In this document: positions 1 through 64,000 of the stretch, in pieces
Layout: the number at the start of each line of letters is the position of its first letter
How positions within the stretch are numbered: the stretch's first letter is position 1
NCBI RefSeq assembly: GCF_048403405.1
Contig: NZ_CP183129.1
Length of the DNA: 64,000 bases
Source of the DNA: Escherichia coli
GTDB lineage: Bacteria > Pseudomonadota > Gammaproteobacteria > Enterobacterales > Enterobacteriaceae
Direction: 5' to 3' (one strand)
Program-made: the position numbers and the translations under genes
Notes under the pieces: model-generated
Databases searched by the model: none
Told to the model about the DNA's origin: nothing
The model's input: the letters and a program-made list of their open reading frames with translations, nothing else

Positions 1-20
1 TCGACGGGTTGTGCAGACAT
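1..20 (-). CDS. zapA: 5' end of zapA (Z-ring associated protein); only the first ~7 codons are inside the window
   Basis: Reverse complement of nt 1-20 reads ATGTCTGCACAACCCGTCGA = MSAQPVD, the N-terminus I recall for ZapA; its position divergent from ygfB matches the K-12 neighbourhood. Confidence 0.5.
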
Positions 21-187
21 GCCACCTTCCTGCTGATTGACTGCGCTGCCTTCGTCTTTAGACCCATGGTCTGCGAAGGGGCGACACTATAGCTACCCTG
101 ATGAGAAGAGACAAGCCCTTTTCTGGTCCACCAGGGCCCAAAGTGGTAGCATATCATGAATATTCCTCCCTTTGACGACGAATGCTT

Positions 188-766
188 ATGTCTATACAGA
201 ACGAAATGCCTGGTTACAACGAAATGAACCAGTATCTGAACCAACAAGGGACGGGTCTGACCCCAGCTGAGATGCATGGTTTAATCAGCGGGATGATATG
301 TGGCGGTAACGATGACAGCTCATGGCTGCCGCTACTTCACGACCTGACGAACGAAGGCATGGCTTTCGGTCATGAGCTGGCACAGGCACTGCGTAAAATG
401 CACTCTGCCACCAGCGATGCCCTCCAGGATGACGGCTTCCTTTTTCAGCTTTATCTGCCTGATGGCGATGATGTCAGCGTTTTCGATCGGGCTGATGCGC
501 TGGCAGGTTGGGTTAATCACTTCCTGCTTGGTCTTGGCGTTACGCAACCGAAGCTGGACAAAGTGACCGGCGAAACCGGTGAAGCCATCGACGATCTGCG
601 TAACATCGCGCAGTTGGGCTACGACGAAGACGAAGATCAGGAAGAGCTTGAAATGTCGCTTGAAGAGATCATCGAATACGTTCGTGTTGCCGCGCTGTTA
701 TGCCACGACACCTTTACTCATCCGCAACCGACCGCGCCAGAAGTACAAAAACCGACTCTACACTAA
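188..766 (+). CDS. ygfB: UPF0149 family protein YgfB
   Basis: ORF 182..766; start trimmed to the ATG at codon 3 ([13 protein letters not shown]...), giving 192 aa as in E. coli YgfB. Confidence 0.9.
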
Positions 767-791
767 AAACAAAAAACGTAAGGAGAGTGTT

Positions 792-2117
792 ATGAGTGAG
801 ATATCCCGGCAAGAGTTTCAGCGTCGCCGTCAGGCCCTGGTGGAGCAAATGCAACCCGGCAGCGCCGCGCTGATTTTTGCTGCACCAGAAGTAACACGTA
901 GCGCCGACAGCGAATACCCCTATCGTCAGAACAGTGACTTCTGGTACTTCACCGGCTTTAACGAACCGGAAGCGGTGCTGGTGCTGATTAAAAGCGATGA
1001 CACTCATAACCACAGCGTTTTGTTTAACCGCGTTCGCGACCTGACGGCAGAGATCTGGTTTGGTCGTCGCTTAGGTCAGGATGCCGCGCCAGAGAAACTG
1101 GGTGTTGATCGCGCTCTGGCATTCAGCGAAATTAATCAGCAACTTTATCAACTACTTAATGGTCTGGATGTGGTTTACCACGCCCAGGGCGAATATGCAT
1201 ATGCTGATGAAATCGTGAACAGTGCGCTGGAAAAACTGCGTAAAGGCTCGCGGCAAAATCTTACCGCACCGGCAACGATGATCGACTGGCGTCCCATTGT
1301 TCATGAAATGCGCCTGTTCAAATCGCCGGAAGAGATTGCCGTACTTCGCCGCGCGGGGGAAATTACCGCCCTGGCGCATACCCGGGCGATGGAAAAATGC
1401 CGTCCGGGAATGTTCGAGTACCATCTGGAAGGCGAAATTCACCACGAATTTAACCGCCACGGTGCGCGTTATCCGTCCTACAACACCATCGTCGGCAGCG
1501 GTGAAAACGGCTGCATTCTGCACTACACCGAAAACGAGAGTGAACTGCGTGACGGTGACCTGGTGTTGATTGACGCGGGTTGTGAATACAAAGGTTACGC
1601 GGGCGATATTACCCGCACCTTCCCGGTCAACGGCAAATTCACTCAGGCCCAGCGTGAAATCTACGACATTGTGCTGGAGTCTCTTGAAACCAGCCTGCGC
1701 CTGTATCGTCCGGGAACTTCCATGCAGGAAGTCACTGGTGAAGTGGTGCGTATCATGGTTAGCGGCCTGGTAAAACTCGGCATCCTGAAAGGTGATGTTG
1801 ATGAACTGATCGCTCAGAACGCCCATCGTCCTTTCTTTATGCATGGCCTTAGCCACTGGTTAGGACTGGATGTCCATGACGTTGGCGTTTATGGTCAGGA
1901 TCGCTCGCGCATTCTGGAACCGGGGATGGTACTGACCGTAGAGCCTGGTCTGTATATCGCGCCGGATGCGGATGTGCCAGAACAATATCGCGGTATCGGC
2001 ATTCGTATTGAAGACGACATTGTGATTACCGAAACCGGCAACGAAAACCTCACCGCCAGCGTGGTGAAAAAGCCGGAAGAAATCGAAGCGTTGATGGCTG
2101 CTGCGAGAAAGCAATGA
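792..2117 (+). CDS. pepP: Xaa-Pro aminopeptidase (aminopeptidase P II)
   Basis: Track ORF 579..2117 is over-extended; the ATG at codon 72 (MSEISRQEFQRRRQAL...) follows an AGGAGA Shine-Dalgarno and gives 441 aa, a pita-bread metallopeptidase. Confidence 0.93.
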   Translation: MSEISRQEFQRRRQALVEQMQPGSAALIFAAPEVTRSADSEYPYRQNSDFWYFTGFNEPEAVLVLIKSDDTHNHSVLFNRVRDLTAEIWFGRRLGQDAAPEKLGVDRALAFSEINQQLYQLLNGLDVVYHAQGEYAYADEIVNSALEKLRKGSRQNLTAPATMIDWRPIVHEMRLFKSPEEIAVLRRAGEITALAHTRAMEKCRPGMFEYHLEGEIHHEFNRHGARYPSYNTIVGSGENGCILHYTENESELRDGDLVLIDAGCEYKGYAGDITRTFPVNGKFTQAQREIYDIVLESLETSLRLYRPGTSMQEVTGEVVRIMVSGLVKLGILKGDVDELIAQNAHRPFFMHGLSHWLGLDVHDVGVYGQDRSRILEPGMVLTVEPGLYIAPDADVPEQYRGIGIRIEDDIVITETGNENLTASVVKKPEEIEALMAAARKQ

Positions 2118-3292
2118 GCGTAATCATCGTCGGTGGCGGCATGGCGGGCGCGACGCTGGCGCTGGCTATTTCCCGGTTAAGTCACGGGGCGCTGCCGGTA
2201 CATTTGATTGAAGCGACTGCGCCAGAGTCACATGCTCATCCGGGCTTTGATGGACGAGCTATTGCGCTGGCGGCGGGTACCTGTCAGCAACTGGCGCGCA
2301 TCGGCGTTTGGCAATCTCTGGCGGATTGCGCAACCGCCATCACCAGCGTGCATGTCAGCGATCGTGGTCACGCTGGATTTGTCACCCTCGCCGCAGAAGA
2401 TTACCAACTGGCGGCGCTGGGACAGGTTGTCGAATTGCACAATGTCGGGCAACGGCTGTTTGCATTGCTGCGTAAAGCACCTGGCGTAACGCTGCATTGC
2501 CCTGATCGCGTGGCTAACGTTGCCCGTACTCAGAGTCACGTTGAAGTGACGCTGGAGTGTGGCGAAACGCTGACGGGCCGCGTGCTGGTAGCCGCTGATG
2601 GCACCCATTCAGCGTTAGCCACTGTGTGCGGCGTTGACTGGCAGCAGGAGCCTTACGAACAACTGGCTGTGATTGCCAACGTTGCGACTTCCGTTGCGCA
2701 CGAAGGGCGCGCTTTTGAACGCTTTACGCAACATGGCCCGCTGGCGATGTTGCCGATGTCTGACGGACGCTGTTCGCTGGTCTGGTGTCATCTACTGGAA
2801 CGGCGCGAAGAGGTACTGTCGTGGAGCGACGAGAAGTTTTGCCGTGAACTCCAGTCGGCCTTTGGTTGGCGACTTGGGAAAATTACCCACGCTGGTAAAC
2901 GCAGTGCTTATCCGCTGGCGTTAACCCGCGCCGCCAGACCTATTACCCATCGTACCGTGCTGGTGGGCAATGCGGCGCAAACTCTGCACCCGATTGCCGG
3001 GCAAGGGTTCAACCTCGGTATGCGGGATGTCATGAGCCTTGCGGAAACCTTGACTCAGGCGCAGGAGCGCGGAGAAGACATAGGTGATTACGGCGTATTG
3101 TGCCGTTATCAGCAGCGTCGACAGAGCGATCGCGAAGCAACCATCGGTGTCACGGACAGCCTTGTACATCTTTTTGCCAACCGTTGGACGCCGCTGGTTG
3201 TCGGGCGCAACATCGGGCTGATGACGATGGAATTATTTACCCCGGCACGCGATGTGCTGGCGCAGCGCACCCTCGGTTGGGTGGCGCGTTGA
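2114..3292 (+). CDS. ubiH: 2-octaprenyl-6-methoxyphenol hydroxylase (FAD-dependent monooxygenase)
   Basis: 392 aa with an N-terminal GGGMAGATLA FAD-binding fold; the ATG overlaps the pepP stop (ATGA), indicating translational coupling. Confidence 0.93.
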   Translation: MSVIIVGGGMAGATLALAISRLSHGALPVHLIEATAPESHAHPGFDGRAIALAAGTCQQLARIGVWQSLADCATAITSVHVSDRGHAGFVTLAAEDYQLAALGQVVELHNVGQRLFALLRKAPGVTLHCPDRVANVARTQSHVEVTLECGETLTGRVLVAADGTHSALATVCGVDWQQEPYEQLAVIANVATSVAHEGRAFERFTQHGPLAMLPMSDGRCSLVWCHLLERREEVLSWSDEKFCRELQSAFGWRLGKITHAGKRSAYPLALTRAARPITHRTVLVGNAAQTLHPIAGQGFNLGMRDVMSLAETLTQAQERGEDIGDYGVLCRYQQRRQSDREATIGVTDSLVHLFANRWTPLVVGRNIGLMTMELFTPARDVLAQRTLGWVAR

Positions 3293-3314
3293 AGGCGGTT
3301 TTAAGGAATAAACA

Positions 3315-4517
3315 ATGCAAAGTGTTGATGTAGCCATTGTTGGCGGCGGCATGGTGGGGCTGGCGGTTGCCTGCGGCTTACAGGGGAGCGGCTTACGCGT
3401 TGCCGTACTGGAGCAGCGCGTACCGGAACCTCTGGCGGCGAATGCACCACCACAACTGCGCGTTTCGGCTATCAATGCCGCCAGCGAAAAATTACTCACC
3501 CGTCTTGGCGTCTGGCAGGACATTCTCTCTCGTAGGGCCAGTTGTTATCACGGTATGGAAGTGTGGGACAAAGACAGCTTTGGTCACATTTCGTTTGACG
3601 ATCAAAGCATGGGCTATAGCCATCTTGGGCATATCGTTGAAAACTCAGTGATTCACTACGCGCTGTGGAACAAAGCGCAGCAGTCGTCAGATATCACTCT
3701 GTTGGCCCCCGCAGAATTACAGCAGGTCGCCTGGGGAGAAAATGAAACCTTCCTGACGCTGAAAGATGGCAGCATGTTAACGGCGCGTCTGGTGATTGGC
3801 GCGGACGGCGCTAATTCCTGGTTGCGCAACAAAGCCGATATTCCGCTGACTTTCTGGGATTATCAGCATCACGCGCTGGTAGCGACCATTAGCACGGAAG
3901 AACCGCATGATGCGGTGGCGCGGCAGGTTTTCCATGGCGAAGGCATTCTGGCCTTTTTACCGCTTAGCGATCCGCATCTTTGCTCGATTGTCTGGTCACT
4001 GTCGCCAGAGGAAGCGCAGCGGATGCAGCAGGCAAGTGAAGACGAATTTAATCGCGCGTTAAATATCGCTTTTGATAATCGCCTTGGCTTATGCAAGGTT
4101 GAGAGTGCGCGTCAGGTGTTCCCACTGACGGGGCGTTATGCGCGCCAATTTGCCGCGCACCGTCTGGCGTTGGTGGGCGACGCCGCGCATACCATTCACC
4201 CGCTGGCGGGGCAGGGCGTTAATCTCGGCTTTATGGATGCTGCAGAGCTGGTTGCTGAACTGAAACGGTTGCATCGTCAGGGGAAAGACATCGGGCAGTA
4301 CATTTATCTGCGTCGCTATGAGCGTAGCCGCAAGCACAGTGCGGCGCTGATGCTGGCTGGTATGCAGGGATTCCGCGATCTGTTTTCCGGTACCAATCCG
4401 GCGAAAAAACTGCTGCGTGATATTGGTTTGAAACTGGCCGACACGCTTCCTGGCGTTAAACCACAACTTATCCGCCAGGCAATGGGATTAAACGATTTGC
4501 CTGAATGGCTGCGTTAA
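3315..4517 (+). CDS. ubiI: 2-octaprenylphenol hydroxylase (FAD-dependent monooxygenase, VisC)
   Basis: 400 aa with a GGGMVGLAVA dinucleotide-binding motif; paralogous to and immediately downstream of ubiH. Confidence 0.92.
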   Translation: MQSVDVAIVGGGMVGLAVACGLQGSGLRVAVLEQRVPEPLAANAPPQLRVSAINAASEKLLTRLGVWQDILSRRASCYHGMEVWDKDSFGHISFDDQSMGYSHLGHIVENSVIHYALWNKAQQSSDITLLAPAELQQVAWGENETFLTLKDGSMLTARLVIGADGANSWLRNKADIPLTFWDYQHHALVATISTEEPHDAVARQVFHGEGILAFLPLSDPHLCSIVWSLSPEEAQRMQQASEDEFNRALNIAFDNRLGLCKVESARQVFPLTGRYARQFAAHRLALVGDAAHTIHPLAGQGVNLGFMDAAELVAELKRLHRQGKDIGQYIYLRRYERSRKHSAALMLAGMQGFRDLFSGTNPAKKLLRDIGLKLADTLPGVKPQLIRQAMGLNDLPEWLR

Positions 4518-4964
4518 AAATTTCTCTTCTGCTGTTTATTTGATACCCATCACACTTTCATCTCCCGGTTTTTTCGCCGGGAGATTTTCCTCATTTGAAA
4601 TAAACTAATTTCACCTCCGTTTTCGCATTATATTTTCTAATGTCATGATTTTTTGATTTAGTGTTTTTTGACAATTTTTTAGTTCTTAATATTGCATTAA
4701 TCAAATTAACTTTCTCATCTGTTTATCTTTATATAGAGATTTGTTCATTTTTTGGTTTTTTATTCTGTTGTGATTTTGGCGTTTTTTAACCATAAGCTAA
4801 TGTGATGATCAATTTTACCTTATGGTTAACAGTCTGTTTCGGTGGTAAGTTCAGGCAAAAGAGAACGATTGCGTTGGGGACCGGGAGTGGCTCCGATGCT
4901 GGGTTTCGTGGTGATAATTTCGCCATGGAAAAGTTGTCAGCCCCGCTTATTCAATGAGGACAAG
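4518..4964 (+). promoter_or_regulatory. gcvT upstream control region (gcvTHP promoter; site of known GcvA/Lrp/PurR/CRP control in E. coli)
   Basis: A ~450 bp AT-rich non-coding stretch containing a TTGACA hexamer lies directly upstream of gcvT. The regulator sites are from established knowledge and were not individually mapped here. Confidence 0.5.
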
Positions 4965-6059
4965 ATGGCACAACAGACTCCTTTGTACGAACAACACACG
5001 CTTTGCGGCGCTCGCATGGTGGATTTCCACGGCTGGATGATGCCGCTGCATTACGGTTCGCAAATCGACGAACATCATGCGGTACGTACCGATGCCGGAA
5101 TGTTTGATGTGTCACATATGACCATCGTCGATCTTCGCGGCAGCCGCACCCGGGAGTTTTTGCGTTATCTGCTGGCGAACGATGTGGCGAAACTCACCAA
5201 AAGCGGCAAAGCCCTTTACTCGGGGATGTTGAATGCCTCTGGCGGTGTGATAGATGACCTCATCGTCTACTACTTTACTGAAGATTTCTTCCGCCTCGTT
5301 GTTAACTCCGCCACCCGCGAAAAAGACCTCTCCTGGATTACCCAACACGCTGAACCTTTCGGCATCGAAATTACCGTTCGTGATGACCTTTCCATGATCG
5401 CCGTGCAAGGGCCGAATGCGCAGGCAAAAGCTGCCACACTGTTTAATGACGCTCAGCGTCATGCGGTGGAAGGGATGAAACCGTTCTTTGGCGTGCAGGC
5501 GGGCGATCTGTTTATTGCCACCACCGGTTACACCGGTGAAGCGGGCTACGAAATTGCGCTGCCCAATGAAAAAGCGGCCGATTTCTGGCGCGCGCTGGTG
5601 GAAGCGGGCGTTAAGCCATGCGGTCTGGGCGCGCGTGACACGCTGCGTCTGGAAGCGGGCATGAATCTTTATGGTCAGGAGATGGACGAAACCATCTCTC
5701 CGTTAGCCGCCAACATGGGCTGGACTATCGCCTGGGAACCAGCAGATCGTGACTTCATCGGTCGTGAAGCCCTGGAAGTGCAGCGTGAACATGGCACAGA
5801 AAAACTGGTTGGTCTGGTGATGACTGAAAAAGGCGTGCTGCGTAATGAACTGCCGGTACGTTTTACTGATGCGCAGGGCAACCAGCATGAAGGCATTATC
5901 ACCAGCGGTACTTTCTCCCCGACGCTGGGTTACAGCATTGCGCTGGCGCGTGTGCCGGAAGGTATTGGTGAAACGGCGATTGTGCAAATTCGCAACCGTG
6001 AAATGCCGGTTAAAGTGACGAAACCTGTTTTTGTGCGTAACGGTAAAGCCGTCGCGTGA
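4965..6059 (+). CDS. gcvT: Glycine cleavage system aminomethyltransferase (T protein)
   Basis: Track ORF 4842..6059 trimmed to the ATG at codon 42 ([24 protein letters not shown]...), giving 364 aa. Confidence 0.95.
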
Positions 6060-6082
6060 TTTACTTTTTTGGAGATTGATTG

Positions 6083-6472
6083 ATGAGCAACGTACCAGCA
6101 GAACTGAAATACAGCAAAGAACACGAATGGCTGCGTAAAGAAGCCGACGGCACTTACACCGTTGGTATCACCGAACATGCCCAGGAGCTGTTAGGCGATA
6201 TGGTGTTTGTTGACCTGCCGGAAGTGGGCGCAACGGTTAGCGCGGGCGATGACTGCGCGGTTGCCGAATCGGTAAAAGCGGCGTCAGACATTTATGCGCC
6301 AGTAAGCGGTGAAATCGTGGCGGTAAACGACGCACTGAGCGATTCCCCGGAACTGGTGAACAGCGAACCGTATGCAGGCGGCTGGATCTTTAAAATCAAA
6401 GCCAGCGATGAAAGCGAACTGGAATCACTGCTGGATGCGACCGCATACGAAGCATTGTTAGAAGACGAGTAA
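6083..6472 (+). CDS. gcvH: Glycine cleavage system H protein (lipoyl carrier)
   Basis: 129 aa, [20 protein letters not shown]...; the track ORF begins one codon earlier at a TTG, the ATG is preferred. Confidence 0.95.
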
Positions 6473-6590
6473 CGGCTTTATTCCTCTTCTGCGGGAGAGG
6501 ATCAGGGTGAGGAACTTTTACGCCTCACCCTCACTCTCTTCGCAAGGAGAGAGGTTCACAATTCACTGCACGTTTCAGGAACCATCGCTC

Positions 6591-9464
6591 ATGACACAGA
6601 CGTTAAGCCAGCTTGAAAACAGCGGCGCTTTTATTGAACGCCATATCGGACCGGATGCCGCGCAACAGCAAGAAATGCTGAATGCCGTTGGCGCACAATC
6701 GTTAAACGCGCTGACCGGCCAGATTGTGCCGAAAGATATTCAGCTTGCGACCCCGCCGCAGGTTGGCGCACCGGCGACCGAATACGCCGCGCTGGCGGAA
6801 CTCAAGGCTATTGCCAGTCGCAATAAACGCTTCACGTCTTACATCGGCATGGGTTACACCGCCGTGCAGCTACCGCCGGTTATCCTGCGTAACATGCTGG
6901 AAAATCCGGGCTGGTATACCGCGTATACTCCGTATCAACCTGAAGTCTCCCAGGGCCGCCTTGAAGCACTGCTCAACTTCCAGCAGGTAACGCTGGATTT
7001 GACCGGGCTGGATATGGCCTCTGCTTCTCTTCTGGACGAGGCCACCGCTGCCGCCGAAGCAATGGCGATGGCGAAACGCGTCAGCAAACTGAAAAATGCC
7101 AACCGCTTCTTTGTTGCTTCTGACGTCCATCCGCAAACGCTCGATGTGGTCCGTACTCGTGCTGAAACCTTTGGTTTTGAAGTGATTGTCGATGATGCGC
7201 AAAAAGTGCTCGACCACCAGGACGTCTTCGGCGTGCTGTTACAGCAGGTCGGCACTACTGGTGAAATTCACGACTACACCGCGCTTATTAGCGAACTGAA
7301 ATCACGCAAAATTGTGGTCAGTGTCGCCGCCGATATTATGGCGCTGGTGCTGTTAACTGCGCCGGGTAAACAGGGCGCGGATATTGTTTTTGGTTCGGCG
7401 CAACGCTTTGGCGTACCGATGGGTTACGGTGGCCCACACGCGGCATTCTTTGCGGCGAAAGACGAATACAAACGCTCAATGCCGGGCCGTATTATCGGTG
7501 TATCGAAAGATGCAGCTGGCAACACCGCTCTGCGCATGGCGATGCAGACTCGCGAGCAACATATTCGTCGTGAGAAAGCGAACTCCAACATTTGTACTTC
7601 CCAGGTGCTGCTGGCAAACATCGCCAGCCTGTATGCCGTTTATCACGGCCCGGTTGGCCTGAAACGTATCGCTAACCGCATTCACCGTCTGACCGATATC
7701 CTGGCGGCAGGCCTGCAACAAAAAGGTCTGAAGCTGCGCCATGCGCACTATTTCGACACTCTGTGTGTGGAAGTGGCCGACAAGGCGGGCGTACTGGCGC
7801 GTGCCGAAGTGGCTGAAATCAACCTGCGTAGCGATATCCTGAACGCGGTTGGGATCACCCTTGATGAAACCACCACGCGCGAAAACGTGATGCAGCTTTT
7901 CAGCGTACTGCTGGGGGATAACCACGGACTGGACATCGACACGCTGGACAAAGACGTGGCTCACGATAGCCGCTCTATTCAGCCTGCAATGTTGCGCGAC
8001 GACGAAATCCTCACCCATCCGGTGTTTAATCGCTACCACAGCGAAACCGAAATGATGCGCTATATGCACTCGCTGGAGCGTAAAGATCTGGCGCTGAATC
8101 AGGCGATGATCCCGCTGGGTTCCTGCACCATGAAACTGAACGCCGCCGCCGAGATGATCCCCATCACCTGGCCGGAATTTGCCGAACTGCACCCGTTCTG
8201 CCCGCCGGAACAGGCCGAAGGTTATCAGCAGATGATTGCGCAACTGGCTGACTGGCTGGTGAAACTGACCGGTTACGACGCCGTTTGTATGCAGCCGAAC
8301 TCTGGCGCACAGGGCGAATATGCGGGCCTGCTGGCGATTCGTCATTATCATGAAAGCCGCAACGAAGGGCATCGCGATATCTGCCTGATCCCGGCTTCTG
8401 CGCACGGAACTAACCCCGCTTCTGCACATATGGCAGGAATGCAGGTGGTAGTTGTGGCATGTGATAAAAATGGCAACATCGATCTGACTGACCTGCGCGC
8501 GAAAGCGGAACAAGCGGGCGATAATCTCTCCTGCATCATGGTGACTTATCCTTCCACCCACGGCGTGTACGAAGAAACGATCCGTGAAGTGTGTGAAGTC
8601 GTGCATCAGTTCGGCGGTCAGGTTTACCTTGATGGCGCGAACATGAACGCCCAGGTCGGCATCACCTCACCGGGCTTTATTGGCGCGGACGTCTCGCACC
8701 TTAACCTGCATAAAACTTTCTGCATTCCGCACGGTGGCGGCGGCCCAGGTATGGGACCGATCGGCGTGAAAGCGCATCTGGCACCGTTTGTGCCAGGTCA
8801 TAGCGTGGTACAAATTGAAGGCATGTTAACCCGTCAGGGCGCGGTTTCTGCGGCACCGTTCGGTAGCGCATCCATTCTGCCAATCAGCTGGATGTACATC
8901 CGCATGATGGGCGCAGAAGGGCTGAAAAAAGCAAGCCAGGTGGCAATCCTCAACGCCAACTATATTGCCAGCCGCCTGCAGGATGCCTTCCCGGTGCTGT
9001 ATACCGGTCGCGACGGTCGCGTGGCGCACGAATGTATTCTCGATATTCGCCCGCTGAAAGAAGAAACCGGCATCAGCGAACTGGATATTGCCAAGCGTCT
9101 GATCGACTACGGTTTCCACGCGCCGACGATGTCGTTCCCGGTGGCGGGTACGCTGATGGTTGAACCGACTGAATCTGAAAGCAAAGTGGAACTGGATCGC
9201 TTTATCGACGCGATGCTGGCTATCCGCGCAGAAATTGACCAGGTGAAAGCCGGTGTCTGGCCGCTGGAAGATAACCCGCTGGTGAACGCGCCACACATTC
9301 AGAGCGAACTGGTCGCCGAGTGGGCGCATCCGTACAGCCGTGAAGTTGCAGTATTCCCGGCAGGCGTGGCAGACAAATACTGGTCGACAGTGAAACGTCT
9401 GGATGATGTTTACGGCGACCGTAACCTGTTCTGCTCCTGCGTACCGATTAGCGAATACCAGTAA
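6591..9464 (+). CDS. gcvP: Glycine dehydrogenase (decarboxylating), P protein
   Basis: Track ORF 6507..9464 trimmed to the ATG at codon 29 ([22 protein letters not shown]...), giving 957 aa, a PLP-dependent enzyme. Confidence 0.95.
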
Positions 9465-9486
9465 TTTACTGATTCGACTATCTTCT

Positions 9487-9508
9487 AAAGGCGCTTCGGC
9501 GCCTTTTT
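9487..9508 (+). terminator. Rho-independent terminator after gcvP
   Basis: AAAGGCGC-TTCG-GCGCCTTT hairpin followed by a T-run immediately downstream of the gcvP stop. Confidence 0.75.
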
Positions 9509-9627
9509 AGCTTGTTAATAAAGTGCGCTTTGTGTGTCGGATGAAGCGTAAATATAAACTCCTGGAGTTCAATATATGACAGGAGCGCCAGGCCTGATGA
9601 GCGGAGCACATCAGGCACATCGGCTAA

Positions 9628-11088
<1,461 letters not shown>

Positions 11089-11105
11089 TTACAGGAAATA
11101 GTACC

Positions 11106-11417
11106 ATGCAGCCAAACGACATCACTTTTTTTCAACGTTTCCAGGATGACATTCTGGCTGGGCGTAAAACCATCACCATCCGCGACGAGTCTGAATCGCA
11201 CTTCAAAACGGGTGATGTGCTTCGTGTCGGGCGTTTTGAAGATGACGGTTATTTTTGCACGATTGAAGTCACCGCAACCTCAACCGTAACGCTGGATACA
11301 CTGACGGAAAAACATGCAGAGCAGGAAAATATGACCCTGACTGAACTGAAAAAGGTCATTGCCGACATCTATCCCGGTCAGACACAGTTTTATGTGATTG
11401 AATTTAAATGTCTTTAA
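11106..11417 (+). CDS. yqfB: ASCH-domain protein YqfB
   Basis: 103 aa, [28 protein letters not shown]... Confidence 0.9.
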
Positions 11418-11577
11418 ATTGAACTCACACCTGTTAGTTGAAATTTTGCATTTAATTTCATGATTTTTCGGAGATTAGTCCCAAATCAGAATTTATTTTA
11501 GCTAACAGGTGTTCACTGGAACTATTCTCAGTTACGCTGGAGAGGTTTACACGTGCGTGTACGTTTCTCCGGAGTAA

Positions 11578-12240
<663 letters not shown>

Positions 12241-12316
12241 TGGGTGTGCCTTTGTAGGCCTGAAAAGACACACCCGCGTCGCATCAGGCGATAAATGCCT
12301 GATGCGACACAGAGAT
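12241..12316. repeat. REP-like palindromic element between the convergent yqfA and ygfZ genes
   Basis: GTCGCATCAGGCG...GCCTGATGCGAC inverted repeat with a GCCTGATGCGAC core in a 76-nt spacer; likely also acts as a bidirectional terminator. Confidence 0.6.
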
Positions 12317-13297
12317 TTACTCTTCGAGCGAATACGGCAGCGGCTCGATACGCAATGTATTCGCATCGTCACGCACGCGGAAGATGCTGTCCGGTTCCAT
12401 ATCGTTATTCATAACGACCTGTACCACGACCTGACCATCTTCCAGTTTGACCGCAGCCAGCACCGTACCGGTACGACGCCAGTTCTCGCCCATTTTCAGC
12501 TCTAAGTCTTCACCGGCTTCCGGCAGTCGGCTGGCGCTACCCGTCAGCAACCAGAGCGCGCGTTTGTTGGCACCACGGAATTTAGCTCGCGCCACCATCT
12601 CTTGTCCGGTATAGCAGCCTTTTTTAAAGCTAATGCCGCCCAGCGCCTGGAGGTTGGTCGCCTGTGGGATAAACTGCCCGCTGTTGGCGGCATCAATCAC
12701 CGGGAAACCCGCTTCAATGTTTAATGCCAGCCACTGTTGGCTATTGTTCAGTTCCGCTTCACCGCGCAGTTTATCGGTCAGCATATTGGCAGTGGCTTCA
12801 TCGGTTACGATCAGGAAACGTTCTGCAGGGTGTTCAAACCATAGCAAAGTGGTCGCGCCTTCTTTAACTACCTGTTTTTCTTTCGAAGGCAGTTCACTAA
12901 AGATATTTGCCAGCGCGGCGCGCGCCTGAAAACCGGCAACACCAAGCAGCACACGCTCGTCGTCTGGCGCGATGATCACTTTAGAGAATACCGCATATTT
13001 TTTCAGTTCAGTCAGCTGCGATTCACGCACGCTGCGCCGTTCAATCCATGCAAAGCCATCGCCGTCGCGGAACAGACGTAAATTGCTCCACATTTTACCT
13101 TTGGCGTCGCAATGGGCGGCGAGCAGGTGCTGATCTTCTGTCATCTGGCTGACATCTGCTGTCACCTGACCCTGCATATATTTTTCGCTGTCCGCGCCAG
13201 TAATGGTGGCAAGCGCCCAGTCATCAAGCGTCATCAGCGTCAGCGGTAAACGGGCAGAAGCCGTAGGCTGACGGGGAGGAAAAGGTGTAAAAGCCAT
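12317..13297 (-). CDS. ygfZ: tRNA-modifying, folate-binding protein YgfZ
   Basis: 326 aa, [30 protein letters not shown]... Confidence 0.92.
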
Positions 13298-13527
13298 AAT
13301 AGAGTCCTGAGTTGCTTAACGGCGTATTAATCACTAATGGTAAAAGAGCTATGAGGCAATGCAAGTGCTTTCACTACGCGATCTGTGCCTTCTGCGAGGC
13401 GACTTCCAAAAAAATGAAGCCCTTGAATTGTTGTGAATTAATTTCGCGATCGCGATGGTGTTTACTGATATTCCCGCAAAAGAAGTCGAAAAACACGTTA
13501 CAATAGCGGGGTACTGGATTTTCGTGA

Positions 13528-14194
<667 letters not shown>

Positions 14195-14233
14195 AGATGA
14201 CGGCAAAGCATATGCGCTAAGCCGTCAGTGACA

Positions 14234-14755
14234 TCAGGCGTAATGCTCTGCCATTTCGTTGAGGATTTGTTCACACCAGCTCTGAATACGCTCGTCGCTA
14301 AGGTCATACTGGTTAGTTTCGTCCAGCGCCAGCCCCACGAACAGTTGCCCGTCAGCAATCACCGGTTTCGGGCTGGTAAATTCATACCCTTCCGTTGGCC
14401 AGTAGCCGACGAACTTCACGCCTTTGGTCGAGAGTTTGTCATGCAGCATACCGAGCGCATCGAGGAACCACTCGCCGTATCCCAGTTGATCGCCAAGCCC
14501 ATACAGCGCAACAATTTTACCTTCAAGGTTCAGGTCGTCGAGCTGATCCCAGACGGCTTCCCAGTCTTCCTGGATTTCACCAAAATCCCAGGTCGGGATA
14601 CCCAGAATGAGCACATCGTACTGCTCCATTAATTTCGGGGAGTCGTCCTTGAGGTTATGTAAGGTCACCAGTTCTGGGCCGATAATATCGCGGATTTTTT
14701 CTGCCGCCATTTCGGTGTAACAGGTGCTGGAACCGTAAAAAAGACCCATATTCAT
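14234..14755 (-). CDS. fldB: Flavodoxin 2
   Basis: 173 aa, [21 protein letters not shown]..., long-chain flavodoxin. Confidence 0.93.
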
Positions 14756-14866
14756 AACGTAAGCTTCTCGATTCTGCTGTGGCTTTTGCGGCTAGTGTAT
14801 CAGAATCGCTTTAGTCACGGCACAATAAGGCATAATGGATCAAATGAGTGACCATAAGGGGCGCAA

Positions 14867-15763
14867 GTGAAACAGGATCTGGCACGCATCGAGCAGTTTC
14901 TTGATGCTCTGTGGCTGGAAAAAAATCTGGCTGAAAATACGTTGAACGCATACCGTCGCGATCTGTCAATGATGGTGGAGTGGTTGCATCACCGCGGGTC
15001 GACGCTGGCGACGGCGCAAAGTGACGATTTGCAGGCATTACTGGCAGAACGGCTGGAGGGCGGGTATAAAGCCACCAGCTCAGCGCGTTTGCTGAGTGCA
15101 GTGCGTCGATTGTTCCAGTATCTTTATCGCGAAAAGTTTCGTGAAGACGATCCCAGTGCGCATCTCGCTTCACCGAAATTGCCCCAGCGTTTGCCAAAAG
15201 ATTTAAGCGAAGCGCAGGTCGAACGTTTATTGCAGGCACCATTAATTGATCAGCCACTGGAGCTACGCGATAAAGCCATGCTTGAAGTGTTGTATGCTAC
15301 CGGACTGCGTGTCTCTGAACTGGTCGGGCTGACAATGAGTGATATCAGCCTGCGTCAGGGCGTAGTGCGGGTCATTGGTAAAGGCAACAAAGAGCGCCTG
15401 GTGCCGTTAGGTGAAGAGGCGGTTTACTGGCTGGAAACCTATCTGGAACATGGGCGTCCGTGGCTGCTGAATGGTGTGTCAATTGACGTGTTGTTTCCCA
15501 GCCAGCGTGCGCAGCAGATGACGCGACAGACCTTCTGGCACCGCATTAAACATTATGCCGTGCTGGCGGGTATCGACAGCGAAAAGCTGTCACCGCATGT
15601 GTTGCGTCACGCTTTTGCCACTCATTTATTAAATCATGGTGCGGATTTACGCGTGGTGCAGATGCTACTGGGCCACAGCGATCTCTCCACCACGCAAATT
15701 TATACGCATGTCGCTACCGAGCGTCTGCGGCAACTTCATCAACAGCATCACCCGCGGGCGTGA
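14867..15763 (+). CDS. xerD: Site-specific tyrosine recombinase XerD
   Basis: 298 aa; C-terminal catalytic residues RHxxATHLL...HSDLSTTQIYTHV are present. Confidence 0.95.
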   Translation: MKQDLARIEQFLDALWLEKNLAENTLNAYRRDLSMMVEWLHHRGSTLATAQSDDLQALLAERLEGGYKATSSARLLSAVRRLFQYLYREKFREDDPSAHLASPKLPQRLPKDLSEAQVERLLQAPLIDQPLELRDKAMLEVLYATGLRVSELVGLTMSDISLRQGVVRVIGKGNKERLVPLGEEAVYWLETYLEHGRPWLLNGVSIDVLFPSQRAQQMTRQTFWHRIKHYAVLAGIDSEKLSPHVLRHAFATHLLNHGADLRVVQMLLGHSDLSTTQIYTHVATERLRQLHQQHHPRA

Positions 15764-15787
15764 TGTCTGAAAAGAACGGGAAGATTT

Positions 15788-16498
15788 ATGAAGAAAGGTT
15801 TTATGTTGTTTACTTTGTTAGCGGCGTTTTCAGGCTTTGCTCAGGCTGATGACGCGGCAATTCAACAAACGTTAGCCAAAATGGGCATCAAAAGCAGCGA
15901 TATTCAGCCCGCGCCCGTAGCTGGCATGAAGACAGTTCTGACTAACAGCGGTGTGTTGTACATCACCGATGATGGTAAACATATCATTCAGGGGCCAATG
16001 TATGACGTTAGTGGCACAGCTCCGGTCAATGTCACCAATAAGATGCTGTTAAAGCAGTTGAATGCGCTTGAAAAAGAGATGATCGTTTATAAAGCGCCGC
16101 AGGAAAAACACGTCATCACCGTGTTTACTGATATTACCTGTGGTTACTGCCACAAACTGCATGAGCAAATGGCAGACTACAACGCACTGGGGATCACCGT
16201 GCGTTATCTTGCTTTCCCGCGCCAGGGGCTGGACAGCGATGCAGAGAAAGAAATGAAAGCTATCTGGTGTGCGAAAGATAAAAACAAAGCGTTTGATGAT
16301 GTGATGGCAGGTAAAAGCGTCGCACCAGCCAGCTGCGACGTGGATATTGCCGACCATTACGCACTTGGCGTCCAGCTTGGCGTTAGCGGTACACCGGCAG
16401 TTGTGCTGAGCAATGGCACACTTGTTCCGGGTTACCAGCCGCCGAAAGACATGAAAGAATTCCTCGACGAACACCAAAAAATGACCAGCGGTAAATAA
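15788..16498 (+). CDS. dsbC: Periplasmic thiol:disulfide interchange protein DsbC
   Basis: 236 aa with a signal peptide and the CGYC active site. Confidence 0.95.
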   Translation: MKKGFMLFTLLAAFSGFAQADDAAIQQTLAKMGIKSSDIQPAPVAGMKTVLTNSGVLYITDDGKHIIQGPMYDVSGTAPVNVTNKMLLKQLNALEKEMIVYKAPQEKHVITVFTDITCGYCHKLHEQMADYNALGITVRYLAFPRQGLDSDAEKEMKAIWCAKDKNKAFDDVMAGKSVAPASCDVDIADHYALGVQLGVSGTPAVVLSNGTLVPGYQPPKDMKEFLDEHQKMTSGK

Positions 16499-16503
16499 TT
16501 CGC

Positions 16504-18237
16504 GTGAAACAACAGATACAACTTCGTCGCCGTGAAGTCGATGAAACGGCAGACTTGCCCGCTGAATTGCCTCCCTTGCTGCGCCGTTTATACGCCAGCC
16601 GGGGAGTACGCAGTGCGCAAGAACTGGAACGCAGTGTTAAAGGTATGTTGCCCTGGCAGCAACTGAGCGGCGTCGAAAAGGCCGTTGAGATCCTTTACAA
16701 CGCTTTTCGCGAAGGAACGCGGATTATTGTGGTCGGTGATTTCGACGCCGACGGCGCGACCAGCACGGCTCTAAGCGTGCTGGCGATGCGCTCGCTTGGT
16801 TGCAGCAATATCGACTACCTGGTACCAAACCGTTTCGAAGACGGTTACGGCTTAAGCCCGGAAGTGGTCGATCAGGCCCATGCCCGTGGCGCGCAGTTAA
16901 TTGTTACCGTGGATAACGGTATTTCCTCCCATGTGGGGGTTGAACACGCTCGCTCGTTGGGCATCCCGGTTATTGTTACCGATCACCATTTGCCGGGCGA
17001 AACATTACCCGCGGCGGAAGCGATCATTAACCCTAACTTGCGCGACTGTAATTTCCCGTCGAAATCACTGGCAGGCGTGGGTGTGGCGTTTTATCTGATG
17101 CTGGCGCTGCGCACCTTTTTGCGCGATCAGGGCTGGTTTGATGAGCGCGGCATCGCAATTCCTAATCTGGCAGAACTGCTGGATCTGGTCGCGCTGGGGA
17201 CAGTAGCGGACGTCGTGCCGCTGGACGCTAATAATCGCATTCTGACCTGGCAGGGGATGAGTCGCATCCGTGCCGGAAAGTGCCGTCCGGGGATTAAAGC
17301 GCTGCTGGAAGTGGCCAATCGCGATCCACAAAAACTCGCCGCCAGCGATTTAGGTTTTGCGCTGGGGCCACGTCTCAATGCTGCCGGGCGACTGGACGAT
17401 ATGTCCGTTGGCGTGGCGCTGTTGCTGTGCGACAACATCGGCGAAGCGCGCGTGCTGGCAAATGAACTCGATGCGCTAAACCAGACGCGAAAAGAGATCG
17501 AACAGGGAATGCAAGTTGAAGCCCTGACCTTGTGCGAGAAACTGGAGCGCAGCCGCGACACGCTACCCGGCGGGCTGGCAATGTATCACCCCGAATGGCA
17601 TCAGGGCGTTGTCGGTATTCTGGCTTCGCGCATCAAAGAGCGTTTTCACCGTCCGGTTATCGCCTTTGCGCCAGCAGGTGATGGTACGCTGAAAGGTTCC
17701 GGTCGCTCCATTCAGGGGCTGCATATGCGTGATGCGCTGGAGCGATTAGACACACTCTACCCTGGCATGATGCTGAAGTTTGGCGGTCATGCGATGGCGG
17801 CGGGTTTGTCGCTGGAAGAGGATAAATTCGAACTCTTTCAACAACGGTTTGGCGAACTGGTTACTGAGTGGCTGGACCCTTCGCTATTGCAAGGCGAAGT
17901 GGTGTCAGACGGTCCGTTAAGCCCGGCCGAAATGACCATGGAAGTGGCGCAGCTGCTGCGCGATGCTGGCCCGTGGGGGCAGATGTTCCCGGAGCCGCTT
18001 TTTGACGGTCATTTCCGTCTGCTGCAACAGCGGCTGGTGGGCGAACGTCATTTGAAAGTGATGGTCGAACCGGTCGGCGGCGGTCCACTGCTGGATGGTA
18101 TTGCTTTTAATGTCGATACCGCCCTCTGGCCGGATAACGGCGTGCGCGAAGTGCAACTGGCTTACAAGCTCGATATCAACGAGTTTCGCGGCAACCGCAG
18201 CCTGCAAATTATCATCGACAATATCTGGCCTGTCTGA
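16504..18237 (+). CDS. recJ: Single-stranded-DNA-specific 5'-3' exonuclease RecJ
   Basis: 577 aa with a GTG start; DHH motifs (VVGDFDADGATS, DHH). Confidence 0.94.
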   Translation: MKQQIQLRRREVDETADLPAELPPLLRRLYASRGVRSAQELERSVKGMLPWQQLSGVEKAVEILYNAFREGTRIIVVGDFDADGATSTALSVLAMRSLGCSNIDYLVPNRFEDGYGLSPEVVDQAHARGAQLIVTVDNGISSHVGVEHARSLGIPVIVTDHHLPGETLPAAEAIINPNLRDCNFPSKSLAGVGVAFYLMLALRTFLRDQGWFDERGIAIPNLAELLDLVALGTVADVVPLDANNRILTWQGMSRIRAGKCRPGIKALLEVANRDPQKLAASDLGFALGPRLNAAGRLDDMSVGVALLLCDNIGEARVLANELDALNQTRKEIEQGMQVEALTLCEKLERSRDTLPGGLAMYHPEWHQGVVGILASRIKERFHRPVIAFAPAGDGTLKGSGRSIQGLHMRDALERLDTLYPGMMLKFGGHAMAAGLSLEEDKFELFQQRFGELVTEWLDPSLLQGEVVSDGPLSPAEMTMEVAQLLRDAGPWGQMFPEPLFDGHFRLLQQRLVGERHLKVMVEPVGGGPLLDGIAFNVDTALWPDNGVREVQLAYKLDINEFRGNRSLQIIIDNIWPV

Positions 18238-18328
18238 CGAATTTAGTATGTATAAAATTGAGCCGGGATCCGGTACAATCCCGCTCTTATCACCGCATTT
18301 TGACTAGCTCAATAAAAGAAATCAGACC

Positions 18329-19427
18329 ATGTTTGAAATTAATCCGGTAAATAATCGCATTCAGGACCTCACGGAACGCTCCGACGTTCTTAGGGGGTAT
18401 CTTTGACTATGACGCCAAGAAAGAGCGTCTGGAAGAAGTAAACGCCGAGCTGGAACAGCCGGATGTCTGGAACGAACCCGAACGCGCACAGGCGCTGGGT
18501 AAAGAGCGTTCCTCCCTTGAAGCCGTTGTCGATACCCTCGACCAAATGAAACAGGGGCTGGAAGATGTTTCTGGTCTGCTGGAACTGGCTGTAGAAGCTG
18601 ACGACGAAGAAACCTTTAACGAAGCCGTTGCTGAACTCGACGCTCTGGAAGAAAAACTGGCGCAGCTTGAGTTCCGCCGTATGTTCTCTGGCGAATATGA
18701 CAGCGCCGACTGCTACCTCGATATTCAGGCGGGCTCTGGCGGTACGGAAGCACAGGACTGGGCGAGCATGCTTGAGCGTATGTATCTGCGCTGGGCAGAA
18801 TCGCGTGGTTTCAAAACTGAAATCATCGAAGAGTCGGAAGGTGAAGTGGCGGGTATTAAATCCGTGACGATCAAAATCTCCGGCGATTACGCTTACGGCT
18901 GGCTGCGTACAGAAACTGGCGTTCACCGCCTGGTGCGTAAGAGCCCGTTTGACTCCGGCGGTCGTCGCCACACGTCGTTCAGCTCTGCGTTTGTTTACCC
19001 GGAAGTTGATGATGATATTGATATCGAAATCAACCCGGCGGATCTGCGCATTGACGTTTATCGCGCGTCCGGCGCGGGCGGTCAGCACGTTAACCGTACC
19101 GAATCTGCGGTGCGTATTACTCACATCCCGACCGGGATCGTGACCCAGTGCCAGAACGACCGTTCCCAGCACAAGAACAAAGACCAGGCCATGAAGCAGA
19201 TGAAAGCGAAGCTTTATGAACTGGAGATGCAGAAGAAAAATGCCGAGAAACAGGCGATGGAAGATAATAAATCCGACATCGGCTGGGGCAGCCAGATTCG
19301 TTCTTATGTCCTTGATGACTCCCGCATTAAAGATCTGCGCACCGGGGTAGAAACCCGCAACACGCAGGCCGTGCTGGACGGCAGCCTGGATCAATTTATC
19401 GAAGCAAGTTTGAAAGCAGGGTTATGA
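18329..19427 (+). CDS. prfB: Peptide chain release factor 2, expressed by programmed +1 ribosomal frameshift (25 codons in frame 0, shift at CUU-UGA-C near 18401-18407, then the track ORF frame to 19427)
   Basis: ATG...AGGGGGTATCTTTGAC is the classic RF2 autoregulatory frameshift site with an internal SD-like AGGGGG; the downstream frame contains the SPF and GGQ motifs ([16 protein letters not shown]); 365 aa in total. Confidence 0.93.
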
Positions 19428-19436
19428 GGAACCAAC

Positions 19437-20954
19437 ATGTCTGAACAACACGCACAGGGCGCTGACGCGGTAGTCGATCTTAACAATGAACTGAAAACGC
19501 GTCGTGAGAAGCTGGCGAACCTGCGCGAGCAGGGGATTGCCTTCCCGAACGATTTCCGTCGCGATCATACCTCTGACCAATTGCACGCAGAATTCGACGG
19601 TAAAGAGAACGAAGAACTGGAAGCGCTGAACATCGAAGTCGCCGTTGCTGGCCGCATGATGACCCGCCGTATTATGGGTAAAGCGTCTTTCGTTACCCTG
19701 CAGGATGTGGGTGGCCGCATTCAGCTGTACGTTGCCCGTGACGATCTGCCGGAAGGCGTTTACAATGAGCAGTTCAAAAAATGGGACCTCGGCGACATCC
19801 TCGGCGCGAAAGGTAAACTGTTCAAAACCAAAACCGGCGAACTGTCTATCCACTGCACCGAGCTGCGTCTGCTGACCAAAGCACTGCGTCCGCTGCCGGA
19901 CAAATTCCACGGCTTGCAGGATCAGGAAGCGCGCTATCGTCAGCGTTATCTGGATCTCATCTCTAACGATGAATCCCGCAACACCTTTAAAGTGCGCTCG
20001 CAGATCCTCTCTGGTATTCGCCAGTTCATGGTGAACCGCGGCTTTATGGAAGTTGAAACGCCGATGATGCAGGTGATCCCTGGCGGTGCCGCTGCGCGTC
20101 CGTTTATCACCCACCATAACGCGCTGGATCTCGACATGTACCTGCGTATCGCGCCGGAACTGTACCTCAAGCGTCTGGTGGTTGGTGGCTTCGAGCGTGT
20201 ATTCGAAATCAACCGTAACTTCCGTAACGAAGGTATTTCCGTACGTCATAACCCAGAGTTCACCATGATGGAACTCTATATGGCTTACGCAGATTACAAA
20301 GATCTGATCGAGCTGACCGAATCGCTGTTCCGTACTCTGGCACAGGATATTCTCGGTAAGACGGAAGTGACCTACGGCGACGTAACGCTGGACTTCGGTA
20401 AACCGTTCGAAAAACTGACCATGCGTGAAGCGATCAAGAAATATCGCCCGGAAACCGACATGGCAGATCTGGACAACTTCGACTCTGCGAAAGCGATTGC
20501 TGAATCTATCGGCATCCACGTTGAGAAGAGCTGGGGTCTGGGCCGTATCGTTACCGAGATCTTCGAAGAAGTGGCAGAAGCACATCTGATTCAGCCGACC
20601 TTCATTACTGAATATCCAGCAGAAGTTTCTCCGCTGGCGCGTCGTAACGACGTTAACCCGGAAATCACAGACCGCTTTGAGTTCTTTATCGGTGGTCGTG
20701 AAATCGGTAACGGCTTTAGCGAGCTGAATGACGCGGAAGATCAGGCGCAACGCTTCCTGGATCAGGTTGCCGCGAAAGATGCAGGTGACGACGAAGCGAT
20801 GTTCTACGACGAAGATTACGTCACCGCACTGGAACATGGCTTACCGCCGACAGCAGGTCTGGGAATTGGTATCGACCGTATGGTAATGCTGTTCACCAAC
20901 AGCCATACCATCCGCGACGTTATTCTGTTCCCGGCGATGCGTCCGGTGAAATAA
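19437..20954 (+). CDS. lysS: Lysine--tRNA ligase (constitutive)
   Basis: 505 aa, class II aaRS, directly downstream of prfB as in the prfB-lysS operon. Confidence 0.95.
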
Positions 20955-20972
20955 GCATTACGTTATGCTCAC

Positions 20973-20998
20973 AACCCCGGCAAATGTCGGGGTTTTTT
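20973..20998 (+). terminator. Rho-independent terminator after lysS, overlapping the idi stop
   Basis: AACCCC-GGCAAATGTC-GGGGTT hairpin followed by TTTT. Confidence 0.7.
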
Positions 20999-21545
20999 AA
21001 TTGTGCTGCGCGAAAGCAGACAACAATTTTCTTGCTTCACTATTGGCTGCCTGCATCACCATCCACGGACTGAACGCCCACGGCGTGGCATCAATACCGC
21101 GTAATACATCTGCTAAATCACACCATTGATAATCCATCACTTCATCATCGTTGATCTGTAATGCACTGGTCGTGCGTGCGGCAAATACCGGACACACTTC
21201 ATTTTCCACAATGCCATTCGGATCGGTGGCGCGATAGCGAAAGTCAGGATAGATAGATTCAGGAGGCGTAATTTCCACGCCAAGCTCATAACGGCAACGG
21301 CGGATCACCGCGTCTTCGTTGCTTTCTCCCTGTTGTGGGTGCCCACAAACCGAGTTAGTCCACACGCCAGGCCATGCTTTTTTGCTCAGTGTGCGGCGGG
21401 TAACTAATAATTGCCCCTTGGCATTAAACAGCCAACTGGAGAACGCGAGATGTAAGAGGGTGTCTGCCGTGTGTGCGGCATACTTTTCCAGCGTACCCGT
21501 GGGAACTCCCTGTGCATTCAATAAAATGACGTGTTCCGTTTGCAT
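20997..21545 (-). CDS. idi: Isopentenyl-diphosphate delta-isomerase (Nudix fold)
   Basis: 182 aa, [25 protein letters not shown]... Confidence 0.93.
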
Positions 21546-21667
21546 AATTTCTCACATGTAATTCTAATCACTCATCATTATAGATAATTGAAGAGTGAAA
21601 TGATTAACCAAGTGAGCGTTTATCGACAACCGCCCGTTTTGAGCGGATGTCGACAGGTAAAAACCAT

Positions 21668-21793
21668 TTAAAAAAGCAGCATCATATATTTGAAGCGACT
21701 TTCAATGGCCATTGCAACACAGTCAGAAATGACAGGAATAGAGAGAGTAAAAAGCAACAACAGACTGAATATAGCGCGCATTAAAAGATTCAT
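21668..21793 (-). CDS. Candidate 41-aa small hydrophobic protein directly downstream of uacT (below the six-frame track length cutoff)
   Basis: Minus-strand ATG one nucleotide after the uacT stop; translation is MNLLMRAIFSLLLLFTLSIPVISDCVAMAIESRFKYMMLLF with one predicted TM helix. It may correspond to a small protein annotated in K-12 as yqfG, but I am not certain of that. Confidence 0.45.
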   Translation of the reverse strand: MNLLMRAIFSLLLLFTLSIPVISDCVAMAIESRFKYMMLLF

Positions 21794-21794
21794 A

Positions 21795-23243
21795 TTATTC
21801 TCCATGCTCATTTTTCTTCAGCTTGCGCATCAGAAGCCACATACGTACTGTCCTGACTTTTAAATCTTTATCAGAGACGGATTCCTTCACCAGATCAGCA
21901 TGATGCTGATAGCCATTAAAGAAGACGTTCAGCACAACGGCGCTAAGGGTTGCGAGCATAATGCCGCTATGCAGCAACGGTTGCAGTACGGCCGGTAACT
22001 TAGAAAAGAAATCGTGAGAGAGCGTCGGAGTCATGCCAACGCCGAGACTGATCGCCACAATATAGAGGTTGTAACGATTGGTGGTGTAGTTACAGCGCGA
22101 CAGAATTCGAATCCCTGTCGCCAGTACCATGCCGAACATCACCAGCCCAGCACCGCCCAGCACAAATTGCGGAATGGAGGCGACCAGCACCGCCATTTTT
22201 GGCACCATGCCAAACAGGATTAATATAATTCCCGAAGAAATACACACCCAGCGGCTATGAACGCGCGTCACGCTAACCAGGCCAACGTTTTGAGAAAATG
22301 ACGTGTGGGGAAAGCTGTTAAACGTTCCGCCTATCATTGTCCCTACGCCATCGACACGCAGCCCGCGAATAATATCGTGTGAAGAGAGTTTACGACCGAC
22401 TATTTCACCCAGTGCCAGGAACATCCCCATCGACTCGATAAACACGATGATTAACACGGCAGTCATGGTCAGAATGGAAACGGGATCGAAAATCGGCATA
22501 CCAAATGACATCGGCGTGACAATCGCAAACCATGAAGCATCATGTAGCCCGGATAAATTGACTTCATTCATCATCCACGAAAGTAAAAAGCCAAATACAA
22601 TCCCCAGTAATACGGCGACGTTGGACATAAATCCTTTCGCATAGCGAGTAATGAGCAAGATAAAAATTAAGACGGCAAAGGAGATACCTAAATAAACGGG
22701 ATTACCATATTGCGGATTCCCTTTACCTCCGGCGGCCCAGTCAATACCCACCTGAATGATGCTAAGCCCGATAGAAGTAATCACAACACCGGTAACCAGT
22801 GGCGGGAATAAAGGCATCAAGCGACCGATAAGTGGCGCTAATAATGTGGTGATAAAACCCGCGGCGATAGTGGCACCGAATATCCCCAGCAGGCCGATAT
22901 CCGGGTTCATGCCAATGGCTATCATTGGTGTTACAGCGGCGAAGGTCACCGACATAATCACCGGCAGGCGGATCCCCATAAAGCGGCCGATACCGATACA
23001 TTGCAATAATGTGACGATCCCGCAGCAAAAGAGATCCGAGCTAATGAGCATCGCAATAGCTTCTTTTGAGAGGCCCAGTCGGTCACCAATCATAAGAGGA
23101 ACAGCGACTGCACCTGCGTACATGACAAGGACGTGTTGCAGACCGAGTATGATCAGCTTTCCTGGTGATAATATGCGGTCAACCTCATCAGTTGGGCGGT
23201 CTTGCCCTGAAGATGAGGGAAGTTGGGAATCTATGGCGCTCAT
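21795..23243 (-). CDS. uacT: Uric acid:H+ symporter, NCS2 (nucleobase-cation symporter-2) family
   Basis: Track ORF 21795..23372 trimmed to the ATG at codon 44 (MSAIDSQLPSSSGQ...), preceded by an AAGGAG SD; 482 aa polytopic membrane protein. Confidence 0.9.
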   Translation of the reverse strand: MSAIDSQLPSSSGQDRPTDEVDRILSPGKLIILGLQHVLVMYAGAVAVPLMIGDRLGLSKEAIAMLISSDLFCCGIVTLLQCIGIGRFMGIRLPVIMSVTFAAVTPMIAIGMNPDIGLLGIFGATIAAGFITTLLAPLIGRLMPLFPPLVTGVVITSIGLSIIQVGIDWAAGGKGNPQYGNPVYLGISFAVLIFILLITRYAKGFMSNVAVLLGIVFGFLLSWMMNEVNLSGLHDASWFAIVTPMSFGMPIFDPVSILTMTAVLIIVFIESMGMFLALGEIVGRKLSSHDIIRGLRVDGVGTMIGGTFNSFPHTSFSQNVGLVSVTRVHSRWVCISSGIILILFGMVPKMAVLVASIPQFVLGGAGLVMFGMVLATGIRILSRCNYTTNRYNLYIVAISLGVGMTPTLSHDFFSKLPAVLQPLLHSGIMLATLSAVVLNVFFNGYQHHADLVKESVSDKDLKVRTVRMWLLMRKLKKNEHGE

Positions 23244-23678
23244 CAGTGTTTCTCCTTTCGCCCGCCAGAGTAAAAAGCAACCGTTTACGTTAATGAAACT
23301 GTCTAAACACATGCTCGTGGAGTGCCAGTTTTTGCGAGGAAGGGGAGTTAGAGACAGGAATTGCGGAGGCAATCACATAATCGTGGTTAAACCACGAAAA
23401 TGAGAAGAGAACCTGACAATGGAATTATCTGTAATTTTCTCATATTGATATTTCATTAATCATTCTGGCATGTCGCACTCTCGCATTTAATCGTTTTTAT
23501 CTGGATAGCGCTCTTTTGGTCGGCAATGTTGAAGTAATGAAAGCGGCACAGATTGAGGGGCAATAATTTGAACTCAGTCGCAAAATTATAATTAAATCGG
23601 CCATGCTACCTAATATATGCCCATTTATTGCATCGCGAAATTTGAGAAGACATAACTCATTAAATGAAAGGGATGCAA

Positions 23679-25598
23679 ATGAATAAGTTTATCGCTGCTG
23701 AAGCTGCGGAATGTATAGGCTGTCATGCTTGTGAAATTGCCTGTGCGATGGCACATAATCAAGAAAACTGGCCGCTGAGTCACAGTGACTTTCGACCGCG
23801 TATCCACGTTGTAGGGAAAGGCCAGGCTGCGAATCCGGTGGCCTGCCATCACTGCAACAATGCCCCTTGCGTTACGGCTTGTCCGGTTAATGCTCTGACT
23901 TTCCAGCCCGATAGCGTACAACTGGACGAGCAAAAATGTATTGGTTGTAAAAGATGCGCAATCGCTTGCCCCTTTGGCGTCGTTGAGATGGTCGATACGA
24001 TTGCGCAGAAATGCGACCTTTGTAACCAGCGCAGTTCCGGCACGCAAGCCTGTATTGAAGTCTGCCCAACACAGGCGTTACGGCTGATGGACGATAAAGG
24101 GTTGCAGCAGATAAAGGTGGCCCGCCAGCGCAAAACGGCAGCAGGAAAAGCGTCATCAGACGCTCACCCATCTCGCAGTGCAGCGTTGCTCCCCGTTAAC
24201 TCGCGTAAAGGCGCAGATAAAATTTCAGCGAGTGAACGGAAAACCCACTTTGGCGAAATCTATTACGGGCTGGATCCACAACAAGCGACTTATGAGAGTG
24301 ACCGCTGTGTTTATTGCGCCGAAAAAGCTAACTGCAACTGGCATTGCCCGCTGCATAACGCTATTCCGGATTACATCCGTCTGGTGCAGGAAGGAAAGAT
24401 TATTGAAGCGGCAGAACTTTGCCACCAGACCAGTTCCTTACCAGAAATCTGCGGCAGGGTATGTCCACAGGACCGTCTTTGTGAAGGCGCATGTACTTTG
24501 AAAGATCACTCTGGCGCAGTCACTATCGGTAATCTGGAACGCTACATCACCGATACCGCGCTGGCGATGGGCTGGCGTCCCGATGTCAGCAAAGTTGTTC
24601 CCCGTAGCGAAAAAGTGGCGGTGATTGGCGCAGGGCCTGCAGGGTTAGGGTGTGCTGATATTCTGGCGCGCGCAGGAGTTCAGGTTGATGTCTTTGATCG
24701 CCATCCAGAAATTGGCGGTATGCTGACTTTTGGCATACCTCCTTTCAAACTCGATAAAACGGTATTAAGCCAGCGGCGAGAGATATTCACCGCAATGGGA
24801 ATCGACTTTCATCTTAATTGTGAAATTGGCCGCGATATTACCTTTGGCGATTTAACTTCTGAATATGATGCAGTTTTCATCGGCGTGGGGACTTACGGGA
24901 TGATGCGAGCAGATCTGCCGCATGAAGATGCGCCCGGTGTCATTCAGGCTCTACCGTTCCTGACTGCCCATACCCGCCAGCTCATGGGGTTGCCGGAGTC
25001 TGAAGAGTATCCGCTGACGGATGTGGAAGGTAAGCGAGTCGTGGTATTGGGCGGTGGCGATACGACCATGGATTGTTTGCGGACTTCCATCCGCCTCAAT
25101 GCCGCCAGCGTGACCTGCGCGTATCGTCGTGATGAAGTCAGTATGCCGGGCTCGCGCAAAGAGGTGGTCAATGCGCGCGAGGAAGGTGTCGAGTTTCAGT
25201 TCAATGTTCAGCCGCAATATATCGCTTGTGACGAAGATGGGCGTTTAACTGCGGTGGGCCTGATTCGTACAGCCATGGGTGAGCCGGGGCCGGATGGTCG
25301 CCGTCGTCCTCGTCCGGTAGCGGGTTCAGAGTTTGAATTGCCCGCCGATGTTCTCATTATGGCCTTTGGTTTCCAGGCGCATGCCATGCCGTGGTTGCAG
25401 GGCAGCGGAATTAAACTCGATAAATGGGGCCTGATTCAAACCGGTGACGTCGGGTATTTACCTACCCAGACGCATCTGAAAAAAGTCTTTGCTGGTGGTG
25501 ATGCTGTTCATGGCGCGGATCTGGTTGTCACTGCAATGGCCGCAGGAAGGCAGGCGGCGCGCGATATGTTAACTCTGTTTGATACGAAGGCATCGTGA
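23679..25598 (+). CDS. ygfT: Fe-S / FAD-NAD(P)-binding oxidoreductase (N-terminal 2x[4Fe-4S] ferredoxin domain plus glutamate-synthase-small-subunit-like flavoprotein)
   Basis: Track ORF trimmed to [22 protein letters not shown]...; CxxCxxCxxxCP motifs and a GAGPAGL dinucleotide fold; 639 aa. Confidence 0.9.
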
Positions 25599-26086
25599 TG
25601 AAATCGTTAATTATCGTTAATCCGGCTGACTGTATTGGCTGCCGTACTTGTGAAGTAGCCTGTGTGGTCGCTCACCCTTCAGAACAGGAGTTGAATGCCG
25701 ATGTCTTTTTACCCCGGCTGAAGGTACAGCGACTGGACAGCATCAGTGCGCCGGTGATGTGCCATCAGTGTGAAAACGCCCCTTGTGTTAGCGCTTGCCC
25801 CGTGGGGGCGCTGACGATGGGCGAGCAGGTGGTGCAGGCCAATTCTGCCCGTTGTATTGGCTGTCAGAGTTGCGTCAGTGCGTGCCCGTTTGGGATGATA
25901 ACCATTCAGTCGTTGCCGGGGGATACCCGGCAACAAATTGTGAAATGCGATCTCTGTGAACAGCGGGAAGAGGGGCCAGCCTGCGTTGAATCTTGCCCGA
26001 CACAGGCGCTGCAGTTGCTTACTGAAAGAGAACTCAGGCGAGTCCGCCAGCAGCGTATTGTTGCCAGCGGTAAGAATCCTCTGTGA
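25598..26086 (+). CDS. ygfS: 4Fe-4S ferredoxin-like electron-transfer subunit
   Basis: 162 aa with several CxxCxxCxxxCP motifs; the ATG overlaps the ygfT stop (TGATG). Confidence 0.88.
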
Positions 26087-26089
26087 AAG

Positions 26090-26120
26090 AAATCTCCGCG
26101 CTGAAAGGCGCGGAGAATCT
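26090..26120. terminator. Bidirectional hairpin terminator between the convergent ygfS and ghxQ genes
   Basis: TCTCCGCGC-TGAAAG-GCGCGGAGA, a perfect 9-bp stem. Confidence 0.65.
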
Positions 26121-26121
26121 A

Positions 26122-27489
26122 TTAGATTGCCCAACCACCCGCGTAAAATGCGACCAGTGCGGCAGTAATGATCACCGTACCAATATTCAGCTTTTGCCAT
26201 TCGCGTGCAAAGACGCGGCCTACGACCAGTGTCACAAAGCCCAGCATAATACCGGTAACGATATTACAAGTCAGAACGATGAACACGGCACACACCAGGC
26301 CAGCCATTGCGTCAATAAAATCATTGAAATCCAGCTTCGAGACGTTACTTAACATCAGCAAACCTACGTACATCAGAGCGGGTGCAGTGGCGTAACCAGG
26401 GATCAAAAATGACAACGGTGATAAGAACAAAATCAGCAGGAATAACGCCCCCACTACGGTTGCGGTCAATCCTGTTTTACCCCCGGCGGCGGTTCCTGCC
26501 GCTGATTCGATATAAACCGCTGCGGGCGCTGCGCCCACCAGGCCGGAGAATATTGAACTTACTGAGTCACTGGTCAGGGCTTTGCCGCCGTTGATGATCT
26601 GGTTGTCTTTATCCAACAAATTCGCCTGACCGGCGACGGCACGGATGGTACCAGTGGCGTCGAACACTGCGGTCATCACCAATGCTAGTACACTCGGAAG
26701 TACAGTTGGCTGGAGTGCGCCCATAATATCGAGGCTGAAAATCAGAGACTTACCATCTTCGCCAGTCAGGCTTGGCATCGCCACCAGACCGTGGTATTTC
26801 ACCGCTGGATCAAAGATTAAGCCGATGATCGAAATTGCAATAATCACCAACAAGATCCCGCCTGGTACGCGGCACTTTTCCAGACCGAAGATGACCGCCA
26901 GCCCCAGCAAGCTCATCATCACCGGGAAGGAGGTAAACGCACCGAGCGCCACTGGCAAGCCTTCAATCGGGTTTTTGATAACCATTCCCACACCGTTAGC
27001 AGCAATCAGCAGCAGAAACAGGCCGATACCGATACCTGTACCGTGAGCTATCCCCATCGGTAAATTACGTAAGATCCAGGTACGCACACCGGTTACGGAA
27101 ATGGCGGTGAAGATGACGCCCATCAGAAAGACCGCGCCCAGTGCGACAGGAACGCTAATTTGTTGCCCGAGAACCAGACTGAATGCGGTAAACGCCGTCA
27201 AGGAAATCGCGCAACCAATCGCCATTGGCAAATTGGCCCATAATCCCATCAGCAACGAGCCGAAGCCCGCGACCAGACAGGTGGCAACAAACACAGCTGC
27301 GGGAGGAAAACCTGCTTTGCCCAGCATTCCCGGAACGACGATAACGGAATAAACCATGGCCAGAAAGGTCGTTAAGCCAGCCAGTACTTCCTGACGAACG
27401 GTACTGCCACGAGCGGTAATTTTAAAATAATTATCCAGCGCGCCCTGTGGCTTTGGTGCGTCCGGTGTTTGTAGGATGTCTCCAGACAT
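26122..27489 (-). CDS. ghxQ: Guanine/hypoxanthine permease, NCS2 family
   Basis: 455 aa polytopic membrane protein, [30 protein letters not shown]... Confidence 0.9.
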
Positions 27490-27524
27490 AATGATGTCCT
27501 CACGAGGATGTTAAAGTTTTATTA

Positions 27525-28844
27525 TTAGTTGCGTTCGTACACCAGACGACCATCAACGTAGGTGCGGTAGATCGAACGGTCATCGCCCAACGTCATCATC
27601 ACGAACAATTTGTCGACTAAAGAAACAGAGTTGTCATAGCGCAGCTGCTGTAGCGGAGTGGCGGTGGGTTCCATCACCACGAAATCAGCCTCTTTGCCAG
27701 GTAAAAAGTTGCCAATCAAATCGTCAAGGCCCAGAGATTTCGCTCCGCCGAGCGTGGCCAGGTAAAATGCTTCATATGCCGAGAGGCGATAGCCTTGTAG
27801 TTGCAACACTTTGTAGGCTTCGTTTAGCGTTTGCAGCATGTTGAAAGTTGTTCCGGCACCGATATCCGTTCCCATGCCCACTTTGACTTTCTTCTGCCAT
27901 GCTTTTTTCAAGTTGAATAAGCCGCTGCCGAGGTAAAGGTTGGAGGTCGGACAGAAAGCAATGCTGGATTTGGTTTCGCTGAGACGATCCCACTCTTTTT
28001 CTTCGAGATGGACGCAGTGAGCAAAGACACAGTTTTTACCGGTCAGGCCGTACTGATGGTAAACATCCAGATAGCCATCATGTTCAGGATAAAGTTCTTT
28101 CACCCAGGCAATTTCATCTTTGTTTTCACAGAGATGGGTATGTACCCACGTATCCGGATATTCTTCTTTCAGGCGTTGCGCCATCGCCATCTGTTCAGGA
28201 GATGAGGTAGGGGCGAAGCGTGGCGTAATCGCATACAACAGACGACCATTTTTGTGCCAGCGTTCAATCAGTTCTTTGCTTTGGTGATAGCTGCTTTCGG
28301 CAGTGTCGAGCAGATAATCCGGTGCGTTTCGGTCCATCATCACTTTACCGGCAATCATACGCATATTGATATGACTGGCGGCTTCAAACAGCGCATCAAC
28401 GGATTGCGGATGAACAGTGCCAAACACCAGCGCCGTGGTGGTTCCGTTACGTAAAAGCTGCTTGATGAAGAACGCCGACATCTCGCGGGCGTACTCTAAA
28501 TCCTCATAACGACGTTCAGTAGGGAAGGTGTGTTTATTCAACCACTCCAGCAATTGTTCACCATAGGCCCCCACCATTTCACTTTGCGGATAATGGATAT
28601 GTGTATCGACAAAGCCCGGTACTATCAGTTTGCCGCGATAGTCGCGCACGCGAATGGTGTCAGGAATTTGATGTTTTCCGTCTTCCCATTCGCCAAACCA
28701 TTCCACTTTTCCCTGTTTAATGAGTAATAAACCATCCTCAATAAACCGCAGCGCAGAGGCAATCTCTTCCGGGTTGTCGACCGTACGCGTGACATCAATA
28801 AAACTGCCTCGTACCGCTTTTAACGTGTGTTCTCCTGACATCAT
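27525..28844 (-). CDS. guaD: Guanine deaminase (amidohydrolase superfamily)
   Basis: Track ORF 27525..28964 trimmed to MMSGEHTLKAVRGSF..., giving 439 aa; metal-binding HxH motif (PGFVDTHIHYPQ). Confidence 0.9.
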   Translation of the reverse strand: MMSGEHTLKAVRGSFIDVTRTVDNPEEIASALRFIEDGLLLIKQGKVEWFGEWEDGKHQIPDTIRVRDYRGKLIVPGFVDTHIHYPQSEMVGAYGEQLLEWLNKHTFPTERRYEDLEYAREMSAFFIKQLLRNGTTTALVFGTVHPQSVDALFEAASHINMRMIAGKVMMDRNAPDYLLDTAESSYHQSKELIERWHKNGRLLYAITPRFAPTSSPEQMAMAQRLKEEYPDTWVHTHLCENKDEIAWVKELYPEHDGYLDVYHQYGLTGKNCVFAHCVHLEEKEWDRLSETKSSIAFCPTSNLYLGSGLFNLKKAWQKKVKVGMGTDIGAGTTFNMLQTLNEAYKVLQLQGYRLSAYEAFYLATLGGAKSLGLDDLIGNFLPGKEADFVVMEPTATPLQQLRYDNSVSLVDKLFVMMTLGDDRSIYRTYVDGRLVYERN

Positions 28845-28858
28845 TGACTCCTTTACTG

Positions 28859-30259
28859 TTAATCCATCTCTTCCGCTGAGGTAATACCAGGCAGAACGTT
28901 TTCCTGTCGGTAGCCACCAGGGAGGATAATATTTAATAAAATCGCAGTTAACCCGCCAGCACAAATAGGGTTTTCAACTAATACATAAATAGAGGCTGGC
29001 AATATTTTAAAAATTTCGGGATCGTAGGAGACGCCAAGCCCTAAACCTAAAGAAGTGGCGACAATAAGTGTTTCACGGCGCTTTAAACCGTTGGTGATGA
29101 TGATGCGAATCCCAGCGATAGCAATCATGGAAAACATCAACGTCATTGCGCCTCCCAGAACTGCCGAGGGTATGGTTGTGAAGAAGCCGCCAATCATCGG
29201 AAACAAGCCGAGGATAACCAGCATTACCGCGATGGTTCGCCCGACATAACGTGAAGCGACGCCAGTCATCTGAATAACCCCATTATTTTGCGCAAACGTG
29301 GTTAAGGGTAATGAACCGACAGCGGAGGCGATAACAGAAACCAGACCATCTGCCAGCACGCCGCCTTTCAGTCGGGACTGATACTCTTCCCCCTGAATAG
29401 GGCGGCGAGAAACCATTGCCGTGGCGGTGATATCGCCGACAGCTTCCAGCACGCTAAGCAAATAAATCGTGCCAACCACCAGGAACTGATGGAAGCTGAA
29501 ACTAAACCCGTATTTGAATGGATGCGGGATGGTGATTAACGGCAAATTGCGCATACTGCTGAAATCCACCATACCCAGGCATAACGACGCGATATAACCG
29601 ACGCATAGCCCAATGGCGATCCCTCCCATGCGTAGCAACGGACTGCGACAGCAGTTAAAGCCGATCACCACAATCAAAACCAATAAACCAACGCCGAGAT
29701 GTTCGTAATTGCCGAACGTACCGCTGCTTTTGGCTGCAAATCCTCCACCAAAATCGATAATGCCGACTTTAATCAGGCTTAAGCCGATCATCAGTACCAC
29801 AATACCGCTGACGGTAGGCGTAATAACCCGACGTAAATAGGGCAAGATAAATGAAGATCCGACAACCAGAAATGCGCCAACGAAGGAGACGCCGAGAAGC
29901 GACGACATGATTAACTCTTCGTGAAAACCGTCGCTTTTCATGCTGCTGCCCAGCGCAATCATGACCGTAACAAATGAAAAATTGACTGACTGAATTGAGA
30001 GTAGGCCAGAACCGACGATGCCGTAGCGGTTTACTTGTAACCAGGTACCAATACCAGAGGCGATCATCGCCATAGAAACAAGATAGGCGGTTGTTTCAGC
30101 GGAAAGCTGTAAGGCCGCACCCACGATTAACGCGGGGGTTACCATCGGAACGAAAATTGCCAACAGATGGGTAATGGCACCAACGAGAGCCTGATGAAAG
30201 GGAGGGCGATCCTCCAGTTCAAATATAAGGTCAGAACCTGCATGGTTTATATCAGACAT
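28859..30259 (-). CDS. xanQ: Xanthine:H+ symporter, NCS2 family
   Basis: Track ORF 28859..30316 trimmed to MSDINHAGSDLIFELEDRPPFHQ..., giving 466 aa; sits 14 nt upstream of guaD. Confidence 0.9.
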   Translation of the reverse strand: MSDINHAGSDLIFELEDRPPFHQALVGAITHLLAIFVPMVTPALIVGAALQLSAETTAYLVSMAMIASGIGTWLQVNRYGIVGSGLLSIQSVNFSFVTVMIALGSSMKSDGFHEELIMSSLLGVSFVGAFLVVGSSFILPYLRRVITPTVSGIVVLMIGLSLIKVGIIDFGGGFAAKSSGTFGNYEHLGVGLLVLIVVIGFNCCRSPLLRMGGIAIGLCVGYIASLCLGMVDFSSMRNLPLITIPHPFKYGFSFSFHQFLVVGTIYLLSVLEAVGDITATAMVSRRPIQGEEYQSRLKGGVLADGLVSVIASAVGSLPLTTFAQNNGVIQMTGVASRYVGRTIAVMLVILGLFPMIGGFFTTIPSAVLGGAMTLMFSMIAIAGIRIIITNGLKRRETLIVATSLGLGLGVSYDPEIFKILPASIYVLVENPICAGGLTAILLNIILPGGYRQENVLPGITSAEEMD

Positions 30260-30387
30260 CCCTTCACTCCTTTTAAAGTAAATTTGATCATCTGAATCAG
30301 TAAAATAAATTCCCACGAATTTGGGGCGCAGGACGCCTTGAGAACGGCTTATCTCATTTTCGCAGTCACTATTTAGTCATCGTCCAA

Positions 30388-30414
30388 ACAGAGAAACAGG
30401 CCGCCGAAGCGGCC
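30388..30414 (-). terminator. Rho-independent terminator after xdhD (end of the ygfK-ssnA-ygfM-xdhD transcription unit)
   Basis: GGCCGC-TTCG-GCGGCC hairpin on the minus strand followed by a T-rich tract (CTGTTTCTCTGTTTGG). Confidence 0.7.
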
Positions 30415-30423
30415 ATTTATTAT

Positions 30424-33294
30424 TTATATTTTTTCCAGCGCGGTGAGTATTTTCTCCGGTGTGAAATGCCATTCGCGTAACCAGATGCCGCATGCATCGT
30501 GAATTGCGGTAGCAATCGCCGGAGCTGCGCCATTTACACCGATTTCCGAGATCGATTTCGCCCCGAACGGGCCGACTTTATCGTCGCTCGGCACCAGCAC
30601 AGCGCGGAAATCACGCGGAATATCGCCTATTTTCGGTGCGCCGTAACTGCGTAAATCACGCGTTAACGGGTGACCTTCGGCGTCATAAATGATTTCTTCG
30701 CTCATACTGTGGCCGATTGCACGAAGGGTGGCACCGTAGATTTGTCCCAACGCTAACTCTGGATTGACCGGTGTACCGCAATCCAGCAAGGCGTAGAATT
30801 TATCCAGGCGGATTTCCCCCGTACGCGTGTTGACGGCAACTTCAGCAAAGTTTGCGCCATACGGGAAGGCGAAATCAGGCGTGATATAACTGCCAGTTCC
30901 CACCAGTGAACCAAAGCCGGTGCCGGTTTCGCCTTTATGGGCAATATCCCCGAAACTAACTTCGCCTTTCTTGCCGCGTACGACGCCCGGCGTTGCTAGT
31001 TGGACATCTGCCACTGGCTCACCCAACATTTGCGCACCGTGGAACAGAATTTTCTCCCGCAGATTTTCTGCTGCCAAGCGCGCCGCGTTACCCGAGAAGC
31101 AAGTACCGGACGAGGCATATGCGCCTTTATCAAACAACGCATGATCGGTATCACCGGAGATAACATGCACGTCCTGCGGTGGGCAGTGCAGCACTTCTGC
31201 TGCCAGTTTCGTCACCACCGTATCCAGACCAGTACCAATATCCGCACCGCCAGAATGAACGATAAAGGTACCGTCTGATTCCAGTTTGATCATGCAGTTA
31301 GCCTGATCGATATCTGGGATCCCTGATTTCTGCATGATAATGGCGACGCCACGACCGATGTGCCAGTCACCGTTTTGTGGTTTTGGTGAAGACCATTGGA
31401 TCATCTCGCGACCCTGACGCAGGATCTCTTCCAGTGCGCAGCTGGCGGCGGAAGGAACGGAGGTCGGCGCTTTACCTTCACCGATTGCACCGAGAATTTT
31501 CAGCTCTTGCCCTTCGTGTACCCGGTTACGTTCGATAATTTCCAGTTGGTCGATCTGTAACTGTTCAGCCAGTTCCGCTAATGCCATGGTGATAGCGAAG
31601 TTACCTTTCGGTGCGCCATAACCCTGATAAGCACCATTTGGGCAAATGTTGCTGTAGTAGGTGGTGACCTGGAAATCGACGTTATCGCACGGATATAACG
31701 GCAGCGACAGCGCCGGTCCGTTACACGGTACGGTGAGTGAGTGGTTGCCGTAAGGGCCAGTGTTGGCGCGGAAATCCATCTTCACTGCCGTCAGGCGACC
31801 ATCTTTTTTCGCTCCCAGTTTGACGGTGACTTTCGCGACGTGACGAGAGGTGTTAGCAATAAACTCTTCTTCACGGGTGTAGCGGAACAGTACCGGACGC
31901 CCGGTCACGCAGGTTGCCCAGGCGCACACTTCTTCCAGCAGGATGTCCTGTTTAGACCCAAAACCGCCGCCAACTCGCTCTTTAATGACATGAACTTTAT
32001 GTTGTTTCATGCCCACGAGGCGCGCGACCTGGCGGCGTAAGTGCCATGGTACTTGGGTGGAGGCGTGGATAACCAGACGATCGCCGTCCATACGGGTAAA
32101 GCAGATATGAGTTTCAGTCGGGCACTGCTGCGCCTGCGTTGAGTTATAGGTTCGCTCAATGATCACATCGGCATCGGCAAAGCCTTTGTCCATATCGCCA
32201 ATATGACCATGAATACTGGCGGCGATATTTTTACGGGGGCGAGAACCGATCGGGAAGTTGATGATCATATGCTCGCCGCGCTGGGCTGCATGGCTGTTAT
32301 CGTCTTCCAGAGTATCTGGCGCACCAGCAACATACACCACCGGTTCATCGTGCACGACAGGCGCATCTTCCGCCATTGCTTCGTCGATCGACATTACAGG
32401 TTTAAGCACTTCATATTCAACGTCGATGAGCTTCAGTGCTTCGAGCGCAATGTCTTCACTTTCTGCGACGACCGCAGCAACGCGATCGCCGACGTGACGC
32501 ATTTTCTTGCCGAACATACGGCGGTCAAGCGGTGACGGTTCCGGTGCGCTCTGACCGCCCGGGGTATAGTAGATATCCGGGCAATTCAGGTGAGTAATAA
32601 CGTGAACAACGCCCGGTAAGGCTTCAGCTTTGCTGACATCCAGATGAGTAATCAGTGCGTGAGCGTGTGGGCTACGTAACATTTTAATGACGCAGGCATC
32701 AGCCGTTACGCGGTCTTCAACATAGCAGGGTTTCGCCTGCACCATTTTCGCGGCATCAGTTTTAGGATAATGCTTACCAATGACTTCAAGGTCATCGCGG
32801 AAAGTCGGAGCGATATCAATGGTGGCCTGCGGATTATTTTTACGTGCAACCGCCAGTTCAATGACCTGATAGTATTGTTGCCAGCCTGCATCGCGGCTGA
32901 ACAAACCAGAAAGCGCGTCGTCGATCTCTTCGCGGGTCGGTGCGGCAATGCGATCGAGAAGATCGGTGATAATCAGAGCCGCAGCTGGATCGTTATAACC
33001 AGACTGCACCACGCCAACATCAACCATTGCCTGTTGAACCAGACTTAACTCGTTCCATTTGCCCAGAGACTCTGTGGTACGAATATCTGCCTTCTCTAAC
33101 TGTGCGGCGATAAGCAAGGACGCGTTAACGATATTACCGTTACAGATAATTGCGTCAGAACCGGCAAACCCGAATCCATCATCGCTGTTGCGTACAGAGT
33201 GCATTCCCATGTTAAACAACAGCTTTTGCACGTTTTCGCCTGGATTAACGGTTAGCTCCTGAGGCGCGCCATTTAAAGTAAAGTGGATGATCAT
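30424..33294 (-). CDS. xdhD: Molybdopterin-containing hydroxylase, fused 2Fe-2S plus molybdenum-binding subunit (xanthine dehydrogenase family; putative selenium-dependent)
   Basis: 956 aa; aldehyde-oxidase/xanthine-dehydrogenase-type large subunit with an N-terminal iron-sulfur domain. Confidence 0.88.
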   Translation of the reverse strand: MIIHFTLNGAPQELTVNPGENVQKLLFNMGMHSVRNSDDGFGFAGSDAIICNGNIVNASLLIAAQLEKADIRTTESLGKWNELSLVQQAMVDVGVVQSGYNDPAAALIITDLLDRIAAPTREEIDDALSGLFSRDAGWQQYYQVIELAVARKNNPQATIDIAPTFRDDLEVIGKHYPKTDAAKMVQAKPCYVEDRVTADACVIKMLRSPHAHALITHLDVSKAEALPGVVHVITHLNCPDIYYTPGGQSAPEPSPLDRRMFGKKMRHVGDRVAAVVAESEDIALEALKLIDVEYEVLKPVMSIDEAMAEDAPVVHDEPVVYVAGAPDTLEDDNSHAAQRGEHMIINFPIGSRPRKNIAASIHGHIGDMDKGFADADVIIERTYNSTQAQQCPTETHICFTRMDGDRLVIHASTQVPWHLRRQVARLVGMKQHKVHVIKERVGGGFGSKQDILLEEVCAWATCVTGRPVLFRYTREEEFIANTSRHVAKVTVKLGAKKDGRLTAVKMDFRANTGPYGNHSLTVPCNGPALSLPLYPCDNVDFQVTTYYSNICPNGAYQGYGAPKGNFAITMALAELAEQLQIDQLEIIERNRVHEGQELKILGAIGEGKAPTSVPSAASCALEEILRQGREMIQWSSPKPQNGDWHIGRGVAIIMQKSGIPDIDQANCMIKLESDGTFIVHSGGADIGTGLDTVVTKLAAEVLHCPPQDVHVISGDTDHALFDKGAYASSGTCFSGNAARLAAENLREKILFHGAQMLGEPVADVQLATPGVVRGKKGEVSFGDIAHKGETGTGFGSLVGTGSYITPDFAFPYGANFAEVAVNTRTGEIRLDKFYALLDCGTPVNPELALGQIYGATLRAIGHSMSEEIIYDAEGHPLTRDLRSYGAPKIGDIPRDFRAVLVPSDDKVGPFGAKSISEIGVNGAAPAIATAIHDACGIWLREWHFTPEKILTALEKI

Positions 33295-34070
33295 ACGGCT
33301 TCCTCCCCAGCCTGTTGGCAGTCGGCATACAGGTCGGCTACCAGAACTCCCGTGATATAGCGTTTATAGGCCACGCTGCCCCGCAAATCTTCCTGCGGGA
33401 AAATGGCGTTGGCGACAGCCTGTTCAAGTGCATTGCCTTCCAGATTTTGTTTTTCAACATCGTGCAGACGCAGGGCTTTACTGGCGACGCCATCCAGCGC
33501 AATTCGCATACCGTCGTGGTCTGTCATTGCAACGGCTGCCGTCACGACGGTTAAACCTGCCTGAGAACGGCTAATTTTGCGGGTCGCACAGGTGCGATAC
33601 GGATCTTTAATGATAATTTCGGTTAGCAGGCGATCGCATGGGCAGGCCAGGTACTCTTCGATTGACAGTGTTTCGCCATTGCCAAAAACCAGTTCAGCAT
33701 CCAGTGCCAGCAGGACGGGAAGCAGCACAGACTCTTCCTGCCGGGCGGCGATTTCACCACCAATGGTCGACTGATTACGAACATGGCGAGAGTAGACAAA
33801 GCCGAGGGCTTCACGCAGTGCTGCAGGAATAAATCGCGCATCACGCAGTGGCTGCAAGCGAGACATTGCGCCAATCCGCAGTGCACCGTTATCCCAGTCA
33901 ACCCAGTCCAGTTCCAGATCCTGTAAGGAAATGGCAATCTTTTTATCGGTACGGGTTGGTGTAGCGTTGAGTTTGCTGCCCCCGGCGAACCAGACGGCTT
34001 CATCCTTGTAGCGGCGCTTCAGTTCCAGCGCCTGTTCGACAGAGTCGGGCCTGAAAAATTGTTCAATCAT
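33291..34070 (-). CDS. ygfM: FAD-binding subunit (CO dehydrogenase medium-subunit-like) partner of XdhD
   Basis: 259 aa; its start overlaps the xdhD stop by 4 nt. Confidence 0.85.
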   Translation of the reverse strand: MIEQFFRPDSVEQALELKRRYKDEAVWFAGGSKLNATPTRTDKKIAISLQDLELDWVDWDNGALRIGAMSRLQPLRDARFIPAALREALGFVYSRHVRNQSTIGGEIAARQEESVLLPVLLALDAELVFGNGETLSIEEYLACPCDRLLTEIIIKDPYRTCATRKISRSQAGLTVVTAAVAMTDHDGMRIALDGVASKALRLHDVEKQNLEGNALEQAVANAIFPQEDLRGSVAYKRYITGVLVADLYADCQQAGEEAV

Positions 34071-34120
34071 CTTCTTTCCTTATTTAACCCTCTTCCCTAC
34101 GGGAAGAGGGTATTTGTCAT

Positions 34121-35449
34121 TTATGCCAGCGCATCCATCCGACGCCACATACTGGCAGCGGCTTTTCTGGCTTGCGCATAAATGGAATCGCAATCGAAGT
34201 TAAACTGACGGTCTTCATAGACCATCACGCCATTGACCATCACGCTATGAACGCTGCCTGAGCCCATACCGAAAGCGATATGCCCGGCGATATTGTCTGC
34301 CAGCAGCGGTGTCGGCGAGTTGTAATCGCAAATGGTTAAATCGGCTTTGTAACCGGCTTCCAGAAGGCCAAATTTCGCGCCAAAGTTGCGGCTCATCAGT
34401 TCGTTGCCGTTAGCCAGTGCTTTGGCAAAACTGTCAGGCCACAGCGGACCACCCGCATCGCGATGTTTAAAGAAGGCAAATTTCATCTCTTCAAACATGT
34501 CCGAACCAATGCCGTCAGTTCCCAACGCCAGATTGCGGATGTCGCTAAGGTGATGGTTGTAGCCGACATGGTTGTTCATGTTTGAACGGGCGTTATGCAC
34601 CAGGAACGCATCGCGCTGATTGAGTAGGGCGATGTCATCTTTCGACAAGTACAGCCCATGAGCGACCAGCGTTTTGCTGTCGATGAGATCGAATTGCGCC
34701 AGTCGTGCCAGCAGGTCTTTGCCGTACCAGTGGTGACTGTAGGAAACGTCATAAAGGTCTTCCGCAGCGTGAATGTGCAAACCACGACCTGTGGCTTTCA
34801 CGGCTTCACGCAGCATCTCCAGACCGGCATCCGGCACGGTAAACGGCGCGTGAGCGCCGATATGTGCTTCCACCAGATACGGTTCGGTTGCTGCTTTCTT
34901 CGCCTCATCAATCTGACGGGCGAAGCGGATGTTTTCTTCTACACCTTCCTGCAACTCTTTGATACCGTTGTTACGGTCAGTAGTTTCAAAACAGGTCATC
35001 GCGCGCAGGCCAACTTTTAAAAATGCGTTGCGCAATGTGGAGAGCGACCCGTCGATATACGCCGGAGAGGCATGGTGATCGATAACCGATGTACATCCGC
35101 CCTTAATCGCTTCCAGGGAACAAATCAGTCCGCTGTAATAGAGCGACTCTTCATCAAGGGCGCGATCGAGTCGCCACCAGAGATTTTTCAGCGTTGAGAT
35201 GAAATCCGGGCAGGGGGCGATGTTTGCCATAATTCCGCGGGACAGCCCCGAGTAAAAATGGTTGTGCGAGCAGACAATTCCTGGCATCACAATCCGACCA
35301 TGCATCTCTTTGTAGCTGGCATCGGGGTAGCGTTGCGTCAGGGCATCGCCGATAGCGACAATCACATCATTTTCGATGGCGATATCAACGCCTTCCTGCA
35401 CTTTCGCCGGGTGTAACTGCACTGCGGTGACATTCTTCAGAATCAACAT
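34121..35449 (-). CDS. ssnA: Amidohydrolase-family putative aminohydrolase SsnA (chlorohydrolase / nucleobase-deaminase-like)
   Basis: 442 aa with an HxH metal motif (PGIVCSHNHFYSG). Confidence 0.88.
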   Translation of the reverse strand: MLILKNVTAVQLHPAKVQEGVDIAIENDVIVAIGDALTQRYPDASYKEMHGRIVMPGIVCSHNHFYSGLSRGIMANIAPCPDFISTLKNLWWRLDRALDEESLYYSGLICSLEAIKGGCTSVIDHHASPAYIDGSLSTLRNAFLKVGLRAMTCFETTDRNNGIKELQEGVEENIRFARQIDEAKKAATEPYLVEAHIGAHAPFTVPDAGLEMLREAVKATGRGLHIHAAEDLYDVSYSHHWYGKDLLARLAQFDLIDSKTLVAHGLYLSKDDIALLNQRDAFLVHNARSNMNNHVGYNHHLSDIRNLALGTDGIGSDMFEEMKFAFFKHRDAGGPLWPDSFAKALANGNELMSRNFGAKFGLLEAGYKADLTICDYNSPTPLLADNIAGHIAFGMGSGSVHSVMVNGVMVYEDRQFNFDCDSIYAQARKAAASMWRRMDALA

Positions 35450-35451
35450 GA

Positions 35452-38400
35452 TTACACCTCCACGCGGCCCAGCAGATAATGATGATGCTGGTGGACATGG
35501 CTAATAATGCGGCACATATCGTTCAGCTCCGGTGGTACGTTGTTGAACTGACCTTCGCTGTCGATGTTTAACACCCAGCTTTGGTTATTCAGACGTACTC
35601 GTACCCGGCAATCTTCCACAAGGAAGCCAGGGTTGCTGCTGTTATCAAAGTCTTGCGACAGGCTGAAGACGGTGATTTTGTCTTTGTACGGTTTACCGTT
35701 CCACGGGCAGAACTGAGCGCAGTTGCCGCATTCGTTACAGTAAGCGTCGAGGTGCAGCGTCTGGAAACGGTTCTGGAAGCCAGGGACCGCAATGGATACG
35801 TTGGCGCGGTTCGGGCAGACATCCACACACTTGCTGCAAACGTAGTTACATTCAAGGCAGCGTGCGGCTTCCTGGGCGACAAACGCGTCACGATCGTCGC
35901 TATCCACCAGGGTGATAGAGATATCGCCTTTGCGTTGATAGATTTCCGCCGGATTGACGTTGTTCCAGTATTTATCGTTCTGGTGGGAACGGATGTTTTC
36001 CCGACTAAGGATGGCATCGGTCGCCCGACGCGCGGTTCCGACAGCAGCGACAATGGAGGATGGTCCGCGCTGTACGTCGCCGATCATAAAGACGTCAGTC
36101 AGACGAGTTTCGCCATTATGGTCGACGTCTGGCCAGCCGTTTTTGTCCAGCGGCACGCCCATCGCATTCAGGGCTTCAGTATCCTGCTGTTCACCAATGG
36201 CGGTGATCAGGCTGTCTACATGCAGTGTTACTGTTTCGTTGGTTTCAACCGGACGGCGACGACCTTTCTCATCAGGTTCGCCAAGCGACATAACGCGCAA
36301 GGTTAAGGTGCCATCAGCATCGAAACGTTCCGGATTATTCAGGAAACGGAACTCCACGCCGTCGTGCAACGCTTCTTCATACTCTTCGCGCCATGCTGGC
36401 ATCTCTTGCAGTGAACGACGGTAAACGACCGTTGCTTTTTCTACGCCTGGAACGCGTAACGCCGCACGAGCGCAGTCCATTGCCGTGTTACCCGCCCCGA
36501 CAACGACCACATGTTTGCCCAGCTTGAGCGCTGTGCCCTTGTTGTATTCACGCAGGAAGGGGAGTGATTTCCAGACATTTTGGTTGTCGCCCGCCAGTTT
36601 CACACCGCTATTTTTATCAGTGCCGGTGGCAATCAGAACATAGTGGAAGCCCTGATTTTTTAACTGTTCAACGGTCAGATCGGGTGAGCAGCCATACTCA
36701 AATTTCACGCCGTGAGCGGCAACAAAATCGATATCGTGCTGAATTAACTCTGCAGGAATACGGAACTGAGGAATGATATTTTTCACCACGCCGCCCGCAT
36801 TGGCTTCGCGTTCAAACAGCGTAACCGGATGGCCCGCTCTGGCAAGGAAGTAACCTGCTGCCAGACCCGCCGGACCTGCACCAATCACGGCAACCGGATG
36901 GCGTGAACCAGAACCGGCTGGTTTGTGCCAGCGTTGCTTATATTCATCCCAACCTTTTTCCAGCGCGACTTTTTTCAGTTCGCGGATATTCAGCGCACTG
37001 TCGTAATCCAGGCGGGTACAGTTGTATTGGCACTGGTGATCGCAAATATGACCGGTAATGGCGGGCAGGGCGTTGCGTTGGTAGATGAGTTCCAGCGCGT
37101 CAGCATAGCGGTGTTCGCCAAGCAAACGGATGTATTCCGGAATATCTTGCTTGATAGCGCAGGCAGTAACACAGGGGGCAACGTAGCAGTCGGTCAGCGG
37201 CAGGTCTTCTGCCACTTCAATACGCTCTTCTGGTTTCCAGTGTTTTTGAGTGTATTCCATGGTTAACGCGTCTGCTGACAGTTTGTTCAGTCGTTCGACG
37301 TCAACATGGTCAAGCCCCCAGGCGTCGGAGCCTTCCAGCTCGCGCATGCAGGCACTTAAGCGCAGATAGCCGCCAGGTTTCAGCAGGTCGGTTGCCATAG
37401 TAATAGGGCGAATACCAGTATCAAAAATATCGCGGATAGTCAGCTGACTGGCACCACCGGAATAAGAAATGGGCAGTTTGCCGTCAAAGGCGCGAGAGAG
37501 AACTGCTGCAACATTGATGGAGAGCGGGAACAGCGCACGGCCTGACATATACATCTCTTCACCAGGCAGTGCGCCTTTATTGTTGATGGTGCCGAGAGTG
37601 TTAGTCAGTTTTACGCCAAAGCCGAGTGATTTTTCTTTTGCCAGTGCCATCAGGCGTTCCAGCATTTCCAGCGCTTGCGTCAGCTTGAGGTCGTGATCAA
37701 ATGACTCTTCTTTTAAGCCTATGTAACCGAAACCGCAGACATCGAGGATCTCACGAACACGCGCGTACCCCAGTAAGGTCGGGTTGAGTTTCACAAAGGT
37801 ATTGAGCCCTTTTTCTTCCAGCATGTAGCGGCAAATGGCTTCGATTTCATGCGGAGGGCAGCCGTGCATGGTGGAGAGGGTAACGCCTTGTACCATGCTG
37901 GTGGGGATGCGTGCCGGTAAGGCCTGCAAGCATTCGCGTTTTTCCTGTAAGCCGTGGCGGGCTAAAAATGCGTCATCCTGGAGTAGTTTATTCAGCGTAT
38001 CGCGATATTGCGCGAATTTCGGATGGTCAGATGCGTCCATCATATTGTCGATGAACTGTTGCATCGGCGGTTGCTTAATACCTTCGAGGTTGTAACCGAC
38101 GCTCATATTAAAGATGAACGATTTACCGGAATCAGAAGGCTGGAACATCGCTTCGAGAAGGTGCAGGGCAAACCAGGCTTTGAGGTATTCATCCCAGGCT
38201 TTAAGCAGGGTAAATTCGGTGGACCATTCGGTGTTAAAGCACTCGTCTTCGGCATCGATACAGGGCTTTTCCAGCTCCAGGCGGTCAAGAATTTGGACGG
38301 TTTTTAGTTCGATGAAGCGTCCGCCAGTCAGCCAGGAAGTGACAATATTTTGCGCGAGCTGCGTGTGCGGGCCAGCGGCGGGGCCGACGGGAGTGGCACA

Positions 38401-38550
38401 GGTTTCACCGAAGACGCTAACAGTTTTACCTTTTACGGGTGAGTAAAACTGTTGCTCGGGAATACCAAAGATTGAGCGTTGTTGTTGGTATTCATCAAAT
38501 ATGCGCGTCAAAAGTTCCTCAAACGGAATGGGACGCATAATATCCCCCAT
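35452..38550 (-). CDS. ygfK: Large Fe-S flavoprotein oxidoreductase YgfK (glutamate-synthase/dihydropyrimidine-dehydrogenase-like; annotated elsewhere as putative selenate reductase subunit)
   Basis: 1032 aa; [18 protein letters not shown] dinucleotide fold and a C-terminal 4Fe-4S motif (CLECNYVCSKCVDVCP). Confidence 0.88.
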   Translation of the reverse strand: MGDIMRPIPFEELLTRIFDEYQQQRSIFGIPEQQFYSPVKGKTVSVFGETCATPVGPAAGPHTQLAQNIVTSWLTGGRFIELKTVQILDRLELEKPCIDAEDECFNTEWSTEFTLLKAWDEYLKAWFALHLLEAMFQPSDSGKSFIFNMSVGYNLEGIKQPPMQQFIDNMMDASDHPKFAQYRDTLNKLLQDDAFLARHGLQEKRECLQALPARIPTSMVQGVTLSTMHGCPPHEIEAICRYMLEEKGLNTFVKLNPTLLGYARVREILDVCGFGYIGLKEESFDHDLKLTQALEMLERLMALAKEKSLGFGVKLTNTLGTINNKGALPGEEMYMSGRALFPLSINVAAVLSRAFDGKLPISYSGGASQLTIRDIFDTGIRPITMATDLLKPGGYLRLSACMRELEGSDAWGLDHVDVERLNKLSADALTMEYTQKHWKPEERIEVAEDLPLTDCYVAPCVTACAIKQDIPEYIRLLGEHRYADALELIYQRNALPAITGHICDHQCQYNCTRLDYDSALNIRELKKVALEKGWDEYKQRWHKPAGSGSRHPVAVIGAGPAGLAAGYFLARAGHPVTLFEREANAGGVVKNIIPQFRIPAELIQHDIDFVAAHGVKFEYGCSPDLTVEQLKNQGFHYVLIATGTDKNSGVKLAGDNQNVWKSLPFLREYNKGTALKLGKHVVVVGAGNTAMDCARAALRVPGVEKATVVYRRSLQEMPAWREEYEEALHDGVEFRFLNNPERFDADGTLTLRVMSLGEPDEKGRRRPVETNETVTLHVDSLITAIGEQQDTEALNAMGVPLDKNGWPDVDHNGETRLTDVFMIGDVQRGPSSIVAAVGTARRATDAILSRENIRSHQNDKYWNNVNPAEIYQRKGDISITLVDSDDRDAFVAQEAARCLECNYVCSKCVDVCPNRANVSIAVPGFQNRFQTLHLDAYCNECGNCAQFCPWNGKPYKDKITVFSLSQDFDNSSNPGFLVEDCRVRVRLNNQSWVLNIDSEGQFNNVPPELNDMCRIISHVHQHHHYLLGRVEV

Positions 38551-38871
38551 AACCCTCTCCTTAGCTTATACAGATATCATTGAGTGACCGGTGTTGAGAA
38601 ATCCGGTGGTTTAGGGGGATAGAGCAACAATCGCACCACTCTTGCCAGGTTTGGCGGGAAATATAAAAAAATGTGAGGCGGCTCGAAACTTAGGGGCTTT
38701 TTGTGAAAGAACTCACAGGTGCCAAATGAGAATTAAAATCACTCCTGAAAATTATTATTGCCAGCCCATTTATCACTTTTTCTCTTTTCTCAAAATCAGT
38801 GATTCCTTATCATTATGATAAAGAGAACTGGAAGGGTTAAATATTTGAACGCAATCGTTTAACTACGTTTT

Positions 38872-39450
38872 CTAAATTTCAGCATACCTTTTTTTCGCTG
38901 TAATAAAGTCGTCCGGAGTATCAATATCTAAAATTATTTCTGCATTTTCTATTTCGACGGAATAATGATCTCCCATAAGGAGTGCCTGACGCATATTGGT
39001 GATATTGGGACGCTGGATTGCCTGCATCAGGCATGGCTTTGACACTAAAATCGGATGGCCGGGAATGCCATTATGGAGTGGCAGTATTGCGCCATCATTT
39101 CGTAACGACCAGATTTTTCTAAAAATATCGATGGTGAGGGTAGGCATGTCACCGTGGGTGAGAAAACAATATTCTGTTTTTACCGCGGGTACTGCGGCCT
39201 TTACTGATGTGAGTAAACCCTGCGCATAATCTGGGTTGTGAATAATAGTGATATTGCTCTGGTTCGCATAACGTTCGTGCAGTTCATTACCACGATAGCC
39301 GGTGACTAAAATAATTCGGCTACAAAACTGCAACGCATTTTTGATACTTGTATCAAGAATTGTTCCCTGTTGCCAGGGTAACATCATTTTCCATTGCCCC
39401 ATTCTTGATGATAATCCGGCAGCGGTAATTATACAGTCGATGGCTGACAT
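38872..39450 (-). CDS. mocA: Molybdenum cofactor cytidylyltransferase (MobA-like NTP transferase)
   Basis: 192 aa, MSAIDCIITAAGLSSRMGQWKMMLPW... Confidence 0.88.
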   Translation of the reverse strand: MSAIDCIITAAGLSSRMGQWKMMLPWQQGTILDTSIKNALQFCSRIILVTGYRGNELHERYANQSNITIIHNPDYAQGLLTSVKAAVPAVKTEYCFLTHGDMPTLTIDIFRKIWSLRNDGAILPLHNGIPGHPILVSKPCLMQAIQRPNITNMRQALLMGDHYSVEIENAEIILDIDTPDDFITAKKRYAEI

Positions 39451-39552
39451 AGTGGTTCCATTATTTATAGGGGCTAATAACGCCTGATAATTGCGTTACT
39501 TCCTGATGGATTAAGTTGGGGATAATTTATCCCAGAGAGGTCATAAAGACTC

Positions 39553-40323
39553 GTGAAAAGTATAGTTGACCCATCGGCATTATTCATTGATTTAGGTGCG
39601 CAGAAACGTCCCACTGTGATTTCTGTTGTTGGTGCTGGGGGGAAAACCAGCTTGCTTTTTTGGCTGGCAGAACTGCTCCAGGCTAGCGGCAGGCGTGTGT
39701 TAATCACGACGACGACACATATGTTTATGCCAACGTCTCACTGGCCCGTGGTTTTCTGTCGTGATCCCGCCATGCTTCCTCATGCGTCTTTTATATCCCC
39801 CATTTCATTTTGTTTTCACAGCTGGAAAGCGAACCAGGGAAAAGTGCAGGGATTTACGCCAGAAGCGATTGATGCACTGGTACAACGATCAGAGTGTGAC
39901 GTAATTCTCATTGAGGCAGATGGCTCGCGTGGAATGCCGTTAAAAGCGCCTGATGAGCACGAACCTTGCATACCTAAAAGCAGTTGCTGCGTGATTGCTG
40001 TGATGGGAGGACATATTTTGGGTGCAAAAGTGAGCACAGAAAATGTCCATCGCTGGTCGCAGTTTGCTGATATTACCGGGTTAACACCTGATGCACCCTT
40101 GCAACTGAGCGATCTCGTTGCGCTGGTTCGCCACCCTCAGGGCGCGTTTAAAAACGTACCGCAAGGTTGTCGGCGAGTCTGGTTCATTAACCGTTTTTCT
40201 CAATGTGAGAATGCGATTGCGCAAAGCGAGCTCCTTCAACCGCTGCAACAACACAACGTAGAGGCAATCTGGCTGGGCGATATACAAGAACATCCTGCAA
40301 TCGCGCGCAGATTTGTGAATTAG
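39553..40323 (+). CDS. yqeC: Selenium-dependent molybdenum hydroxylase system protein YqeC (P-loop-like)
   Basis: 256 aa with a VVGAGGKTSLLFWLA Walker-A-like motif. Confidence 0.85.
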   Translation: MKSIVDPSALFIDLGAQKRPTVISVVGAGGKTSLLFWLAELLQASGRRVLITTTTHMFMPTSHWPVVFCRDPAMLPHASFISPISFCFHSWKANQGKVQGFTPEAIDALVQRSECDVILIEADGSRGMPLKAPDEHEPCIPKSSCCVIAVMGGHILGAKVSTENVHRWSQFADITGLTPDAPLQLSDLVALVRHPQGAFKNVPQGCRRVWFINRFSQCENAIAQSELLQPLQQHNVEAIWLGDIQEHPAIARRFVN

Positions 40324-40370
40324 CGGCCCGGGTATTCCGGGTTACTGAAAGGATATCCATTGAGGTTGGT

Positions 40371-41996
40371 ATGAATATTTTCACAGAGGCTGCAAAACTC
40401 GAAGAGCAAAATTGTCCGTTTGCGATGGCGCAAATTGTTGATAGCCGAGGCTCGACTCCCCGCCATTCTGCACAAATGTTAGTGCGCGCCGATGGCTCTA
40501 TCGTCGGTACAATTGGTGGCGGAATGGTTGAGCGGAAGGTGATTGAAGAGTCGCTTCAGGCATTGCAGGAACGTAAGCCGCGATTATTCCATGGACGTAT
40601 GGCTCGTAACGGTGCGGATGCTGTCGGGTCAGATTGTGGAGGTGCAATGTCAGTATTTATCAGCGTCCATGGTATGCGTCCACGTCTGGTGTTGATTGGC
40701 GCGGGGCATGTCAACCGGGCGATAGCCCAGAGTGCGGCGCTATTAGGATTTGATATTGCCGTTGCTGATATTTATCGCGAAAGCCTCAATCCTGAACTAT
40801 TCCCACCATCAACCACGCTTCTCCATGCTGAGTCGTTTGGTGCGGCAGTGGAAGCACTGGATATTCGCCCTGATAATTTTGTCCTGATTGCCACGAATAA
40901 TCAGGATCGTGAAGCCCTCGACAAACTCATTGAACAGCCCATTGCATGGTTGGGGTTGCTGGCAAGTCGTCGCAAGGTTCAGCTTTTCCTGCGTCAATTG
41001 CGTGAGAAAGGCGTGGCTGAAGAACATATTGCCCGTTTACATGCACCTGTTGGTTACAACATAGGTGCGGAAACGCCGCAGGAGATCGCCATCAGCGTGC
41101 TGGCAGAAATATTACAGGTGAAAAATAACGCGCCGGGTGGGCTGATGATGAAACCTTCTCATCCTTCCGGACACCAGCTGGTGGTGATTCGCGGTGCGGG
41201 GGATATCGCCAGTGGTGTGGCGCTACGTCTGTATCATGCGGGTTTTAAAGTGATCATGTTGGAAGTGGAAAAACCGACAGTGATTCGTTGTACCGTGGCG
41301 TTTGCCCAGGCCGTGTTCGATGGCGAAATGACGGTCGAAGGCGTCACTGCCCGCCTGGCAACCAGCTCTGCGGAAGCGATGAAACTTACCGAACGCGGAT
41401 TCATCCCTGTGATGGTAGATCCCGCCTGTTCATTGCTTGATGAACTGAAACCGCTTTGCGTGGTGGACGCTATTCTGGCGAAACAGAATTTGGGGACGCG
41501 GGCAGATATGGCACCAGTAACAATCGCGCTTGGGCCGGGCTTTATTGCAGGGAAGGATTGTCATGCGGTAATTGAAACAAATCGCGGGCACTGGCTCGGT
41601 CAGGTGATTTACTCTGGTTGTGCGCAGGAGAATACCGGTGTTCCTGGCAATATTATGGGGCATACCACCCGACGGGTGATCCGTGCTCCTGCTGCAGGCA
41701 TTATGCGATCCAACGTGAAATTAGGCGATCTGGTGAAAGAGGGCGATGTGATTGCCTGGATTGGTGAGCATGAAATTAAAGCACCGTTGACGGGGATGGT
41801 GCGTGGCTTGTTGAACGACGGACTAGCAGTGGTCGGTGGTTTTAAAATTGGTGATATCGATCCTCGTGGTGAAACGGCTGATTTCACCAGCGTTTCTGAT
41901 AAAGCCCGGGCGATTGGCGGCGGCGTACTTGAGGCGTTAATGATGTTGATGCATCAGGGCGTTAAAGCGACGAAAGAAGTGCTGGAAGTGGCTTAA
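40371..41996 (+). CDS. yqeB: XdhC/CoxI-family accessory protein YqeB (molybdenum hydroxylase maturation)
   Basis: 541 aa with two Rossmann-like segments (LVLIGAGHVNRAIA; VVIRGAGDIASGVA). Confidence 0.85.
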   Translation: MNIFTEAAKLEEQNCPFAMAQIVDSRGSTPRHSAQMLVRADGSIVGTIGGGMVERKVIEESLQALQERKPRLFHGRMARNGADAVGSDCGGAMSVFISVHGMRPRLVLIGAGHVNRAIAQSAALLGFDIAVADIYRESLNPELFPPSTTLLHAESFGAAVEALDIRPDNFVLIATNNQDREALDKLIEQPIAWLGLLASRRKVQLFLRQLREKGVAEEHIARLHAPVGYNIGAETPQEIAISVLAEILQVKNNAPGGLMMKPSHPSGHQLVVIRGAGDIASGVALRLYHAGFKVIMLEVEKPTVIRCTVAFAQAVFDGEMTVEGVTARLATSSAEAMKLTERGFIPVMVDPACSLLDELKPLCVVDAILAKQNLGTRADMAPVTIALGPGFIAGKDCHAVIETNRGHWLGQVIYSGCAQENTGVPGNIMGHTTRRVIRAPAAGIMRSNVKLGDLVKEGDVIAWIGEHEIKAPLTGMVRGLLNDGLAVVGGFKIGDIDPRGETADFTSVSDKARAIGGGVLEALMMLMHQGVKATKEVLEVA

Positions 41997-42002
41997 ATGA
42001 AA

Positions 42003-42034
42003 ATGGCCGGATGGTATTACCCACCCGGCCTTTA
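42003..42034. terminator. Bidirectional hairpin between the convergent yqeB and yqeA genes
   Basis: GGCCGG...CCGGCC inverted repeat followed by TTT on the plus strand. Confidence 0.55.
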
Positions 42035-42036
42035 AA

Positions 42037-42969
42037 TTACTGACAAATCACCGTTCCGGTTTTGCCTTCAATCCCTTCTTTCGCTTTGCTCAATACGGTA
42101 ATCAGTGCTTCACGACCTGCGCGAGAGCGAGCAAACGAGGCGGCAGCTTCCACTTTAGGCAGCATAGAACCTTTCGCAAAATGACCTTCTTCGATAAAGC
42201 GTTCAGCATCACTTAATGACAGGCGATCGAGCCACTGTTCATTCTCTTTACCGAAGTTAATGGCCACTTTTTCTACCGCAGTCAGAATGATCAGCATATC
42301 GGCATCAATCATTTCTGCTAAACGGGCGCTGGCCCAGTCTTTATCGATAACCGCACTGGCACCACGCAGGTGGTTACCTTCACGAATAACAGGGATACCA
42401 CCACCGCCAACGGTGATCACCACCTGGCCTGCATCTACCAACGCTTTAACCGTTTCTTTTTCAATGATATCAACCGGTTTTGGCGAGGCAACAACACGGC
42501 GATAGCCGCGACCAGCATCTTCTTTCAGAGTGTAACCCTGTTTTGTCAGTTGCTCTGCTTCTTGCTCGGTAAAGAACGAACCGATCGGCTTGGTCGGGTT
42601 GAGGAATGCCGGATCGTTAGCGTCGACTTCGACCTGGGTAACCAGCGTTGCTACAGGTTTATTAATGCCACGAGAAAGCAGTTCTTCTCTTAAGGCATTT
42701 TGTAGATCGTAACCAATATAACCCTGGCTTAAGGCAACACAGACAGACATCGGCAGCATTGGCGAGTGCGCTTCAGTTTTTGCGGCAGCTTCAAAGGCCT
42801 GGTTAATCATGCCCACCTGCGGCCCGTTACCATGAGTGACGATAACTTCATGTCCTTGGGCAATTAAATCAACAATTGCCTGAGAAGTAATTTTTACCGC
42901 TTTCATTTGTCCGGCCAGGTCATCGCCCAGCGCATTCCCGCCCAGGGCGAGAACAATTTTCTTACTCAT
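42037..42969 (-). CDS. yqeA: Carbamate kinase-like protein
   Basis: 310 aa amino-acid-kinase fold, MSKKIVLALGGNALGDD... Confidence 0.88.
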   Translation of the reverse strand: MSKKIVLALGGNALGDDLAGQMKAVKITSQAIVDLIAQGHEVIVTHGNGPQVGMINQAFEAAAKTEAHSPMLPMSVCVALSQGYIGYDLQNALREELLSRGINKPVATLVTQVEVDANDPAFLNPTKPIGSFFTEQEAEQLTKQGYTLKEDAGRGYRRVVASPKPVDIIEKETVKALVDAGQVVITVGGGGIPVIREGNHLRGASAVIDKDWASARLAEMIDADMLIILTAVEKVAINFGKENEQWLDRLSLSDAERFIEEGHFAKGSMLPKVEAAASFARSRAGREALITVLSKAKEGIEGKTGTVICQ

Positions 42970-43016
42970 TTTTCCTCACTCATCATTCTTGATTGTGTAT
43001 AGATCCCTGGCAGTGG

Positions 43017-44402
43017 TTAGAGCACGGGAGGGACAAACGGTTTGCGTCGCAGGAATCGACCTCGCCCGGCTTTGCCTGTAAAGCTGCCGTCACAGAAAAT
43101 CGTTTCACCACGGGATAAAGTTCTGACAATCGCGCCCTGACAGGTAAAACCCTCCCATGGCGAATAGTCAGCGTTGTCGTGGAGATGGCGATGCTGAATT
43201 TGTTGGCTCTGACGTGGGTCGATAATCACCACGTCGCCATCGGAACCGGGCGCTAATAATCCTTTTTGCGGCCACAGGCCAAACAGCCTGGCGGGCATCG
43301 CGCTGGTTAATTCAACAAAACGTTCCGGTGTTATACGTCCCGTCATAACGCCACTGGAAAACAGTAACTGCATGCGGTTTTCCACACCGGGTAAGCCATT
43401 TGGGCAGCGACTGAAATCGCCTTTAGAAATTTGCAGGCGTTGAGCCATCGAGAAGGTGCAGTGATCGGTTGCCACCACGTCAATCGCACCATCGCTGATG
43501 CCACACCACAGTTTGTCCTGCTCGCGTACGTTACGCAGCGGTGGGCTAAGAATGAACTTAATGCCATCTTCTGTATCGTAACTGCGTTCGTCCAACAGGA
43601 GATATTGTGGGCAGGTTTCAACCCAGACTGGCTGGTGATTCGCACGGGCAAGACGCAGATAATCCAGACCTAAGCCGTTAGACAGGTGCACGATATAGAG
43701 CGGGGCGTTACCGGCAATTTGTGCCAGGTTAATCATGCGGGCGATGGCTTCCGCTTCGCATTCCAGAGGGCGACTCAAGGCGTGATAGCGCGGCGCGGTT
43801 AACCCTGCGGCGATAAACTCCGCCCGCTTGCTGGCGATAGCTGCATCATTTTCCGGGTGCACGGTGGTCAGCGCGCCGGACTCATGCAAGCGGCGTAACG
43901 CCTGCAAAACCTCGTCATCGTTGAGTTTGTATTGATAGGTTAAATAGAGTTTAAAACTGCTCAGTCCTTCTTCGACCATCATCGGAATTTCGTCGAGGAT
44001 GGCGTGATTAATGTGCTGGATCACACCATGAAAGCTGTAGTCGATGACCGCCTTATGGGCGGCATAGCCACGATAAACCTCCAGTTGATGGCGTAACCGA
44101 CAGCCGTTTGGGCCAAATCCCATATGGTCAATAATGGTTGTTGTACCGCCACACGCAGCTGCGCGGGTACCGGTAAAAAAATCATCACAACTGCGCGCGA
44201 TGCCGACATCAATATTGAAATGCGTATGGACATCCACGCCGCCAGGGAAAACGTAACAGCCAGTGGCATCAATTTCTTCATACGGGAGCTGCGGCGAAAT
44301 ATTGTTGCCCAACTGGCGAACAATCCCGCTTTCAATCAGCAAATCCTGTTTGGCTTGTCCATCTGCGTTAACGACAGTGCCGTTTTTGATCAATACGCGC
44401 AT
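43017..44402 (-). CDS. hyuA: D-phenylhydantoinase / dihydropyrimidinase-family cyclic amidohydrolase
   Basis: Track ORF trimmed by 4 codons to MRVLIKNGTVVNADGQ...; metal-binding motif GGVDVHTHF; 461 aa. Confidence 0.88.
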   Translation of the reverse strand: MRVLIKNGTVVNADGQAKQDLLIESGIVRQLGNNISPQLPYEEIDATGCYVFPGGVDVHTHFNIDVGIARSCDDFFTGTRAAACGGTTTIIDHMGFGPNGCRLRHQLEVYRGYAAHKAVIDYSFHGVIQHINHAILDEIPMMVEEGLSSFKLYLTYQYKLNDDEVLQALRRLHESGALTTVHPENDAAIASKRAEFIAAGLTAPRYHALSRPLECEAEAIARMINLAQIAGNAPLYIVHLSNGLGLDYLRLARANHQPVWVETCPQYLLLDERSYDTEDGIKFILSPPLRNVREQDKLWCGISDGAIDVVATDHCTFSMAQRLQISKGDFSRCPNGLPGVENRMQLLFSSGVMTGRITPERFVELTSAMPARLFGLWPQKGLLAPGSDGDVVIIDPRQSQQIQHRHLHDNADYSPWEGFTCQGAIVRTLSRGETIFCDGSFTGKAGRGRFLRRKPFVPPVL

Positions 44403-44454
44403 AGCAAACTCCAAAAACCCTCCGGCGAACCGGAGGGGAATAAGTGAAGAGTAA

Positions 44455-45666
44455 TTATTCGGTTGCCAGCCAGCTTAACGGGATTGCCGCGTACATCGCG
44501 GCACAGGTCACCAGGTGAGATTTCCAGGTTTTTTCGTTAGGTGCATGCGCTTCAGGTTCTTTACCTGGGCCAAAGCCGATCACCGGAATGCCGTGACGGC
44601 CCATGATAGATACGCCGTTAGTTGAGAAGGTCCACTTATCAACAACCGGCGCTTTGCCAAACAGCCCTTCGTAGGCATTCACCAGTGCTTTAACGGTGAA
44701 GTGATCTTCTTCCACTTTCCAGGTCGGGAAGTAGCATTCGGTTGGGTATACCAGGCCAGTCCAGGACGGACGGTCGTAGTTGTACATAGAAACAACCGCG
44801 TTAGCTTTCTGTACCGCAGGCAGGGCGCGGATTTCATCCAGCGCGCCTTCCCAGGTTTCGCCCCAGGTCAGACGGCGGTCAATAGAGACGGCGCAGCTAT
44901 CTGCTACTGCGCAACGGCTTGGGGATGTGAAGAAGATTTCAGAAACGGTGAGGGTGCCTTTGCCGAGGAATTCGTCATAACCCAGACGTTGGGAGAGTTC
45001 TTGTAATTCGCCAAGAATCGGACCCATTTTGAAAATGGCGTTGTCACCGCGTTCTGGTGCAGAACCGTGGCAGCTAACACCCTGAACATCAATACGAATT
45101 TCCATACGACCGCGCTGACCACGGTATACCTGGCAGTCGGTTGGTTCGGTACTGACCACAAATTCCGGGCGAATGCCGGATTGTTCAATAATGTACTGCC
45201 AGCACAGGCCGTCGCAGTCTTCTTCCTGCACCGTACCGGTAACCAGCAGGGTATATTCATCTTCCAGACCGAGGTCTTTAATGATTTTACCGGCATAAAC
45301 CATAGATGCCATGCCGCCTTCCTGGTCGGAAGTACCGCGACCACCGATCAGCTCATCAGTTTCCATGCCTTCGTACGGATCGAAGTCCCAGTTTTTGATG
45401 TTGCCAATGCCGACGGTATCAATATGAGCGTCCATTGCCACCAGACGCGGGCCGTGGCCGATATAACCGAGAACGTTGCCCATCGGGTCGATTTCAACTT
45501 TATCGAAGCCGACTTTTTCCATCTCTTCTTTAATACGATGTACTACGCGTTTCTCGTCGCAGCTTTCACTGGGAATAGCAACCATGTCGCGCAGGAAGCG
45601 AGTCATATCCGCCTGGTAATCTTTTGCTTTTTCAAGAATCAGTTTGAATGGAATATTCTTAGCCAT
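44455..45666 (-). CDS. ygeY: Peptidase M20 family amidohydrolase (ArgE/DapE/acylase-like)
   Basis: 403 aa, [35 protein letters not shown]... Confidence 0.88.
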
Positions 45667-45723
45667 TATTTTTCTCCAGATTTTTTACTCCCCGTTTTGC
45701 AGGGAGCAGTTCCAATAGGGTGA

Positions 45724-46920
45724 TTAAGGTGCTACAGCGTGTTTGCCTTCCCAGACAACTTCGCGGTAGTGCTTCACGTCGGTGTCGCCTTCAGTGCTGA
45801 TAACCAGCACCACGGCATCTTTGTTCAGCGCCAGTTTTTCCATCAGGCTTTGACGTTGTGGGTGATAATGAACCGCTGCGAGAACGCCCAAACCGACAGC
45901 GCCGGATTCGCCGGAGATGATGCGCGGGTCGTTGCCGTACGGATTACCCAGCACGCGCATACCTAATGCGGCAACGCTGTCCTGGCAGGAGATGAATTGG
46001 GTGGCGCAGTTACGTAGGATTTCCCAGCCCAGCGGGTTAGGTTCGCCACAGGCCAGGCCTGCCATGATGGTGGCCATATCACCGCCAACGTTGACGATGT
46101 CGCCTTTGACGCCAGAGCGATAAATACAGTCAGCTTTGTCAGGTTCAACAATAATGCTGTGCAGATTTTGCGGGCTGTAGACGTCGACCAGATAACCCAG
46201 CACACCACCAGCCATTGCACCGACACCGGCTTGCAGCAGAACGTGCGTCGGGGTTACGCCCATTTCACGCATTTGCTCGACGGCTTCATCTGCCAGTGTT
46301 GCGTAGCCTTGCATGATCCAGGTTGGGATTTTGGTGTAACCTTCCCAGGCGGTATCTTGCACCACTTCCCAGCCGTGCTGCTGCGCGTGTTGCATGGTCA
46401 GGCGAACGGTATCGTCATAGTTCATATCCGTGACGATGCACTCGGCACCGAGGTTCAGAATGGCGTCAACGCGTTCCTGAGCAGAACCTTTCGGCATGTA
46501 AATCACCGCATTCTGTCCGAGTTGCTGTGCTGCCCACGCCACACCGCGCCCGTGGTTGCCGTCGGTGGTGGTCGCGAAGGTCATTTTTTCGCCGATGGCA
46601 TTTTTCAGATGCTCAAATGACAGCGTTTCGATATCAAGATGATATTTTTCACACAATAATTGAGCGATGGCGTACGCACCGCCGAGCATTTTGAAGGCGT
46701 TCAGACCGAATCGTTTTGATTCGTCTTTGACGAGAATTTTCTTCACACCAAAAAGGTTTGCGAGATCGTCCAGCGCACAAAGCGGTGTTGGGCGATAACC
46801 AGCAATTTTCTGATGGAACTGGCGCGCCAGTTTGGCCTGGCTTTGCGAAAAGAGCGGTGATGTTTCGCCGTTGAAAAATTTGTTATCGGCGATATCAATC
46901 TTCAATGAGAAAACGGACAT
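45724..46920 (-). CDS. dpaL: Diaminopropionate ammonia-lyase (PLP-dependent, fold type II)
   Basis: 398 aa; also known as ygeX. Confidence 0.88.
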   Translation of the reverse strand: MSVFSLKIDIADNKFFNGETSPLFSQSQAKLARQFHQKIAGYRPTPLCALDDLANLFGVKKILVKDESKRFGLNAFKMLGGAYAIAQLLCEKYHLDIETLSFEHLKNAIGEKMTFATTTDGNHGRGVAWAAQQLGQNAVIYMPKGSAQERVDAILNLGAECIVTDMNYDDTVRLTMQHAQQHGWEVVQDTAWEGYTKIPTWIMQGYATLADEAVEQMREMGVTPTHVLLQAGVGAMAGGVLGYLVDVYSPQNLHSIIVEPDKADCIYRSGVKGDIVNVGGDMATIMAGLACGEPNPLGWEILRNCATQFISCQDSVAALGMRVLGNPYGNDPRIISGESGAVGLGVLAAVHYHPQRQSLMEKLALNKDAVVLVISTEGDTDVKHYREVVWEGKHAVAP

Positions 46921-46977
46921 ATCCTATCCTTTTGGCCTCTGGAAATAGAGGGCCGACCAGCTGATCGGCCCGAGGGG

Positions 46978-48168
46978 TTATTTCACGCGTTCTTGCGCTT
47001 CTTTCAGCAGTTGCTCGAGCAGTGCACCTGGTTTGGCGTATTTACGGGACAGGATCATCGCGGCGATGATATAAGGCTTCCAGCTGGCTTCTTTGTAGGT
47101 CGCGATACGGTATTTTTCGAATACGCCTTCAGTCACTTCACCTTCTTTGCAGGATACGCCGCTGATATCAGCTGGCAGGCAGTGCATGTACAGGGCTTCG
47201 CCATCACGGGTCAGTTCCATCATCTCTTCAGTACAATGCCAGTCTTTGTGTTGCGCGTTCTGTGCCAGACACTGTTTTTCCAGTGCTTTTAAGCCTTCGT
47301 GATCGTTCGCACGCAGCAATTCAGTACGCTCTTCCATCACTTTGTAAGGTGCCCATGACTTCGGATAAACGATGTCTGCGTCTTTGAAGGCTTCTTCCAT
47401 GCTGGTGACCTGACGGAAGCTACCGCCGGAGGCTTTAGCATTGTTTTTAGCGACTTCAACGACATCCGGGATCAGGTCGTAGCCTTCCGGATGGGCCAGG
47501 GTGACATCCATACCGAAGCGAGTCATCAGACCGATGATGCCTTGTGGTACAGATAGCGGTTTGCCATAGCTTGGGGAGTAGGCCCAGGTCATGGCGATTT
47601 TTTTACCTTTCAGGTTTTCCAGTGAACCAAAGTGTTCACGTAACCATGCCAGGTCAGCCATTGACTGAGTCGGGTGGTCAATATCGCATTGCAGGTTCAC
47701 TAAAGCCGGACGTTGCGGCAGCACACCCTGCTTGTAACCGTCATCAAGTGCAGCGCCAACTTCACGCATATAGGCGTTGCCTGCGCCCAGATACATATCG
47801 TCGCGAATACCAATAGCGTCGGCGCAGAAGGAGATCATATTGGCGGTTTCACGCACGGTTTCGCCGTGAGCGATTTGTGATTTGCCTTCATCGAGATCTT
47901 GCTGTGCAAGGCCGAGCAGGTTAAGCGCGGAAGCATAAGAGAAGCGGGTACGAGTGGAGTTGTCGCGGAATACGGAAATACCTAATCCACTATTAAAGAC
48001 TTTGGTTGAGATGTTTTCAGCACGCAGTGCTTTTAATGCTGCGGCAACGTCCAGTACTTGTTTCAGTTCATCTGGCGTCTGTTCCCACGTTAACAAAAAA
48101 TCTTTCTCGTGAAGGTGAGAGGTCAGCGAATTGATATCCTTAATCAGCTCATTAACAGTTTTCATCAT
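46978..48168 (-). CDS. ygeW: Carbamoyltransferase YgeW (aspartate/ornithine carbamoyltransferase family)
   Basis: 396 aa with STRTR and HCLP signature motifs (DNSTRTRFSYASA; YMHCLPADISG). Confidence 0.88.
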   Translation of the reverse strand: MMKTVNELIKDINSLTSHLHEKDFLLTWEQTPDELKQVLDVAAALKALRAENISTKVFNSGLGISVFRDNSTRTRFSYASALNLLGLAQQDLDEGKSQIAHGETVRETANMISFCADAIGIRDDMYLGAGNAYMREVGAALDDGYKQGVLPQRPALVNLQCDIDHPTQSMADLAWLREHFGSLENLKGKKIAMTWAYSPSYGKPLSVPQGIIGLMTRFGMDVTLAHPEGYDLIPDVVEVAKNNAKASGGSFRQVTSMEEAFKDADIVYPKSWAPYKVMEERTELLRANDHEGLKALEKQCLAQNAQHKDWHCTEEMMELTRDGEALYMHCLPADISGVSCKEGEVTEGVFEKYRIATYKEASWKPYIIAAMILSRKYAKPGALLEQLLKEAQERVK

Positions 48169-48257
48169 AAAGTCCCGGTAGTGGAATGACAGGCAAAGTG
48201 GTTTATTTCACTGTGACTTGCCAAAGTGATTGGTGTTTTCACAGCTATACCTGGGAC

Positions 48258-48276
48258 TAACAATAAGTGTGCCAGA
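48258..48276 (-). promoter_or_regulatory. Candidate sigma54 (-24/-12) promoter reading toward ygeW
   Basis: Minus strand reads CTGGCACACTTATTGTT: the -24 TGGCAC element and the correct spacing to a -12 TTGT (consensus TTGC), about 90 nt upstream of the ygeW start and next to the divergent sigma54 activator gene ygeV. One mismatch in the -12 GC. Confidence 0.4.
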
Positions 48277-48643
48277 ATTATCCACGGGGCTGCAAAAGAC
48301 TAATTTGACGGATAATGTGTGGGGTTGATCACAAATTGATGCCAGCTTCCGGTTGTTTGTAAAATACGAAAACGATTGGCTTTTCTTATCGCGTTATTTA
48401 TTTACTGCTAAGTATCAGAAATAAGATAAAGGGACAGGCTATCTCTCTTCAGTTTGATAAACTCACCGCCGTAATTCTCATATTGATATAGAAATGTGAT
48501 ATCTCTTCCATAATTTCATTAGAAAGTGATAAAAATCTTATGTTTTTATCAAAGCCAATTTCGCCTGAGTTAATATCATCATGATCTGTGAACCATCAAC
48601 GTCTTCAATGATCGACTTTTAAGTAAGTCTGGAAGGTAAAGCT

Positions 48644-50422
48644 ATGGAGCTTGCTACTACGCAGTCAGTATTGATGCAAATTCAACCGACAATTCAGCGT
48701 TTTGCCAGAATGCTTGCCAGCGTTTTGCAGCTTGAGGTTGAGATCGTTGATGAAAACTTGTGTCGCGTCGCCGGAACGGGCGCGTATGGGAAGTTTCTTG
48801 GTCGCCAGTTGAGCGGCAACTCACGCCTGCTCCGCCACGTCCTGGAAACGAAAACTGAAAAAGTTGTGACACAGTCTCGCTTCGATCCCCTTTGTGAAGG
48901 TTGCGATAGTAAAGAAAATTGCCGCGAAAAAGCATTTCTGGGTACGCCTGTCATTTTACAGGATCGTTGTGTTGGGGTGATAAGTTTGATTGCCGTTACC
49001 CACGAGCAACAAGAGCATATCAGTGATAATTTACGCGAATTTTCTGATTATGTTCGCCATATATCCACCATTTTTGTTTCGAAACTTCTGGAGGATCAGG
49101 GGCCAGGAGATAACATCAGTAAAATATTCGCGACCATGATCGATAATATGGATCAGGGCGTATTAGTTGTTGATGATGAAAGTCGGGTTCAGTTTGTTAA
49201 TCAGACTGCCTTAAAAACACTTGGTGTTGTACAAAATAATATTATTGGGAAACCTATCCGTTTCAGACCATTAACATTTGAGAGTAATTTTACCCATGGA
49301 CATATGCAGCATATTGTTTCGTGGGACGATAAAAGTGAATTAATCATTGGTCAATTGCATAACATTCAGGGCCGACAATTATTTTTAATGGCGTTTCACC
49401 AATCGCATACCAGTTTTTCTGTAGCAAATGCACCTGATGAACCGCATATTGAACAATTGGTTGGCGAGTGCCGTGTTATGCGGCAATTAAAACGACTCAT
49501 TAGCCGTATTGCACCCAGCCCATCCAGCGTTATGGTGGTTGGTGAAAGCGGCACGGGTAAAGAAGTTGTCGCCCGTGCAATCCATAAGTTGAGCGGAAGA
49601 CGGAATAAACCCTTTATTGCTATCAACTGTGCCGCGATTCCGGAGCAGCTTCTGGAGAGCGAACTGTTCGGTTATGTTAAAGGCGCATTTACTGGCGCTT
49701 CTGCCAACGGTAAAACAGGGTTGATTCAGGCGGCGAATACGGGCACGCTGTTTCTCGATGAAATAGGTGATATGCCATTAATGTTGCAGGCTAAATTACT
49801 GCGCGCTATTGAGGCACGTGAAATTCTGCCGATTGGTGCCAGTAGCCCAATACAAGTCGACATTCGCATCATTTCTGCAACTAACCAGAATTTGGCCCAG
49901 TTCATTGCCGAAGGTAAATTCCGCGAAGATCTCTTCTACCGACTTAATGTTATCCCGATAACTCTGCCACCGCTGCGTGAACGTCAGGAAGATATTGAAC
50001 TACTGGTGCATTACTTTTTACATCTGCATACCCGTCGTCTGGGATCGGTTTATCCGGGCATTGCTCCCGATGTCGTCGAAATATTGCGTAAGCATCGTTG
50101 GCCCGGAAACCTGCGCGAGTTAAGCAATTTGATGGAATATCTGGTTAACGTGGTTCCTTCAGGTGAAGTTATCGACAGCACGCTATTGCCGCCAAATCTG
50201 CTGAATAATGGCACAACGGAGCAAAGTGATGTAACAGAGGTCAACGAGGCGCACCTGGCACTCGATGATGCGGGCGGCACGGCGCTGGAGGAGATGGAAA
50301 AGCAAATGATCCGCGAGGCGCTTTCACGTCATAACAGCAAGAAGCAAGTTGCTGATGAACTGGGCATCGGCATTGCTACGCTCTACCGCAAGATTAAAAA
50401 ATATGAGTTGTTAAACACATAA
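48644..50422 (+). CDS. ygeV: Sigma54-dependent transcriptional activator (NtrC/bEBP family) with N-terminal sensory domains
   Basis: 592 aa; AAA+ Walker A (VVGESGTGKEVVARAIH), the GAFTGA sigma54-contact motif and a C-terminal HTH. Confidence 0.9.
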   Translation: MELATTQSVLMQIQPTIQRFARMLASVLQLEVEIVDENLCRVAGTGAYGKFLGRQLSGNSRLLRHVLETKTEKVVTQSRFDPLCEGCDSKENCREKAFLGTPVILQDRCVGVISLIAVTHEQQEHISDNLREFSDYVRHISTIFVSKLLEDQGPGDNISKIFATMIDNMDQGVLVVDDESRVQFVNQTALKTLGVVQNNIIGKPIRFRPLTFESNFTHGHMQHIVSWDDKSELIIGQLHNIQGRQLFLMAFHQSHTSFSVANAPDEPHIEQLVGECRVMRQLKRLISRIAPSPSSVMVVGESGTGKEVVARAIHKLSGRRNKPFIAINCAAIPEQLLESELFGYVKGAFTGASANGKTGLIQAANTGTLFLDEIGDMPLMLQAKLLRAIEAREILPIGASSPIQVDIRIISATNQNLAQFIAEGKFREDLFYRLNVIPITLPPLRERQEDIELLVHYFLHLHTRRLGSVYPGIAPDVVEILRKHRWPGNLRELSNLMEYLVNVVPSGEVIDSTLLPPNLLNNGTTEQSDVTEVNEAHLALDDAGGTALEEMEKQMIREALSRHNSKKQVADELGIGIATLYRKIKKYELLNT

Positions 50423-50432
50423 CCTCAGTGAA

Positions 50433-50462
50433 TCCGGCCTGAATTCAGGCCGGATATCCTTT
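50433..50462. terminator. Bidirectional terminator between the convergent ygeV and xdhC genes
   Basis: Perfect 22-bp palindrome TCCGGCCTGAATTCAGGCCGGA followed by a T-rich tract. Confidence 0.7.
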
Positions 50463-50941
50463 TACTTCGTTTTCTCGCAATCCAGAACTGTATTTACAAT
50501 CATCTGATACCCCGTGCAGCGACAAAGATTTCCCGCCAGTCCGCGACGAATTTCCGTAATGGTTAATGGCTTCTCGCGTGGTTTCGCCAGCATTGCTGTG
50601 GTAGCCATAATCAGGCCAGGCGTACAAAACCCGCACTGCACTGCGCCGGATTTAGCATAAGCCTGCTGTACATGAGAAAGTTTTCCGCCTTTCGCTTCAC
50701 CTTCCAGCGTGCGGATCTCTTTTCCTTCAGCCCAGGCGGCAAGGTATAAGCAACTGTCTATTGCTGTGCTGTCGACCAGCACCGTACAGGCACCACATTC
50801 ACCCACGCAGCACCCTTGTTTGACACTTAGCAGTCCTTGTTCGCGGAGTAATTCCGAGAGCGGCGTGCCTGGTGCGGCGTGAAGCTGAAAAGGCATCCCG
50901 TTAATGGTGCATTCGATGGTGATTGTTTCGCTGTGATTCAT
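50462..50941 (-). CDS. xdhC: Xanthine dehydrogenase Fe-S subunit (2x[2Fe-2S])
   Basis: 159 aa with the [15 protein letters not shown] motif. Confidence 0.9.
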
Positions 50942-51816
50942 TGCAATTTTCCCCCCGCCGCGGCGACGGCTTCGCTAATCACTTTTTTGGTCATCGTCTG
51001 GATGAGATGCAGACGAAACTCTTTACTGGCCCGCCATGAAGAACGCGGGGCGACATCTTGCAGGACAGATTCGCTGATGGCTTCCAGCGTTTGCAGGTTT
51101 AATGGCGCATTTTGTGCAGTCTGTTCGGCATGTTGGCAGCGAATCGGCGTTGGCGCGGCAACACCAAATGCCAGACGTAATTCGCTGAAATTGCCGTTAT
51201 CCAGTCGGCAATGTGCGGCGCAGCCAATCGTTGAAATATCCATTGCGTCGCGCATGGCATATTTAAAATGCGCGCTGCCCGCGTGTTCTTTCGGCTGGGG
51301 CGGAAAATGAAAGGAAACAAGGATTTCGTCATGCTCAAGAGACACTTTGCCCGGTCCAGTGTGAAAGCCATTAATCGGGACGAAACGAACACTGCGTGGG
51401 GAGTGGATCTCCAGTTTCGCGTCATAAATGAGCGTTGGCGTGGCAGAATCTGCGCTGGTGGCACCGTTGCAAATATTTCCACCGTAGGTAGCGACGTTAC
51501 GGATCTGCGGTCCAGCAATGGACGAGGCCGCAGCACATAACGCCGGGAGAAGACGTTGAGTTATAGGATCTTCTATTAGCTGGGTAAATGTCGTTGCAGA
51601 GCCGATACGTAGTGAGCCATCTTCCGCCAGCGTAATTCCCTGCAGCTCCGCCAGATTATGAATATCAACAATATGGCGATAACGGTCATTGTGATGGTGG
51701 AGCTGAATCAGTACGTCAGTGCCACCGGCGAGCAGTTTGGCCTGCGGGTTGTCAGCCAGCAGGTTGATGGCATCGGCAAGGGTTGCTGCGCGATGGTAAG
51801 AAGCAAAATCAAACAT
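50938..51816 (-). CDS. xdhB: Xanthine dehydrogenase FAD-binding subunit
   Basis: 292 aa; overlaps xdhC by 4 nt. Confidence 0.9.
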
Positions 51817-51826
51817 GATGTTATCC

Positions 51827-54085
51827 TCAAATCAATCCTGCCAGATGGAACTCTTCATATAACCGTTTTGGCGTCAGCGGCAGTGTATTGATTGCAACAC
51901 CGGTAGCCATCTTCACCGCGTTACGAATAGCAGCGGCAACAGGAATTATTGGTGGCTCACCCAGTGACTTATGTCCGTATGCGGATTGCGGCTCATTGAT
52001 TTCGACGAACGCGCTTTCCAGTTGTGGCAGATCCGGCATGGTCGGCATTTTGTAATCCAGCAGATTGGGGTTACGGACCACGCCGCTTTTCGCATCGATG
52101 ATCATCTCTTCAAATAGCGCCCAGCCAATGCCCATTCCCATTCCGCCGTGTACCTGACCTTCTGCCAGCAGCGGATTTAGAATATGCCCCGAATCATGAA
52201 CGTTGAGGATGCGGTTGATGGTGACTTTACACAGCGCAATATCGACCGTCAGATCAACAAAGGTACAGCCAAACGCCGGTGGGTTAGTGGTGGTTTTGAT
52301 GGAGCTTTCAGCAGAGAGCTGCCCGCCGCGTTCAGGGTGGTAGAAGGCGTCCATCGCCAAATCTTTTAACGACATTAACGGCTCTTCCGGTCGTTCAACC
52401 AGCACGATATGGCCTTTTATCAAGGTAAGATTCATCGCTGACTGATGTAGCATGACAGCGGCGTGAGCGATGATTTTCTCCTTTAATAACAGTGCCGCAC
52501 TGCGCAGCGCGGGCGCGGCAACATAGCTCTGGCGCGAGGCAAATGCACCGGGATCGAACGGCGTAACGTCGGTATCTTGTGTTGAAATAACGCGAACGTC
52601 GCTGACCGGAACCCCCACGGTTTCTGCCACCATTTGCGAGAAGACAGTGTCGGCACCCTGACCGATTTCTGTCGCGCCGCTTTGCACGTTGATGGTTCCA
52701 TCCTGATTCATCAACAGGCGCGCGCCTGCTATTTCTACGCCGACAGGCCAGGTGTTAGAGGTGTAGCTAAAACAGGCGACGCCAACGCCGCGGCGTAAAT
52801 TGCTTTGCTGGTTCTGGCATTCTGAACGGCGTTTTTCCCATTCAAAGATTTTCCGGCCTTTTTCAAGACACTCCGGCAACCCTGCGCTGTAAATACGTTT
52901 GCCCGAGAGCGGATTAGCATCTCCTTCGCGGGCGGCGTTGCGTAAACGAATTTCAACAGGATCAATACCTAACGCTGTCGCGGCGTCATCAAGCATAGAC
53001 TCAACGGCAAATACGACTTGTGGCGCGCCATAACCACGCATCGCACCAGCCGAGGGGAGGTTGGTATAGCAGGTCTTTGAACTGTAAGCGTAGGCACAAC
53101 GAGGATAAAGGTAAGCGACTTTATTCCCCCCTGCAGAAGCGATGGAGTGCCCGTGAGATGCATAAGCGCCGGTGTTAGACAGAACATCCAGACTATAACC
53201 TTTCAATGTTCCGTCGCGGTTCACGCCCATTTGCCCGTCAATAGTAAAAGCGTGGCGGGTACGGGTTGCGAGGAAACACTCTTCACGGCTAAGGGAAACT
53301 TTCACCGGAATGCCGCCAAGCTTGCTGGTCAGGAATGCCGCCATTGGCTCTTCCAGTACATCCTGTTTATTACCAAAACCGCCACCGACAAACGGTTTGA
53401 TGACTCGTACGCATGACCAGGGAATATTCAGCGCCTGACCAACCACACGGCGAACAATGTGCGGGATCTGGGTGCTGGAAACGATGGTAATTCGCGAGTC
53501 ATCCTCCATCCATGCCAGCGATGTCACGCTTTCCATGTGACAATGTTGAATGACCGGCGTCTGATAGTGCCCCTGCACCTGGTAATCGGCGGCATCGATT
53601 GTTTGTTGGACATTACCCGTCGACATCGAGCTTTGTTTTAGTAAATTGCCGCCGTTATGGATTGGTGCAGCGTCATCTGCCAGCGCCGCTTCTGGCGTGG
53701 TGATAACGGGTAATTCTTGCCACTCAATGCTGACCAATTGCGCCGCTTTTTCTGCCGTGATTTCATCACGGGCCACGACGATGGCAACGGCGTCACCATG
53801 ATGACGAACATGGCGAGTTAGCAGTGCGCGATCGGCGGTATCGCGCTTGTTTTCGTCAAGTGTCCAGGCATGCCCAGCTGTAGCGAATGGGATATCAGGT
53901 ACATCTTCCCAGGTAAAAATTGCCAGTACGCCTGGTAAACTTCTGGCTTGTTCATCATTAATACTTACGGCATAACCATGTGCGATAGGGCTACGTACAT
54001 ATTTCGCGTAACACATGCCCGCCATAACATAATCGTCAGTATATCGTGCCCGCCCGGTGACCTTAGCAATGGCATCGACGCGCAT
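51827..54085 (-). CDS. xdhA: Xanthine dehydrogenase molybdenum-binding subunit
   Basis: Track ORF 51827..54124 trimmed to MRVDAIAKVTGRARYTDDY..., giving 752 aa. Confidence 0.9.
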   Translation of the reverse strand: MRVDAIAKVTGRARYTDDYVMAGMCYAKYVRSPIAHGYAVSINDEQARSLPGVLAIFTWEDVPDIPFATAGHAWTLDENKRDTADRALLTRHVRHHGDAVAIVVARDEITAEKAAQLVSIEWQELPVITTPEAALADDAAPIHNGGNLLKQSSMSTGNVQQTIDAADYQVQGHYQTPVIQHCHMESVTSLAWMEDDSRITIVSSTQIPHIVRRVVGQALNIPWSCVRVIKPFVGGGFGNKQDVLEEPMAAFLTSKLGGIPVKVSLSREECFLATRTRHAFTIDGQMGVNRDGTLKGYSLDVLSNTGAYASHGHSIASAGGNKVAYLYPRCAYAYSSKTCYTNLPSAGAMRGYGAPQVVFAVESMLDDAATALGIDPVEIRLRNAAREGDANPLSGKRIYSAGLPECLEKGRKIFEWEKRRSECQNQQSNLRRGVGVACFSYTSNTWPVGVEIAGARLLMNQDGTINVQSGATEIGQGADTVFSQMVAETVGVPVSDVRVISTQDTDVTPFDPGAFASRQSYVAAPALRSAALLLKEKIIAHAAVMLHQSAMNLTLIKGHIVLVERPEEPLMSLKDLAMDAFYHPERGGQLSAESSIKTTTNPPAFGCTFVDLTVDIALCKVTINRILNVHDSGHILNPLLAEGQVHGGMGMGIGWALFEEMIIDAKSGVVRNPNLLDYKMPTMPDLPQLESAFVEINEPQSAYGHKSLGEPPIIPVAAAIRNAVKMATGVAINTLPLTPKRLYEEFHLAGLI

Positions 54086-54539
54086 GCAAGATTCACCCGT
54101 AGCGGTTGCTTCCCGCGCTTCCATAGAAATCCCCTCGATTTGAACATTTGGTTCTTATGGCAAAGATTTAGTCTAAGCAGGCAAGATTTACGCCAGAAAC
54201 GACGATAAGCGTTAGGGGAGGAAGGAAGTGTGATGACGTTAAAAAAACACAGATATGATACGAAACAGGACTCTGAATAGGGGCAGTGATACGTATCAAT
54301 ATGAGTGGCGATAAAATCAATGTGATAAATCAGGATTATTACGCATCAGGATGGGAAATAGGGTAAAAAAGTCAGGAAATTCGATACCTCTGCAGCGAAT
54401 ATTTTGCTGATGATACTTCCCTTTGCCAAATGAAATTAACCTCTTTCTCTATTACCGCGTTTTTCCAGAAGCAAGAGATTGGGTATCCAGAGGCTGGCTG
54501 CTATGATATGGCGTCTTGTTTTTTAAGCGAGGAAAGATT

Positions 54540-55292
54540 TTGAGTGCGGGACGCCTGAATAAAAAATCTCTGGGTATCGTGATGTTGTTATCGGTTGGAC
54601 TGCTTTTGGCGGGCTGCTCGGGTAGCAAATCATCCGATACAGGAACGTATTCCGGCTCCGTTTACACCGTGAAACGGGGGGATACGCTATATCGTATTTC
54701 GCGCACCACGGGAACCAGCGTAAAAGAGCTGGCGCGACTGAACGGCATTTCCCCCCCTTACACCATTGAAGTTGGTCAGAAACTAAAACTGGGTGGGGCG
54801 AAAAGTAGCAGTACACGTAAATCAACCGCCAAATCAACGACCAAAACCGCATCGGTTACACCGTCATCAGCAGTACCGAAATCTTCCTGGCCGCCAGTAG
54901 GGCAACGTTGTTGGTTATGGCCAACGACAGGGAAAGTTATCATGCCGTATTCGACAGCTGATGGCGGCAATAAAGGGATTGATATCTCAGCTCCACGGGG
55001 TACACCTATTTACGCCGCGGGTGCAGGAAAGGTGGTGTATGTGGGCAACCAGCTGCGTGGCTACGGTAATCTCATCATGATTAAACACAGTGAAGATTAC
55101 ATTACGGCTTACGCCCATAATGACACGATGCTGGTAAATAATGGGCAAAGCGTGAAGGCTGGGCAAAAAATCGCCACTATGGGGAGCACTGATGCGGCAT
55201 CGGTTCGCCTGCATTTCCAGATTCGTTACCGTGCTACGGCAATTGATCCGCTGCGTTACTTGCCGCCTCAGGGCAGCAAGCCAAAATGCTGA
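54540..55292 (+). CDS. ygeR: LysM-domain / M23-peptidase-family lipoprotein
   Basis: Likely TTG start after a GAGGAAAG SD (MSAGRLNKKSLGIVMLLSVGLLLAGCSG, lipobox LLAGC); LysM segment (YTVKRGDTLYRISRTTG) and an M23 C-terminal domain. The exact start is uncertain. Confidence 0.82.
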   Translation: MSAGRLNKKSLGIVMLLSVGLLLAGCSGSKSSDTGTYSGSVYTVKRGDTLYRISRTTGTSVKELARLNGISPPYTIEVGQKLKLGGAKSSSTRKSTAKSTTKTASVTPSSAVPKSSWPPVGQRCWLWPTTGKVIMPYSTADGGNKGIDISAPRGTPIYAAGAGKVVYVGNQLRGYGNLIMIKHSEDYITAYAHNDTMLVNNGQSVKAGQKIATMGSTDAASVRLHFQIRYRATAIDPLRYLPPQGSKPKC

Positions 55293-55370
55293 TGGCGGAT
55301 TAATCAGCAGTCAGCAGCGCGGCACTTGCTAAGGAGAGCGTAAGGTTTATAATGCCTTACGCATCTCGAA

Positions 55371-55444
55371 GCGGGCGTAGTTCAATGGTAGAACGAGAGC
55401 TTCCCAAGCTCTATACGAGGGTTCGATTCCCTTCGCCCGCTCCA
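55371..55444 (+). tRNA. glyU: tRNA-Gly (anticodon CCC)
   Basis: GCGGGCGTAGTTCAATGGTAGAACGAGAGCTTCCCAAGCTCTATACGAGGGTTCGATTCCCTTCGCCCGCTCCA: cloverleaf with anticodon loop CTTCCCAAG, T-arm GGTTCGATTCC and a CCA end. Confidence 0.95.
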
Positions 55445-55676
55445 ATTTATCTTCACCTCATCAACCTGCCATTTTTGTTGTATCTGATTTTCTATATTAT
55501 CTTAATTCAATCGCTTCAGACTTTTCGCAATCGCCGTAATACTTCCCCATTTTTTTGTAAATAAAAGCGTTTACGCAATGCAATCCATTTGTAACAACCC
55601 AGGTAAAATACCTTATTTTCAAGTTGTTAAATAAGTGGTTATCTACGCTTTTAACAAACGATTGATGGAATCTTTT

Positions 55677-64000: not shown

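Follow-up and report, generated by a model that had tools for sequence, protein, structure and literature searches.

In E. coli, gcvT, gcvH and gcvP are expressed from a single promoter, and the glycine cleavage system is believed to require more of its carrier, the H protein, than of the P protein. An operon-internal element that forms an mRNA 3′ end would be the simplest way to set the H:P ratio from one promoter. REP/BIME repeats reportedly act as intercistronic mRNA stabilisers or attenuators, malE-malF being the example connected with Newbury/Higgins and Espeli et al. REP hairpins near stop codons have also been reported to stall terminating ribosomes. Dar and Sorek showed that in E. coli the 3′ ends of Rho-terminated transcripts sit directly behind stable hairpins that lack a U-tract and block PNPase and RNase II. 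For the gcv operon, strong internal termination (about 71%) after gcvH was described in Dickeya dadantii and was said to agree with long-read studies in E. coli (Forquet et al., 2022; PMC9239193).

A further repeat family relevant to this operon is BoxC, known since the 1990s. It is the same as the PIT element (Hoyne and Maher), and Holder et al. (2015; PMC4666352) re-described it under the name TMECO (“triplex motif of E. coli”). K-12 has 23 listed TMECOs, five pairs of which are tandem-inverted, and TMECOs 10 and 11 lie directly downstream of gcvP (Holder et al., 2015). In vitro, oligonucleotides of canonical TMECO sequence fold into stable triplexes, and TM loci tend to rearrange; DMS footprinting in vivo gave no triplex protection even at a canonical copy (PMC4666352). 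BoxC/PIT elements have no demonstrated function (PMC4666352) and, as far as the summary by Holder et al. of the reporter tests of Hoyne and Maher goes, they showed neither terminator nor promoter activity.

We analysed a stretch of 64,000 nt of E. coli DNA (the window), in which positions 3132-9510 correspond to NC_000913 3052500-3046122 and are collinear with K-12 MG1655, without indels and at 97.3% identity. The locus has the following features:

4965..6059, + strand: gcvT (aminomethyltransferase), first gene of the operon, by K-12 collinearity and K-12 annotation
6083..6472, + strand: gcvH (H protein), 129 aa, 100% identical to K-12 GcvH
6473..6590, + strand: gcvH-gcvP intercistronic spacer, 118 nt, between the gcvH stop codon (ending at 6472) and the gcvP ATG (6591)
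6482..6553, no strand assigned: putative degenerate paired (tandem-inverted) BoxC/TMECO-like element, a palindrome comprising HP1, HP2 and HP3, from nhmmer profile, TMECO core and inverted repeat
6482..6501, + strand: HP1, predicted 8-bp stem UCCUCUUC/GGAGAGGA with a UGCG loop (UNCG-type) and one G.U pair
6504..6531, + strand: HP2, predicted 9-bp stem AGGGUGAGG/CCUCACCCU with a variable 10-nt loop
6534..6553, + strand: HP3, predicted 8-bp stem CUCUCUUC/GGAGAGAG with a GCAA loop (GNRA-type; GUAA in K-12) and one G.U pair
6535, + strand: position of a K-12 RNA 3′ end (NC_000913 3049097, - strand), from the Term-seq data of Adams et al. (2021; PMC7815308), converted by collinearity
6561..6590, + strand: conserved gcvP leader block ATTCACTGCACGTTTCAGGAACCATCGCTC, containing the Shine-Dalgarno sequence AGGA (6577-6580), from cross-genus spacer comparison
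6591..9464, + strand: gcvP (glycine decarboxylase, P protein), by K-12 collinearity and annotation
9487..9509, + strand: terminator at the end of the operon, of canonical intrinsic type (GGCGC-UUCG-GCGCC, then U5), from sequence and K-12 Term-seq

A preliminary description of this DNA had reported a 118-nt gap with three tandem inverted repeats and no convincing U-tract, and had proposed RNA folding and a comparison across enterobacteria as checks. The length of the gap is exact, and an inverted-repeat search recovers all three repeats, namely TCCTCT/AGAGGA (6482-6487/6496-6501), GGGTGAGG/CCTCACCC (inside 6504-6531) and CTCTCT/AGAGAG (6534-6539/6548-6553), for which RNAfold gives longer stems, of 8, 9 and 8 bp respectively. 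The fold is stable, with a minimum free energy (MFE) of -44.3 kcal/mol for the spacer. Shuffled sequences average -30.0 kcal/mol (sd 3.3), which corresponds to z = -4.39, and among 200 of them not one was as stable. HP2 (-15.7 kcal/mol) is the dominant and essentially obligatory hairpin with a pair probability of about 1.0. HP1, which begins 9 nt past the gcvH stop codon, reaches -12.6 kcal/mol alone and has a pair probability of about 0.44 within the full spacer. HP3 (-12.2 kcal/mol) is weaker, richer in A-U and G.U pairs and apparently not the final barrier. All three hairpins are encompassed as arms by a single larger imperfect palindrome (arms 6484-6512 and 6523-6551), and a nested long hairpin (-43.5 kcal/mol) rivals the fold with HP1 and HP3 at roughly 50:50, so that HP2 alone is certain. 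The - strand folds worse than the + strand (-40.5 kcal/mol, z = -3.43), partly because the G.U pairs of HP1 and HP3 become A.C mismatches there.

None of the hairpins is followed by a U-tract, and a terminator scan finds no + strand site at 6000-7000. The tail after HP2, CACUCUCU, has three U in 8 nt, and the combination of a GC-rich hairpin with an immediate U-tract that marks an intrinsic terminator is not found in the spacer. A consensus scan for an internal promoter in the spacer was likewise negative.

With respect to the repeat family, the preliminary description had considered a degenerate REP-like element. The idea of a repeat is right in spirit, but the family is a different one. The REP pattern (GCCKGATG ... 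CATCMGGC) does not occur in the spacer with up to three mismatches, nor on direct reading, and the annotation of NC_000913 has no repeat_region, and hence no REP, in this spacer; REP identity was rejected. The spacer shares with REP/BIME an intercistronic palindromic repeat that lacks a U-tract, a stable 3′ end of the upstream mRNA and, probably, differential operon expression, but it belongs to a different sequence family.

The resemblance is instead to BoxC. In an nhmmer search, a profile derived from four K-12 pairs of canonical BoxC, none of them from this spacer, matches 6487-6553 with E = 1.9e-5; this is the top match in the window and covers profile positions 11-98 of 102. The TMECO purine core GGGAGAGGGNNNGGGTGAGGG (R1-N3-R2) is found at 6493-6513 with two mismatches, as the sole match in 64 kb where 0.01 would be expected by chance. 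The architecture is that of the tandem-inverted K-12 pairs (hrpB-mrcB, fepB-entC, ygfF-gcvP, alx-sstT), in which a pyrimidine block, loop and purine block are followed by a linker, GGGTGAGG ... CCTCACCC, a second linker and again pyrimidine block, loop and purine block. The layout Y-R / R...Y / Y-R of hrpB-mrcB and the other K-12 pairs is thus also that of the gcvH-gcvP spacer, where the half-elements face each other across a variable centre and either three hairpins or one long hairpin can form. As in canonical BoxC, the element is intergenic and has conserved stems and varying loops. In contrast to canonical BoxC, it lies between co-transcribed genes of an operon, is single-copy by BLAST and fails the strict TMECO consensus of Holder et al. 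(2015; PMC4666352), CCCTCNCCC-N3-6-GGGNGAGGG-N3-GGGNGAGGG, which has no exact match in the window. Furthermore, its MFE fold consists of three local hairpins, whereas canonical copies fold into the nested long hairpin. The gcvH-gcvP copy is also absent from the published list of 23 K-12 TMECOs.

Used as a blastn query, the E. coli spacer finds only its own locus, one place in each genome; of 5426 complete E. coli genomes 5425 carry it, with at least 95% identity in all but three. At this position, Enterobacter cloacae, E. asburiae, a Pseudocitrobacter MAG, Buttiauxella and others have a cleaner triple hairpin of the form CCCTCTCCC-loop-GGGAGAGGG, GGGGTGAGGG...CCCTCACCC, CCCTCTCCC-loop-GGGAGAGGG. 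When the Enterobacter element serves as query, the number of matches in an E. coli genome has a median of 12; all lie in unannotated intergenic DNA, and K-12 hrpB-mrcB is one of them. Because the Enterobacter element finds many such places, descent from the BoxC family is likely, the E. coli copy having diverged beyond recognition by BLAST. A divergent Escherichia lineage (L004) keeps the type-A linkers TTA and TAA. Judged by the profile, the core and these linkers, and given that the strict consensus has no match, the gcvH-gcvP element is best read as a diverged single-locus BoxC pair in the inverted form, REP-like in kind and not a REP. It would thus be a new copy, in degenerate form, of a repeat already described, at a site that holds an operon-internal terminator in a relative.

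Downstream of fabI (envM) there is only a plain terminator; the BoxC copy at this gene sits upstream, as TMECO 9 in the table of Holder et al.

An indication of function comes from RNA 3′ ends. The MG1655 Term-seq data of Adams et al. (2021, eLife; PMC7815308; Supplementary file 1) include an “orphan” end at 3049097 (-). Each row of this table gives 50 nt upstream, the end nucleotide and 10 nt downstream, and the flank of 3049097 is the gcvH-gcvP spacer sequence. The RNA ends in ...CCUCACCCUCACU-3′, 4 nt past the stem of HP2 and at the base of HP3, i.e., it has a steady-state 3′ end just after a stable U-less stem-loop. Two of its three matches in the file, which has a separate tab for each growth condition, score 412219 and 171112, compared to 36065 for the gcvP terminator, a difference of about 11-fold on a Term-seq scale that is not calibrated for transcript ratios. 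The primary 3′ end at the gcvP terminator (3046123, window 9509) lies at the end of the U-tract, 6 nt past the stem. A published but unexplained “orphan” peak is hence tied to a specific structure.

Similar ends are found at canonical copies. Three K-12 BoxC loci have a Term-seq end about 4 nt past the hairpin, namely lldD-trmL (3781065, +), which is flagged Rho-dependent, ppiC-ilvC (3959467, -) and hrpB-mrcB (164636, +). By our own rough estimate from 3110 ends genome-wide, about 0.14 such coincidences would be expected by chance; the other canonical K-12 BoxC loci looked up in the Term-seq table (about 11 of 14) have no 3′ end there. In the literature that we searched, no published statement links BoxC to RNA 3′ ends, and the SMRT-Cappable-seq paper and its supplement contain nothing on gcv. 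BoxC, which has been studied as DNA triplexes and was left with no clear role, is thereby linked to reproducible RNA 3′ ends at four loci.

The gcvH-gcvP element also resembles the 3′-terminal stem-loops of Rho-dependent or processed transcripts, which are stable and U-less, with the 3′ end right after them and C-rich, G-poor sequence next. It differs from these in lying between two operon genes and not at a transcript end. An end 4 nt past the stem, a hairpin with no U-tract, the C-rich and G-poor downstream arm and the Rho flag at lldD would all fit the picture of Dar and Sorek.

Further Term-seq ends in the operon, from the same table, lie at K-12 3050723 (-; window 4909, in the gcvT 5′ UTR), 3050602 (-; 5030, 66 nt into gcvT) and 3048758 (-; 6874, 283 nt into gcvP), the last being scored as not Rho-dependent. 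These ends suggest that transcripts of the operon are terminated prematurely or processed at other places as well. As the source of the end after HP2, cleavage of the nested long hairpin by RNase III is unlikely; it predicts a second end at about 6500 (K-12 about 3049132), which is not listed in the Term-seq table.

We compared the same spacer across species-representative genomes, taking the best 80 loci, a set in which Salmonella and Klebsiella are not represented. Five of these spacers measure 8-23 nt and have no hairpin; nearly all the rest have a strong hairpin right after gcvH, of the following types:

GC hairpin and T-run (intrinsic terminator): Photorhabdus, Providencia, Serratia, Dickeya, Pectobacterium, Yersinia, Pantoea, Shewanella and relatives
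REP-type palindromes: Citrobacter, Lelliottia, Kosakonia, Trabulsiella and some Enterobacter
ERIC elements: Citrobacter koseri, Kluyvera and others
BoxC: Escherichia, several Enterobacter, Buttiauxella and Pluralibacter
Single BoxC-like hairpin (by eye): Siccibacter, Cedecea and Phytobacter
No hairpin, spacer of 8-23 nt: Erwinia and Rosenbergiella

The hairpin therefore appears dispensable in some lineages, as Erwinia and Rosenbergiella show. Immediately after gcvH, where the E. coli element lies, Dickeya dadantii has its terminator (Forquet et al., 2022; PMC9239193), and Photorhabdus, Serratia, Yersinia and Pantoea have sequence counterparts of it. The outcome would also be the same, that is, a gcvTH transcript together with a read-through gcvTHP transcript. 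The means differ, as the Dickeya-type terminators consist of a GC hairpin and a T-run whereas the E. coli element has no U-tract and is unrelated in sequence.

Taken together, it is moderately probable that the eroded BoxC pair forms or protects the 3′ end of the gcvTH mRNA and thereby lowers the relative expression of gcvP. A BoxC copy would have become fixed in E. coli at the position that holds an operon-internal terminator in other Enterobacterales. In the gcvTHP mRNA, HP2, aided by HP1, would then define the 3′ end of an abundant gcvT-gcvH transcript. Either RNA polymerase would stop at the end of HP2 or shortly downstream, or PNPase and RNase II would trim RNA that is terminated or cleaved further downstream back to the base of HP2, where they stall. 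The 3049097 site is absent from the BCM-sensitive (Rho) regions and the Rho scores that Adams et al. list (Supplementary files 2 and 3), which goes against a simple Rho model. By either route, a minority of transcripts would carry gcvP. Since the 3′ end lies just after the middle hairpin, the element probably makes the gcvT-gcvH message exceed the gcvP message, and T and H proteins might in consequence be in excess of P protein. The suggestion of the preliminary description that the hairpins affect mRNA stability or modulate the P protein is strengthened in its first part by the strong K-12 end 4 nt past HP2 and by internal termination in Dickeya, while we infer the effect on the level of GcvP.

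A wider reading is possible, which we advance tentatively. BoxC elements in general might be RNA modules that define or protect mRNA 3′ ends, similar to REP, and the gcvH-gcvP copy might have been exapted and have replaced an ancestral intrinsic terminator. Selection would have kept the hairpins through compensatory and wobble changes while the triplex-forming sequence decayed. Terminator, REP, ERIC and BoxC would have been interchanged repeatedly at this site, holding the ratio of GcvT/H to GcvP.

The main alternative is that the spacer contains a neutral relic, i.e., a decaying BoxC insertion at which the 3′ end is incidental because exonucleases stall at any stable hairpin, and which has no meaningful effect on gcvP. 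Several observations agree with a relic: the negative reporter tests of BoxC/PIT and the lack of a demonstrated function, as summarised by Holder et al. (PMC4666352), the erosion of this copy past the strict TMECO consensus, the Enterobacterales that have no hairpin in the spacer, and the many kinds of repeat tolerated there, as at a permissive landing site. Conservation speaks against it, the element being kept in all but one of the 5426 complete E. coli genomes. The preliminary description had named unstable structures and an unconserved spacer as what would refute its reading, and this is not what is found. Among six E. coli haplotypes including K-12, which make up our whole sample for constraint within the species, differences are confined to the HP2 loop and one position of the HP3 loop, where GCAA and GUAA are both GNRA-type, and the stems are identical. 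Compared by hand with canonical BoxC, the element has a C-G to U-A double compensatory change once in HP1 and once in HP3, C-to-U changes that preserve a G.U pair in the mRNA sense only, and former loop bases taken into the HP3 stem. In nine BoxC-type spacers the consensus fold retains the three hairpins, with two-sided change in 7 of 23 pairs, a count from an imperfect alignment of copies that are perhaps non-independent. Sequence comparison is thus suggestive of constraint on the hairpin stems. Also against a relic are the functional partial terminator at the same position in Dickeya (PMC9239193) and the very strong 3′ end signal in the Term-seq data. We consider it rather unlikely that the element is a relic.

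A direct attenuator, either factor-independent or assisted by NusA/NusG, is a sub-case of the preferred explanation, in which polymerase terminates a few nucleotides past HP2 despite the weak pyrimidine tract CACUCUCUUC. In the Term-seq tables, the 3′ end is sharp and reproducible and no BCM-dependent region is listed for the site, and relatives have true intrinsic terminators here. However, a tail with only three U in its first 8 nt and the negative terminator scan are not what such a terminator would show, and the end lies 4 nt from the stem compared to 6 nt, at the end of the U-tract, for the gcvP terminator. PIT elements had no terminator activity in the reporters, as summarised by Holder et al. 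(PMC4666352), and the equivalent BoxC end at lldD is flagged Rho-dependent. Leaky intrinsic termination at HP2 is therefore unlikely as the route by which the preferred explanation operates.

It is very unlikely that the element acts at the level of DNA, where a triplex or cruciform would promote rearrangement, stall replication or bind a protein and RNA structure would be secondary. Canonical TMECO forms triplexes in vitro and TM loci are prone to rearrangement (PMC4666352), and two rearrangements bear on the matter. In E. coli VTB96775v (NZ_CP178634.1; L002, 1426-1595), the spacer measures 170 nt and carries a 52-nt insert at the equivalent of the position after window 6503, containing a second copy of HP2 and an inverted HP3 (loop CCTTACGAAG, the reverse complement of CTTCGTAAGG), with a predicted fold of -96 kcal/mol. 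On its sequence, this inverted duplication within the element looks like the product of template switching or of a palindrome-mediated event. Downstream of the gcvP terminator, K-12 has 1020 nt (3045102-3046121) with a canonical BoxC pair (TMECOs 10 and 11) and ygfF, both of which are missing from the strain of the window; at 9511-9627 the window has instead 117 nt of unrelated sequence that include a REP-like palindrome, and bglA comes directly after. The breakpoint of this difference adjoins the BoxC pair, consistent with the reported instability of BoxC loci, and both cases fit the idea of Holder et al. that the motif promotes instability. At the gcvH-gcvP spacer itself, the locus is by contrast very stable, as indicated by its single copy and high identity in nearly all E. 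coli genomes. Each half has about 5-6 mismatches per 27 specified bases in a hand alignment, the GGG/CCC triplets are eroded to GGA/GAG/CTC, and the sequence prerequisites of a purine-motif triplex (three matched 9-nt G/C-rich blocks) are degraded. The triplex potential of this copy is doubtful, because its triplets are eroded and the strict consensus has no match. Moreover, the G.U pairs favour the RNA sense strand over its complement, and triplex protection was not observed in vivo even at a canonical copy (PMC4666352).

A translational or ligand- or sRNA-responsive regulator of the gcvP ribosome-binding site (riboswitch-like, or a leader targeted by an sRNA) is highly improbable. In its favour, the hairpin arms contain Shine-Dalgarno-like and anti-Shine-Dalgarno-like motifs (GGAG, GAGG / CCUC), and conservation is strong in the 30 nt that precede the gcvP ATG. 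Against it, the best Rfam match in 4500-10000 at a permissive threshold (whalefall-1, E = 0.14) has 19.8 bits, far under the gathering score of 37, the Shine-Dalgarno sequence at 6577-6580 lies about 24 nt past HP3 and is not sequestered by the hairpins, and sister genera replace the hairpin module with unrelated repeats and retain the leader.

This exchange of the module while the leader is kept makes the two separable. The leader block (6561-6590; ATTCACTGCACGTTTCAGGAACCATCGCTC), with its weak AGGA 10 nt from the ATG, is near-invariant among Enterobacteriaceae genera, whichever of BoxC, REP or ERIC is located upstream, and its conservation exceeds what we would expect of a plain ribosome-binding site. 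The reading frame of gcvP is open upstream as far as a GTG at 6507 in the 5′ arm of HP2, corresponding to 28 extra codons, which is probably due to chance (about 26% by our own estimate). An N-terminally extended GcvP starting from this GTG finds no support, as ATG 6591 is the annotated start and also fits the cross-species alignment.

The practical importance of the element is modest and concerns the annotation of the operon and the engineering of gcvTHP in strains with the reductive glycine pathway, where the spacer would limit expression of gcvP. Elsewhere in the window, a lone perfect hairpin, TAACCCTCTTCCC-TAC-GGGAAGAGGG, is located in a short intergenic gap at 34085-34110 and matches the BoxC profile weakly (E = 0.029). 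It may be a solitary BoxC-like half element.

Follow-up and report, generated by a model that had tools for sequence, protein, structure and literature searches.

Positions 18392–18407 of the window, which is the whole 64-kb stretch of Escherichia coli DNA analyzed here, almost certainly represent the programmed +1 ribosomal frameshift cassette of E. coli prfB (probability about 0.98), a gene that occupies 18329–19427 on the plus strand. The host gene is identified by its sequence as the orthologue of the release factor 2 (RF2) gene prfB. All sequence elements that are listed as required in the literature (PMC12421855) are present within 18392–18407 and take on their canonical spacing. The frame change is framed by a 25-codon segment in frame 0 and a long segment in the +1 frame, and the two together encode an RF2 of 365 residues.

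Anatomy of the recoding cassette

The start codon ATG of prfB is located at 18329–18331 and opens the frame-0 segment of codons 1–25 (18329–18403, plus strand), which is closed by a TGA at codon 26 in the codon numbering of the window. Read from 18329, this frame runs ATG TTT GAA ATT AAT CCG GTA AAT AAT CGC ATT CAG GAC CTC ACG GAA CGC TCC GAC GTT CTT AGG GGG TAT CTT TGA, followed by a C. The segment equals residues 1–25 of the crystallized E. coli RF2 (PDB 1gqe), forms the first piece of the RefSeq joined CDS, and appears in the ORF list of the window as a 25-aa peptide. The sequence-only reading of this DNA had claimed an in-frame UGA at codon 26, a slippery CUU-U, and a Shine–Dalgarno (SD)-like AGGGGG, and all three are indeed found, at 18404–18406, 18401–18404, and 18392–18397, respectively. 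Its transcription of the site was correct apart from codon 17, which is CGC (18377–18379) and not CGT, a synonymous difference that is irrelevant to the site.

The internal SD-like AGGGGG (18392–18397, plus strand) is constructed from codons 22 and 23 (AGG GGG, Arg-Gly), is identical to that of K-12, and lies 3 nt upstream of CTT, which is the consensus spacing of prfB frameshift sites (PMC12421855). By codon numbering, the spacer codon TAT (Tyr24) fills the gap at 18398–18400 on the same strand. Codon 24 of prfB sits in the E site during the ribosome pause. The slippery CTT-T, read directly from the window at 18401–18404 (plus strand), combines the Leu25 codon (18401–18403) with the first base of the stop, and CTTT is the most conserved element of prfB frameshift sites (PMC12421855). 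Counted from ATG 18329, the RF2-specific in-frame stop TGA (18404–18406, plus strand) is codon 26, the same codon position at which the premature prfB stop of E. coli is reported (PMC12421855). The stop is followed by a C at 18407 (plus strand) that generates the weak termination context UGAC (PMC12421855) and additionally completes the GAC codon of the new frame as its third base.

The 16-mer AGGGGGTATCTTTGAC occurs a single time in the window, where the chance expectation is only 0.34 even with up to three mismatches allowed. Its position is exactly where the RF2 reading frame must change. The cassette match is not a chance event.

The +1 frame and the RF2 product

The +1 frame is free of stop codons from 18351, after a TAA at 18348, until the TGA at 19425–19427. 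The +1-frame segment of prfB (18405–19427, plus strand), which is delimited by the open frame, the RF2 alignment, and NCBIfam, extends from Asp26 to Leu365 and includes this terminal TGA. The first ATG, GTG, or TTG of the frame is the ATG at 18546, and none is present between 18351 and 18546. The statement that the RF2 body in the six-frame track begins only at 18546 is thereby confirmed. Because the +1 frame lacks a start codon before this position, the mechanical ORF list gives only a body of 293 aa (18546–19427) for RF2.

When 18329–18403 is joined to 18405–19427, as in a conceptual +1 shift at codon 26, a protein of exactly 365 aa is obtained, the length that had been anticipated for full-length RF2. 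It aligns end to end with the crystallized E. coli RF2 (PDB 1gqe; residues 1–365, 364/365 identical, E = 8e-241), with L298V as the sole difference. The joined product scores 525.9 bits with the NCBIfam prfB model TIGR00020 (cut-off 370), and the NCBIfam models for prfA (RF1) score under their cut-offs. Both RF2 hallmarks are found in the translation, namely SPF at residues 205–207 and GGQ at residues 250–252. Residue 246 is an alanine, encoded by GCG at 19065–19067 within the +1-frame segment. The earlier description of the site as the textbook autoregulatory recoding signal of RF2 is supported by the identity of the product, the TIGR00020 match, the RefSeq joined CDS, and a cassette equal to that of K-12.

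Proposed mechanism

Ribosomes would initiate at ATG 18329 and decode 25 codons, which would bring CUU (Leu25) to the P site, with the RF2-specific UGA, in its weak UGA-C context, occupying the A site. With plentiful RF2, translation would terminate at codon 26 and the 25-aa peptide would be released. With scarce RF2, the ribosome would pause at codon 26. The AGGGGG would pair with the anti-SD of the 16S rRNA and destabilize the E-site tRNA, and the peptidyl-tRNA-Leu would re-pair from CUU to UUU. Subsequently, GAC (Asp26) would be decoded in the +1 frame, and translation would proceed to the 365-aa RF2. As a net effect, RF2 would limit its own synthesis. For the identical cassette sequence in E. 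coli, experiments have demonstrated the slippage, the pairing of SD with anti-SD, and the dependence on the RF2 level (summarized in PMC12421855). At the present locus, slippage, rRNA pairing, and RF2 dependence would apply by analogy to these prior experiments on the identical E. coli sequence.

The anti-SD of E. coli 16S rRNA is canonical (CCUCC). No rRNA gene was found in the 64-kb window with Rfam at the gathering threshold, the sole match being one tRNA. A search for a stimulatory RNA structure at 18360–18450 gave a fold no better than shuffled sequences (z = −0.30), with no hairpin or pseudoknot, and such an absence of structure around the site is consistent with the prfB frameshift mechanism. 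Likewise, no Rfam family for the frameshift site was matched, either in the whole window at the gathering threshold or in 18200–18600 at E ≤ 10; Rfam 15 seems to be without a model for the prfB frameshift site.

The 25-aa peptide on its own matched no NCBIfam family. It is very improbable that this termination product has a function of its own, or that the autoregulatory loop of the present lineage operates at a set point unlike that of K-12. A different set point can be envisaged because the Ala246 RF2 is fully active and the distal part of the recJ–prfB spacer has diverged.

The eukaryotic antizyme (OAZ) resembles prfB in its autoregulatory +1 shift, in the stop codon in the A site, and in a shift frequency that reports the regulated quantity. 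Unlike prfB, antizyme is a polyamine sensor that uses a downstream pseudoknot and upstream elements instead of SD/anti-SD pairing, and it belongs to an unrelated gene family. E. coli dnaX shares with prfB an internal SD-like stimulator upstream of the slippery site. It differs in shifting by −1 on A AAA AAG, with the SD about 10 nt upstream, in the need for a downstream hairpin, and in not being autoregulatory.

Comparison with other E. coli

E. coli TUM14771 matches the window at 100% identity over 18200–19500 and at 99.96% over 64 kb. In its RefSeq annotation, prfB is a two-piece joined CDS that carries the note “programmed frameshift,” and prfB of K-12 (b2891) is also given as a joined CDS. 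The K-12 gene is the type example, and it is base-for-base the same as the window over 18329–18409, an interval that covers the ATG and the whole cassette. It shares with the window the UGA at codon 26, the AGGGGG-UAU-CUU-UGA-C arrangement, the recJ–prfB–lysS context, and the 365-aa product. The first difference within prfB is found at codon 27, which is TAT in the window and TAC in K-12 (position 18410, synonymous), and 13 nucleotide differences are counted over the whole gene. The two proteins differ only at residue 246, with Thr246 in K-12 RF2 and Ala246 in the window RF2. Thr246 is a peculiarity of K-12 that is atypical and confers lower activity (PMC5373646). At position 246, the window RF2 is the canonical, normal non-K-12 allele.

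The present stretch is found as one copy in 5425 of the 5426 complete E. coli genomes. Over 18200–19500, only 9/5425 complete genomes are at least 99% identical to the window, and the others range between 95 and 99%. The allele of this interval is common to TUM14771, GN02461, 4621, MS 69-1, and a few others. As it is common to so few genomes, the window therefore derives either from a lineage with few sampled members or from a segment that has recombined locally. An oddity in prfB was considered as the cause of the low identity to most E. coli and rejected, since the differences over 18200–19500, which were compared directly with K-12 only, consist of synonymous sites, A246, and the diverged recJ 3′ end and spacer.

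A different allele is carried by E. coli O145 RM8995-C1 (NZ_CP031355.1; L003:1270-2367) and 51008369SK1 (NZ_CP029973.1), in which the SD-like run reads GGGG in place of GGGGG. With one G deleted, prfB is read in one continuous frame (…LRGIFDYD…), and its RefSeq annotation is that of an ordinary CDS. Among complete E. coli genomes the deletion is seen in only 2/5425, and the two are unrelated; the exact in-frame RF2 variant protein is recorded on 364 contigs in a large protein collection. Either a sequencing error in the homopolymer or a genuine sporadic loss of RF2 autoregulation would account for this allele.

Conservation across species

The motif AGGGGGTNTCTTTGAC was scanned in about 100,000 species genomes (GTDB r220, one genome per species), yielding at least 120 matches. 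In 114 of the 120 matches listed, an RF2 homologue follows directly after the motif in the +1 frame, and the alignment starts from the residue equivalent to Asp26. The remaining matches listed comprise one locus that is cut off by its end and five chance hits. The identity of the 114 listed RF2 homologues ranges from 26 to 99.7%, with E. albertii at the top (99.7%). Full-length listed loci of Bacillota, Bacteroidota, Fusobacteriota, Nitrospirota, and Gemmatimonadota show about 42–50% identity, and the lowest values (26–36%) come from listed loci shortened by a contig end. An in-frame start that places the TGA at codon 20–28 is present in all 114 listed RF2 loci, and the codons that flank the motif vary among them.

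The spacer codon of the 114 listed RF2 loci is TAT (72), TCT (34), TTT (7), or TGT (1), in a scan that fixed the first and third spacer bases as T and left only the middle base free. Other bacteria, for example Bacillota and Bacteroidota, resemble the window in the AGGGGG, the 3-nt spacer, the CTTTGAC, and a TGA at about codon 20–28, whereas loci of the Bacillota type differ in a spacer codon that is often TCT and not the TAT of the window. Since the motif was required by the scan, these counts measure the specificity of the motif for prfB and not unbiased conservation. An unbiased survey reports a premature prfB stop in 8,164 of 12,753 species genomes (PMC12421855). The consensus of the survey is AGGGGG with CTTT three nucleotides downstream, a stop codon (TGA in nearly all cases, TAG in none), and a conserved C thereafter (PMC12421855).

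Alternative explanations

The frame break could result from a sequencing error or an inactivating mutation that renders prfB a pseudogene, in line with a mechanical ORF list that shows only ORFs of 25 aa and 293 aa. However, the identical break is present in 5425/5426 complete E. coli genomes and recurs at the equivalent RF2 position in many phyla, always with the full SD-like/CTTTGAC motif, and RefSeq curates it as a programmed frameshift. RF2 is moreover essential in E. coli, which counts against a pseudogene, and the probability left for one is negligible. Two independent products could also be made without any frameshifting, a 25-aa leader peptide and a truncated 293-aa RF2 that initiates at the internal ATG 18546, the earliest start codon of the +1 frame. 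This hardly fits residues 26–72, whose codons lie in the +1 frame before 18546 and include no start codon; these residues nevertheless match E. coli RF2 exactly. The cross-species RF2 alignments begin at residue 26, right after the motif, and the crystallized 365-aa protein holds residues of both frames, so that internal initiation retains next to no credibility.

The frame might instead be restored in the RNA, by transcriptional slippage or editing at a T run, and not by the ribosome. Transcriptional slippage restores the frame in some bacterial genes, and a T3 run is present at the site. This run is, however, far below the ~8 or more A/T that are known for slippage of RNA polymerase. The conserved RF2-specific stop, the weak-context C, and the SD-like element at a fixed 3-nt spacing are sensible only if the event is ribosomal. 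Experiments in E. coli, both in vivo and in vitro, have also demonstrated the ribosomal mechanism (PMC12421855), and a correction at the RNA level is accordingly given only a minute chance. Programmed +1 ribosomal frameshifting is the reading retained for the prfB site.

Neighborhood of prfB

The gene order xerD–dsbC–recJ–prfB–lysS, with idi on the opposite strand, is the E. coli arrangement. The lysS gene (lysine-tRNA ligase; 19437–20954, plus strand) starts 9 nt downstream of the prfB stop. The two genes are probably co-transcribed, given this 9-nt gap and the prfB–lysS operon that is known in E. coli. The terminal stop of prfB is itself a TGA read by RF2 and overlaps the SD of lysS (GAGGA, in TGAGGA; window 19425–19439), and translational coupling between the two genes is possible. 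A terminator-like hairpin (20973–20994) and T-run follow lysS (20973–21004 together, plus strand; a consensus match only) and probably represent the end of the prfB–lysS transcript.

In a promoter scan of 18100–21100, no consensus sigma-70 promoter was found in the recJ–prfB spacer. The TACAAT at 18274–18279 could be a −10 box but has no recognizable −35, and it was not taken as part of a promoter. Relative to K-12, divergence affects the last recJ bases and about 35 nt of the spacer in its distal part, on the recJ side (18231–18271; spacer part 18238–18271). Identity to K-12 amounts to 84.6% over the whole spacer and is complete in the 57 nt adjoining the prfB start. An inverted repeat at 18264–18283 (CGGGAT…ATCCCG) overlaps with the diverged stretch; in K-12, the right arm of this repeat seems to be part of another hairpin.

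Stop-free antisense ORFs are located opposite prfB (18390–19394, minus strand, 334 aa) and opposite lysS (19422–20837, minus strand, 471 aa). Neither antisense ORF has an NCBIfam match; in all likelihood, both are shadow ORFs of prfB and lysS. The idi gene (20997–21545, minus strand) is 94.5% identical to K-12, compared to 98.8% for prfB, 98.4% for lysS, and 99.0% for dsbC; its divergence may be a recombination patch.

Remainder of the window

A large cluster for purine/urate catabolism and selenium-dependent molybdoenzymes takes up 23664–54124 and is colinear with TUM14771, with nothing unusual. It harbors ygfT/S, ghxQ, guaD, xanQ, xdhD, ygfM, ssnA, ygfK, mocA, yqeC, yqeB, arcC, hyuA, ygeY, dpaL, ygeW, ygeV, and xdhCBA. 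The sole Rfam match of the window, the tRNA at 55371–55441 (plus strand), is annotated as tRNA-Gly at the corresponding position of TUM14771. Between this tRNA and the ETT2 island, TUM14771 has two annotated genes, one for a family 15 glycoside hydrolase followed by one for a small toxin of the GhoT/OrtT family (about 57353–57532, plus strand). Type III secretion genes of ETT2 occupy 57878–64000 and comprise eivF, sctC, a gatekeeper gene, an EscV-family gene, and the beginning of sctN. Indels relative to TUM14771 occur only at 61442–63894, where they form a cluster in these ETT2 genes. The TUM14771 genes there are annotated as “frameshifted,” and the ORFs of the window are open at 60308–61477 and 61470–63530.

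Significance

The prfB gene is the classic case of recoding as a feedback sensor and has been known since the mid-1980s. The frameshift site described here is the type example itself and not a relative of it, and it is both already known and already annotated. A recent survey has covered prfB frameshifting in more than 12,000 genomes (PMC12421855). For annotation, the site implies that a naive ORF caller would give a truncated 293-aa RF2 or a pseudogene at this locus; the gene is intact, and a joined CDS is needed to represent it. The present copy brings no new knowledge of prfB, as its intact site and Ala246 point only to a normal, non-K-12 RF2 system.

Follow-up and report, generated by a model that had tools for sequence, protein, structure and literature searches.

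Gene content and conservation of the locus

The window is a stretch of 64,000 nucleotides from Escherichia coli, and RefSeq annotation was transferred to it from an identical genome (L001; window coordinate = L001 coordinate + 16667). All 22 genes that the first-pass annotation had named in a cluster of about 32 kb (21668–54085) are present, intact and in the order it gave, as judged from open reading frame calls, RefSeq annotation, and curated family models. This order is uacT(-), ygfT(+), ygfS(+), ghxQ(-), guaD(-), xanQ(-), xdhD(-), ygfM(-), ssnA(-), ygfK(-), mocA(-), yqeC(+), yqeB(+), yqeA/arcC(-), hyuA(-), ygeY(-), ygeX/dpaL(-), ygeW(-), ygeV(+), xdhC(-), xdhB(-), and xdhA(-). The proteins score above the curated NCBIfam cut-off of their own named families, with GhxQ assigned by Pfam Xan_ur_permease, and they share 97–100% identity with the K-12 MG1655 proteins of the published assays. 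At position 21668 it is the small gene yqfG that ends, not the cluster, and uacT ends at 21795. Position 54085 corresponds to the start codon that xdhA has in K-12, whereas RefSeq starts this gene at 54124.

The window is part of the E. coli chromosome, and several complete genomes are 100% identical to it over 21668–41668. Of 5426 complete E. coli genomes, 5155 (95%) carry at least 80% of each half in one place, and the cluster is near-core in the species. Core synteny is seen again in other Proteobacteria, where YqeB identity is 50–58%. Given this retention and recurrence, the clustering of the genes is not a chance arrangement.

Sigma-54 promoters and candidate operators

The cluster encodes a sigma-54 enhancer-binding protein, YgeV (48644–50422, +), with an N-terminal sensor containing CxxCx5C, a PAS domain, an AAA+ domain with GAFTGA, and HTH_8. 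Four sigma-54 promoters drive ygfTS, ygfK-ssnA-ygfM-xdhD, ygeWXY-hyuA-yqeA, and xdhABC. The -24/-12 elements of the ygfK unit (38623–38639, -; GTGGTGCGATTGTTGCT), the ygeW unit (48259–48275, -; CTGGCACACTTATTGTT), and xdhABC (54180–54196, -; CTGGCGTAAATCTTGCC) equal K-12 ChIP-seq sites exactly. The first is conserved in L002 and L083, and the second in the Enterobacter locus L002. The element of ygfT-ygfS (23616–23632, +; TATGCCCATTTATTGCA) is weak and differs at one position from the K-12 ChIP-seq site (Bonocora et al., 2015). Its -24 element matches poorly, with TG in place of GG.

A 13-bp palindrome, TATCA-N3-TGA(T/G)A, lies 105–208 bp upstream of all four promoters. In the divergent uacT-ygfT region, the candidate operator (23438–23450; TCTCATATTGATA, other strand TATCAATATGAGA) is centered 173 bp upstream of the ygfT -24 element. 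The ygfK copy is a perfect palindrome, TTATCATAATGATAA (38807–38821), centered 176 bp upstream of -24, and it matches a DioR site predicted in C. botulinum. The candidate ygeW operator (48476–48488) falls within a conserved block of the Enterobacter alignment, and a weaker distal copy is found at 48574–48584. At xdhABC, the candidate operator TATCAATATGAGT (54294–54306) overlaps the palindrome TGATACGTATCA and is centered 105 bp upstream of -24. Both this site and the xdhA promoter fall beyond 21668–54085.

A motif scan allowing at most one mismatch returned 10 matches against a shuffle mean of 2.0, and no shuffle among 100 gave as many. For the palindrome pattern, 4 matches were counted, where simulation gave a mean of 0.155. 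Conservation of the motif upstream of sigma-54 promoters extends to L002 (Enterobacter), L082, L083, and two Firmicutes loci (L003 and L005). From its position, its conservation, and its homology to a computationally predicted site, we infer that the palindrome is a candidate operator of YgeV, a DioR ortholog, through which this activator would act at each of the four promoters. The palindrome could instead be a structural DNA element, or be bound by another regulator, such as a global protein of AT-rich sites or one responding to iron or anaerobiosis. YgeV binding is a prediction, the AT-rich motif loosely resembles Fur-box hexamers, and the xdhA site shares bases with one FNR-like half match. 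Furthermore, the motif is missing from the 130-bp region upstream of ybiY-ybiW, which belongs to the iModulon but not to the cluster. However, such a reading is unlikely. In six loci of two phyla, sigma-54 promoters have the motif at enhancer distance, and a YgeV/DioR-type activator is encoded in or next to each locus. Pathway loci have a density of perfect palindromes 29 times that of 1.27 Mb of other loci (0.32 per 100 kb), and the motif is absent where a YqeB locus lacks the pathway. Motif presence also tracks a distinctive HTH recognition helix, with the signature LGIGIATLYRK common only to regulators of palindrome-bearing loci.

Expression data from the literature are consistent with YgeV as the activator. 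These operons fall within the YgeV iModulon, and a ygeV mutant expresses ygfT at a lower level. A CRP-consensus site with no mismatch to TGTGA-N6-TCACA (38702–38717; TGTGAAAGAACTCACA) lies between the ygfK operator and its sigma-54 element, and a CRP-like site with one mismatch (48318–48333; TGTGATCAACCCCACA) is located likewise at ygeW. A native Crp site in the ygeW intergenic region is mentioned by Li et al., who also report glucose repression. The two sites would explain this repression, from which the function of the ygfK site is deduced.

Purine uptake and reductive urate degradation

Three transporters serve purine entry. UacT (21795–23243, -; TIGR03173, 510 bits) is an NCS2-family urate:H+ symporter and a YgeV iModulon member, GhxQ (26122–27489, -; Pfam Xan_ur_permease 1.8e-80; 100% identical to K-12) is a guanine/hypoxanthine transporter, and XanQ (28859–30259, -; RefSeq annotation and curated family model) is a xanthine:H+ symporter. 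Together they are reported to import urate, xanthine, guanine, and hypoxanthine. According to the literature, guanine is converted to xanthine by the guanine deaminase GuaD (27525–28841, -; TIGR02967, 636 bits), and xanthine to urate by the xanthine dehydrogenase XdhABC (xdhC, xdhB, and xdhA, 50462–54124, -; curated family models). A delta-xdhA mutant loses xanthine consumption (Li et al.).

Urate then enters a reductive route described from published assays. XdhD (30424–33294, -; TIGR03313, 2117 bits; 99.7% identical to K-12) is the Mo/Fe-S subunit of the urate reductase, and YgfM (33291–34070, -; TIGR03312), which co-purifies with XdhD in the literature, is its FAD subunit and NADH entry point. 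The E. coli complex reportedly removes the C6 oxygen of urate in vitro with NADH, giving 2,8-dioxopurine. The Fe-S flavoprotein YgfK (35452–38550, -; TIGR03315, 1780 bits), the 2,8-dioxopurine reductase (DOPOR), is reported to dearomatize this product using NAD(P)H. The amidohydrolase SsnA (34121–35449, -; TIGR03314, 737 bits) is described as opening the reduced pyrimidine ring to yield ureidomethyl-hydantoin, and the D-hydantoinase HyuA (43017–44402, -; TIGR02033) as opening the hydantoin to 2,3-diureidopropionate; the activities of all three enzymes are published. One ureido group is reported to be phosphorolysed by the knotted carbamoyltransferase YgeW (46978–48165, -; NF005538, 825 bits) to carbamoyl phosphate, from which the carbamate kinase YqeA (42037–42969, -; TIGR00746; 100% identical to K-12) forms ATP. 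The other is said to be hydrolysed by YgeY (44455–45666, -; TIGR03526; activity published), an M20 peptidase-family ureidohydrolase. The diaminopropionate ammonia-lyase YgeX (45724–46920, -; TIGR03528) is then reported to convert 2,3-diaminopropionate to pyruvate and ammonia.

Two 2025 papers reconstitute this reductive 2,8-dioxopurine pathway with E. coli proteins. One of them does so in full with YgfK, SsnA, HyuA, YgeW, YgeY, YgeX, and YqeA, and shows ATP formation from 2,3-diureidopropanoate by YgeW and YqeA (Liu et al., 2025). The papers differ on which ureido group YgeW takes off. The in vitro steps are backed by mutants, and independent commentary has been published. The first-pass annotation was correct in proposing that purines lead anaerobically to carbamoyl phosphate and ATP.

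The same source regarded the substrates of XdhD, SsnA, YgfK, HyuA, and YgfT as largely unproven. This holds for YgfT but not for the other four, which were assayed as E. coli proteins in vitro and in mutants. A supercluster whose steps mostly lack substrates, and which would be prime ground for new biochemistry, is therefore very unlikely, and the 2025 papers largely refute it. It is favored by vague RefSeq names ("putative aminohydrolase SsnA," "putative selenate reductase subunit YgfK," "YgeY family selenium metabolism-linked hydrolase"), by the "putative" found throughout the K-12 annotation, and by YgfT, YgfS, YqeB, YqeC, and the YgeV effector, which indeed have no assignment. Against it stand stepwise reconstitution and mutant metabolomics, also reviewed, with defined substrates now for four of the five named proteins. 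With these substrates shown and the core published (Cell 2023, Nat Microbiol 2025, Life Metab 2025), the locus no longer qualifies as the most promising place in the window for new biochemistry.

Electron input, molybdenum cofactor, and selenium

YgfT (23679–25598, +; NF009451, 1497 bits) fuses a HydN-like 4Fe-4S domain to a GltD-like NAD(P)H/FAD domain. YgfS (25598–26086, +; curated family model) is a HydN-like 4Fe-4S ferredoxin-like protein of 162 aa without a flavin domain, so it is not the Fe-S flavoprotein it was initially taken for. The two most likely pass formate electrons through the FDH-H/HydN ferredoxin network to four-electron urate reduction. Formate-dependent urate use requires ygfT. 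For AegA, no two-hybrid interaction with FdhF was found and FDH-H activity was unaffected, which makes the formate route for YgfT indirect at best.

MocA (38872–39450, -; TIGR03310) is the molybdenum cofactor cytidylyltransferase, which converts Moco to its cytidine-dinucleotide (MCD) form. YqeC (39553–40323, +), a marker of the selenium-cofactor trait, models as a SIMIBI-class P-loop NTPase. In YqeB (40371–41996, +), an XdhC-type Moco chaperone (aa 12–247) is fused to a C-terminal domain (aa 271–526) whose model combines a Rossmann fold with a biotinyl-like barrel. YqeB and YqeC may use SelD-derived selenophosphate to install a labile selenium ligand. The comparative-genomic link of yqeB and yqeC to selenium-dependent molybdenum hydroxylases, cited in the first pass, holds (Johnstone and Self, 2024; Liu et al., 2025), and YqeB adjoins SelD, TusA, and DsrE in two loci (L085 and L088). 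SelD dependence is known in C. sporogenes (Liu et al., 2025), while a yqeC mutant of C. difficile has no phenotype (Johnstone and Self, 2024). The selenium role of SelD and YqeB is genetically demonstrated in clostridia only, not in E. coli. XdhD-YgfM of E. coli is active when purified from ordinary cells.

It is most improbable that selenate reduction is the main role of the ygfK-ssnA-ygfM-xdhD unit, with urate reduction as a side activity. A 2002 genetic study of E. coli reportedly tied ygfK to the reduction of selenate, which counts in favor, as do the NCBIfam/TIGRFAM labels "putative selenate reductase subunit YgfK" and "Se_sel_red_Mo." However, urate and 2,8-dioxopurine are substrates of the purified enzymes, and the genes of the unit are urate-induced. 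The unit adjoins purine transporters and ureide-cleaving enzymes and has its operator in common with xdhABC and ygeW. In many taxa its genes are found in synteny with ssnA, hyuA, and ygeW.

Unity of the cluster

The xanQ-guaD-ghxQ, mocA, and yqeC-yqeB units have no operator and do not appear in the iModulon listing, so the whole 32 kb is not one regulon. Together with the terminator-like hairpins that part several units and a different gene arrangement in Enterobacter sp. Bisph1, this could suggest neighboring but functionally independent operons, called a supercluster from annotation proximity, but there is very little chance of this, as the enzymes make up one consecutive pathway, an operator and sigma factor are common to four units, and the block is kept together across E. 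coli with core synteny in L082 and L083. Lack of mutant phenotypes and of co-regulation had been named as grounds for abandoning the proposal; the operons are co-expressed in the YgeV iModulon, and mutants with urate phenotypes are described in the literature. The region is very probably a well-annotated E. coli purine-to-pyruvate catabolic locus for anaerobic urate breakdown.

Comparison with known systems

The core pathway is already known, its enzyme steps having been solved in 2023–2025. The additions made here are incremental: the shared palindrome, the CRP sites, and the models of YqeC and of the YqeB C-terminal domain. Unlike the cluster described here, that of Enterobacter sp. Bisph1 has xdhABC away from ygeV, and its yqeCB-mocA genes do not lie between yqeA and ygfK. 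The cluster motif matches the operator predicted for Clostridial DioR, whose sites are computational predictions (Nie et al., 2019), and YgeV thus looks like a DioR ortholog.

Gene Content and Genomic Setting

The cluster belongs to the E. coli chromosome. Several complete genomes match positions 21668-41668 at 100% identity, at least 80% of this segment is kept in one place in 5155 of 5426 complete E. coli genomes, and the same count (5155/5426) was obtained for 41669-54200. No signature of recent horizontal transfer was found in the GC content of the cluster. Gene coordinates were taken from the RefSeq annotation of an identical genome and converted to the window, and the ORF list agrees with them.

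The genes are, in order, uacT (21795-23243, minus strand), ygfT (23679-25598, plus), ygfS (25598-26086, plus), ghxQ (26122-27489, minus), guaD (27525-28841, minus), xanQ (28859-30259, minus), xdhD (30424-33294, minus), ygfM (33291-34070, minus), ssnA (34121-35449, minus), ygfK (35452-38550, minus), mocA (38872-39450, minus), yqeC (39553-40323, plus), yqeB (40371-41996, plus), yqeA/arcC (42037-42969, minus), hyuA (43017-44402, minus), ygeY (44455-45666, minus), ygeX/dpaL (45724-46920, minus), ygeW (46978-48165, minus), ygeV (48644-50422, plus), and xdhC, xdhB, and xdhA (50462-54124, minus). Each product other than GhxQ scores above the curated NCBIfam cut-off for its named family, including XdhD (TIGR03313, 2117 bits; cut-off 1102), YgfM (TIGR03312, 487 bits), SsnA (TIGR03314, 737 bits, cut-off 455.5; NF005540, 709 bits), YgfK (TIGR03315, 1780 bits), YqeC (TIGR03172, 237 bits), and YqeB (TIGR03309, 415 bits). 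GhxQ had no match in the NCBIfam search and matches Pfam Xan_ur_permease (1.8e-80). The XdhD-type Mo/Fe-S subunit is present with its FAD partner YgfM, their reading frames sharing 4 bases, and the YgfK-type reductase gene adjoins ssnA at a spacing of 2 bases. SsnA belongs to the amidohydrolase family that serves as the marker for reductive urate clusters (Li et al., 2025). HyuA, YgeW, carbamate kinase, YgeY, and diaminopropionate ammonia-lyase, all above their curated cut-offs, are encoded in one co-directional unit.

Because annotation, ORFs, and the curated NCBIfam and Pfam families are concordant, the gene content listed in the first-pass annotation is confirmed. Some of its details need correction. 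YgfS, described there as a flavoprotein, is ferredoxin-like and has no flavin domain. The proposed start of the cluster, 21668, belongs to the small gene yqfG, and the proposed end, 54085, is the xdhA start of K-12, so the promoter region of xdhA falls beyond that range.

The surroundings differ in part from K-12. The annotation places two very small genes, yqfH (72 nt) and yqfG (126 nt), between idi and uacT (21601-21793). Past the cluster (54540-64000) are actS, a tRNA-Gly gene (55371-55441), a GH15 glycoside hydrolase, a GhoT/OrtT-like toxin gene, and the ETT2 type III secretion island (eivF, sctC), which has a low GC content of 37-40%; the K-12 counterpart is degraded, with IS2 and ygeN/O/P pseudogenes. 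Between yqeA and yqeB, where the window has a single terminator hairpin (41997-42036), K-12 carries about 180 extra bases (locus L089, 16395-16614), which are REP-like and bounded by a duplicate of the hairpin GGCCGGGTGGGTAATACCATCCGGCC.

Published Biochemistry of the Pathway

The route encoded by the cluster was described twice in 2025. Using the E. coli proteins, Li et al. (bioRxiv 10.1101/2025.05.19.654654; Life Metab 2025, PMC12507026) assigned its steps. XdhD co-purifies with YgfM and carries out the NADH-driven conversion of urate to 2,8-dioxopurine, which YgfK and SsnA convert to ureidomethyl-hydantoin with NAD(P)H. HyuA opens the hydantoin ring, YgeW takes off one ureido group with phosphate, and YgeY and YgeX complete the route to pyruvate (Li et al., PMC12507026). 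The same pathway was reached independently through C. sporogenes genetics (Liu et al., bioRxiv 10.1101/2025.04.24.650524; Nat Microbiol 2025), with a recombinant E. coli K-12 set comprising YgfK, SsnA, HyuA, YgeW, YgeY, YgeX, and YqeA, in which YgeW and YqeA made ATP. The two studies conflict on the regiochemistry of YgeW, and hence on the order of ureido cleavage: its product is 2-amino-3-ureidopropionate (albizziin) according to Li et al. (PMC12507026) and 3-amino-2-ureidopropanoate according to Liu et al. (10.1101/2025.04.24.650524). Both papers and their remaining questions are covered in a commentary by Percudani.

The catalytic activities given here are those published for the K-12 proteins, with which the proteins of the window share 97-100% identity. 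The predicted direction, from purines to carbamoyl phosphate and ATP under anaerobic conditions, agrees with the published pathway. The earlier statement that the substrates of XdhD, SsnA, YgfK, YgfT, and HyuA are unproven still holds for YgfT but has been overtaken for the other four by the 2025 papers. The cluster is therefore real and was correctly described, yet it is annotated and its biochemistry is now solved; the claim that many steps are unassigned is out of date.

Gut bacteria with this pathway remove urate from the intestine, which gives it medical relevance. E. coli Nissle engineered to over-express the cluster lowered serum urate in uricase-deficient mice (Li et al., PMC12507026). 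Since this importance is already recognized and published, the finding itself adds no new biology. The additions made here are modest: a candidate operator for YgeV common with the Clostridial regulator DioR, the placement of CRP sites, and the modeled folds of YqeB and YqeC. They could help to control the native cluster instead of swapping its promoters.

Sigma-54 Promoters and Co-regulation

Lamoureux et al. (2023; PMC10602906) described a YgeV iModulon whose members include xdhABC, ygeWXY, hyuA, ygfK, ssnA, ygfM, xdhD, ygfT, and uacT, among others such as ybiY-ybiW, and found lower ygfT expression in a ygeV mutant. Sigma-54 ChIP-seq sites lie ahead of xdhA, ygeW, ygfK, and ygfT (Bonocora et al., 2015; PMC4591121). 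The window matches these sites exactly at xdhA (54180-54196, minus), ygeW (48259-48275, minus), and ygfK (38623-38639, minus), and with one mismatch at ygfT (23616-23632, plus), a weak element. Co-regulation and phenotypes, whose absence the first-pass annotation would have taken as evidence against its reading, are both on record through the iModulon, the sigma-54 ChIP-seq, and the literature.

The 32 kb represent one pathway and not one regulon, because xanQ-guaD-ghxQ, mocA, and yqeC-yqeB lack the candidate operator and do not appear in the iModulon list. A further sigma-54-like element, TGGCACTCCACGAGCA (23312-23327, minus), with a perfect -24 and an imperfect -12, is found 69 nt upstream of the uacT start. 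It lies about 111 bp from the palindrome at 23438-23450 and is absent from the reported ChIP-seq peaks. Given this element and the nearby palindrome, one enhancer might serve both divergent promoters, uacT and ygfT.

The YgeV Regulator

YgeV has an AAA+ sigma-54 interaction domain (PF00158, 2.1e-70) with the GAFTGA loop at residue 347. Its HTH recognition helix, LGIGIATLYRK, is common to the regulators of Enterobacter sp. Bisph1 (L002), a Clostridium MAG (L003), and Sedimentibacter hydroxybenzoicus (L005), and does not occur in the other sigma-54 activators retrieved. The N-terminal 150 residues match GAF only marginally, and a PDB sequence search with this sensor region returned no relative. 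Residues 84-93 (within window positions 48644-49100) form a C-x2-C-x5-C motif that is kept in all full-length YgeV/DioR-like regulators retrieved (L002-L007), from Proteobacteria and Firmicutes, and is missing from the more distant regulators at L008 and L011. The motif may be a metal or Fe-S site. If so, redox state or metal supply would act on the regulon alongside a purine.

A Candidate Operator for YgeV

Three of the sigma-54 elements have an identical 12-mer, CTCATATTGATA, on their upstream side, at the candidate operators of ygfT (23438-23450), ygeW (48476-48488), and xdhA (54294-54306). The fourth, at ygfK, is preceded by the perfect palindrome TTATCATAATGATAA (38807-38821). Of the four candidate operators, one is perfect; each of the others has a single degenerate half-site, TGAGA or TGAGT. 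From the site centers to the -24 elements downstream the distance is 105-208 bp, as is usual for enhancers. In a scan of the whole window with TCATAWTGATA, allowing up to one mismatch, 10 matches were obtained against a shuffle mean of 2.0, and none of 100 shuffles reached 10; five of the matches are exact, where about 0.06 would be expected by our own arithmetic. The form TATCA-N3-TGA(T/G)A occurs four times in the window (simulated mean, 0.155).

The arrangement extends to other genomes. In Enterobacter sp. Bisph1, whose YgeV is 69% identical, the ygeW sigma-54 element and its motif-bearing block are conserved, and the sigma-54 element of ygfK, which is conserved too, is preceded by TTATCATTTTGATAA at a distance of about 157 bp. 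Two proteobacterial pathway clusters reached through YqeB relatives (L082 and L083) have the same layout of palindrome and sigma-54 element upstream of ygfK. In the Clostridium MAG and in S. hydroxybenzoicus, the palindrome precedes canonical sigma-54 promoters beside YgeV-like regulators. The density of perfect palindromes is 9.3 per 100 kb in five pathway loci, compared with 0.32 per 100 kb across the 1.27 Mb of other loci analyzed. Among four YqeB loci lacking the pathway, three have no perfect palindrome (L086-L088) and one has a single copy (L085). The search of genome contigs with YgeV returned mostly generic AAA+ sigma-54 activators; L002-L007 were informative, and Citrobacter and Klebsiella orthologs were not recovered. 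A homologous-protein search with YgeV gave near-identical E. coli variants only, which are unsuited to footprinting.

Exactly the same motif was predicted for the Clostridial activator DioR, whose regulon comprises dpaL-pyrC-argE, ygeW-ygfK-ssnA-ygeY, yqeC-ygfJ-yqeB-xdhC, and others, with the function given as 'Unknown' (Nie et al., 2019; PMC6615313). One of the predicted C. botulinum DioR sites, ATTTATCATAATGATAAGG (PMC6615313), is almost the same as the site at E. coli ygfK. From these sequence correspondences, we infer that YgeV is probably the enterobacterial DioR and TTATCA-N3-TGATAA its predicted operator. No paper making this link in E. coli was found in the literature searched, although databases such as RegulonDB may already record it.

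Mildly against the operator, the 130-bp region upstream of the iModulon member ybiY-ybiW in K-12 (L081, 8513-8642) contains no YgeV/DioR palindrome. The iModulon membership of ybiY-ybiW may reflect anaerobiosis rather than direct YgeV control. An FNR-like site, TTGACGCACATCAA, is located in the same upstream region.

Additional copies of the motif occur in other settings. An exact copy inside ygeY (45417-45427) was rejected as a site: it encodes the conserved metal-binding A-H-I-D-T of M20 enzymes, for which Enterobacter uses other codons. A perfect palindrome inside ygeX (TATCAAGATGATA, 46632-46644) is present in K-12 and imperfect in Enterobacter ygeX, and could be due to chance or be an internal YgeV site. 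In Citrobacter werkmanii (L004, 9590-10010), a YgeV paralog (38% identical; HTH ISIATLYRK) lies beside dpaL-like and M20-peptidase-like genes, with the related sites TTATCAAAATGAAAC and TTATCAATTGTGAGAA and the sigma-54 element CTGGTAAGCATTTTGCT; this region looks like a second, smaller DioR-type system. In the 6.5-Mb genome of L083 (8330-8500), the ygfK operator is flanked by long tandem 6-/7-base repeats, with units GTTGGCT and GTTAGCT, and AGCCAAT on the opposite side of the operator.

CRP Sites, Terminators, and Other Signals

At ygfK, the candidate operator and the sigma-54 element are separated by a perfect CRP consensus, TGTGAAAGAACTCACA (38702-38717), and a CRP site with one mismatch (48318-48333) is equivalently placed at ygeW. 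These sites fit two observations of Li et al. (PMC12507026), who reported repression by glucose and mentioned a 'native Crp-binding site' in the spacer between ygeV and ygeW. Since no IHF consensus (WATCAANNNNTTR) was found in the intergenic regions of the cluster, CRP may act as the DNA-bending factor. Terminator-like hairpins bound the transcription units at 26093-26116, 42005-42030, and 50432-50455, and hairpins within operons follow ygeW, ygeY, and xdhD. An Rfam scan of 20000-57000 (E<=1) returned only the tRNA-Gly, with no Moco or purine riboswitch and no family inside the cluster. The best PurR box candidate, ACGTAAACGGTTGCTT (23275-23290; 32-47 bp upstream of the uacT start), has three mismatches, about what chance would yield in 64 kb by our own estimate, and was set aside.

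YqeB, YqeC, and Selenium

Residues 12-247 of YqeB form an XdhC-type Moco chaperone. Residues 271-526, which often occur as a stand-alone protein of about 270 aa, matched no Pfam family and no PDB sequence relative, and no solved structure matched the whole C-domain. This C-domain models as a Rossmann-like nucleotide-binding domain with a biotinyl/lipoyl-like barrel. YqeB has no invariant cysteine. A role of the barrel as a lipoylated or biotinylated carrier is unlikely because, in our reading of the alignment, the YqeB consensus has no lysine at the BCCP modification hairpin. In one distant genome (L087, 10001-13195), yqeB is followed by LplA-like ligase and LipA-like radical-SAM genes.

The Walker A and Walker B motifs of YqeC are invariant. 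The modeled fold of the protein is that of a SIMIBI-class NTPase and matches, among others, the metal-center insertion NTPases UreG, CooC, and HypB. Taken together, the results on YqeB and YqeC suggest an NTP-dependent step of cofactor maturation. In distant taxa, yqeB adjoins selD (L085 and L088), TusA/DsrE relay proteins, a NifS-like gene, and a 'Se_S_carrier' gene. E. coli has selD, and in the window the Se-cofactor markers YqeB and YqeC adjoin an XDH-family enzyme. In C. sporogenes, the urate reductase (DOPDH) and XDH need the selenophosphate synthetase SelD (Liu et al., 10.1101/2025.04.24.650524), and C. difficile needs selD and yqeB, but not yqeC, for growth on xanthine or urate (Johnstone and Self, 2024; PMC11448449). 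No report of labile selenium in E. coli XdhD or XdhA was found in the literature searched.

Proposed Electron Supply by YgfT and YgfS

YgfT combines a HydN-like 4Fe-4S domain with a GltD-like NAD(P)H/FAD domain, and YgfS is HydN-like. Both belong to a ferredoxin-like family with the FDH-H partners HydN, YsaA, and HycB. YgfT and its paralog AegA have been implicated in formate-dependent urate use. YgfT and YgfS probably channel electrons from formate into urate reduction, a four-electron process. AegA did not interact with FdhF in two-hybrid assays, which counts against a direct formate link for YgfT and YgfS.

Taken jointly, a tentative and rather doubtful reading is that the cluster holds two new machines, a selenium installer made of YqeB and YqeC and a formate coupler made of YgfT and YgfS, together with a metal or Fe-S sensor in YgeV. 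YqeB and YqeC would place a labile selenium ligand on MCD-Moco in an NTP-driven step, from SelD-derived selenophosphate, and YgfT-YgfS would link the oxidation of formate by FDH-H with the reduction of urate, which takes four electrons. Were the installer real, XdhD, and perhaps XdhA, would be the only non-selenocysteine selenoenzymes of E. coli.

Comparison with Known Systems

Like the arginine deiminase pathway, with its ornithine carbamoyltransferase (OTC) and carbamate kinase, the cluster makes substrate-level ATP via carbamoyl phosphate. However, the donor is 2,3-diureidopropionate, and the transferase belongs to the knotted YgeW family rather than being OTC. Reductive pyrimidine degradation by PydA, PydB, and PydC (dihydropyrimidine dehydrogenase (DPD), dihydropyrimidinase, and ureidopropionase) follows the same logic of flavin/Fe-S ring reduction, amidohydrolase opening, and ureido cleavage, and YgfK has the GltD-like module of DPD. 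Unlike in the pyrimidine route, a Mo enzyme must first remove the C6 oxygen of the purine substrate; the pathway then deals with two rings and two ureido groups, and phosphorolysis of one of these groups provides ATP.

The Se-dependent Mo hydroxylases of purinolytic clostridia (xanthine dehydrogenase, purine hydroxylase, and nicotinate hydroxylase) are likewise XDH-family enzymes beside YqeB and YqeC, which reportedly form the 'Se-cofactor trait' of Haft and Self in 2008. On the clostridial side, SelD is required for the C. sporogenes DOPDH, whereas the E. coli likeness consists in gene co-location.

The Clostridial DioR regulon also places a bEBP beside dpaL, ygeW, ygfK, ssnA, ygeY, yqeB, yqeC, and xdh (Nie et al., 2019, BMC Genomics). 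DioR and the E. coli system share -24/-12 promoters, the upstream site TTATCA-N3-TGATAA, and the HTH recognition helix. However, DioR was defined in Clostridiales only, and its overall identity with E. coli YgeV is 36-39%. In E. coli, a half-site is degenerate at three of the four candidate operators, and CRP sites are interposed.

Close counterparts are the 2,8-dioxopurine clusters of C. sporogenes and C. difficile (Liu et al., 2023, 2025; Li et al., 2025), which agree with the E. coli cluster in their enzyme families and in the succession of reactions: XdhD-type Mo enzyme, reductase, SsnA, HyuA, ureido cleavage, YgeY, and YgeX. The accessory proteins YqeB, YqeC, and MocA are also common to both sides. 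E. coli XdhD uses NADH and a separate FAD subunit, YgfM, while the clostridial enzymes have no FAD subunit and probably use ferredoxin. The reductase is YgfK in E. coli and the PydA-like UacX in C. difficile; YgeW and carbamate kinase serve energy conservation in E. coli, whereas UacY of C. difficile hydrolyses the ureido group. Only the E. coli side has ygfT-ygfS, three transporters, and an adjacent guaD. The 2,8-dioxopurine pathway has two experimental models, and the E. coli cluster of the window is one of them.

Follow-up and report, generated by a model that had tools for sequence, protein, structure and literature searches.

Gene content of the uacT-yqfG locus

The window analysed here, a 64,000-nt stretch of Escherichia coli DNA, carries the gene order lysS / idi / yqfG / uacT / ygfT, in which yqfG is flanked by uacT (ygfU) and idi and shares its strand with both. 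The features at issue are the following, given in the direction of transcription.

21795..23243, minus strand: uacT (ygfU), a urate/proton symporter of 482 aa (ORF list and RefSeq; Xan_ur_permease in related loci)
21813..21857, minus strand: codons for residues 463-477, the cytoplasmic C-terminal tail of UacT, VRTVRMWLLMRKLKK, a motif co-occurring with the small ORF
21800..21803, minus strand: GGAG Shine-Dalgarno (SD) sequence for yqfG, within the last uacT codons and 6 nt 5' of the ATG
21794..21797, minus strand: uacT stop codon TAA (21797..21795) and a single spacer T (21794), read from the sequence
21668..21793, minus strand: yqfG coding sequence, 41 codons plus TAA, encoding a small single-pass inner-membrane protein (RefSeq, coding signature, alignments and literature)
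21621..21655, minus strand: stable hairpin without a U-tract, 13 nt after the yqfG stop codon (fold z-score)

On the minus strand, the last residues of UacT are NEHGE, followed by the TAA, and the junction to yqfG reads TAA-T-ATG. The ATG at 21793..21791 opens MNLLMRAIFSLLLLFTLSIPVISDCVAMAIESRFKYMMLLF, which is closed by the TAA at 21670..21668. This confirms the initial annotation, which had described the uacT stop, one intervening nucleotide and an ATG opening a 41-codon hydrophobic ORF; its interval of 21668-21797 contains the whole ORF (21668..21793), but the upper end takes in the uacT stop codon. The name yqfG, which had been offered there tentatively, is right, as RefSeq annotates the same ORF under that name: the CDS 'protein YqfG' (WP_001050745.1) covers exactly this ORF with 100% DNA identity. 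By exact-sequence look-up, the 41-aa protein was found on at least 1000 contigs, and yqfG was annotated in 29/30 E. coli genomes of a spread sample. The K-12 gene (b4684) occupies the same place and has the same length, and its product is identical at 40 of the 41 residues, residue 3 being the sole difference (F3, MNFL..., in K-12; L3, MNLL..., here).

yqfG is a gene that was already known and catalogued. The first report of YqfG as a small membrane protein is credited in PMC4597795 to Hemm et al. 2008, and evidence for yqfG expression was drawn here from later papers that cite the primary reports. A K-12 Ribo-seq dataset gives yqfG without significant change and with a blank adjusted P value, which suggests low expression in K-12. 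Sequence searches of Pfam, NCBIfam and the PDB with YqfG yielded no match, and Rfam gave only a chance match, scoring 20 bits where the gathering score is 100.

The ORF listing reports the yqfG frame as 47 aa because two in-frame ATGs lie upstream. Pairing of the SD with the 16S rRNA tail was calculated at -6.4 kcal/mol for the ATG at 21793, and the other in-frame ATGs paired worse with the tail (-1.0 kcal/mol at 21811, -1.9 kcal/mol at 21805 and +0.2 kcal/mol at 21781).

Conservation of YqfG and its linkage to the permease gene

An ORF of this kind in a single sequence proves little: when the region downstream of uacT was shuffled with dinucleotide frequencies preserved, an ATG at most 10 nt from the stop that opened a reading frame of 41 codons or longer appeared in 392 of 20000 shuffles (~2%). 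yqfG was judged to be real from its conservation and from published experiments on the protein. Among the orthologues, variable columns were distributed over the three codon positions as 23/11/36, and dN/dS lay between 0.03 and 0.46 in nearly all pairs. Comparison of E. coli with E. albertii revealed seven synonymous changes and one non-synonymous change (binomial P about 1.6e-4). As judged from these substitution patterns, the YqfG peptide is under purifying selection.

A profile search among 1.84 billion proteins recovered 30 representatives of the YqfG family at E<=1e-3, ranging from 38 to 45 aa, and the family is found in Escherichia, Citrobacter, Kluyvera, Klebsiella and Enterobacter. A single-sequence query had given yqfG the appearance of an Escherichia-only gene; this was a sensitivity artefact, as synteny-guided and profile searches found the wider family. 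P20, R33 and F34 are invariant, including across dS > 1, conservation is highest in the C-terminal half, and the C-terminal residue is almost always aromatic. E. albertii, cryptic clades of Escherichia, several species of Citrobacter and Klebsiella-/Enterobacter-type members all retain the ORF as well as the tight junction, so that the conservation check proposed in the initial annotation came out in favour of the gene, with start and stop codons intact in its relatives.

The small ORF lies directly 3' of a Xan_ur_permease (Pfam) gene in all 12 lineages with readable context. In 11 of these 12, the stop-start spacing is -1 to +3 nt and the SD sits in the last permease codons; Kluyvera is the exception, its ORF starting 66 nt from the permease stop with an SD of its own. 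All ten Escherichia and Citrobacter lineages keep the 1-nt gap, whether the permease stop is TAA, TGA or TAG. In more distant members, stop and start overlap as TAATG or lie 2-3 nt apart, and a purine-rich SD occupies the corresponding place in all orthologues. The downstream neighbour varies: it may be idi, an AraC-family gene or a gene for an FdhF-like molybdopterin oxidoreductase, or else xdhC in the opposite orientation. At Klebsiella-/Enterobacter-type loci the ORF is placed between the permease and oxidoreductase genes, 11-27 nt before the next start. An association of yqfG with idi was ruled out, since L086, L093-L099 and other loci have the family gene without idi downstream, and since idi is transcribed from a promoter of its own within the yqfG-idi spacer (PMC3946193), which also assigns yqfG to uacT. 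The constant adjacency to uacT suggests, at the level of gene order, that UacT and YqfG work together.

The presence of the small ORF also follows a feature of the permease itself. The C-terminal tail of UacT carries the motif VRTVRMWLL[LM]RK (in a broader form, R[TM][VM]RM[WF]LL[LM]RK), and the ORF was found behind 19 of 22 tail-bearing permease loci and behind none of 73 tail-less homologues; all 19 loci with the ORF thus have the tail. The tail-bearing permeases without the ORF are those of C. freundii, Serratia oryzae and Pluralibacter. The tail is kept in an ORF-bearing permease that is only 43% identical to UacT overall. At the DNA level, 10-12 of its 45 nt differ, with only 3 of 15 residues changed, and by this comparison the UacT tail is under purifying selection. 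The association between tail and ORF is confounded by phylogeny, as all carriers named by a source belong to the Enterobacteriaceae.

Translation, membrane topology and proteolysis of YqfG

The initial annotation had read the arrangement as suggesting that yqfG is translationally coupled to the transporter gene. As in known coupled pairs (ATGA, TAATG, TAAnATG), the distance between stop and start is -1 to +3 nt and the SD lies in the upstream gene, and this conserved geometry, shared across genera, fits coupling. Unlike such pairs, however, yqfG has no structure masking its start, and the Kluyvera lineage with its 66-nt spacer is uncoupled. The 111-nt uacT-yqfG junction RNA folded no better than shuffles (z = -0.37), and a yqfG start masked by mRNA structure was accordingly ruled out. 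Given the strong SD and the unstructured junction, ribosomes could also initiate independently at yqfG. A scan of the minus strand at the junction found neither a promoter-like nor a terminator-like site. We propose that yqfG would be transcribed with uacT on one mRNA and translated in step with it, either because the terminating ribosome reinitiates or because a new 30S subunit loads at the junction.

AlphaFold predicts YqfG to be one continuous helix spanning residues 3-40. Published TMHMM analysis gives an N-in/C-out topology, with RseP cleavage within the TM segment, and tagged K-12 YqfG integrates in the membrane and is a substrate of the S2P protease RseP both in vivo and in vitro (PMC4597795, PMC10470546). 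The single-TM protein anticipated in the initial annotation therefore agrees with the hydrophobic sequence, the predicted helix and the published topology. Other RseP substrates include YkgR, HokB, Blr, YshB and remnant signal peptides (PMC10470546). YqfG differs from these in forming a conserved family tied to one permease gene, and is neither a secretion by-product nor a toxin.

A possible small-protein partner of UacT

KdpF (in KdpFABC), CydX (in cytochrome bd), AcrZ (with AcrB) and MgtR/MgtS (with MgtC/MgtA) each have a single TM helix and are shorter than 50 residues. The genes for KdpF, CydX and MgtR belong to the partner's operon, and their synteny with the partner gene is conserved. 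For proteins of this kind, physical association with the partner and an effect on it are established. YqfG resembles them in its length of 41 aa, its predicted single helix and its conserved adjacency to a permease gene; it has no sequence similarity to them (no Pfam or NCBIfam match).

We take yqfG to be a real gene that would be co-translated with uacT, and we infer that single-pass YqfG would serve as a dedicated accessory or regulatory partner of UacT-type urate permeases; the chances of this reading as a whole appear about even. YqfG would act through its conserved C-terminal half, which comprises P20, a small-xxx-small motif, S32-R33-F34 and the aromatic C-terminus; the conserved basic tail at the C-terminus of the permease may contribute. 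It would modulate the stability, assembly or gating of the permease, its own turnover would be set by RseP, and transport as such would not require it. When ygfU alone was supplied on a plasmid, urate uptake was raised in E. coli Nissle, a host that retains chromosomal yqfG (PMC9067508). This indicates that YqfG is not needed in stoichiometric amounts, although the host keeps its chromosomal copy.

A more specific version, which we regard as unlikely, holds that YqfG and the VRTVRMWLL[LM]RK tail would constitute a two-part module that is specific to enterobacterial urate permeases, in which YqfG binds the permease, perhaps via the tail, and controls its stability or gating, with RseP cleavage serving as the off-switch.

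In an AlphaFold2 model of a UacT-(GGGGS)8-YqfG fusion, built from a naturally paired alignment of 59 rows and without an interface read-out, the pLDDT of YqfG over successive 10-residue blocks was 60/79/70/52, compared with 90/92/85/71 for YqfG alone, the YqfG alignment being shallow. As confidence was lower in the fusion than for the protein alone, docking of YqfG on UacT is not supported by this model.

Four other explanations have to be weighed against the partner role. YqfG could be genuine and have a function unrelated to UacT, its gene simply sharing a transcription unit with uacT and being passed on together with the permease gene's 3' end. This would fit with the activity of UacT expressed alone (PMC9067508), the absence of any sign of docking in the fusion model, the three close permease orthologues that lack the ORF with no visible consequence in the permease sequence, and the fact that RseP cleaves many unrelated small membrane proteins (PMC10470546). 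However, in 12/12 lineages adjacency to the permease has persisted while the permease core diverged to 43% identity and the downstream genes turned over fully, where a hitchhiker would be expected to turn up elsewhere at times or to be lost more often, and the peptide is under purifying selection; we consider an unrelated function somewhat unlikely. It is highly improbable that the act of translating yqfG matters and the peptide does not, with ribosomes on yqfG keeping Rho or RNases away from the 3' end of the uacT mRNA, or passing translational coupling on to the next gene. The wedging of the ORF 11-27 nt before the oxidoreductase start in Klebsiella-/Enterobacter-type loci and the conserved hairpin 3' of the ORF in Escherichia and Citrobacter would agree with such a role, but purifying selection and the invariance of P20, R33 and F34 across dS > 1 are not expected of a pure spacer ORF, E. 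coli idi has its own promoter, and the next gene at L098 is on the opposite strand.

The remaining two explanations concern the nature of the product itself. Were YqfG a secreted pre-peptide, residues 1-23 would be a Sec signal cut by signal peptidase I, a hydrophobic 18-residue C-terminal peptide ending in Phe would be released, and RseP would clear the remnant. R6 is indeed nearly invariant and A7-I19 are hydrophobic. In Escherichia and Citrobacter members the n-region contains R6, the h-region spans 13 residues, and positions -4, -3 and -1 are taken by P, V/A and S, respectively; the C-terminal half stands out as the best conserved and nearly always has an aromatic end, and the authors of PMC4597795 chose YqfG for its likeness to signal peptides, which are known RseP substrates. 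Yet the V/A-x-S of Escherichia and Citrobacter gives way to V-Q-Q or I-A-Q in distant members, with PAVQQA, PIVQQG or PVIAQG at the aligned position in Klebsiella-, Enterobacter- and Kluyvera-type proteins and without consistently small residues at -3 and -1, and a cleavable signal peptide was downgraded on finding that the distant members have no conserved site. The predicted helix also runs unbroken through the supposed cleavage site, and N-terminally tagged YqfG accumulates at full length in cells without RseP (PMC4597795, PMC10470546), making the pre-peptide very unlikely. The view that the ORF is a chance open frame with only tradition behind its annotation is already refuted by the conservation analysis and can be set aside almost entirely. 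A similar ORF does arise in ~2% of shuffles, Pfam, NCBIfam and the PDB hold no match, and the K-12 Ribo-seq signal seems low; against this stand the coding signature, the conservation of ORF and junction across genera, and the behaviour of tagged YqfG as an integral membrane protein and protease substrate (PMC4597795, PMC10470546).

YqfG has been used for about a decade as a model RseP substrate, and the comparative pattern described here offers a testable hypothesis in which it would be the partner of a urate permease. We know of no NCS2/NAT nucleobase transporter with a small-protein subunit. If the two-part module were true, YqfG would be the first subunit of its kind to be described in the NCS2/NAT group, and its cleavage by RseP would gain a physiological meaning. 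Probiotic strains are also being engineered with UacT as a means of lowering uric acid; should YqfG stabilise or regulate the permease, such designs could be affected by the co-expression or removal of YqfG.

Downstream of the coding region, the hairpin at 21621..21655 had a z-score of -4.05, and 0/200 shuffles were as stable. The terminator scan passed over it because it has no T-run. It probably represents the 3' end or a stabiliser of the uacT-yqfG transcript. A hairpin is present at the same position in Escherichia and Citrobacter, with stems that differ by compensating changes, and a canonical terminator, complete with T-run, occurs in Kluyvera.

yqfG at the 3' end of uacT

On the minus strand, the uacT stop codon is followed by a single T and then by the ATG of a 41-codon ORF, as the initial annotation had described. 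Of the span it gave, 21668-21797, the ORF stands, whereas the upper coordinate takes in the uacT stop codon.

Features of the uacT-yqfG junction
21813..21857, minus: UacT cytoplasmic C-terminal tail, VRTVRMWLL[LM]RK, from motif comparison
21803..21800, minus: GGAG Shine-Dalgarno sequence (SD) of yqfG, within the last uacT codons, ATG 6 nt downstream
21797..21795, minus: uacT stop codon, from reading the 3' end as ...NEHGE-TAA
21794, minus: spacer T, the single nucleotide separating the uacT stop and yqfG ATG
21793..21791 (ATG) to 21670..21668 (TAA), minus: yqfG ORF, translation MNLLMRAIFSLLLLFTLSIPVISDCVAMAIESRFKYMMLLF

The GGAG was calculated to form a duplex of -6.4 kcal/mol with the 16S rRNA tail, whereas the other in-frame ATGs at 21811, 21805 and 21781 (-1.0, -1.9 and +0.2) are essentially without an SD. 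The annotated ATG is therefore likely the start, despite a 47-codon frame in the ORF listing. The stop-start arrangement by itself is statistically unremarkable, as 392 of 20,000 dinucleotide-preserving shuffles likewise had an ATG, at most 10 nt past the stop, that opened a frame of 41 codons or more.

The ORF is the already known gene yqfG. It is annotated 'yqfG: protein YqfG', and the identical protein sequence carries that name on at least 1000 contigs; annotation and exact-sequence look-up thus agree on the name that had been proposed tentatively. The region is present in 5369 of 5426 complete E. coli genomes (megablast), and yqfG is annotated in 29 of 30 genomes taken at even steps through the ranked list of 5365 matching genomes. 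The window allele (MNLLMRAIF...) differs from that of K-12 (MNFLMRAIF...) by a single residue, which assigns the window to an E. coli other than K-12. Disrupted alleles are rare: a 37-aa start-loss form on 110 contigs and a 57-aa stop-loss form on 11. Other alleles change the length of the TM segment, all in-frame: P0018 gains 2 aa by an IF duplication (23 contigs), P0024 gains 4 aa by an SLLF duplication, and P0039 loses 3 aa (PVI) and with them the otherwise invariant P20. Slippage at repeated leucine codons (CTG/TTG/CTT) is their probable origin.

Previous work described YqfG as a small membrane protein, predicted to be N-in/C-out, and HA-MBP-YqfG as a model substrate cleaved by the S2P intramembrane protease RseP, presumably inside the TM (PMC4597795). 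A second study, which assigned YqfG to 'class I', confirmed cleavage by chromosomally encoded RseP, using a 3xFLAG tag, and also by the purified protease in vitro (PMC10470546). Membrane integration and RseP cleavage are thus shown in the literature. In a K-12 Ribo-seq study yqfG is one of the 'previously known sORFs' and does not respond significantly to acid stress; the adjusted P for its ribosome footprints was left blank, which suggests low footprint counts in K-12.

Coding signature and family of YqfG

yqfG is a real coding gene. Among ten orthologues of 41 codons each, 23, 11 and 36 of the 41 columns vary at the first, second and third codon position, and pairwise dN/dS is 0.03-0.46 for nearly all pairs. 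E. coli and E. albertii differ by seven synonymous changes and one non-synonymous change (binomial P ~1.6e-4).

No family covering yqfG was found in Pfam, NCBIfam, PDB or Rfam, and a single-sequence search with YqfG matched Escherichia and Shigella only. A synteny-guided search of the DNA downstream of uacT orthologues, with one genome per species, turned up two further homologues: that of Citrobacter sp. R56 is clear (54% identity), that of Kluyvera more distant (31-39%). Profile searches extended the set to C. enshiensis, C. amalonaticus and others. When 1.84 billion representatives were searched exhaustively with an HMM, 30 family proteins were returned at E<=1e-3, most of 38-45 residues. 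Named sources include Klebsiella michiganensis, K. oxytoca and K. pasteurii, with two variants each on at least 1000 contigs, as well as Enterobacter cloacae, Enterobacter sp. and Citrobacter sp., and every relative with a named source is labelled 'hypothetical'. By these matches the family is broader than annotation implies. Conservation of the ORF in relatives, a check proposed in the initial annotation, was thus found in Escherichia, Citrobacter, Kluyvera, Klebsiella and Enterobacter.

In the family alignment P20, R33 and F34 are invariant and R6, L14 and S32 nearly so. A small-xxx-small motif reads C25xxxA29 in E. coli and GxxxG in most other members. Conservation is stronger in the C-terminal half, and the C-terminus is rich in aromatics. 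AlphaFold2 with the family alignment predicted a single continuous helix over residues 3-40 (mean pLDDT 83.6).

Permease genes, the UacT tail and a proposed role

The small ORF lies immediately 3' of a Xan_ur_permease gene in all 12 lineages with readable context. The spacing, which had likewise been put forward for checking, is stop, 1 nt and ATG in 10/10 Escherichia/Citrobacter lineages (with TAA, TGA or TAG as stop), a TAATG overlap of permease stop and small-ORF start at Klebsiella- and Enterobacter-type loci, and 2-3 nt in three others. A purine-rich SD lies within the last permease codons at every junction except that of Kluyvera, where a 66-nt spacer holds a hairpin and its own AGGA. 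Taken together, these results showed that yqfG is real, conserved and positionally fused to uacT.

The Kluyvera frame (L005 4453..4515; L091) has no stop codon as far back as a TTG 6 nt past the permease stop, and a start there would lengthen the product to 58 aa by 20 residues at the N-terminus. Since the two loci differ in this extension by non-synonymous changes only, the start is more likely the internal ATG, preceded by its AGGA SD, than the coupled TTG. In a cryptic Escherichia (L088, GCA_004745145.1, ~1115..3000) an intact yqfG follows a uacT match that begins at residue 107, with no uacT gene called; this uacT is either a pseudogene or an assembly error. Citrobacter amalonaticus (L084 108..2999) has a second Xan_ur_permease gene (455 aa) directly 5' of uacT, after an amidohydrolase gene, and therefore carries tandem nucleobase permeases; the small ORF follows the uacT-type permease only.

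The next gene is idi in Escherichia and most Citrobacter, AraC-family genes at locus L086 and xdhC on the opposite strand at L098. At L093-L097, loci of the Klebsiella and Enterobacter type, it is an FdhF-like molybdopterin oxidoreductase gene (Molybdop_Fe4S4 and Molybdopterin domains) after a gap of 11-27 nt; the same oxidoreductase gene comes straight after uacT in Serratia oryzae (L004), where the small ORF is absent. This neighbour may bear on the formate-dependent urate degradation that RefSeq gives in its product name for ygfT.

A further correlate is the C-terminal tail of the permease. Overall identity between E. coli UacT and the Klebsiella-type permease is only 43%, yet the two end in a common motif, VRTVRMWLLLRKVQK versus VRTVRMWLLMRKLKK. 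R[TM][VM]RM[WF]LL[LM]RK occurs in 22 permease loci, which are not phylogenetically independent, and the small ORF follows in 19 of them; C. freundii, Serratia oryzae and Pluralibacter have the tail but not the ORF. No small ORF was found behind 73 tail-less homologues, which include those of Morganella, Hafnia, Edwardsiella, Aeromonas and Burkholderiales; many of the 73, at 51-78% identity, are nearer to UacT than the permease of the Klebsiella type. All carriers with a source name are Enterobacteriaceae. Since 10-12 of 45 nt differ in the tail codons versus 3 of 15 residues, the peptide is under selection and the motif is not merely recently shared DNA. The tail is almost unchanged across L093, L094, L097, L098 and the window permease, with many synonymous differences, and is modelled by AlphaFold as a low-confidence helix (residues 458-479).

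We propose that YqfG would be made in step with UacT, through reinitiation by terminating ribosomes or SD-driven loading at the junction, and would serve as a dedicated partner of the permease, acting probably via its conserved C-terminal half and possibly also the permease tail, while RseP would govern its turnover. Four observations weigh against a partner role. Three tail-bearing permeases are without the ORF. The junction RNA is unstructured (z = -0.37), and coupling through unmasking of the yqfG start site is therefore not supported. Plasmid-borne ygfU (uacT) alone raises urate uptake in E. coli Nissle (PMC9067508); YqfG is therefore not required as a stoichiometric subunit. An AlphaFold2 fusion, UacT-(GGGGS)8-YqfG with a naturally paired 59-row alignment, folds UacT well (pTM 0.72), but in this model, which yields no interface read-out, YqfG confidence per 10-residue block was lower (60/79/70/52) than for YqfG alone (90/92/85/71).

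That YqfG is an unrelated passenger in the operon we consider plausible, if less likely than not. A cleaved signal peptide fits the Escherichia and Citrobacter proteins (R6, 13-residue h-region, P at -4, V/A at -3, S at -1), but Klebsiella-, Enterobacter- and Kluyvera-type members fail (V-Q-Q, I-A-Q), and this reading conflicts with the predicted continuous helix. The idea that the act of translation matters and the peptide does not is at odds with purifying selection on the amino-acid sequence. Conservation excludes a chance ORF. To the literature found, the comparative results add an Enterobacteriaceae-wide family, its invariable attachment to UacT-type permease genes, the conserved coupling geometry and the co-occurrence with a conserved permease tail; although modest in scope, they render the function of YqfG directly testable.

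The 3' hairpin, the idi promoter and yqfH

Features downstream of yqfG
21621..21655, minus: stable hairpin beginning 13 nt past the yqfG stop (z = -4.05), no U-tract
21629..21624 and 21605..21600: idi promoter hexamers TTGTCG and AATCAT, as located in the window
21600..21671, plus: yqfH, annotated 23-aa antisense gene, MINQVSVYRQPPVLSGCRQVKTI

In E. coli the yqfG-idi spacer carries a separate sigma-70 promoter for idi, TTGTCG-18-AATCAT, mapped by SELEX (PMC3946193), and a stable hairpin follows yqfG; uacT-yqfG therefore looks like one expression unit. The hairpin was passed over by the terminator scan because it has no U-tract. Escherichia and Citrobacter have a hairpin at the matching place, its stem differing in sequence but kept by compensating changes; in Kluyvera there is a canonical terminator with a T-run. 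The 3' arm includes the idi -35 hexamer.

The yqfH frame is not kept, with a frameshift in another E. coli strain (L080), a premature stop in the cryptic Escherichia clade (L088/L089) and a lost stop in E. albertii. From these alignments, the conserved element appears to be the RNA hairpin and not the YqfH peptide. The protein has been seen by SPA tagging (PMC6001520) and targeted MS (PMC12529367). yqfH overlaps the yqfG stop by 4 nt and spans the hairpin, and its ATG is the reverse complement within the idi -10 hexamer AATCAT.

Follow-up and report, generated by a model that had tools for sequence, protein, structure and literature searches.

A probable two-way σ54 control region between the divergent uacT and ygfT-ygfS transcription units of Escherichia coli

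Introduction

Two intergenic regions of Escherichia coli, hycA/hypA and zraP/zraS, which are controlled by FhlA and ZraR, respectively, accommodate back-to-back σ54 promoters in a single gap, with the activator sites lying between the promoters. At prpBCDE/prpR of E. coli and Salmonella, a catabolic promoter combines σ54 and PrpR with cAMP-CRP and is subject to catabolite repression, and at some other σ54 promoters CRP acts negatively. The architectural role at most σ54 promoters is that of IHF. Both the hycA/hypA and zraP/zraS pairs are among the σ54 sites mapped in published ChIP-seq work.

A σ54 activator of purine genes has been predicted in Clostridiales, where comparative genomics defined DioR, a protein whose function was then unknown (Nie et al. 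2019, PMC6615313). Its targets comprise dpaL-pbuX-pyrC, ygeW-ygfK-ssnA-ygeY, yqeC-ygfJ-yqeB-xdhC, xdhABC, and pbuX, and its predicted enhancer sites, listed in a supplementary table of that study, include ATTTATCATAATGATAAGG, TATTATCATTTTGATAATA, and AATTCTCGTATTGATAAAA (PMC6615313).

In E. coli, the pathway by which gut bacteria remove uric acid is represented by the uacT/ygfT/xdh/ygf cluster, which is studied for gout and hyperuricaemia and is being engineered into probiotics. Published accounts call the regulation of the urate genes poorly understood. In K-12, σ54 ChIP-seq places four intergenic sites in this cluster, upstream of xdhA, ygeW, ygfK, and ygfT. The PRECISE-1K compendium assigns ygfT and uacT to a 13-gene YgeV iModulon, together with xdhABC, ygeWXY, hyuA, ygfK, ssnA, ygfM, and xdhD, an assignment that expresses correlation only. 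Uric acid strongly induces ygfT, and ygfT expression is reduced in a ygeV mutant according to Iwadate and Kato (2019), as cited elsewhere. According to a 2025 paper, urate degradation by wild-type E. coli is subject to glucose repression; the same paper mentions a native CRP site between ygeV and ygeW.

Here, we analyze the gap between uacT and ygfT within a 64,000-nucleotide stretch of E. coli DNA (hereafter, the window). Judging from its sequence and its conservation, this gap is probably a two-way σ54 control region in which the two promoters share a YgeV enhancer and are accompanied by two CRP-like sites.

Results

The gap and its immediate surroundings are laid out as follows.

21795–23243, minus strand: uacT, urate/H+ symporter, 482 amino acids, ATG at 23243
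23244–23678, no strand assigned: uacT-ygfT intergenic control region, 435 bp, 39.8% GC
23679–26086, plus strand: ygfT (Fe-S flavoprotein, 639 amino acids) and ygfS (4Fe-4S protein), an overlapping operon

As the uacT ATG is at 23243 on the minus strand and the ygfT ATG is at 23679 on the plus strand, the gap spans exactly 23244–23678. The start of ygfS coincides with the ygfT stop codon, and ygfT is annotated as a formate-dependent uric acid utilization protein. A first-pass annotation had described about 435 bp of AT-rich non-coding DNA that serves as a divergent control region; the dimensions are confirmed, the GC content of the gap being 39.8% compared to 49.7% for the window, and its function as a divergent control region is supported by the results below. 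A 701-base segment around the region is matched in 5,330 of 5,426 complete E. coli genomes with the annotation of uacT and ygfT, and the sequence of the gap is almost identical to that of K-12 MG1655.

Scans of the 435-bp gap returned no σ70 consensus promoter and no terminator. No conserved open reading frame was found in it, the only frames being unconserved ones of 20–35 amino acids, and a search for structured RNA gave no Rfam match near the threshold. A multiple alignment of the gap included E. coli, E. albertii, Citrobacter sp. R56, C. freundii, Kluyvera, and Serratia oryzae. The mean column identity of this cross-genus alignment is 57%, with many indels, and conservation is limited to islands that correspond to two promoters, two CRP-like sites, and an enhancer composed of a strong and a weak site. 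No conserved non-coding island of the alignment lies outside these five elements, ribosome-binding sites and start codons excepted. The four types of element are conserved and are common to the regulon.

To score σ54 promoters, we used a matrix built from 42 published intergenic sites, which finds the ygeW, xdhA, and ygfK promoters of the window again (scores 17.0, 14.3, and 13.4, respectively). The highest-scoring site of the gap (8.6) lies upstream of ygfT.

23616–23632, plus strand: σ54 promoter of ygfT-ygfS, TATGCCCATTTATTGCA, the published ChIP-seq site OS32

In K-12, OS32 has the sequence TATGCCCGTTTATTGCA, is located 36 nucleotides from the gene, and has a fold-above-threshold value of 3. 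It is among the weakest peaks, and its motif score is the lowest in the ChIP-seq table. The ygfT peak, which neighbors the uacT site described below, stands barely above the ChIP-seq threshold. The site of the present strain differs from its K-12 counterpart by one spacer base; its predicted transcription start at 23643 gives a 5′ UTR of 36 nucleotides, the same as the published distance. The −12 element (TTGCA) is canonical and the −24 element (ATGCC) carries TG in place of GG. Across genera, TTGCAT is invariant and the −24 element is consistently degenerate (TG or CG). The published K-12 ChIP-seq data establish that σ54 occupies this site in vivo.

On the opposite strand, a second σ54-type element faces uacT.

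23312–23328, minus strand: predicted σ54-type promoter of uacT, CTGGCACTCCACGAGCA, with GG at 23326–23325 and GC at 23314–23313

Transcription from this element is predicted to start at about 23301, leaving a 5′ UTR of about 58 nucleotides. Compared with the TGGCAC-N5-TTGCW consensus, the −24 element is perfect, and GG and GC are 10 nucleotides apart, whereas the −12 flank is GA rather than TT, with an A directly before GC where a T is usual. The matrix score of 6.9 is the second best in the gap, and about 0.6 such matches are expected by chance in a region of equal size. As this score is not significant alone, the evidence for a uacT promoter rests on conservation. E. coli, E. albertii, the two Citrobacter, Kluyvera, Serratia oryzae, and Pluralibacter all have CTGGCAY and GCATG unchanged, separated by a 7-nucleotide spacer of variable sequence. 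In Pluralibacter gergoviae, uacT is flanked by a porin gene and yqeB instead of ygfT, and keeps CTGGCACCGGATAAGCA 75 nucleotides upstream. Similarly, Morganella uacT, which is not adjacent to ygfT, is preceded by a canonical σ54 site, TTGGTCTGTATTTTGCT, and by the enhancer palindrome considered below. These observations lead us to infer that the uacT promoter is functional.

The K-12 ChIP-seq tables and supplements, which cover one condition (M9), contain no σ54 peak at uacT (ygfU), and the sequence of the uacT site is identical in K-12. The missing peak, together with the non-consensus −12 flank and the conserved CRP-like site upstream of the element, would agree with an arrangement in which σ54 serves ygfT-ygfS only, uacT is transcribed from a weak CRP-dependent σ70 promoter, and CTGGCA...GCATG is the site of some other factor. 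We consider this arrangement unlikely. The aligned genera display no conserved −10 hexamer downstream of the CRP-like site, and the conserved bases are exactly GG and GC, 10 nucleotides apart, with a spacer that varies freely. Furthermore, the uacT genes of Pluralibacter and Morganella retain a σ54-type site and the palindrome without an adjacent ygfT, uacT co-varies with the σ54 gene set, and at a distant homologue locus a permease gene is found behind a strong σ54 promoter with the same enhancer.

A still less probable explanation, and one that we regard as hardly tenable, is that of the first-pass annotation, which had both units transcribed from σ70 promoters under an unknown purine-responsive regulator, without σ54. 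The off-consensus −24 element of ygfT and −12 element of uacT speak for it, as does the lack of a reported ChIP-seq peak at uacT. It is contradicted by the OS32 peak, which places σ54 at ygfT in vivo, by the reported dependence of ygfT on the σ54 activator YgeV (in the mutant work known through its citation elsewhere), by the empty σ70 scan, and by the conserved −24/−12 element of uacT, the conserved pattern being the GG/GC of σ54 and not a −35/−10 pair. The statement that the gap has no σ54 consensus was wrong: it overlooked both the ChIP-seq-mapped ygfT site and the uacT site, the latter being on the minus strand, which had apparently not been scanned. It was correct that a TGGCAT (23466–23471, σ54 matrix score 3.9) lacks a correctly spaced −12 element. 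The proposed co-regulation of both units with the genes for purines and urate also stands, as both belong to the YgeV iModulon and ygfT is induced by uric acid. Considering (i) the ChIP-seq site, (ii) the YgeV iModulon, (iii) the ygeV-mutant report as cited, and (iv) induction by urate, the divergent region and its co-regulation are thus retained from the earlier interpretation, and σ70 promoters and the absence of a σ54 site are not. Expression of ygfT and uacT follows that of the YgeV gene set.

A candidate activator site is located between the two promoters and recurs upstream of the other σ54 promoters of the cluster.

23438–23450, no strand assigned: primary enhancer (UAS), TCTCATATTGATA, candidate YgeV site, an imperfect palindrome between the promoters
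23458–23470, no strand assigned: weak secondary enhancer-like site, AATCATTCTGGCA, 20 bp from the primary site, containing TGGCAT
48476–48488, no strand assigned: identical enhancer, TCTCATATTGATA, in the ygeV-ygeW gap, −234 to the ygeW start
48259–48275, minus strand: σ54 promoter of ygeW
38808–38820, no strand assigned: enhancer TATCATAATGATA, 202 bp upstream of the ygfK σ54 start
38623–38639, minus strand: σ54 promoter of ygfK
54294–54327, no strand assigned: two enhancer sites, ACTCATATTGATA and TATCACATTGATT, 21 bp apart, at −131 and −152 relative to xdhA
54180–54196, minus strand: σ54 promoter of xdhA
48644–50422, plus strand: ygeV, σ54 enhancer-binding protein (PAS domain, AAA+ σ54 interaction domain, Fis-type helix-turn-helix), the presumed activator

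The consensus of these sites is an imperfect palindrome, T[CA]TCA-N3-TGA[TG]A. The center of the primary site precedes the predicted starts of uacT and ygfT by 143 and 199 bp, respectively. The ygeW, xdhA, and ygfK sites differ from 23438–23450 at no more than three positions and lie 130–235 bp upstream of their σ54 promoters; an inverted repeat is thus found at −131 to −234, inside the interval of about 100–250 bp upstream of the σ54 promoters of the regulon where an activator site is expected. The 12-mer CTCATATTGATA (23439–23450) is present exactly upstream of ygeW and xdhA and at 10 of 12 positions upstream of ygfK, which gives a summed match of 34 out of 36 compared to a maximum of 30 for shuffled sequences. 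With at most one mismatch allowed, the 13-mer occurs four times in the window, and calculation predicts about 0.08 occurrences. Of 5,307 E. coli genomes, 3,665 carry the 60-mer that surrounds the enhancer with at least 99% identity, a level that the neighboring 60-mer attains in 64 of 5,301. Copies of the motif are also found within ygeX, ygeY, and yqeC, where a role as an upstream enhancer is not obvious.

The secondary site AATCATTCTGGCA (score 5.0) is the best neighboring site, and its TCATTC block is conserved. Of the four E. coli enhancer positions, three have a weaker site 20–21 bp from the primary one, the site at 23458–23470 being among them. More broadly, tandem sites 17–21 bp apart occur at xdhA and ygfK, in Morganella and Citrobacter, at the clostridial DioR targets, and at metagenome loci with YgeV homologues.

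In the cross-genus alignment, the enhancer is a conserved island that reads TCTCACAATGAGA in Kluyvera, TCTCATAATGAGA in S. oryzae, and TCTCAGTTTGATA in C. freundii. In Kluyvera, a copy of TCTCATATTGATA precedes the ygfK promoter by 181 bp, and the Pluralibacter equivalent is at −182. All four matrix matches scoring at least 12 in the 21-kb Pluralibacter locus fall in gaps upstream of σ54 promoters, with enhancer matches at −237 from ygeW, at −176 from uacT, and in the ygfK/yqeB gap. Pluralibacter YgeV is 73% identical to that of E. coli, and its recognition segment, ELGIGIATLYRKIKKYEL, is identical. A matrix derived from the enterobacterial sites outside E. coli finds four matches scoring at least 16 in the window, compared to a Markov mean of 0.10. 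Measured from the enhancer center, the −12 GC of the uacT promoter is 127–138 bp away in the five genera that have uacT and ygfT as divergent neighbors and 163 bp away in Pluralibacter, whereas the ygfT promoter is separated from the enhancer by 119 to 220 bp, depending on the genus. These spacings suggest that the looping constraint is tighter on the uacT side.

The same motif has been described in clostridia. The DioR sites conform to T[AC]TCA-N3-TGA[TG]A, show the same alternation of TATCA and TCTCA, and are often arranged in tandem 17–20 bp apart. Over 18 nucleotides, a C. botulinum site and the ygfK site of E. coli (CTTTATCATAATGATAAGG) are identical. A clostridial matrix, built solely from 22 published DioR sites, gives its three highest scores among the 64,000 window positions to 48476, 23438, and 38808, and 23438, with a score of 18.2, is in the top two. 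Word-indexed homologue searches with YgeV retrieved E. coli variants only, and a full-library search produced many full-length homologues of 35–41% identity. Two homologues that we looked up (38–40% identity) are both encoded within purine-degradation clusters. At metagenome loci L088 and L090, a YgeV-family gene is accompanied by tandem motif pairs 18–20 bp apart; L090 has strong σ54 promoters, and one of its motif pairs precedes a gene for a xanthine/uracil permease. Pluralibacter, L088, and L090 thus contain both the activator gene and the motif.

The ygeV gene is about 25 kb from the gap, in the same purine/urate cluster, and is the sole annotated σ54 activator gene in the 41.5-kb stretch that contains the whole cluster. 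Taken together, these comparisons point to YgeV as the protein that would bind the palindrome TCTCATATTGATA. A conceivable alternative retains the σ54 promoters and has the palindrome bound by a protein other than YgeV, for example another regulator of the purine cluster, with the YgeV sites located elsewhere. The literature that we found assigns neither this motif nor any other binding site to E. coli YgeV, though further papers may exist, and the copies of the motif inside genes of the cluster would be compatible with a different binding protein. We give this alternative little credence. The motif precedes every mapped intergenic σ54 promoter of the cluster by 130–235 bp, it travels with YgeV-family genes from enterobacteria to clostridia and the metagenome loci, it has been independently assigned to DioR, the clostridial member of the family, and the cluster stretch offers no annotated σ54 activator gene besides ygeV.

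With YgeV as the presumed activator, the remaining conserved islands lie between the enhancer and the two promoters and resemble CRP sites; similar cores are found upstream of the other σ54-dependent genes of the cluster.

23362–23377, no strand assigned: CRP-like site 1, toward uacT, TGTGATTGCCTCCGCA, center 68.5 bp upstream of the predicted uacT start
23567–23582, no strand assigned: CRP-like site 2, TTTGAACTCAGTCGCA, center 68.5 bp upstream of the predicted ygfT start
−67.5 and −97.5: ygfK CRP-like cores, TGTGAAAGAACTCACA being the only perfect core in the window
−77.5: ygeW CRP-like core
−67.5: xdhA CRP-like core

Both sites of the gap match 8 of the 10 positions of the TGTGA-N6-TCACA core, a level that a crude count finds 34 times in the window. 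Their offsets are conserved. At site 1, the TGTGA half-site is invariant and is found at −67.5 or −68.5 in six genera. In Citrobacter sp. R56, C. freundii, and S. oryzae, site 2 reads TTTGA-N6-TC(A/G)CA and is likewise found at −67.5 or −68.5; Kluyvera has a weaker version (TTAGA...) that fits the core at 7 of 10 positions. For both uacT and ygfT, all genera examined have their best core of the −45 to −125 interval at −67.5 or −68.5. Again, the ygfK and ygeW cores have the same offsets in Kluyvera and Pluralibacter. The offsets of −77.5 and −97.5 are about one and three helical turns beyond −68.

Because the core offsets are conserved, the pathway is repressed by glucose, and a CRP site has been reported in the ygeV-ygeW gap, we propose that a cAMP-CRP bend may be placed between enhancer and promoter. 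CRP would bind both sites and act positively.

Three other candidate elements were considered and set aside. A perfect palindrome, TCGTGGTTAAACCACGA (23381–23397), occurs once in the window, is matched within three mismatches by 24 of 100 shuffled sequences, and is unconserved in another E. coli lineage and in other genera. The TGGCAT at 23466–23471 has no −12 element that would make it a σ54 promoter, and instead overlaps the weak secondary enhancer-like site. A putative IHF site between the enhancer and the ygfT promoter fits the consensus poorly in other genera, and its reading as the CRP-like site TTTGA-N6-TCGCA at −68.5 is better.

Discussion

Combining these findings, the most likely order of elements from uacT to ygfT is the predicted uacT promoter, a CRP-like site, a YgeV-type enhancer with its strong and weak sites, a second CRP-like site, and the ygfT promoter. 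We propose the following model for their operation. YgeV would bind TCTCATATTGATA at 23438–23450 and the weak second site 20 bp away, and would become activated, presumably by urate or a related purine. Active YgeV would then contact σ54 RNA polymerase at the two promoters by DNA looping, at the uacT promoter 143 bp to the left and at the ygfT promoter 199 bp to the right. Each loop would be closed by a DNA bend at the CRP-like site centered 68.5 bp upstream of the respective start, and both units would in this way depend on cAMP-CRP, i.e. would be repressed by glucose.

We extend this model only tentatively to a design shared by the entire regulon, a proposal that falls somewhat short of being probable. 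In such a design, a DioR-type YgeV enhancer and σ54 would be combined with a CRP bend at −68, −77.5, or −97.5, CRP would take the role of IHF, and a single enhancer would fire both uacT and ygfT, in opposite directions. The pair of activator and operator would have been kept intact from Firmicutes to Proteobacteria, with CRP added in the enterobacteria.

Earlier work had established the σ54 site at ygfT and the co-expression of the genes. Sequence comparison leads here to three new predictions, namely a promoter for uacT, a motif of the DioR type as part of the E. coli regulon, and fixed offsets of the CRP-like sites. The map of elements offers targets for mutagenesis and parts for urate-responsive reporters, and suggests a route by which glucose repression could be relieved without replacing whole promoters. 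Furthermore, it ties the uncharacterised regulator YgeV to a candidate site, a DNA motif that is directly testable.

The YgeV regulon resembles that of DioR in being controlled by a σ54 activator and in its targets, which include dpaL/ygeX, ygeW, ygfK, ssnA, ygeY, yqeB, yqeC, xdh, and a purine permease. The predicted DioR enhancers are located 170–390 bp upstream of genes, are often in tandem, and have the motif found in E. coli. We liken YgeV to DioR on the grounds of motif, targets, and homologue clusters, rather than by direct comparison with the named DioR proteins. The E. coli system differs from the clostridial one in that the permease gene uacT and ygfT-ygfS would share one enhancer between divergent promoters, and in that the −24 element of ygfT and the −12 flank of uacT are non-canonical. 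A further difference is the presence of CRP-like sites at fixed offsets in E. coli. To our knowledge, clostridia lack CRP, and thus no such fixed-offset sites would be possible there.

Within E. coli, the arrangement proposed for uacT and ygfT parallels the back-to-back σ54 promoter pairs of hycA/hypA and zraP/zraS, each contained in one gap. The activator and its motif are different at uacT-ygfT, and one of the two promoters, that of uacT, is undetected by ChIP-seq. In its combination of σ54, a dedicated activator, and cAMP-CRP, the proposed control of the urate genes is comparable to that of prpBCDE, with the distinction that a positive role of CRP at the urate promoters is deduced from conserved sites and from glucose repression at the level of the pathway. 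The gap between uacT and ygfT is thus most likely an ordinary kind of switch, the parts of which were previously unmapped.

Conserved elements outside the uacT-ygfT gap

Two elements have counterparts in other genera:

38702-38717, CRP core TGTGAAAGAACTCACA, upstream of ygfK
40198-40210, enhancer-type palindrome TCTCAATGTGAGA, at the 3′ end of yqeC

Among all CRP cores of the 64-kb window, only the first is perfect; it is centered at −97.5 bp relative to the predicted start of the ygfK σ54 promoter, and the CRP core of ygfK is kept at this same offset in both Kluyvera and Pluralibacter. The second is a copy of the T[CA]TCA-N3-TGA[TG]A-type motif and is kept at the same place in Kluyvera (positions 1192-1204 of locus L084). 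A published intragenic σ54 promoter is located at 39954-39970 within yqeC; counted from the start of this promoter, the palindrome lies about 223 bp downstream, and yqeB follows about 167 nucleotides after the palindrome. The yqeC palindrome may be an enhancer that is sited downstream of its own promoter.

Intragenic matches and a palindrome in the gap

Further matches were found within coding sequences, and a palindrome in the uacT-ygfT gap:

45417-45429, enhancer-type match TATCAATATGAGC, inside ygeY
46632-46644, enhancer-type match TATCAAGATGATA, inside ygeX
30844-30860, minus strand, σ54-type match ATGGCGCAAACTTTGCT, within the 3′ end of xdhD
23381-23397, perfect 17-bp palindrome TCGTGGTTAAACCACGA, in the uacT-ygfT gap

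No obvious σ54 site is present near the ygeX and ygeY matches. The xdhD match, with a score of 15.5, ranks second among all matches to the σ54 matrix in the window, and xanQ is about 585 nucleotides downstream of it; a lookup by gene names and b-numbers in the K-12 ChIP-seq paper's main-text tables returned no entry for this match. The 17-bp palindrome is found in the studied strain and in K-12, is absent from another E. coli lineage and from the other genera compared, and is probably a chance feature.

Gene content

In the urate cluster of Pluralibacter gergoviae, an OprD-like porin gene is directly upstream of uacT (positions 11220-12500 of locus L086), and ygeV is present without adjoining xdhABC.

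At the far end of the window (about 56000-64000), the annotation of a matching strain places type III secretion genes, comprising eivF, sctC, and frameshifted sctN, escV-like and gatekeeper genes; these seem to be what remains of the ETT2 island of E. coli.

Follow-up and report, generated by a model that had tools for sequence, protein, structure and literature searches.

Probable role of the Escherichia coli ygfK-ssnA-ygfM-xdhD operon in anaerobic reductive uric acid breakdown

The E. coli genes ygfK, ssnA, ygfM, and xdhD encode an Fe-S flavoenzyme, an amidohydrolase, a FAD subunit, and a molybdenum subunit, which raises the question of whether their products form one enzyme or several. The original prediction proposed a hydroxylase distinct from XdhABC, with YgfK as its electron-transfer partner and a coupled hydrolytic step provided by SsnA. 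We analyzed a 64-kb stretch of E. coli DNA carrying these genes (hereafter, the window) and conclude that the operon very probably encodes two separate enzyme systems that take urate through the initial three consecutive steps of its anaerobic, reductive breakdown (the 2,8-dioxopurine or “yanthine” pathway).

Gene anatomy and flanking elements

The four genes were found where they had been predicted, all in the same direction on the minus strand (Table 1), and the RefSeq annotation gives the same ORFs. The ygfK/ssnA junction reads TAA-tc-ATG (2-nt gap) and the ygfM/xdhD junction reads ATGA (4-nt overlap). Both features, which the original prediction had also described, can be read directly in the sequence, and they make co-translation of each pair plausible. 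Judged from this layout, ygfK-ssnA-ygfM-xdhD is a single predicted co-directional operon. Of 5426 complete E. coli genomes, 5168 carry the 8.1-kb operon stretch at an identity of 95% or more. Furthermore, the proteins score far above the curated cut-offs of their NCBIfam models, including TIGR03313 for XdhD (2117 bits versus 1101.9), TIGR03312 for YgfM (487.3 versus 241.5), TIGR03314 for SsnA (737.2 versus 455.5), and TIGR03315 for YgfK (1780.1 versus 835.3). Therefore, these are real genes rather than chance ORFs.

Table 1. Features of the xdhD operon and its surroundings in the window.
Feature	Position	Strand	Description	Basis
ygfK	38550..35452	minus	1032 aa ORF	
ygfK residues 1-445	37216..38550	minus	DHODH/DPD-type FMN TIM-barrel, putative substrate-reducing domain	
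ygfK residues 446-860	35971..37215	minus	Fer4_20 Fe-S domain and GltD/NfnB/DPD-like FAD and NAD(P)H module	
ygfK residues 861-1032	35452..35970	minus	C-terminal ferredoxin-type di-cluster domain and tail	
ssnA	35449..34121	minus	442 aa ORF; amidohydrolase opening the reduced pyrimidine ring	TIGR03314, motifs, published biochemistry
ygfM	34070..33291	minus	259 aa ORF; FAD-binding subunit paired with XdhD	TIGR03312, Pfam
xdhD	33294..30424	minus	956 aa ORF	
xdhD residues 1-165	32800..33294	minus	Relic double [2Fe-2S] domain without Cys ligands	homology
xdhD residues 166-956	30424..32799	minus	a/b-hammerhead and molybdenum-cofactor domains, putative urate 6-dehydroxylating site	Pfam
Hairpin 3' of xdhD	30385..30414	minus	Terminator-like, with U-rich tail	
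ssnA-ygfM spacer hairpin	34087..34111	minus	11-bp stem-loop in 50-nt spacer, without U tract	
Candidate sigma-54 promoter	38624..38638	minus	TGGTGCGATTGTTGC, ~75-90 nt upstream of the ygfK ATG	
mocA	38872-39450	minus	MCD cytidylyltransferase, 0.3 kb upstream of the operon	RefSeq
yqeC	39553-40323	plus	Selenium-dependent Mo-cofactor biosynthesis	RefSeq
yqeB	40371-41996	plus	Selenium-dependent Mo-cofactor biosynthesis	RefSeq
ygeW, ygeX (dpaL), ygeY, hyuA, yqeA (arcC)	42037..48165	minus	Downstream pathway operon	annotation, intact translations, published biochemistry
xdhABC	50462-54124		Separate from the xdhD operon	

A terminator had been predicted only after xdhD, and this claim held in part. 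A hairpin (GGCCGC-UUCG-GCGGCC, 30414..30399; −13.3 kcal/mol, z = −3.7) followed by a U-rich tail does lie past the xdhD stop codon, but a stronger hairpin (−19.9 kcal/mol, z = −4.2), lacking a U tract on the transcribed strand, occupies the ssnA-ygfM spacer. This stem-loop occurs once in the window. A divergent class of the spacer (80-90% identity) is found in 1200 E. coli genomes. In one sequence from this class, that of strain DS566-2, two double changes (A-U to C-G and C-G to U-A) and one G-U pair leave the stem intact. Terminator-like matches across the region show no excess over chance (12 found versus 10.2 expected).

Upstream of ygfK, the candidate sigma-54 promoter has GG-N10-GC spacing that agrees with the -24/-12 consensus. 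Enterobacter sp. Bisph1 (locus L003) conserves the block GATTGTTGCTCT upstream of its own ygfK, and the window encodes YgeV, a sigma-54 activator according to RefSeq. Since the motif shows no enrichment over chance (12 found versus 13.8 expected), we treat this site as a lead, and the operon may be under sigma-54/YgeV control.

A molybdenum subunit without Fe-S ligands and its FAD partner

XdhD has the two Mo-cofactor domains (MoCoBD_1, 3.8e-72; MoCoBD_2, 6.4e-68) and the a/b hammerhead (Ald_Xan_dh_C, 1.9e-30) of the xanthine oxidase/Mo-hydroxylase family, and its phmmer matches to structures include 4-HBCR, MOP, CoxL, and XDH. The separate xdhABC genes expected in the window are present, and XdhD is 30% identical to this XdhA. 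In the BLASTP alignment, VGGGFGSKQD lies opposite VGGGFGNKQD, and GAKSISE lies opposite GHKSLGE; we take the C-terminal SISE glutamate to be the equivalent of the catalytic bovine E1261. Relative to XdhA, XdhD carries one 33-residue insertion and one 11-residue insertion that contains E606. It scores below the XdhA equivalog cut-offs (NF043082, 516.6 versus 780; NF007426, 493.4 versus 916) and below that of TIGR03311 (298.5 versus 830.45). A small NJ tree places XdhD as sister to XdhA-type subunits (29-34% identity), apart from the TIGR03311 type. The 30% identity to XdhA, the model scores, and the TIGR03313 match set XdhD apart from ordinary xanthine dehydrogenases and bear out the prediction of a Mo enzyme distinct from XdhABC.

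The description of XdhD as a fused Mo/2Fe-2S subunit needs revision. Residues 1-165 do align over their full length with 2Fe-2S subunits (XdhC and the NDH small subunit) and match Pfam Fer2_2 (7e-12), but none of the eight ligand cysteines of XdhC is kept. XdhC residues C44/C49/C52/C64 are D/A/D/S in XdhD, and C103/C106/C140/C142 are S/N/S/D. Although the domain itself is present, XdhD therefore lacks the two [2Fe-2S] sites, each with four cysteines, that characterize the Mo-hydroxylase family. Loss of all eight ligands is common to the E. coli protein and eight more family members from four phyla (four other Proteobacteria and, from three further phyla, homologues with 51-54% identity). Likewise, the first 170 residues of 117 XdhD homologues contain zero to three cysteines each, and none of the 117 has a CxxC motif in this region. 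We found no discussion of this ligand loss in the literature searched; Li et al. modelled XdhD-YgfM on R. capsulatus XDH and do not mention the missing ligands (PMC12507026).

As predicted, XdhD has its own FAD subunit. YgfM matches FAD_binding_5 (PF00941, 1.2e-19) and CO_deh_flav_C (5e-4), and its AGGS and TIGGEI motifs, characteristic of FAD subunits, are kept in homologues of 28-31% identity. Its four cysteines are not conserved, and its similarity to XdhB is marginal (E = 0.001). For XdhD-type genes, YgfM is always encoded directly upstream, and tagged E. coli XdhD brings down a protein of ~30 kDa (PMC12507026).

These proteins share Mo-cofactor domains, an a/b hammerhead, and a separate FAD subunit with canonical enzymes such as XdhABC and R. 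capsulatus XDH (PDB 1JRO). They differ in the fusion of a ligand-free Fe-S domain to the Mo subunit, in a FAD subunit that barely resembles XdhB, in their reductive direction, and in their regiochemistry (C6 of urate). The small and FAD subunits of selenium-dependent nicotinate dehydrogenase (NDH, PDB 3HRD) are matched by the XdhD N-terminal domain and YgfM; unlike that N-terminal domain, however, NDH binds two [2Fe-2S] clusters. A feature shared with selenium-dependent molybdenum hydroxylases is that yqeB and yqeC adjoin the operon. The mocA, yqeC, and yqeB ORFs are intact in the window (the latter two lie 1-3.5 kb upstream of the operon), and yqeB/yqeC homologues adjoin YgfK in three surveyed loci (L016, L033, and L035). 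Because these genes adjoin the operon, the XdhD cofactor is probably a cytosine-dinucleotide form that is selenium-activated. So far, selenium dependence has been demonstrated for the C. sporogenes enzyme alone (Liu et al., bioRxiv 2025), a member of another family, by inference TIGR03311.

YgfK and SsnA as a conserved pair

YgfK contains the modules of dihydropyrimidine dehydrogenase (DPD; pig, PDB 1H7W/1GT8; bacterial PydA/PreTA). Its N-terminal region is a DHODH-type FMN TIM-barrel that matched no Pfam family. A Fer4_20 domain (2.8e-16) follows and then a GltD-like FAD/NAD(P)H module (Pyr_redox_2, 1.9e-42). The phmmer matches of this Fe-S/FAD/NAD(P)H part include NfnA, GltD, and residues 63-499 of pig DPD, and Foldseek gives it a target-normalised TM-score of ~0.78 to NfnI and GltD. 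Invariant cysteines are found in the Fe-S domain (C455, C460, C464, C503, C507, and C511) and in the C-terminal domain (C898, C901, C905, C908, and C912-P; C938, C941, C944, and C948), which has weak Pfam Fer4_7/Fer4_9 matches. The domain order of DPD is Fe-S, FAD, NADPH, FMN barrel, and Fe-S, whereas in YgfK the barrel comes first. Because the barrel precedes the Fer4_20/FAD/NADPH module at residues 453-850, YgfK is a permuted relative of DPD rather than its orthologue; its substrate, a purine, also differs. In the YgfK barrel, C231 (STMHGCPP), with at least 90% conservation, follows the strand at residues 220-226; in DPD, the acid/base residue C671 lies in the loop after barrel strand 4.

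SsnA carries the metal-binding and catalytic residues of amidohydrolases within SHNH (H62 and H64), HIHAAE, and GTDG. We presume that these correspond to the HxH motif, the strand-5 histidine with HxxE, and the strand-8 aspartate. Its closest solved relatives are 8-oxoguanine, MTA/SAH, and atrazine-type hydrolases, which places SsnA in the deaminase/chlorohydrolase branch, in contrast to the dihydropyrimidinase/hydantoinase branch of PydB. The logic of YgfK-SsnA is nevertheless that of DPD followed by dihydropyrimidinase (PydB), where a ring is reduced and then opened hydrolytically.

Our survey covered 34 YgfK loci, spread over at least 10 phyla, and 42 control loci in which a GltD-like protein alone is encoded. 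SsnA is present in 25 of the 34 (directly adjacent on the same strand in 22) and a Mo-hydroxylase in 20, compared with 1 and 2, respectively, of the 42 control loci. Where at least 5 kb was available on both sides of YgfK, SsnA and the Mo-hydroxylase were each present in 13 of 15 loci. YgfK and SsnA are thus a conserved adjacent pair across phyla, and the neighboring Mo enzyme comes from one of two different families. The second family comprises fused enzymes of ~850-860 residues in Firmicutes and Actinobacteria, which retain all eight Fe-S cysteines and are 24-29% identical to XdhD; those of loci L006, L009, L015, and L019 score 1128-1331 with TIGR03311 (cut-off 830.45). The gene anatomy, the domain folds, and this cross-phylum linkage are established by the present analysis.

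Competing functions and the reductive urate pathway

The YgfK barrel bears directly on the electron-transfer role originally proposed for this protein. That proposal unites XdhD, YgfM, and YgfK in a single multi-subunit hydroxylase, with YgfK as the Fe-S/flavin module that feeds electrons to the Mo site and SsnA as the hydrolase for the hydroxylated product. In its favor, XdhD has no Fe-S ligands of its own, and YgfK offers several Fe-S motifs along with FAD and a site for NAD(P)H; it also fits the shared operon and the Mo enzyme linked to YgfK in 20 of 34 loci. In line with it, too, the FAD-less clostridial enzyme was reconstituted in published work with methyl viologen and dithionite rather than with a physiological donor. 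However, YgfK has a catalytic barrel of its own and acts on 2,8-dioxopurine without a Mo enzyme, whereas XdhD-YgfM with NADH suffices for the urate step, and the only partner that co-purified was of ~30 kDa, not 115 kDa. YgfK also adjoins Mo enzymes that retain all eight Fe-S cysteines. “Short” YgfK variants (L033, L037, and L038), in which the FAD/NAD(P)H module is absent and the C-terminal ferredoxin-type domain retained, still lie beside SsnA and a Mo enzyme, and Enterobacter sp. Bisph1 carries ygfK-ssnA without xdhD-ygfM. We consequently regard the single-hydroxylase proposal as very unlikely.

Two functions suggested by database names fare poorly. It is extremely improbable that YgfK-YgfM-XdhD (YgfN) is a selenate reductase, as suggested by labels such as “putative selenate reductase subunit” in RefSeq and JGI; the TIGRFAM names for these families stem from a 2008 comparative-genomics paper (PMC2276186). 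Selenate is neither needed for YgfK activity nor stimulates it (Liu et al., bioRxiv 2025), the conserved neighbors are purine-catabolic rather than selenium-respiration genes, and both 2025 papers demonstrate defined purine substrates and products. Selenate reduction, if it occurs, would be secondary. Several genomes instead name a “putative hypoxanthine oxidase XdhD,” and the sister position of XdhD to XdhA-type subunits is in keeping with a paralogue that duplicates XdhABC as an oxidative hypoxanthine/xanthine oxidase. This function is scarcely credible given the scores below the XdhA cut-offs and the insertions near the active site, including E606. Moreover, deletion of xdhA, not xdhD, blocks xanthine oxidation; when xdhD is deleted, urate builds up and no yanthine is formed, and the XdhD product is 2,8-dioxopurine (PMC12507026).

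The reductive uric acid pathway accounts for these observations with reactions that others have shown experimentally. Given NADH, XdhD with the co-purified ~30 kDa protein turns urate into 2,8-dioxopurine, as an end-point LC-MS assay with 10 uM enzyme showed (Li et al., Life Metab 2025, PMC12507026). In the same study, YgfK alone gave no product, and YgfK with SsnA and NAD(P)H converted 2,8-dioxopurine to ureidomethyl-hydantoin. Liu et al. (bioRxiv 2025) report that YgfK alone with NAD(P)H converts 2,8-dioxopurine to an intermediate, UA-3, whose structure they call unstable and provisional. The two papers differ on the nucleotide, with NADH/NAD(P)H in one and NADPH only in the other. The enzymes of Li et al. 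are encoded by the same genes of the same species, differ in sequence at the strain level only, and show no functional difference from those described here. The C. sporogenes system of Liu et al., DOPDH (XdhAC, 2,8-dioxopurine dehydrogenase) and DOPOR (YgfK), shares the pathway, the YgfK/SsnA families, and the interconversion of urate and 2,8-dioxopurine; its DOPDH depends on selenium and, unlike XdhD-YgfM, works without a FAD subunit and without NAD(P)H. Judging by how long XdhAC is and which domains are described for it, this enzyme would be of the TIGR03311 type.

In the proposed scheme, the XdhD Mo-pterin centre with YgfM (FAD, NADH entry) strips the 6-oxo group from urate to give 2,8-dioxopurine. 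The physiological direction of XdhD is reductive, that of a dehydroxylase, contrary to the hydroxylase first proposed. For the second step, we infer that electrons pass from NAD(P)H through FAD and [4Fe-4S] clusters to FMN in the YgfK barrel, where the pyrimidine ring of 2,8-dioxopurine is reduced. SsnA then hydrolyses the unstable reduced ring to a ureido-hydantoin and so pulls the unfavorable YgfK reduction forward. A coupled hydrolytic step had indeed been predicted, but it is coupled to YgfK rather than to XdhD. The products pass to the proteins of the neighboring hyuA-ygeW-ygeY-ygeX-yqeA genes, whose homologues cluster with YgfK across phyla. XdhD lies outside the ordinary xanthine dehydrogenase clade, and its genomic linkage to YgfK and YgfM reflects consecutive pathway steps.

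The function of this operon was already established by the two 2025 papers, and the remaining oddity is an XdhD without any cluster-ligand cysteine. Because the XdhD family lacks all eight ligand cysteines and YgfM has no conserved cysteine, the canonical path from FAD through two Fe-S clusters to Mo is impossible. NADH-driven turnover by XdhD-YgfM may therefore be slow, or it may depend on some further factor.

Anatomy and regulation of the operon

The window is a piece of E. coli chromosome. Several complete genomes match the 8127-bp stretch holding ygfK, ssnA, ygfM and xdhD at 100% identity, and 5168 of the 5426 complete E. coli genomes contain at least 80% of it. Open reading frames and junctions were read directly. 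They confirmed the original prediction as to the gene coordinates, the gap between ygfK and ssnA and the overlap between ygfM and xdhD, and a separate xdhABC cluster was found in the same window as predicted. The ygfK stop is followed by 2 bases and then the ssnA ATG, with a GGAGG lying ahead of it within the 3′ end of ygfK, and the end of ygfM and the start of xdhD have ATGA in common. Spacers of 50 nt and 165 nt separate ssnA from ygfM and xdhD from xanQ. The mechanical open reading frame for xanQ begins at a GTG (485 aa); the RefSeq protein has 466 aa and starts at 30259.

Features of the xdhD region (window coordinates)
Feature	Position	Strand	Length	Remark
ygfT, ygfS	23679-26086	+		~4 kb beyond xdhD
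xanQ	28859-30316	-	485 aa	mechanical ORF
xdhD	33294..30424	-	956 aa	
ygfM	34070..33291	-	259 aa	
ssnA-ygfM spacer hairpin	34087-34111		11 bp	
ssnA	35449..34121	-	442 aa	
ygfK	38550..35452	-	1032 aa	
candidate sigma-54-like -24/-12 element TGGTGCGATTGTTGC	38624-38638	-		75-90 nt upstream of ygfK
candidate sigma-54-like -24/-12 element TGGCACACTTATTGT	48258-48273	-		upstream of ygeW
xdhABC	50462-54124			separate from xdhD operon
candidate sigma-54-like -24/-12 element TGGCGTAAATCTTGC	54181-54195	-		upstream of xdhA

The operon had been described as having a terminator only after xdhD. A terminator-like hairpin (6 bp of G+C, a UUCG loop and a U-rich tail; -13.3 kcal/mol, z = -3.7) is indeed present 3′ of the xdhD stop, in the xdhD-xanQ spacer, but the hairpin between ssnA and ygfM is stronger (-19.9 kcal/mol, z = -4.2), though without a U tract on the transcribed strand. 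Consensus scans of the region for terminators and promoters showed no enrichment over shuffles or chance, and from these scans we used only the positions and folding energies of the two hairpins. A divergent class of the ssnA-ygfM spacer, with 80-90% identity, occurs in 1200 E. coli genomes. In strain DS566-2, one sequenced member of this class, the stem is kept via two compensatory double changes and one G-U pair, which suggests selection on structure. Perhaps this hairpin acts in mRNA processing or stability and thereby fixes the ratio of ygfK-ssnA to ygfM-xdhD.

The candidate sigma-54-like element upstream of ygfK is conserved in Enterobacter sp. Bisph1, and the annotated sigma-54 activator gene ygeV sits between the candidate elements. 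A first candidate upstream of ygfK (38647..38633) gave way to this overlapping site, the one that is conserved. Published data place sigma-54 holoenzyme binding in the ygeV/ygeW spacer; ygfK is absent from that paper. Because neither this motif nor that of the first candidate is more frequent in the window than chance would give, sigma-54 control of the operon is treated here as a candidate and a lead only.

Probable division into two consecutive enzyme systems

The function of this system is already known, having been solved by two 2025 studies, and nothing functional is added here. The cluster had already drawn notice through comparative genomics in 2008 (PMC2276186) and through transcriptomics and genetics in 2022-23. 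Li et al. found that tagged E. coli XdhD co-purified with a protein of ~30 kDa, taken as YgfM, and that this preparation with NADH converts urate to 2,8-dioxopurine (“yanthine”). YgfK and SsnA with NAD(P)H convert yanthine to ureidomethyl-hydantoin, and neither enzyme alone gives a product (PMC12507026). Liu et al. described this pathway for both C. sporogenes and E. coli and named YgfK NADPH:2,8-dioxopurine oxidoreductase; they also showed that the clostridial Mo enzyme, XdhAC or DOPDH, depends on selenium, lacks a FAD domain and makes no use of NAD(P)H (bioRxiv 10.1101/2025.04.24.650524). Two functions proposed by annotation are contradicted by these experiments. YgfK is listed in databases as a selenate reductase, but selenate has no effect on it (bioRxiv 10.1101/2025.04.24.650524), and the annotated role as a redundant hypoxanthine oxidase conflicts with the build-up of urate on xdhD deletion and with the block in xanthine consumption on xdhA deletion (PMC12507026).

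XdhD, YgfM, SsnA and YgfK each score far above the curated cut-offs of their NCBIfam families (TIGR03313, TIGR03312, TIGR03314 and TIGR03315, respectively). In XdhD, a Fer2_2 match accompanies the a/b hammerhead and the two Mo-cofactor domains. The protein shares 30% identity with XdhA of the same window, relative to which it has insertions of 33 and 11 residues, the second of which carries E606, and it scores under the cut-offs for XdhA and for TIGR03311 (“selenium-dependent xanthine dehydrogenase”). YgfM is a FAD_binding_5/CO_deh_flav_C protein with marginal resemblance to XdhB, and SsnA is an amidohydrolase of the deaminase/chlorohydrolase branch with intact HxH, HxxE and Asp motifs. Structure-sequence searches found no solved structure of any of these four proteins themselves.

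The Pfam matches of YgfK (Fer4_20, Pyr_redox_2 and weak ferredoxin motifs) are confined to residues 453-950. Residues 1-445 had no Pfam match, either alone or in 23 homologues scanned individually, and their fold was therefore taken from structure prediction. Since Foldseek with the full-length model (pLDDT 94.4, pTM 0.92) returned only the GltD/Nfn/DPD module, these residues were modelled separately (pLDDT 91.5). Homologues were collected at 30-57% identity, and 69 full-length ones were aligned. C231, directly after the fourth strand, is nearly invariant, glycine-rich stretches at the barrel end are conserved, and the invariant cysteines form two sets, six within 455-511 and nine within 898-948, consistent with several [4Fe-4S] clusters. 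As modelled, YgfK is a complete reductase of the DPD-like kind whose domains are permuted: it shares the modules of DPD, but its barrel is placed first. This agrees with a structural-modelling remark in Li et al. (PMC12507026). Four homologues, from Blautia sp. MSJ-19, an Elusimicrobiota MAG and others (L033:10001-11674, L037:10001-11653, L038:10001-11704 and L039:10001-11848), are shorter, keeping the N-terminal barrel and C-terminal ferredoxin domain without residues ~455-883, the Fer4_20/FAD/NAD(P)H module. These short forms are presumably ferredoxin-driven.

We then compared gene neighborhoods by scanning one genome per species with the YgfK alignment. This gave 34 loci encoding the YgfK barrel, from Proteobacteria, Firmicutes, Actinobacteria, Spirochaetes, Bacteroidetes, Acidobacteria, Thermotogae, Bipolaricaulota, Elusimicrobia and others, and a further 42 loci encoding GltD-like proteins only served as controls; all were searched by tblastn with 16 E. 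coli cluster proteins. SsnA was present in 25 of the 34 YgfK loci (directly adjacent and on the same strand in 22) and a Mo-hydroxylase large subunit in 20. Where at least 5 kb was available on both sides, each was found in 13 of 15 loci. Among controls, the corresponding counts were 1/42 and 2/42, the sole SsnA case being a truncated YgfK. From these counts, YgfK-SsnA is a conserved core pair, in line with the biochemical coupling of the two proteins. One distant YgfK homologue lies on a short contig with no pathway neighbors on it. In Enterobacter sp. Bisph1 (L003:10001-22905), ygfK-ssnA is 76-77% identical to E. coli and is followed not by ygfM-xdhD but by an oppositely oriented GltD-like gene and then a mocA-like gene; this locus also has three separate xdhC/xdhB/xdhA-like genes (29-41% identity), and the Fe-S subunit has all eight cysteines.

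We consider it highly probable that the operon encodes two consecutive enzyme systems. XdhD-YgfM would dehydroxylate urate at C6. YgfK would then move NAD(P)H electrons via FAD and Fe-S to FMN, reducing the pyrimidine ring of 2,8-dioxopurine, and SsnA, whose gene starts 2 nt past the ygfK stop, would hydrolyse the unstable product and draw the reaction forward. Products would pass to HyuA, YgeW, YgeY and YgeX, encoded a few kb off, and the neighboring mocA, yqeB and yqeC would provide a special Mo cofactor. The observations in the original prediction were largely correct, and its interpretation was correct in part. It cast YgfK as an electron-transfer partner of XdhD, a role against which a complete DPD-like reductase argues; YgfK has its own catalytic barrel and is active without XdhD. 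For the same reasons, and because genomic partners vary, a single XdhD-YgfM-YgfK complex has only a small probability, and it is retained solely on account of the clusters missing from XdhD.

Missing [2Fe-2S] ligands and two kinds of Mo enzyme

XdhD had been taken for a fused Mo/2Fe-2S subunit, and its NCBI product name is “Mo/Fe-S-binding subunit.” This description is true only as homology: the Mo domains and the Fer2_2 match are there, but all eight ligand positions are without cysteine. There is one cysteine in all in residues 1-200 of XdhD, whereas XdhC has the usual eight ligands; C44/C49/C52/C64 of XdhC align with D/A/D/S, and C103/C106/C140/C142 with S/N/S/D. Edwardsiella, Hafnia, Paludibacterium and Photobacterium share these same replacements, as do distant homologues from one spirochaete, one clostridial and one Bacteroidetes genome. 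No CxxC occurs within the first 170 residues of any of 117 XdhD homologues, which have 0-3 cysteines there, and the replacement motifs are themselves conserved (SDDGxGFAGSD, VVQSxYNxPA and LSGxFxRDxGY). YgfM keeps its FAD motifs, and none of its four cysteines is conserved. Judged by sequence, XdhD-YgfM would have Mo and FAD with no Fe-S chain linking them.

Two kinds of Mo enzyme lie beside YgfK. Those of the TIGR03313 type are 51-54% identical to XdhD, each with a YgfM homologue immediately upstream (loci L004, L016 and L017). Those of the TIGR03311 type are single polypeptides of ~860 residues with fused Fe-S and Mo parts and without a FAD subunit; their identity to XdhD is no more than 24-29% (L006, L009, L015, L019, L033, L035 and others), and every one keeps all eight cysteines. 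In a small NJ tree, XdhD forms a long branch sister to XdhA-type subunits and not with the TIGR03311 group. Judging by its length and described domains, the clostridial DOPDH probably belongs to the TIGR03311 type as well. Bipolaricaulota and Thermotoga MAGs (L028:3-3444 and L024:14-1047) encode, near YgfK-SsnA, a Mo subunit that most resembles XdhD (41%) and lies apart from canonical Fe-S and FAD subunits, an arrangement that may be ancestral to the XdhD-YgfM type and predate the fusion. The separate small subunit of these relatives keeps all eight cysteines (rows L021 and L026, artefacts of the trimming of long ORFs, were ignored in this comparison), and cysteine loss therefore seems tied to the fused TIGR03313 clade.

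We tentatively raise the possibility, which we favor less than its converse, that XdhD-YgfM is a natural xanthine-oxidase-family member that keeps Mo and FAD, with both [2Fe-2S] clusters lost throughout the TIGR03313 clade. In the textbook route, electrons pass from FAD through Fe-S II and Fe-S I to Mo, and this would be impossible in a cluster-less enzyme. Such an enzyme might use a non-canonical route (a re-docked FAD, some other bound cofactor or transfer over a very long range) or an external redox partner in vivo, such as YgfK, YgfS/YgfT or, in a formate-dependent route, AegA; alternatively, the FAD subunit might have a different role. Slow transfer is compatible with the published assay, which used 10 uM enzyme and end-point detection (PMC12507026). 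The product of ygfT is a GltD-like Fe-S flavoprotein and that of ygfS a 4Fe-4S di-cluster protein; both carry the annotation “formate-dependent uric acid utilization” and are candidate external redox partners for the pathway. The gene for the flavodoxin FldB lies ~16 kb from the operon, at roughly 14234-14755.

Two other solutions were set aside. An Fe-S cluster in YgfM, as in the FAD subunit of 4-hydroxybenzoyl-CoA reductase (C143-P-C145...C161 pattern), was rejected because the cysteines are absent from distant homologues. A purine “transhydroxylase,” in which xanthine would be the reductant at the Mo site and no electron chain would be needed, is disfavored by the xdhA deletion phenotype. 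Electron input to XdhD is the uncertain part of the mechanism. No discussion of Fe-S in XdhD appears in Li et al. (PMC12507026), and full-text literature searches turned up no paper with one.

Significance for urate breakdown

The residual novelty lies in the Fe-S-less XdhD family and in two non-orthologous Mo enzymes for the same step. If XdhD is cluster-less, a corollary is that two Mo-hydroxylase lineages with only 24-29% identity, TIGR03313 (with YgfM) and TIGR03311 (without FAD), were separately recruited to urate 6-dehydroxylation. Roughly one-third of human urate is excreted into the intestine, and this pathway is the means by which gut anaerobes remove it. Work is under way to engineer the pathway into probiotics as a measure against hyperuricaemia and gout (PMC12507026; bioRxiv 10.1101/2025.04.24.650524). 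Correct annotation therefore matters; in RefSeq, YgfK is still called a “putative selenate reductase subunit” and XdhD a “Mo/Fe-S-binding subunit.” If E. coli XdhD moves electrons poorly or needs an extra partner, its step may limit the rate of the engineered pathway and be the least portable one. In that case, the Fe-S-containing TIGR03311 type may be a better or a worse choice, depending on the electron donor that the host can supply.
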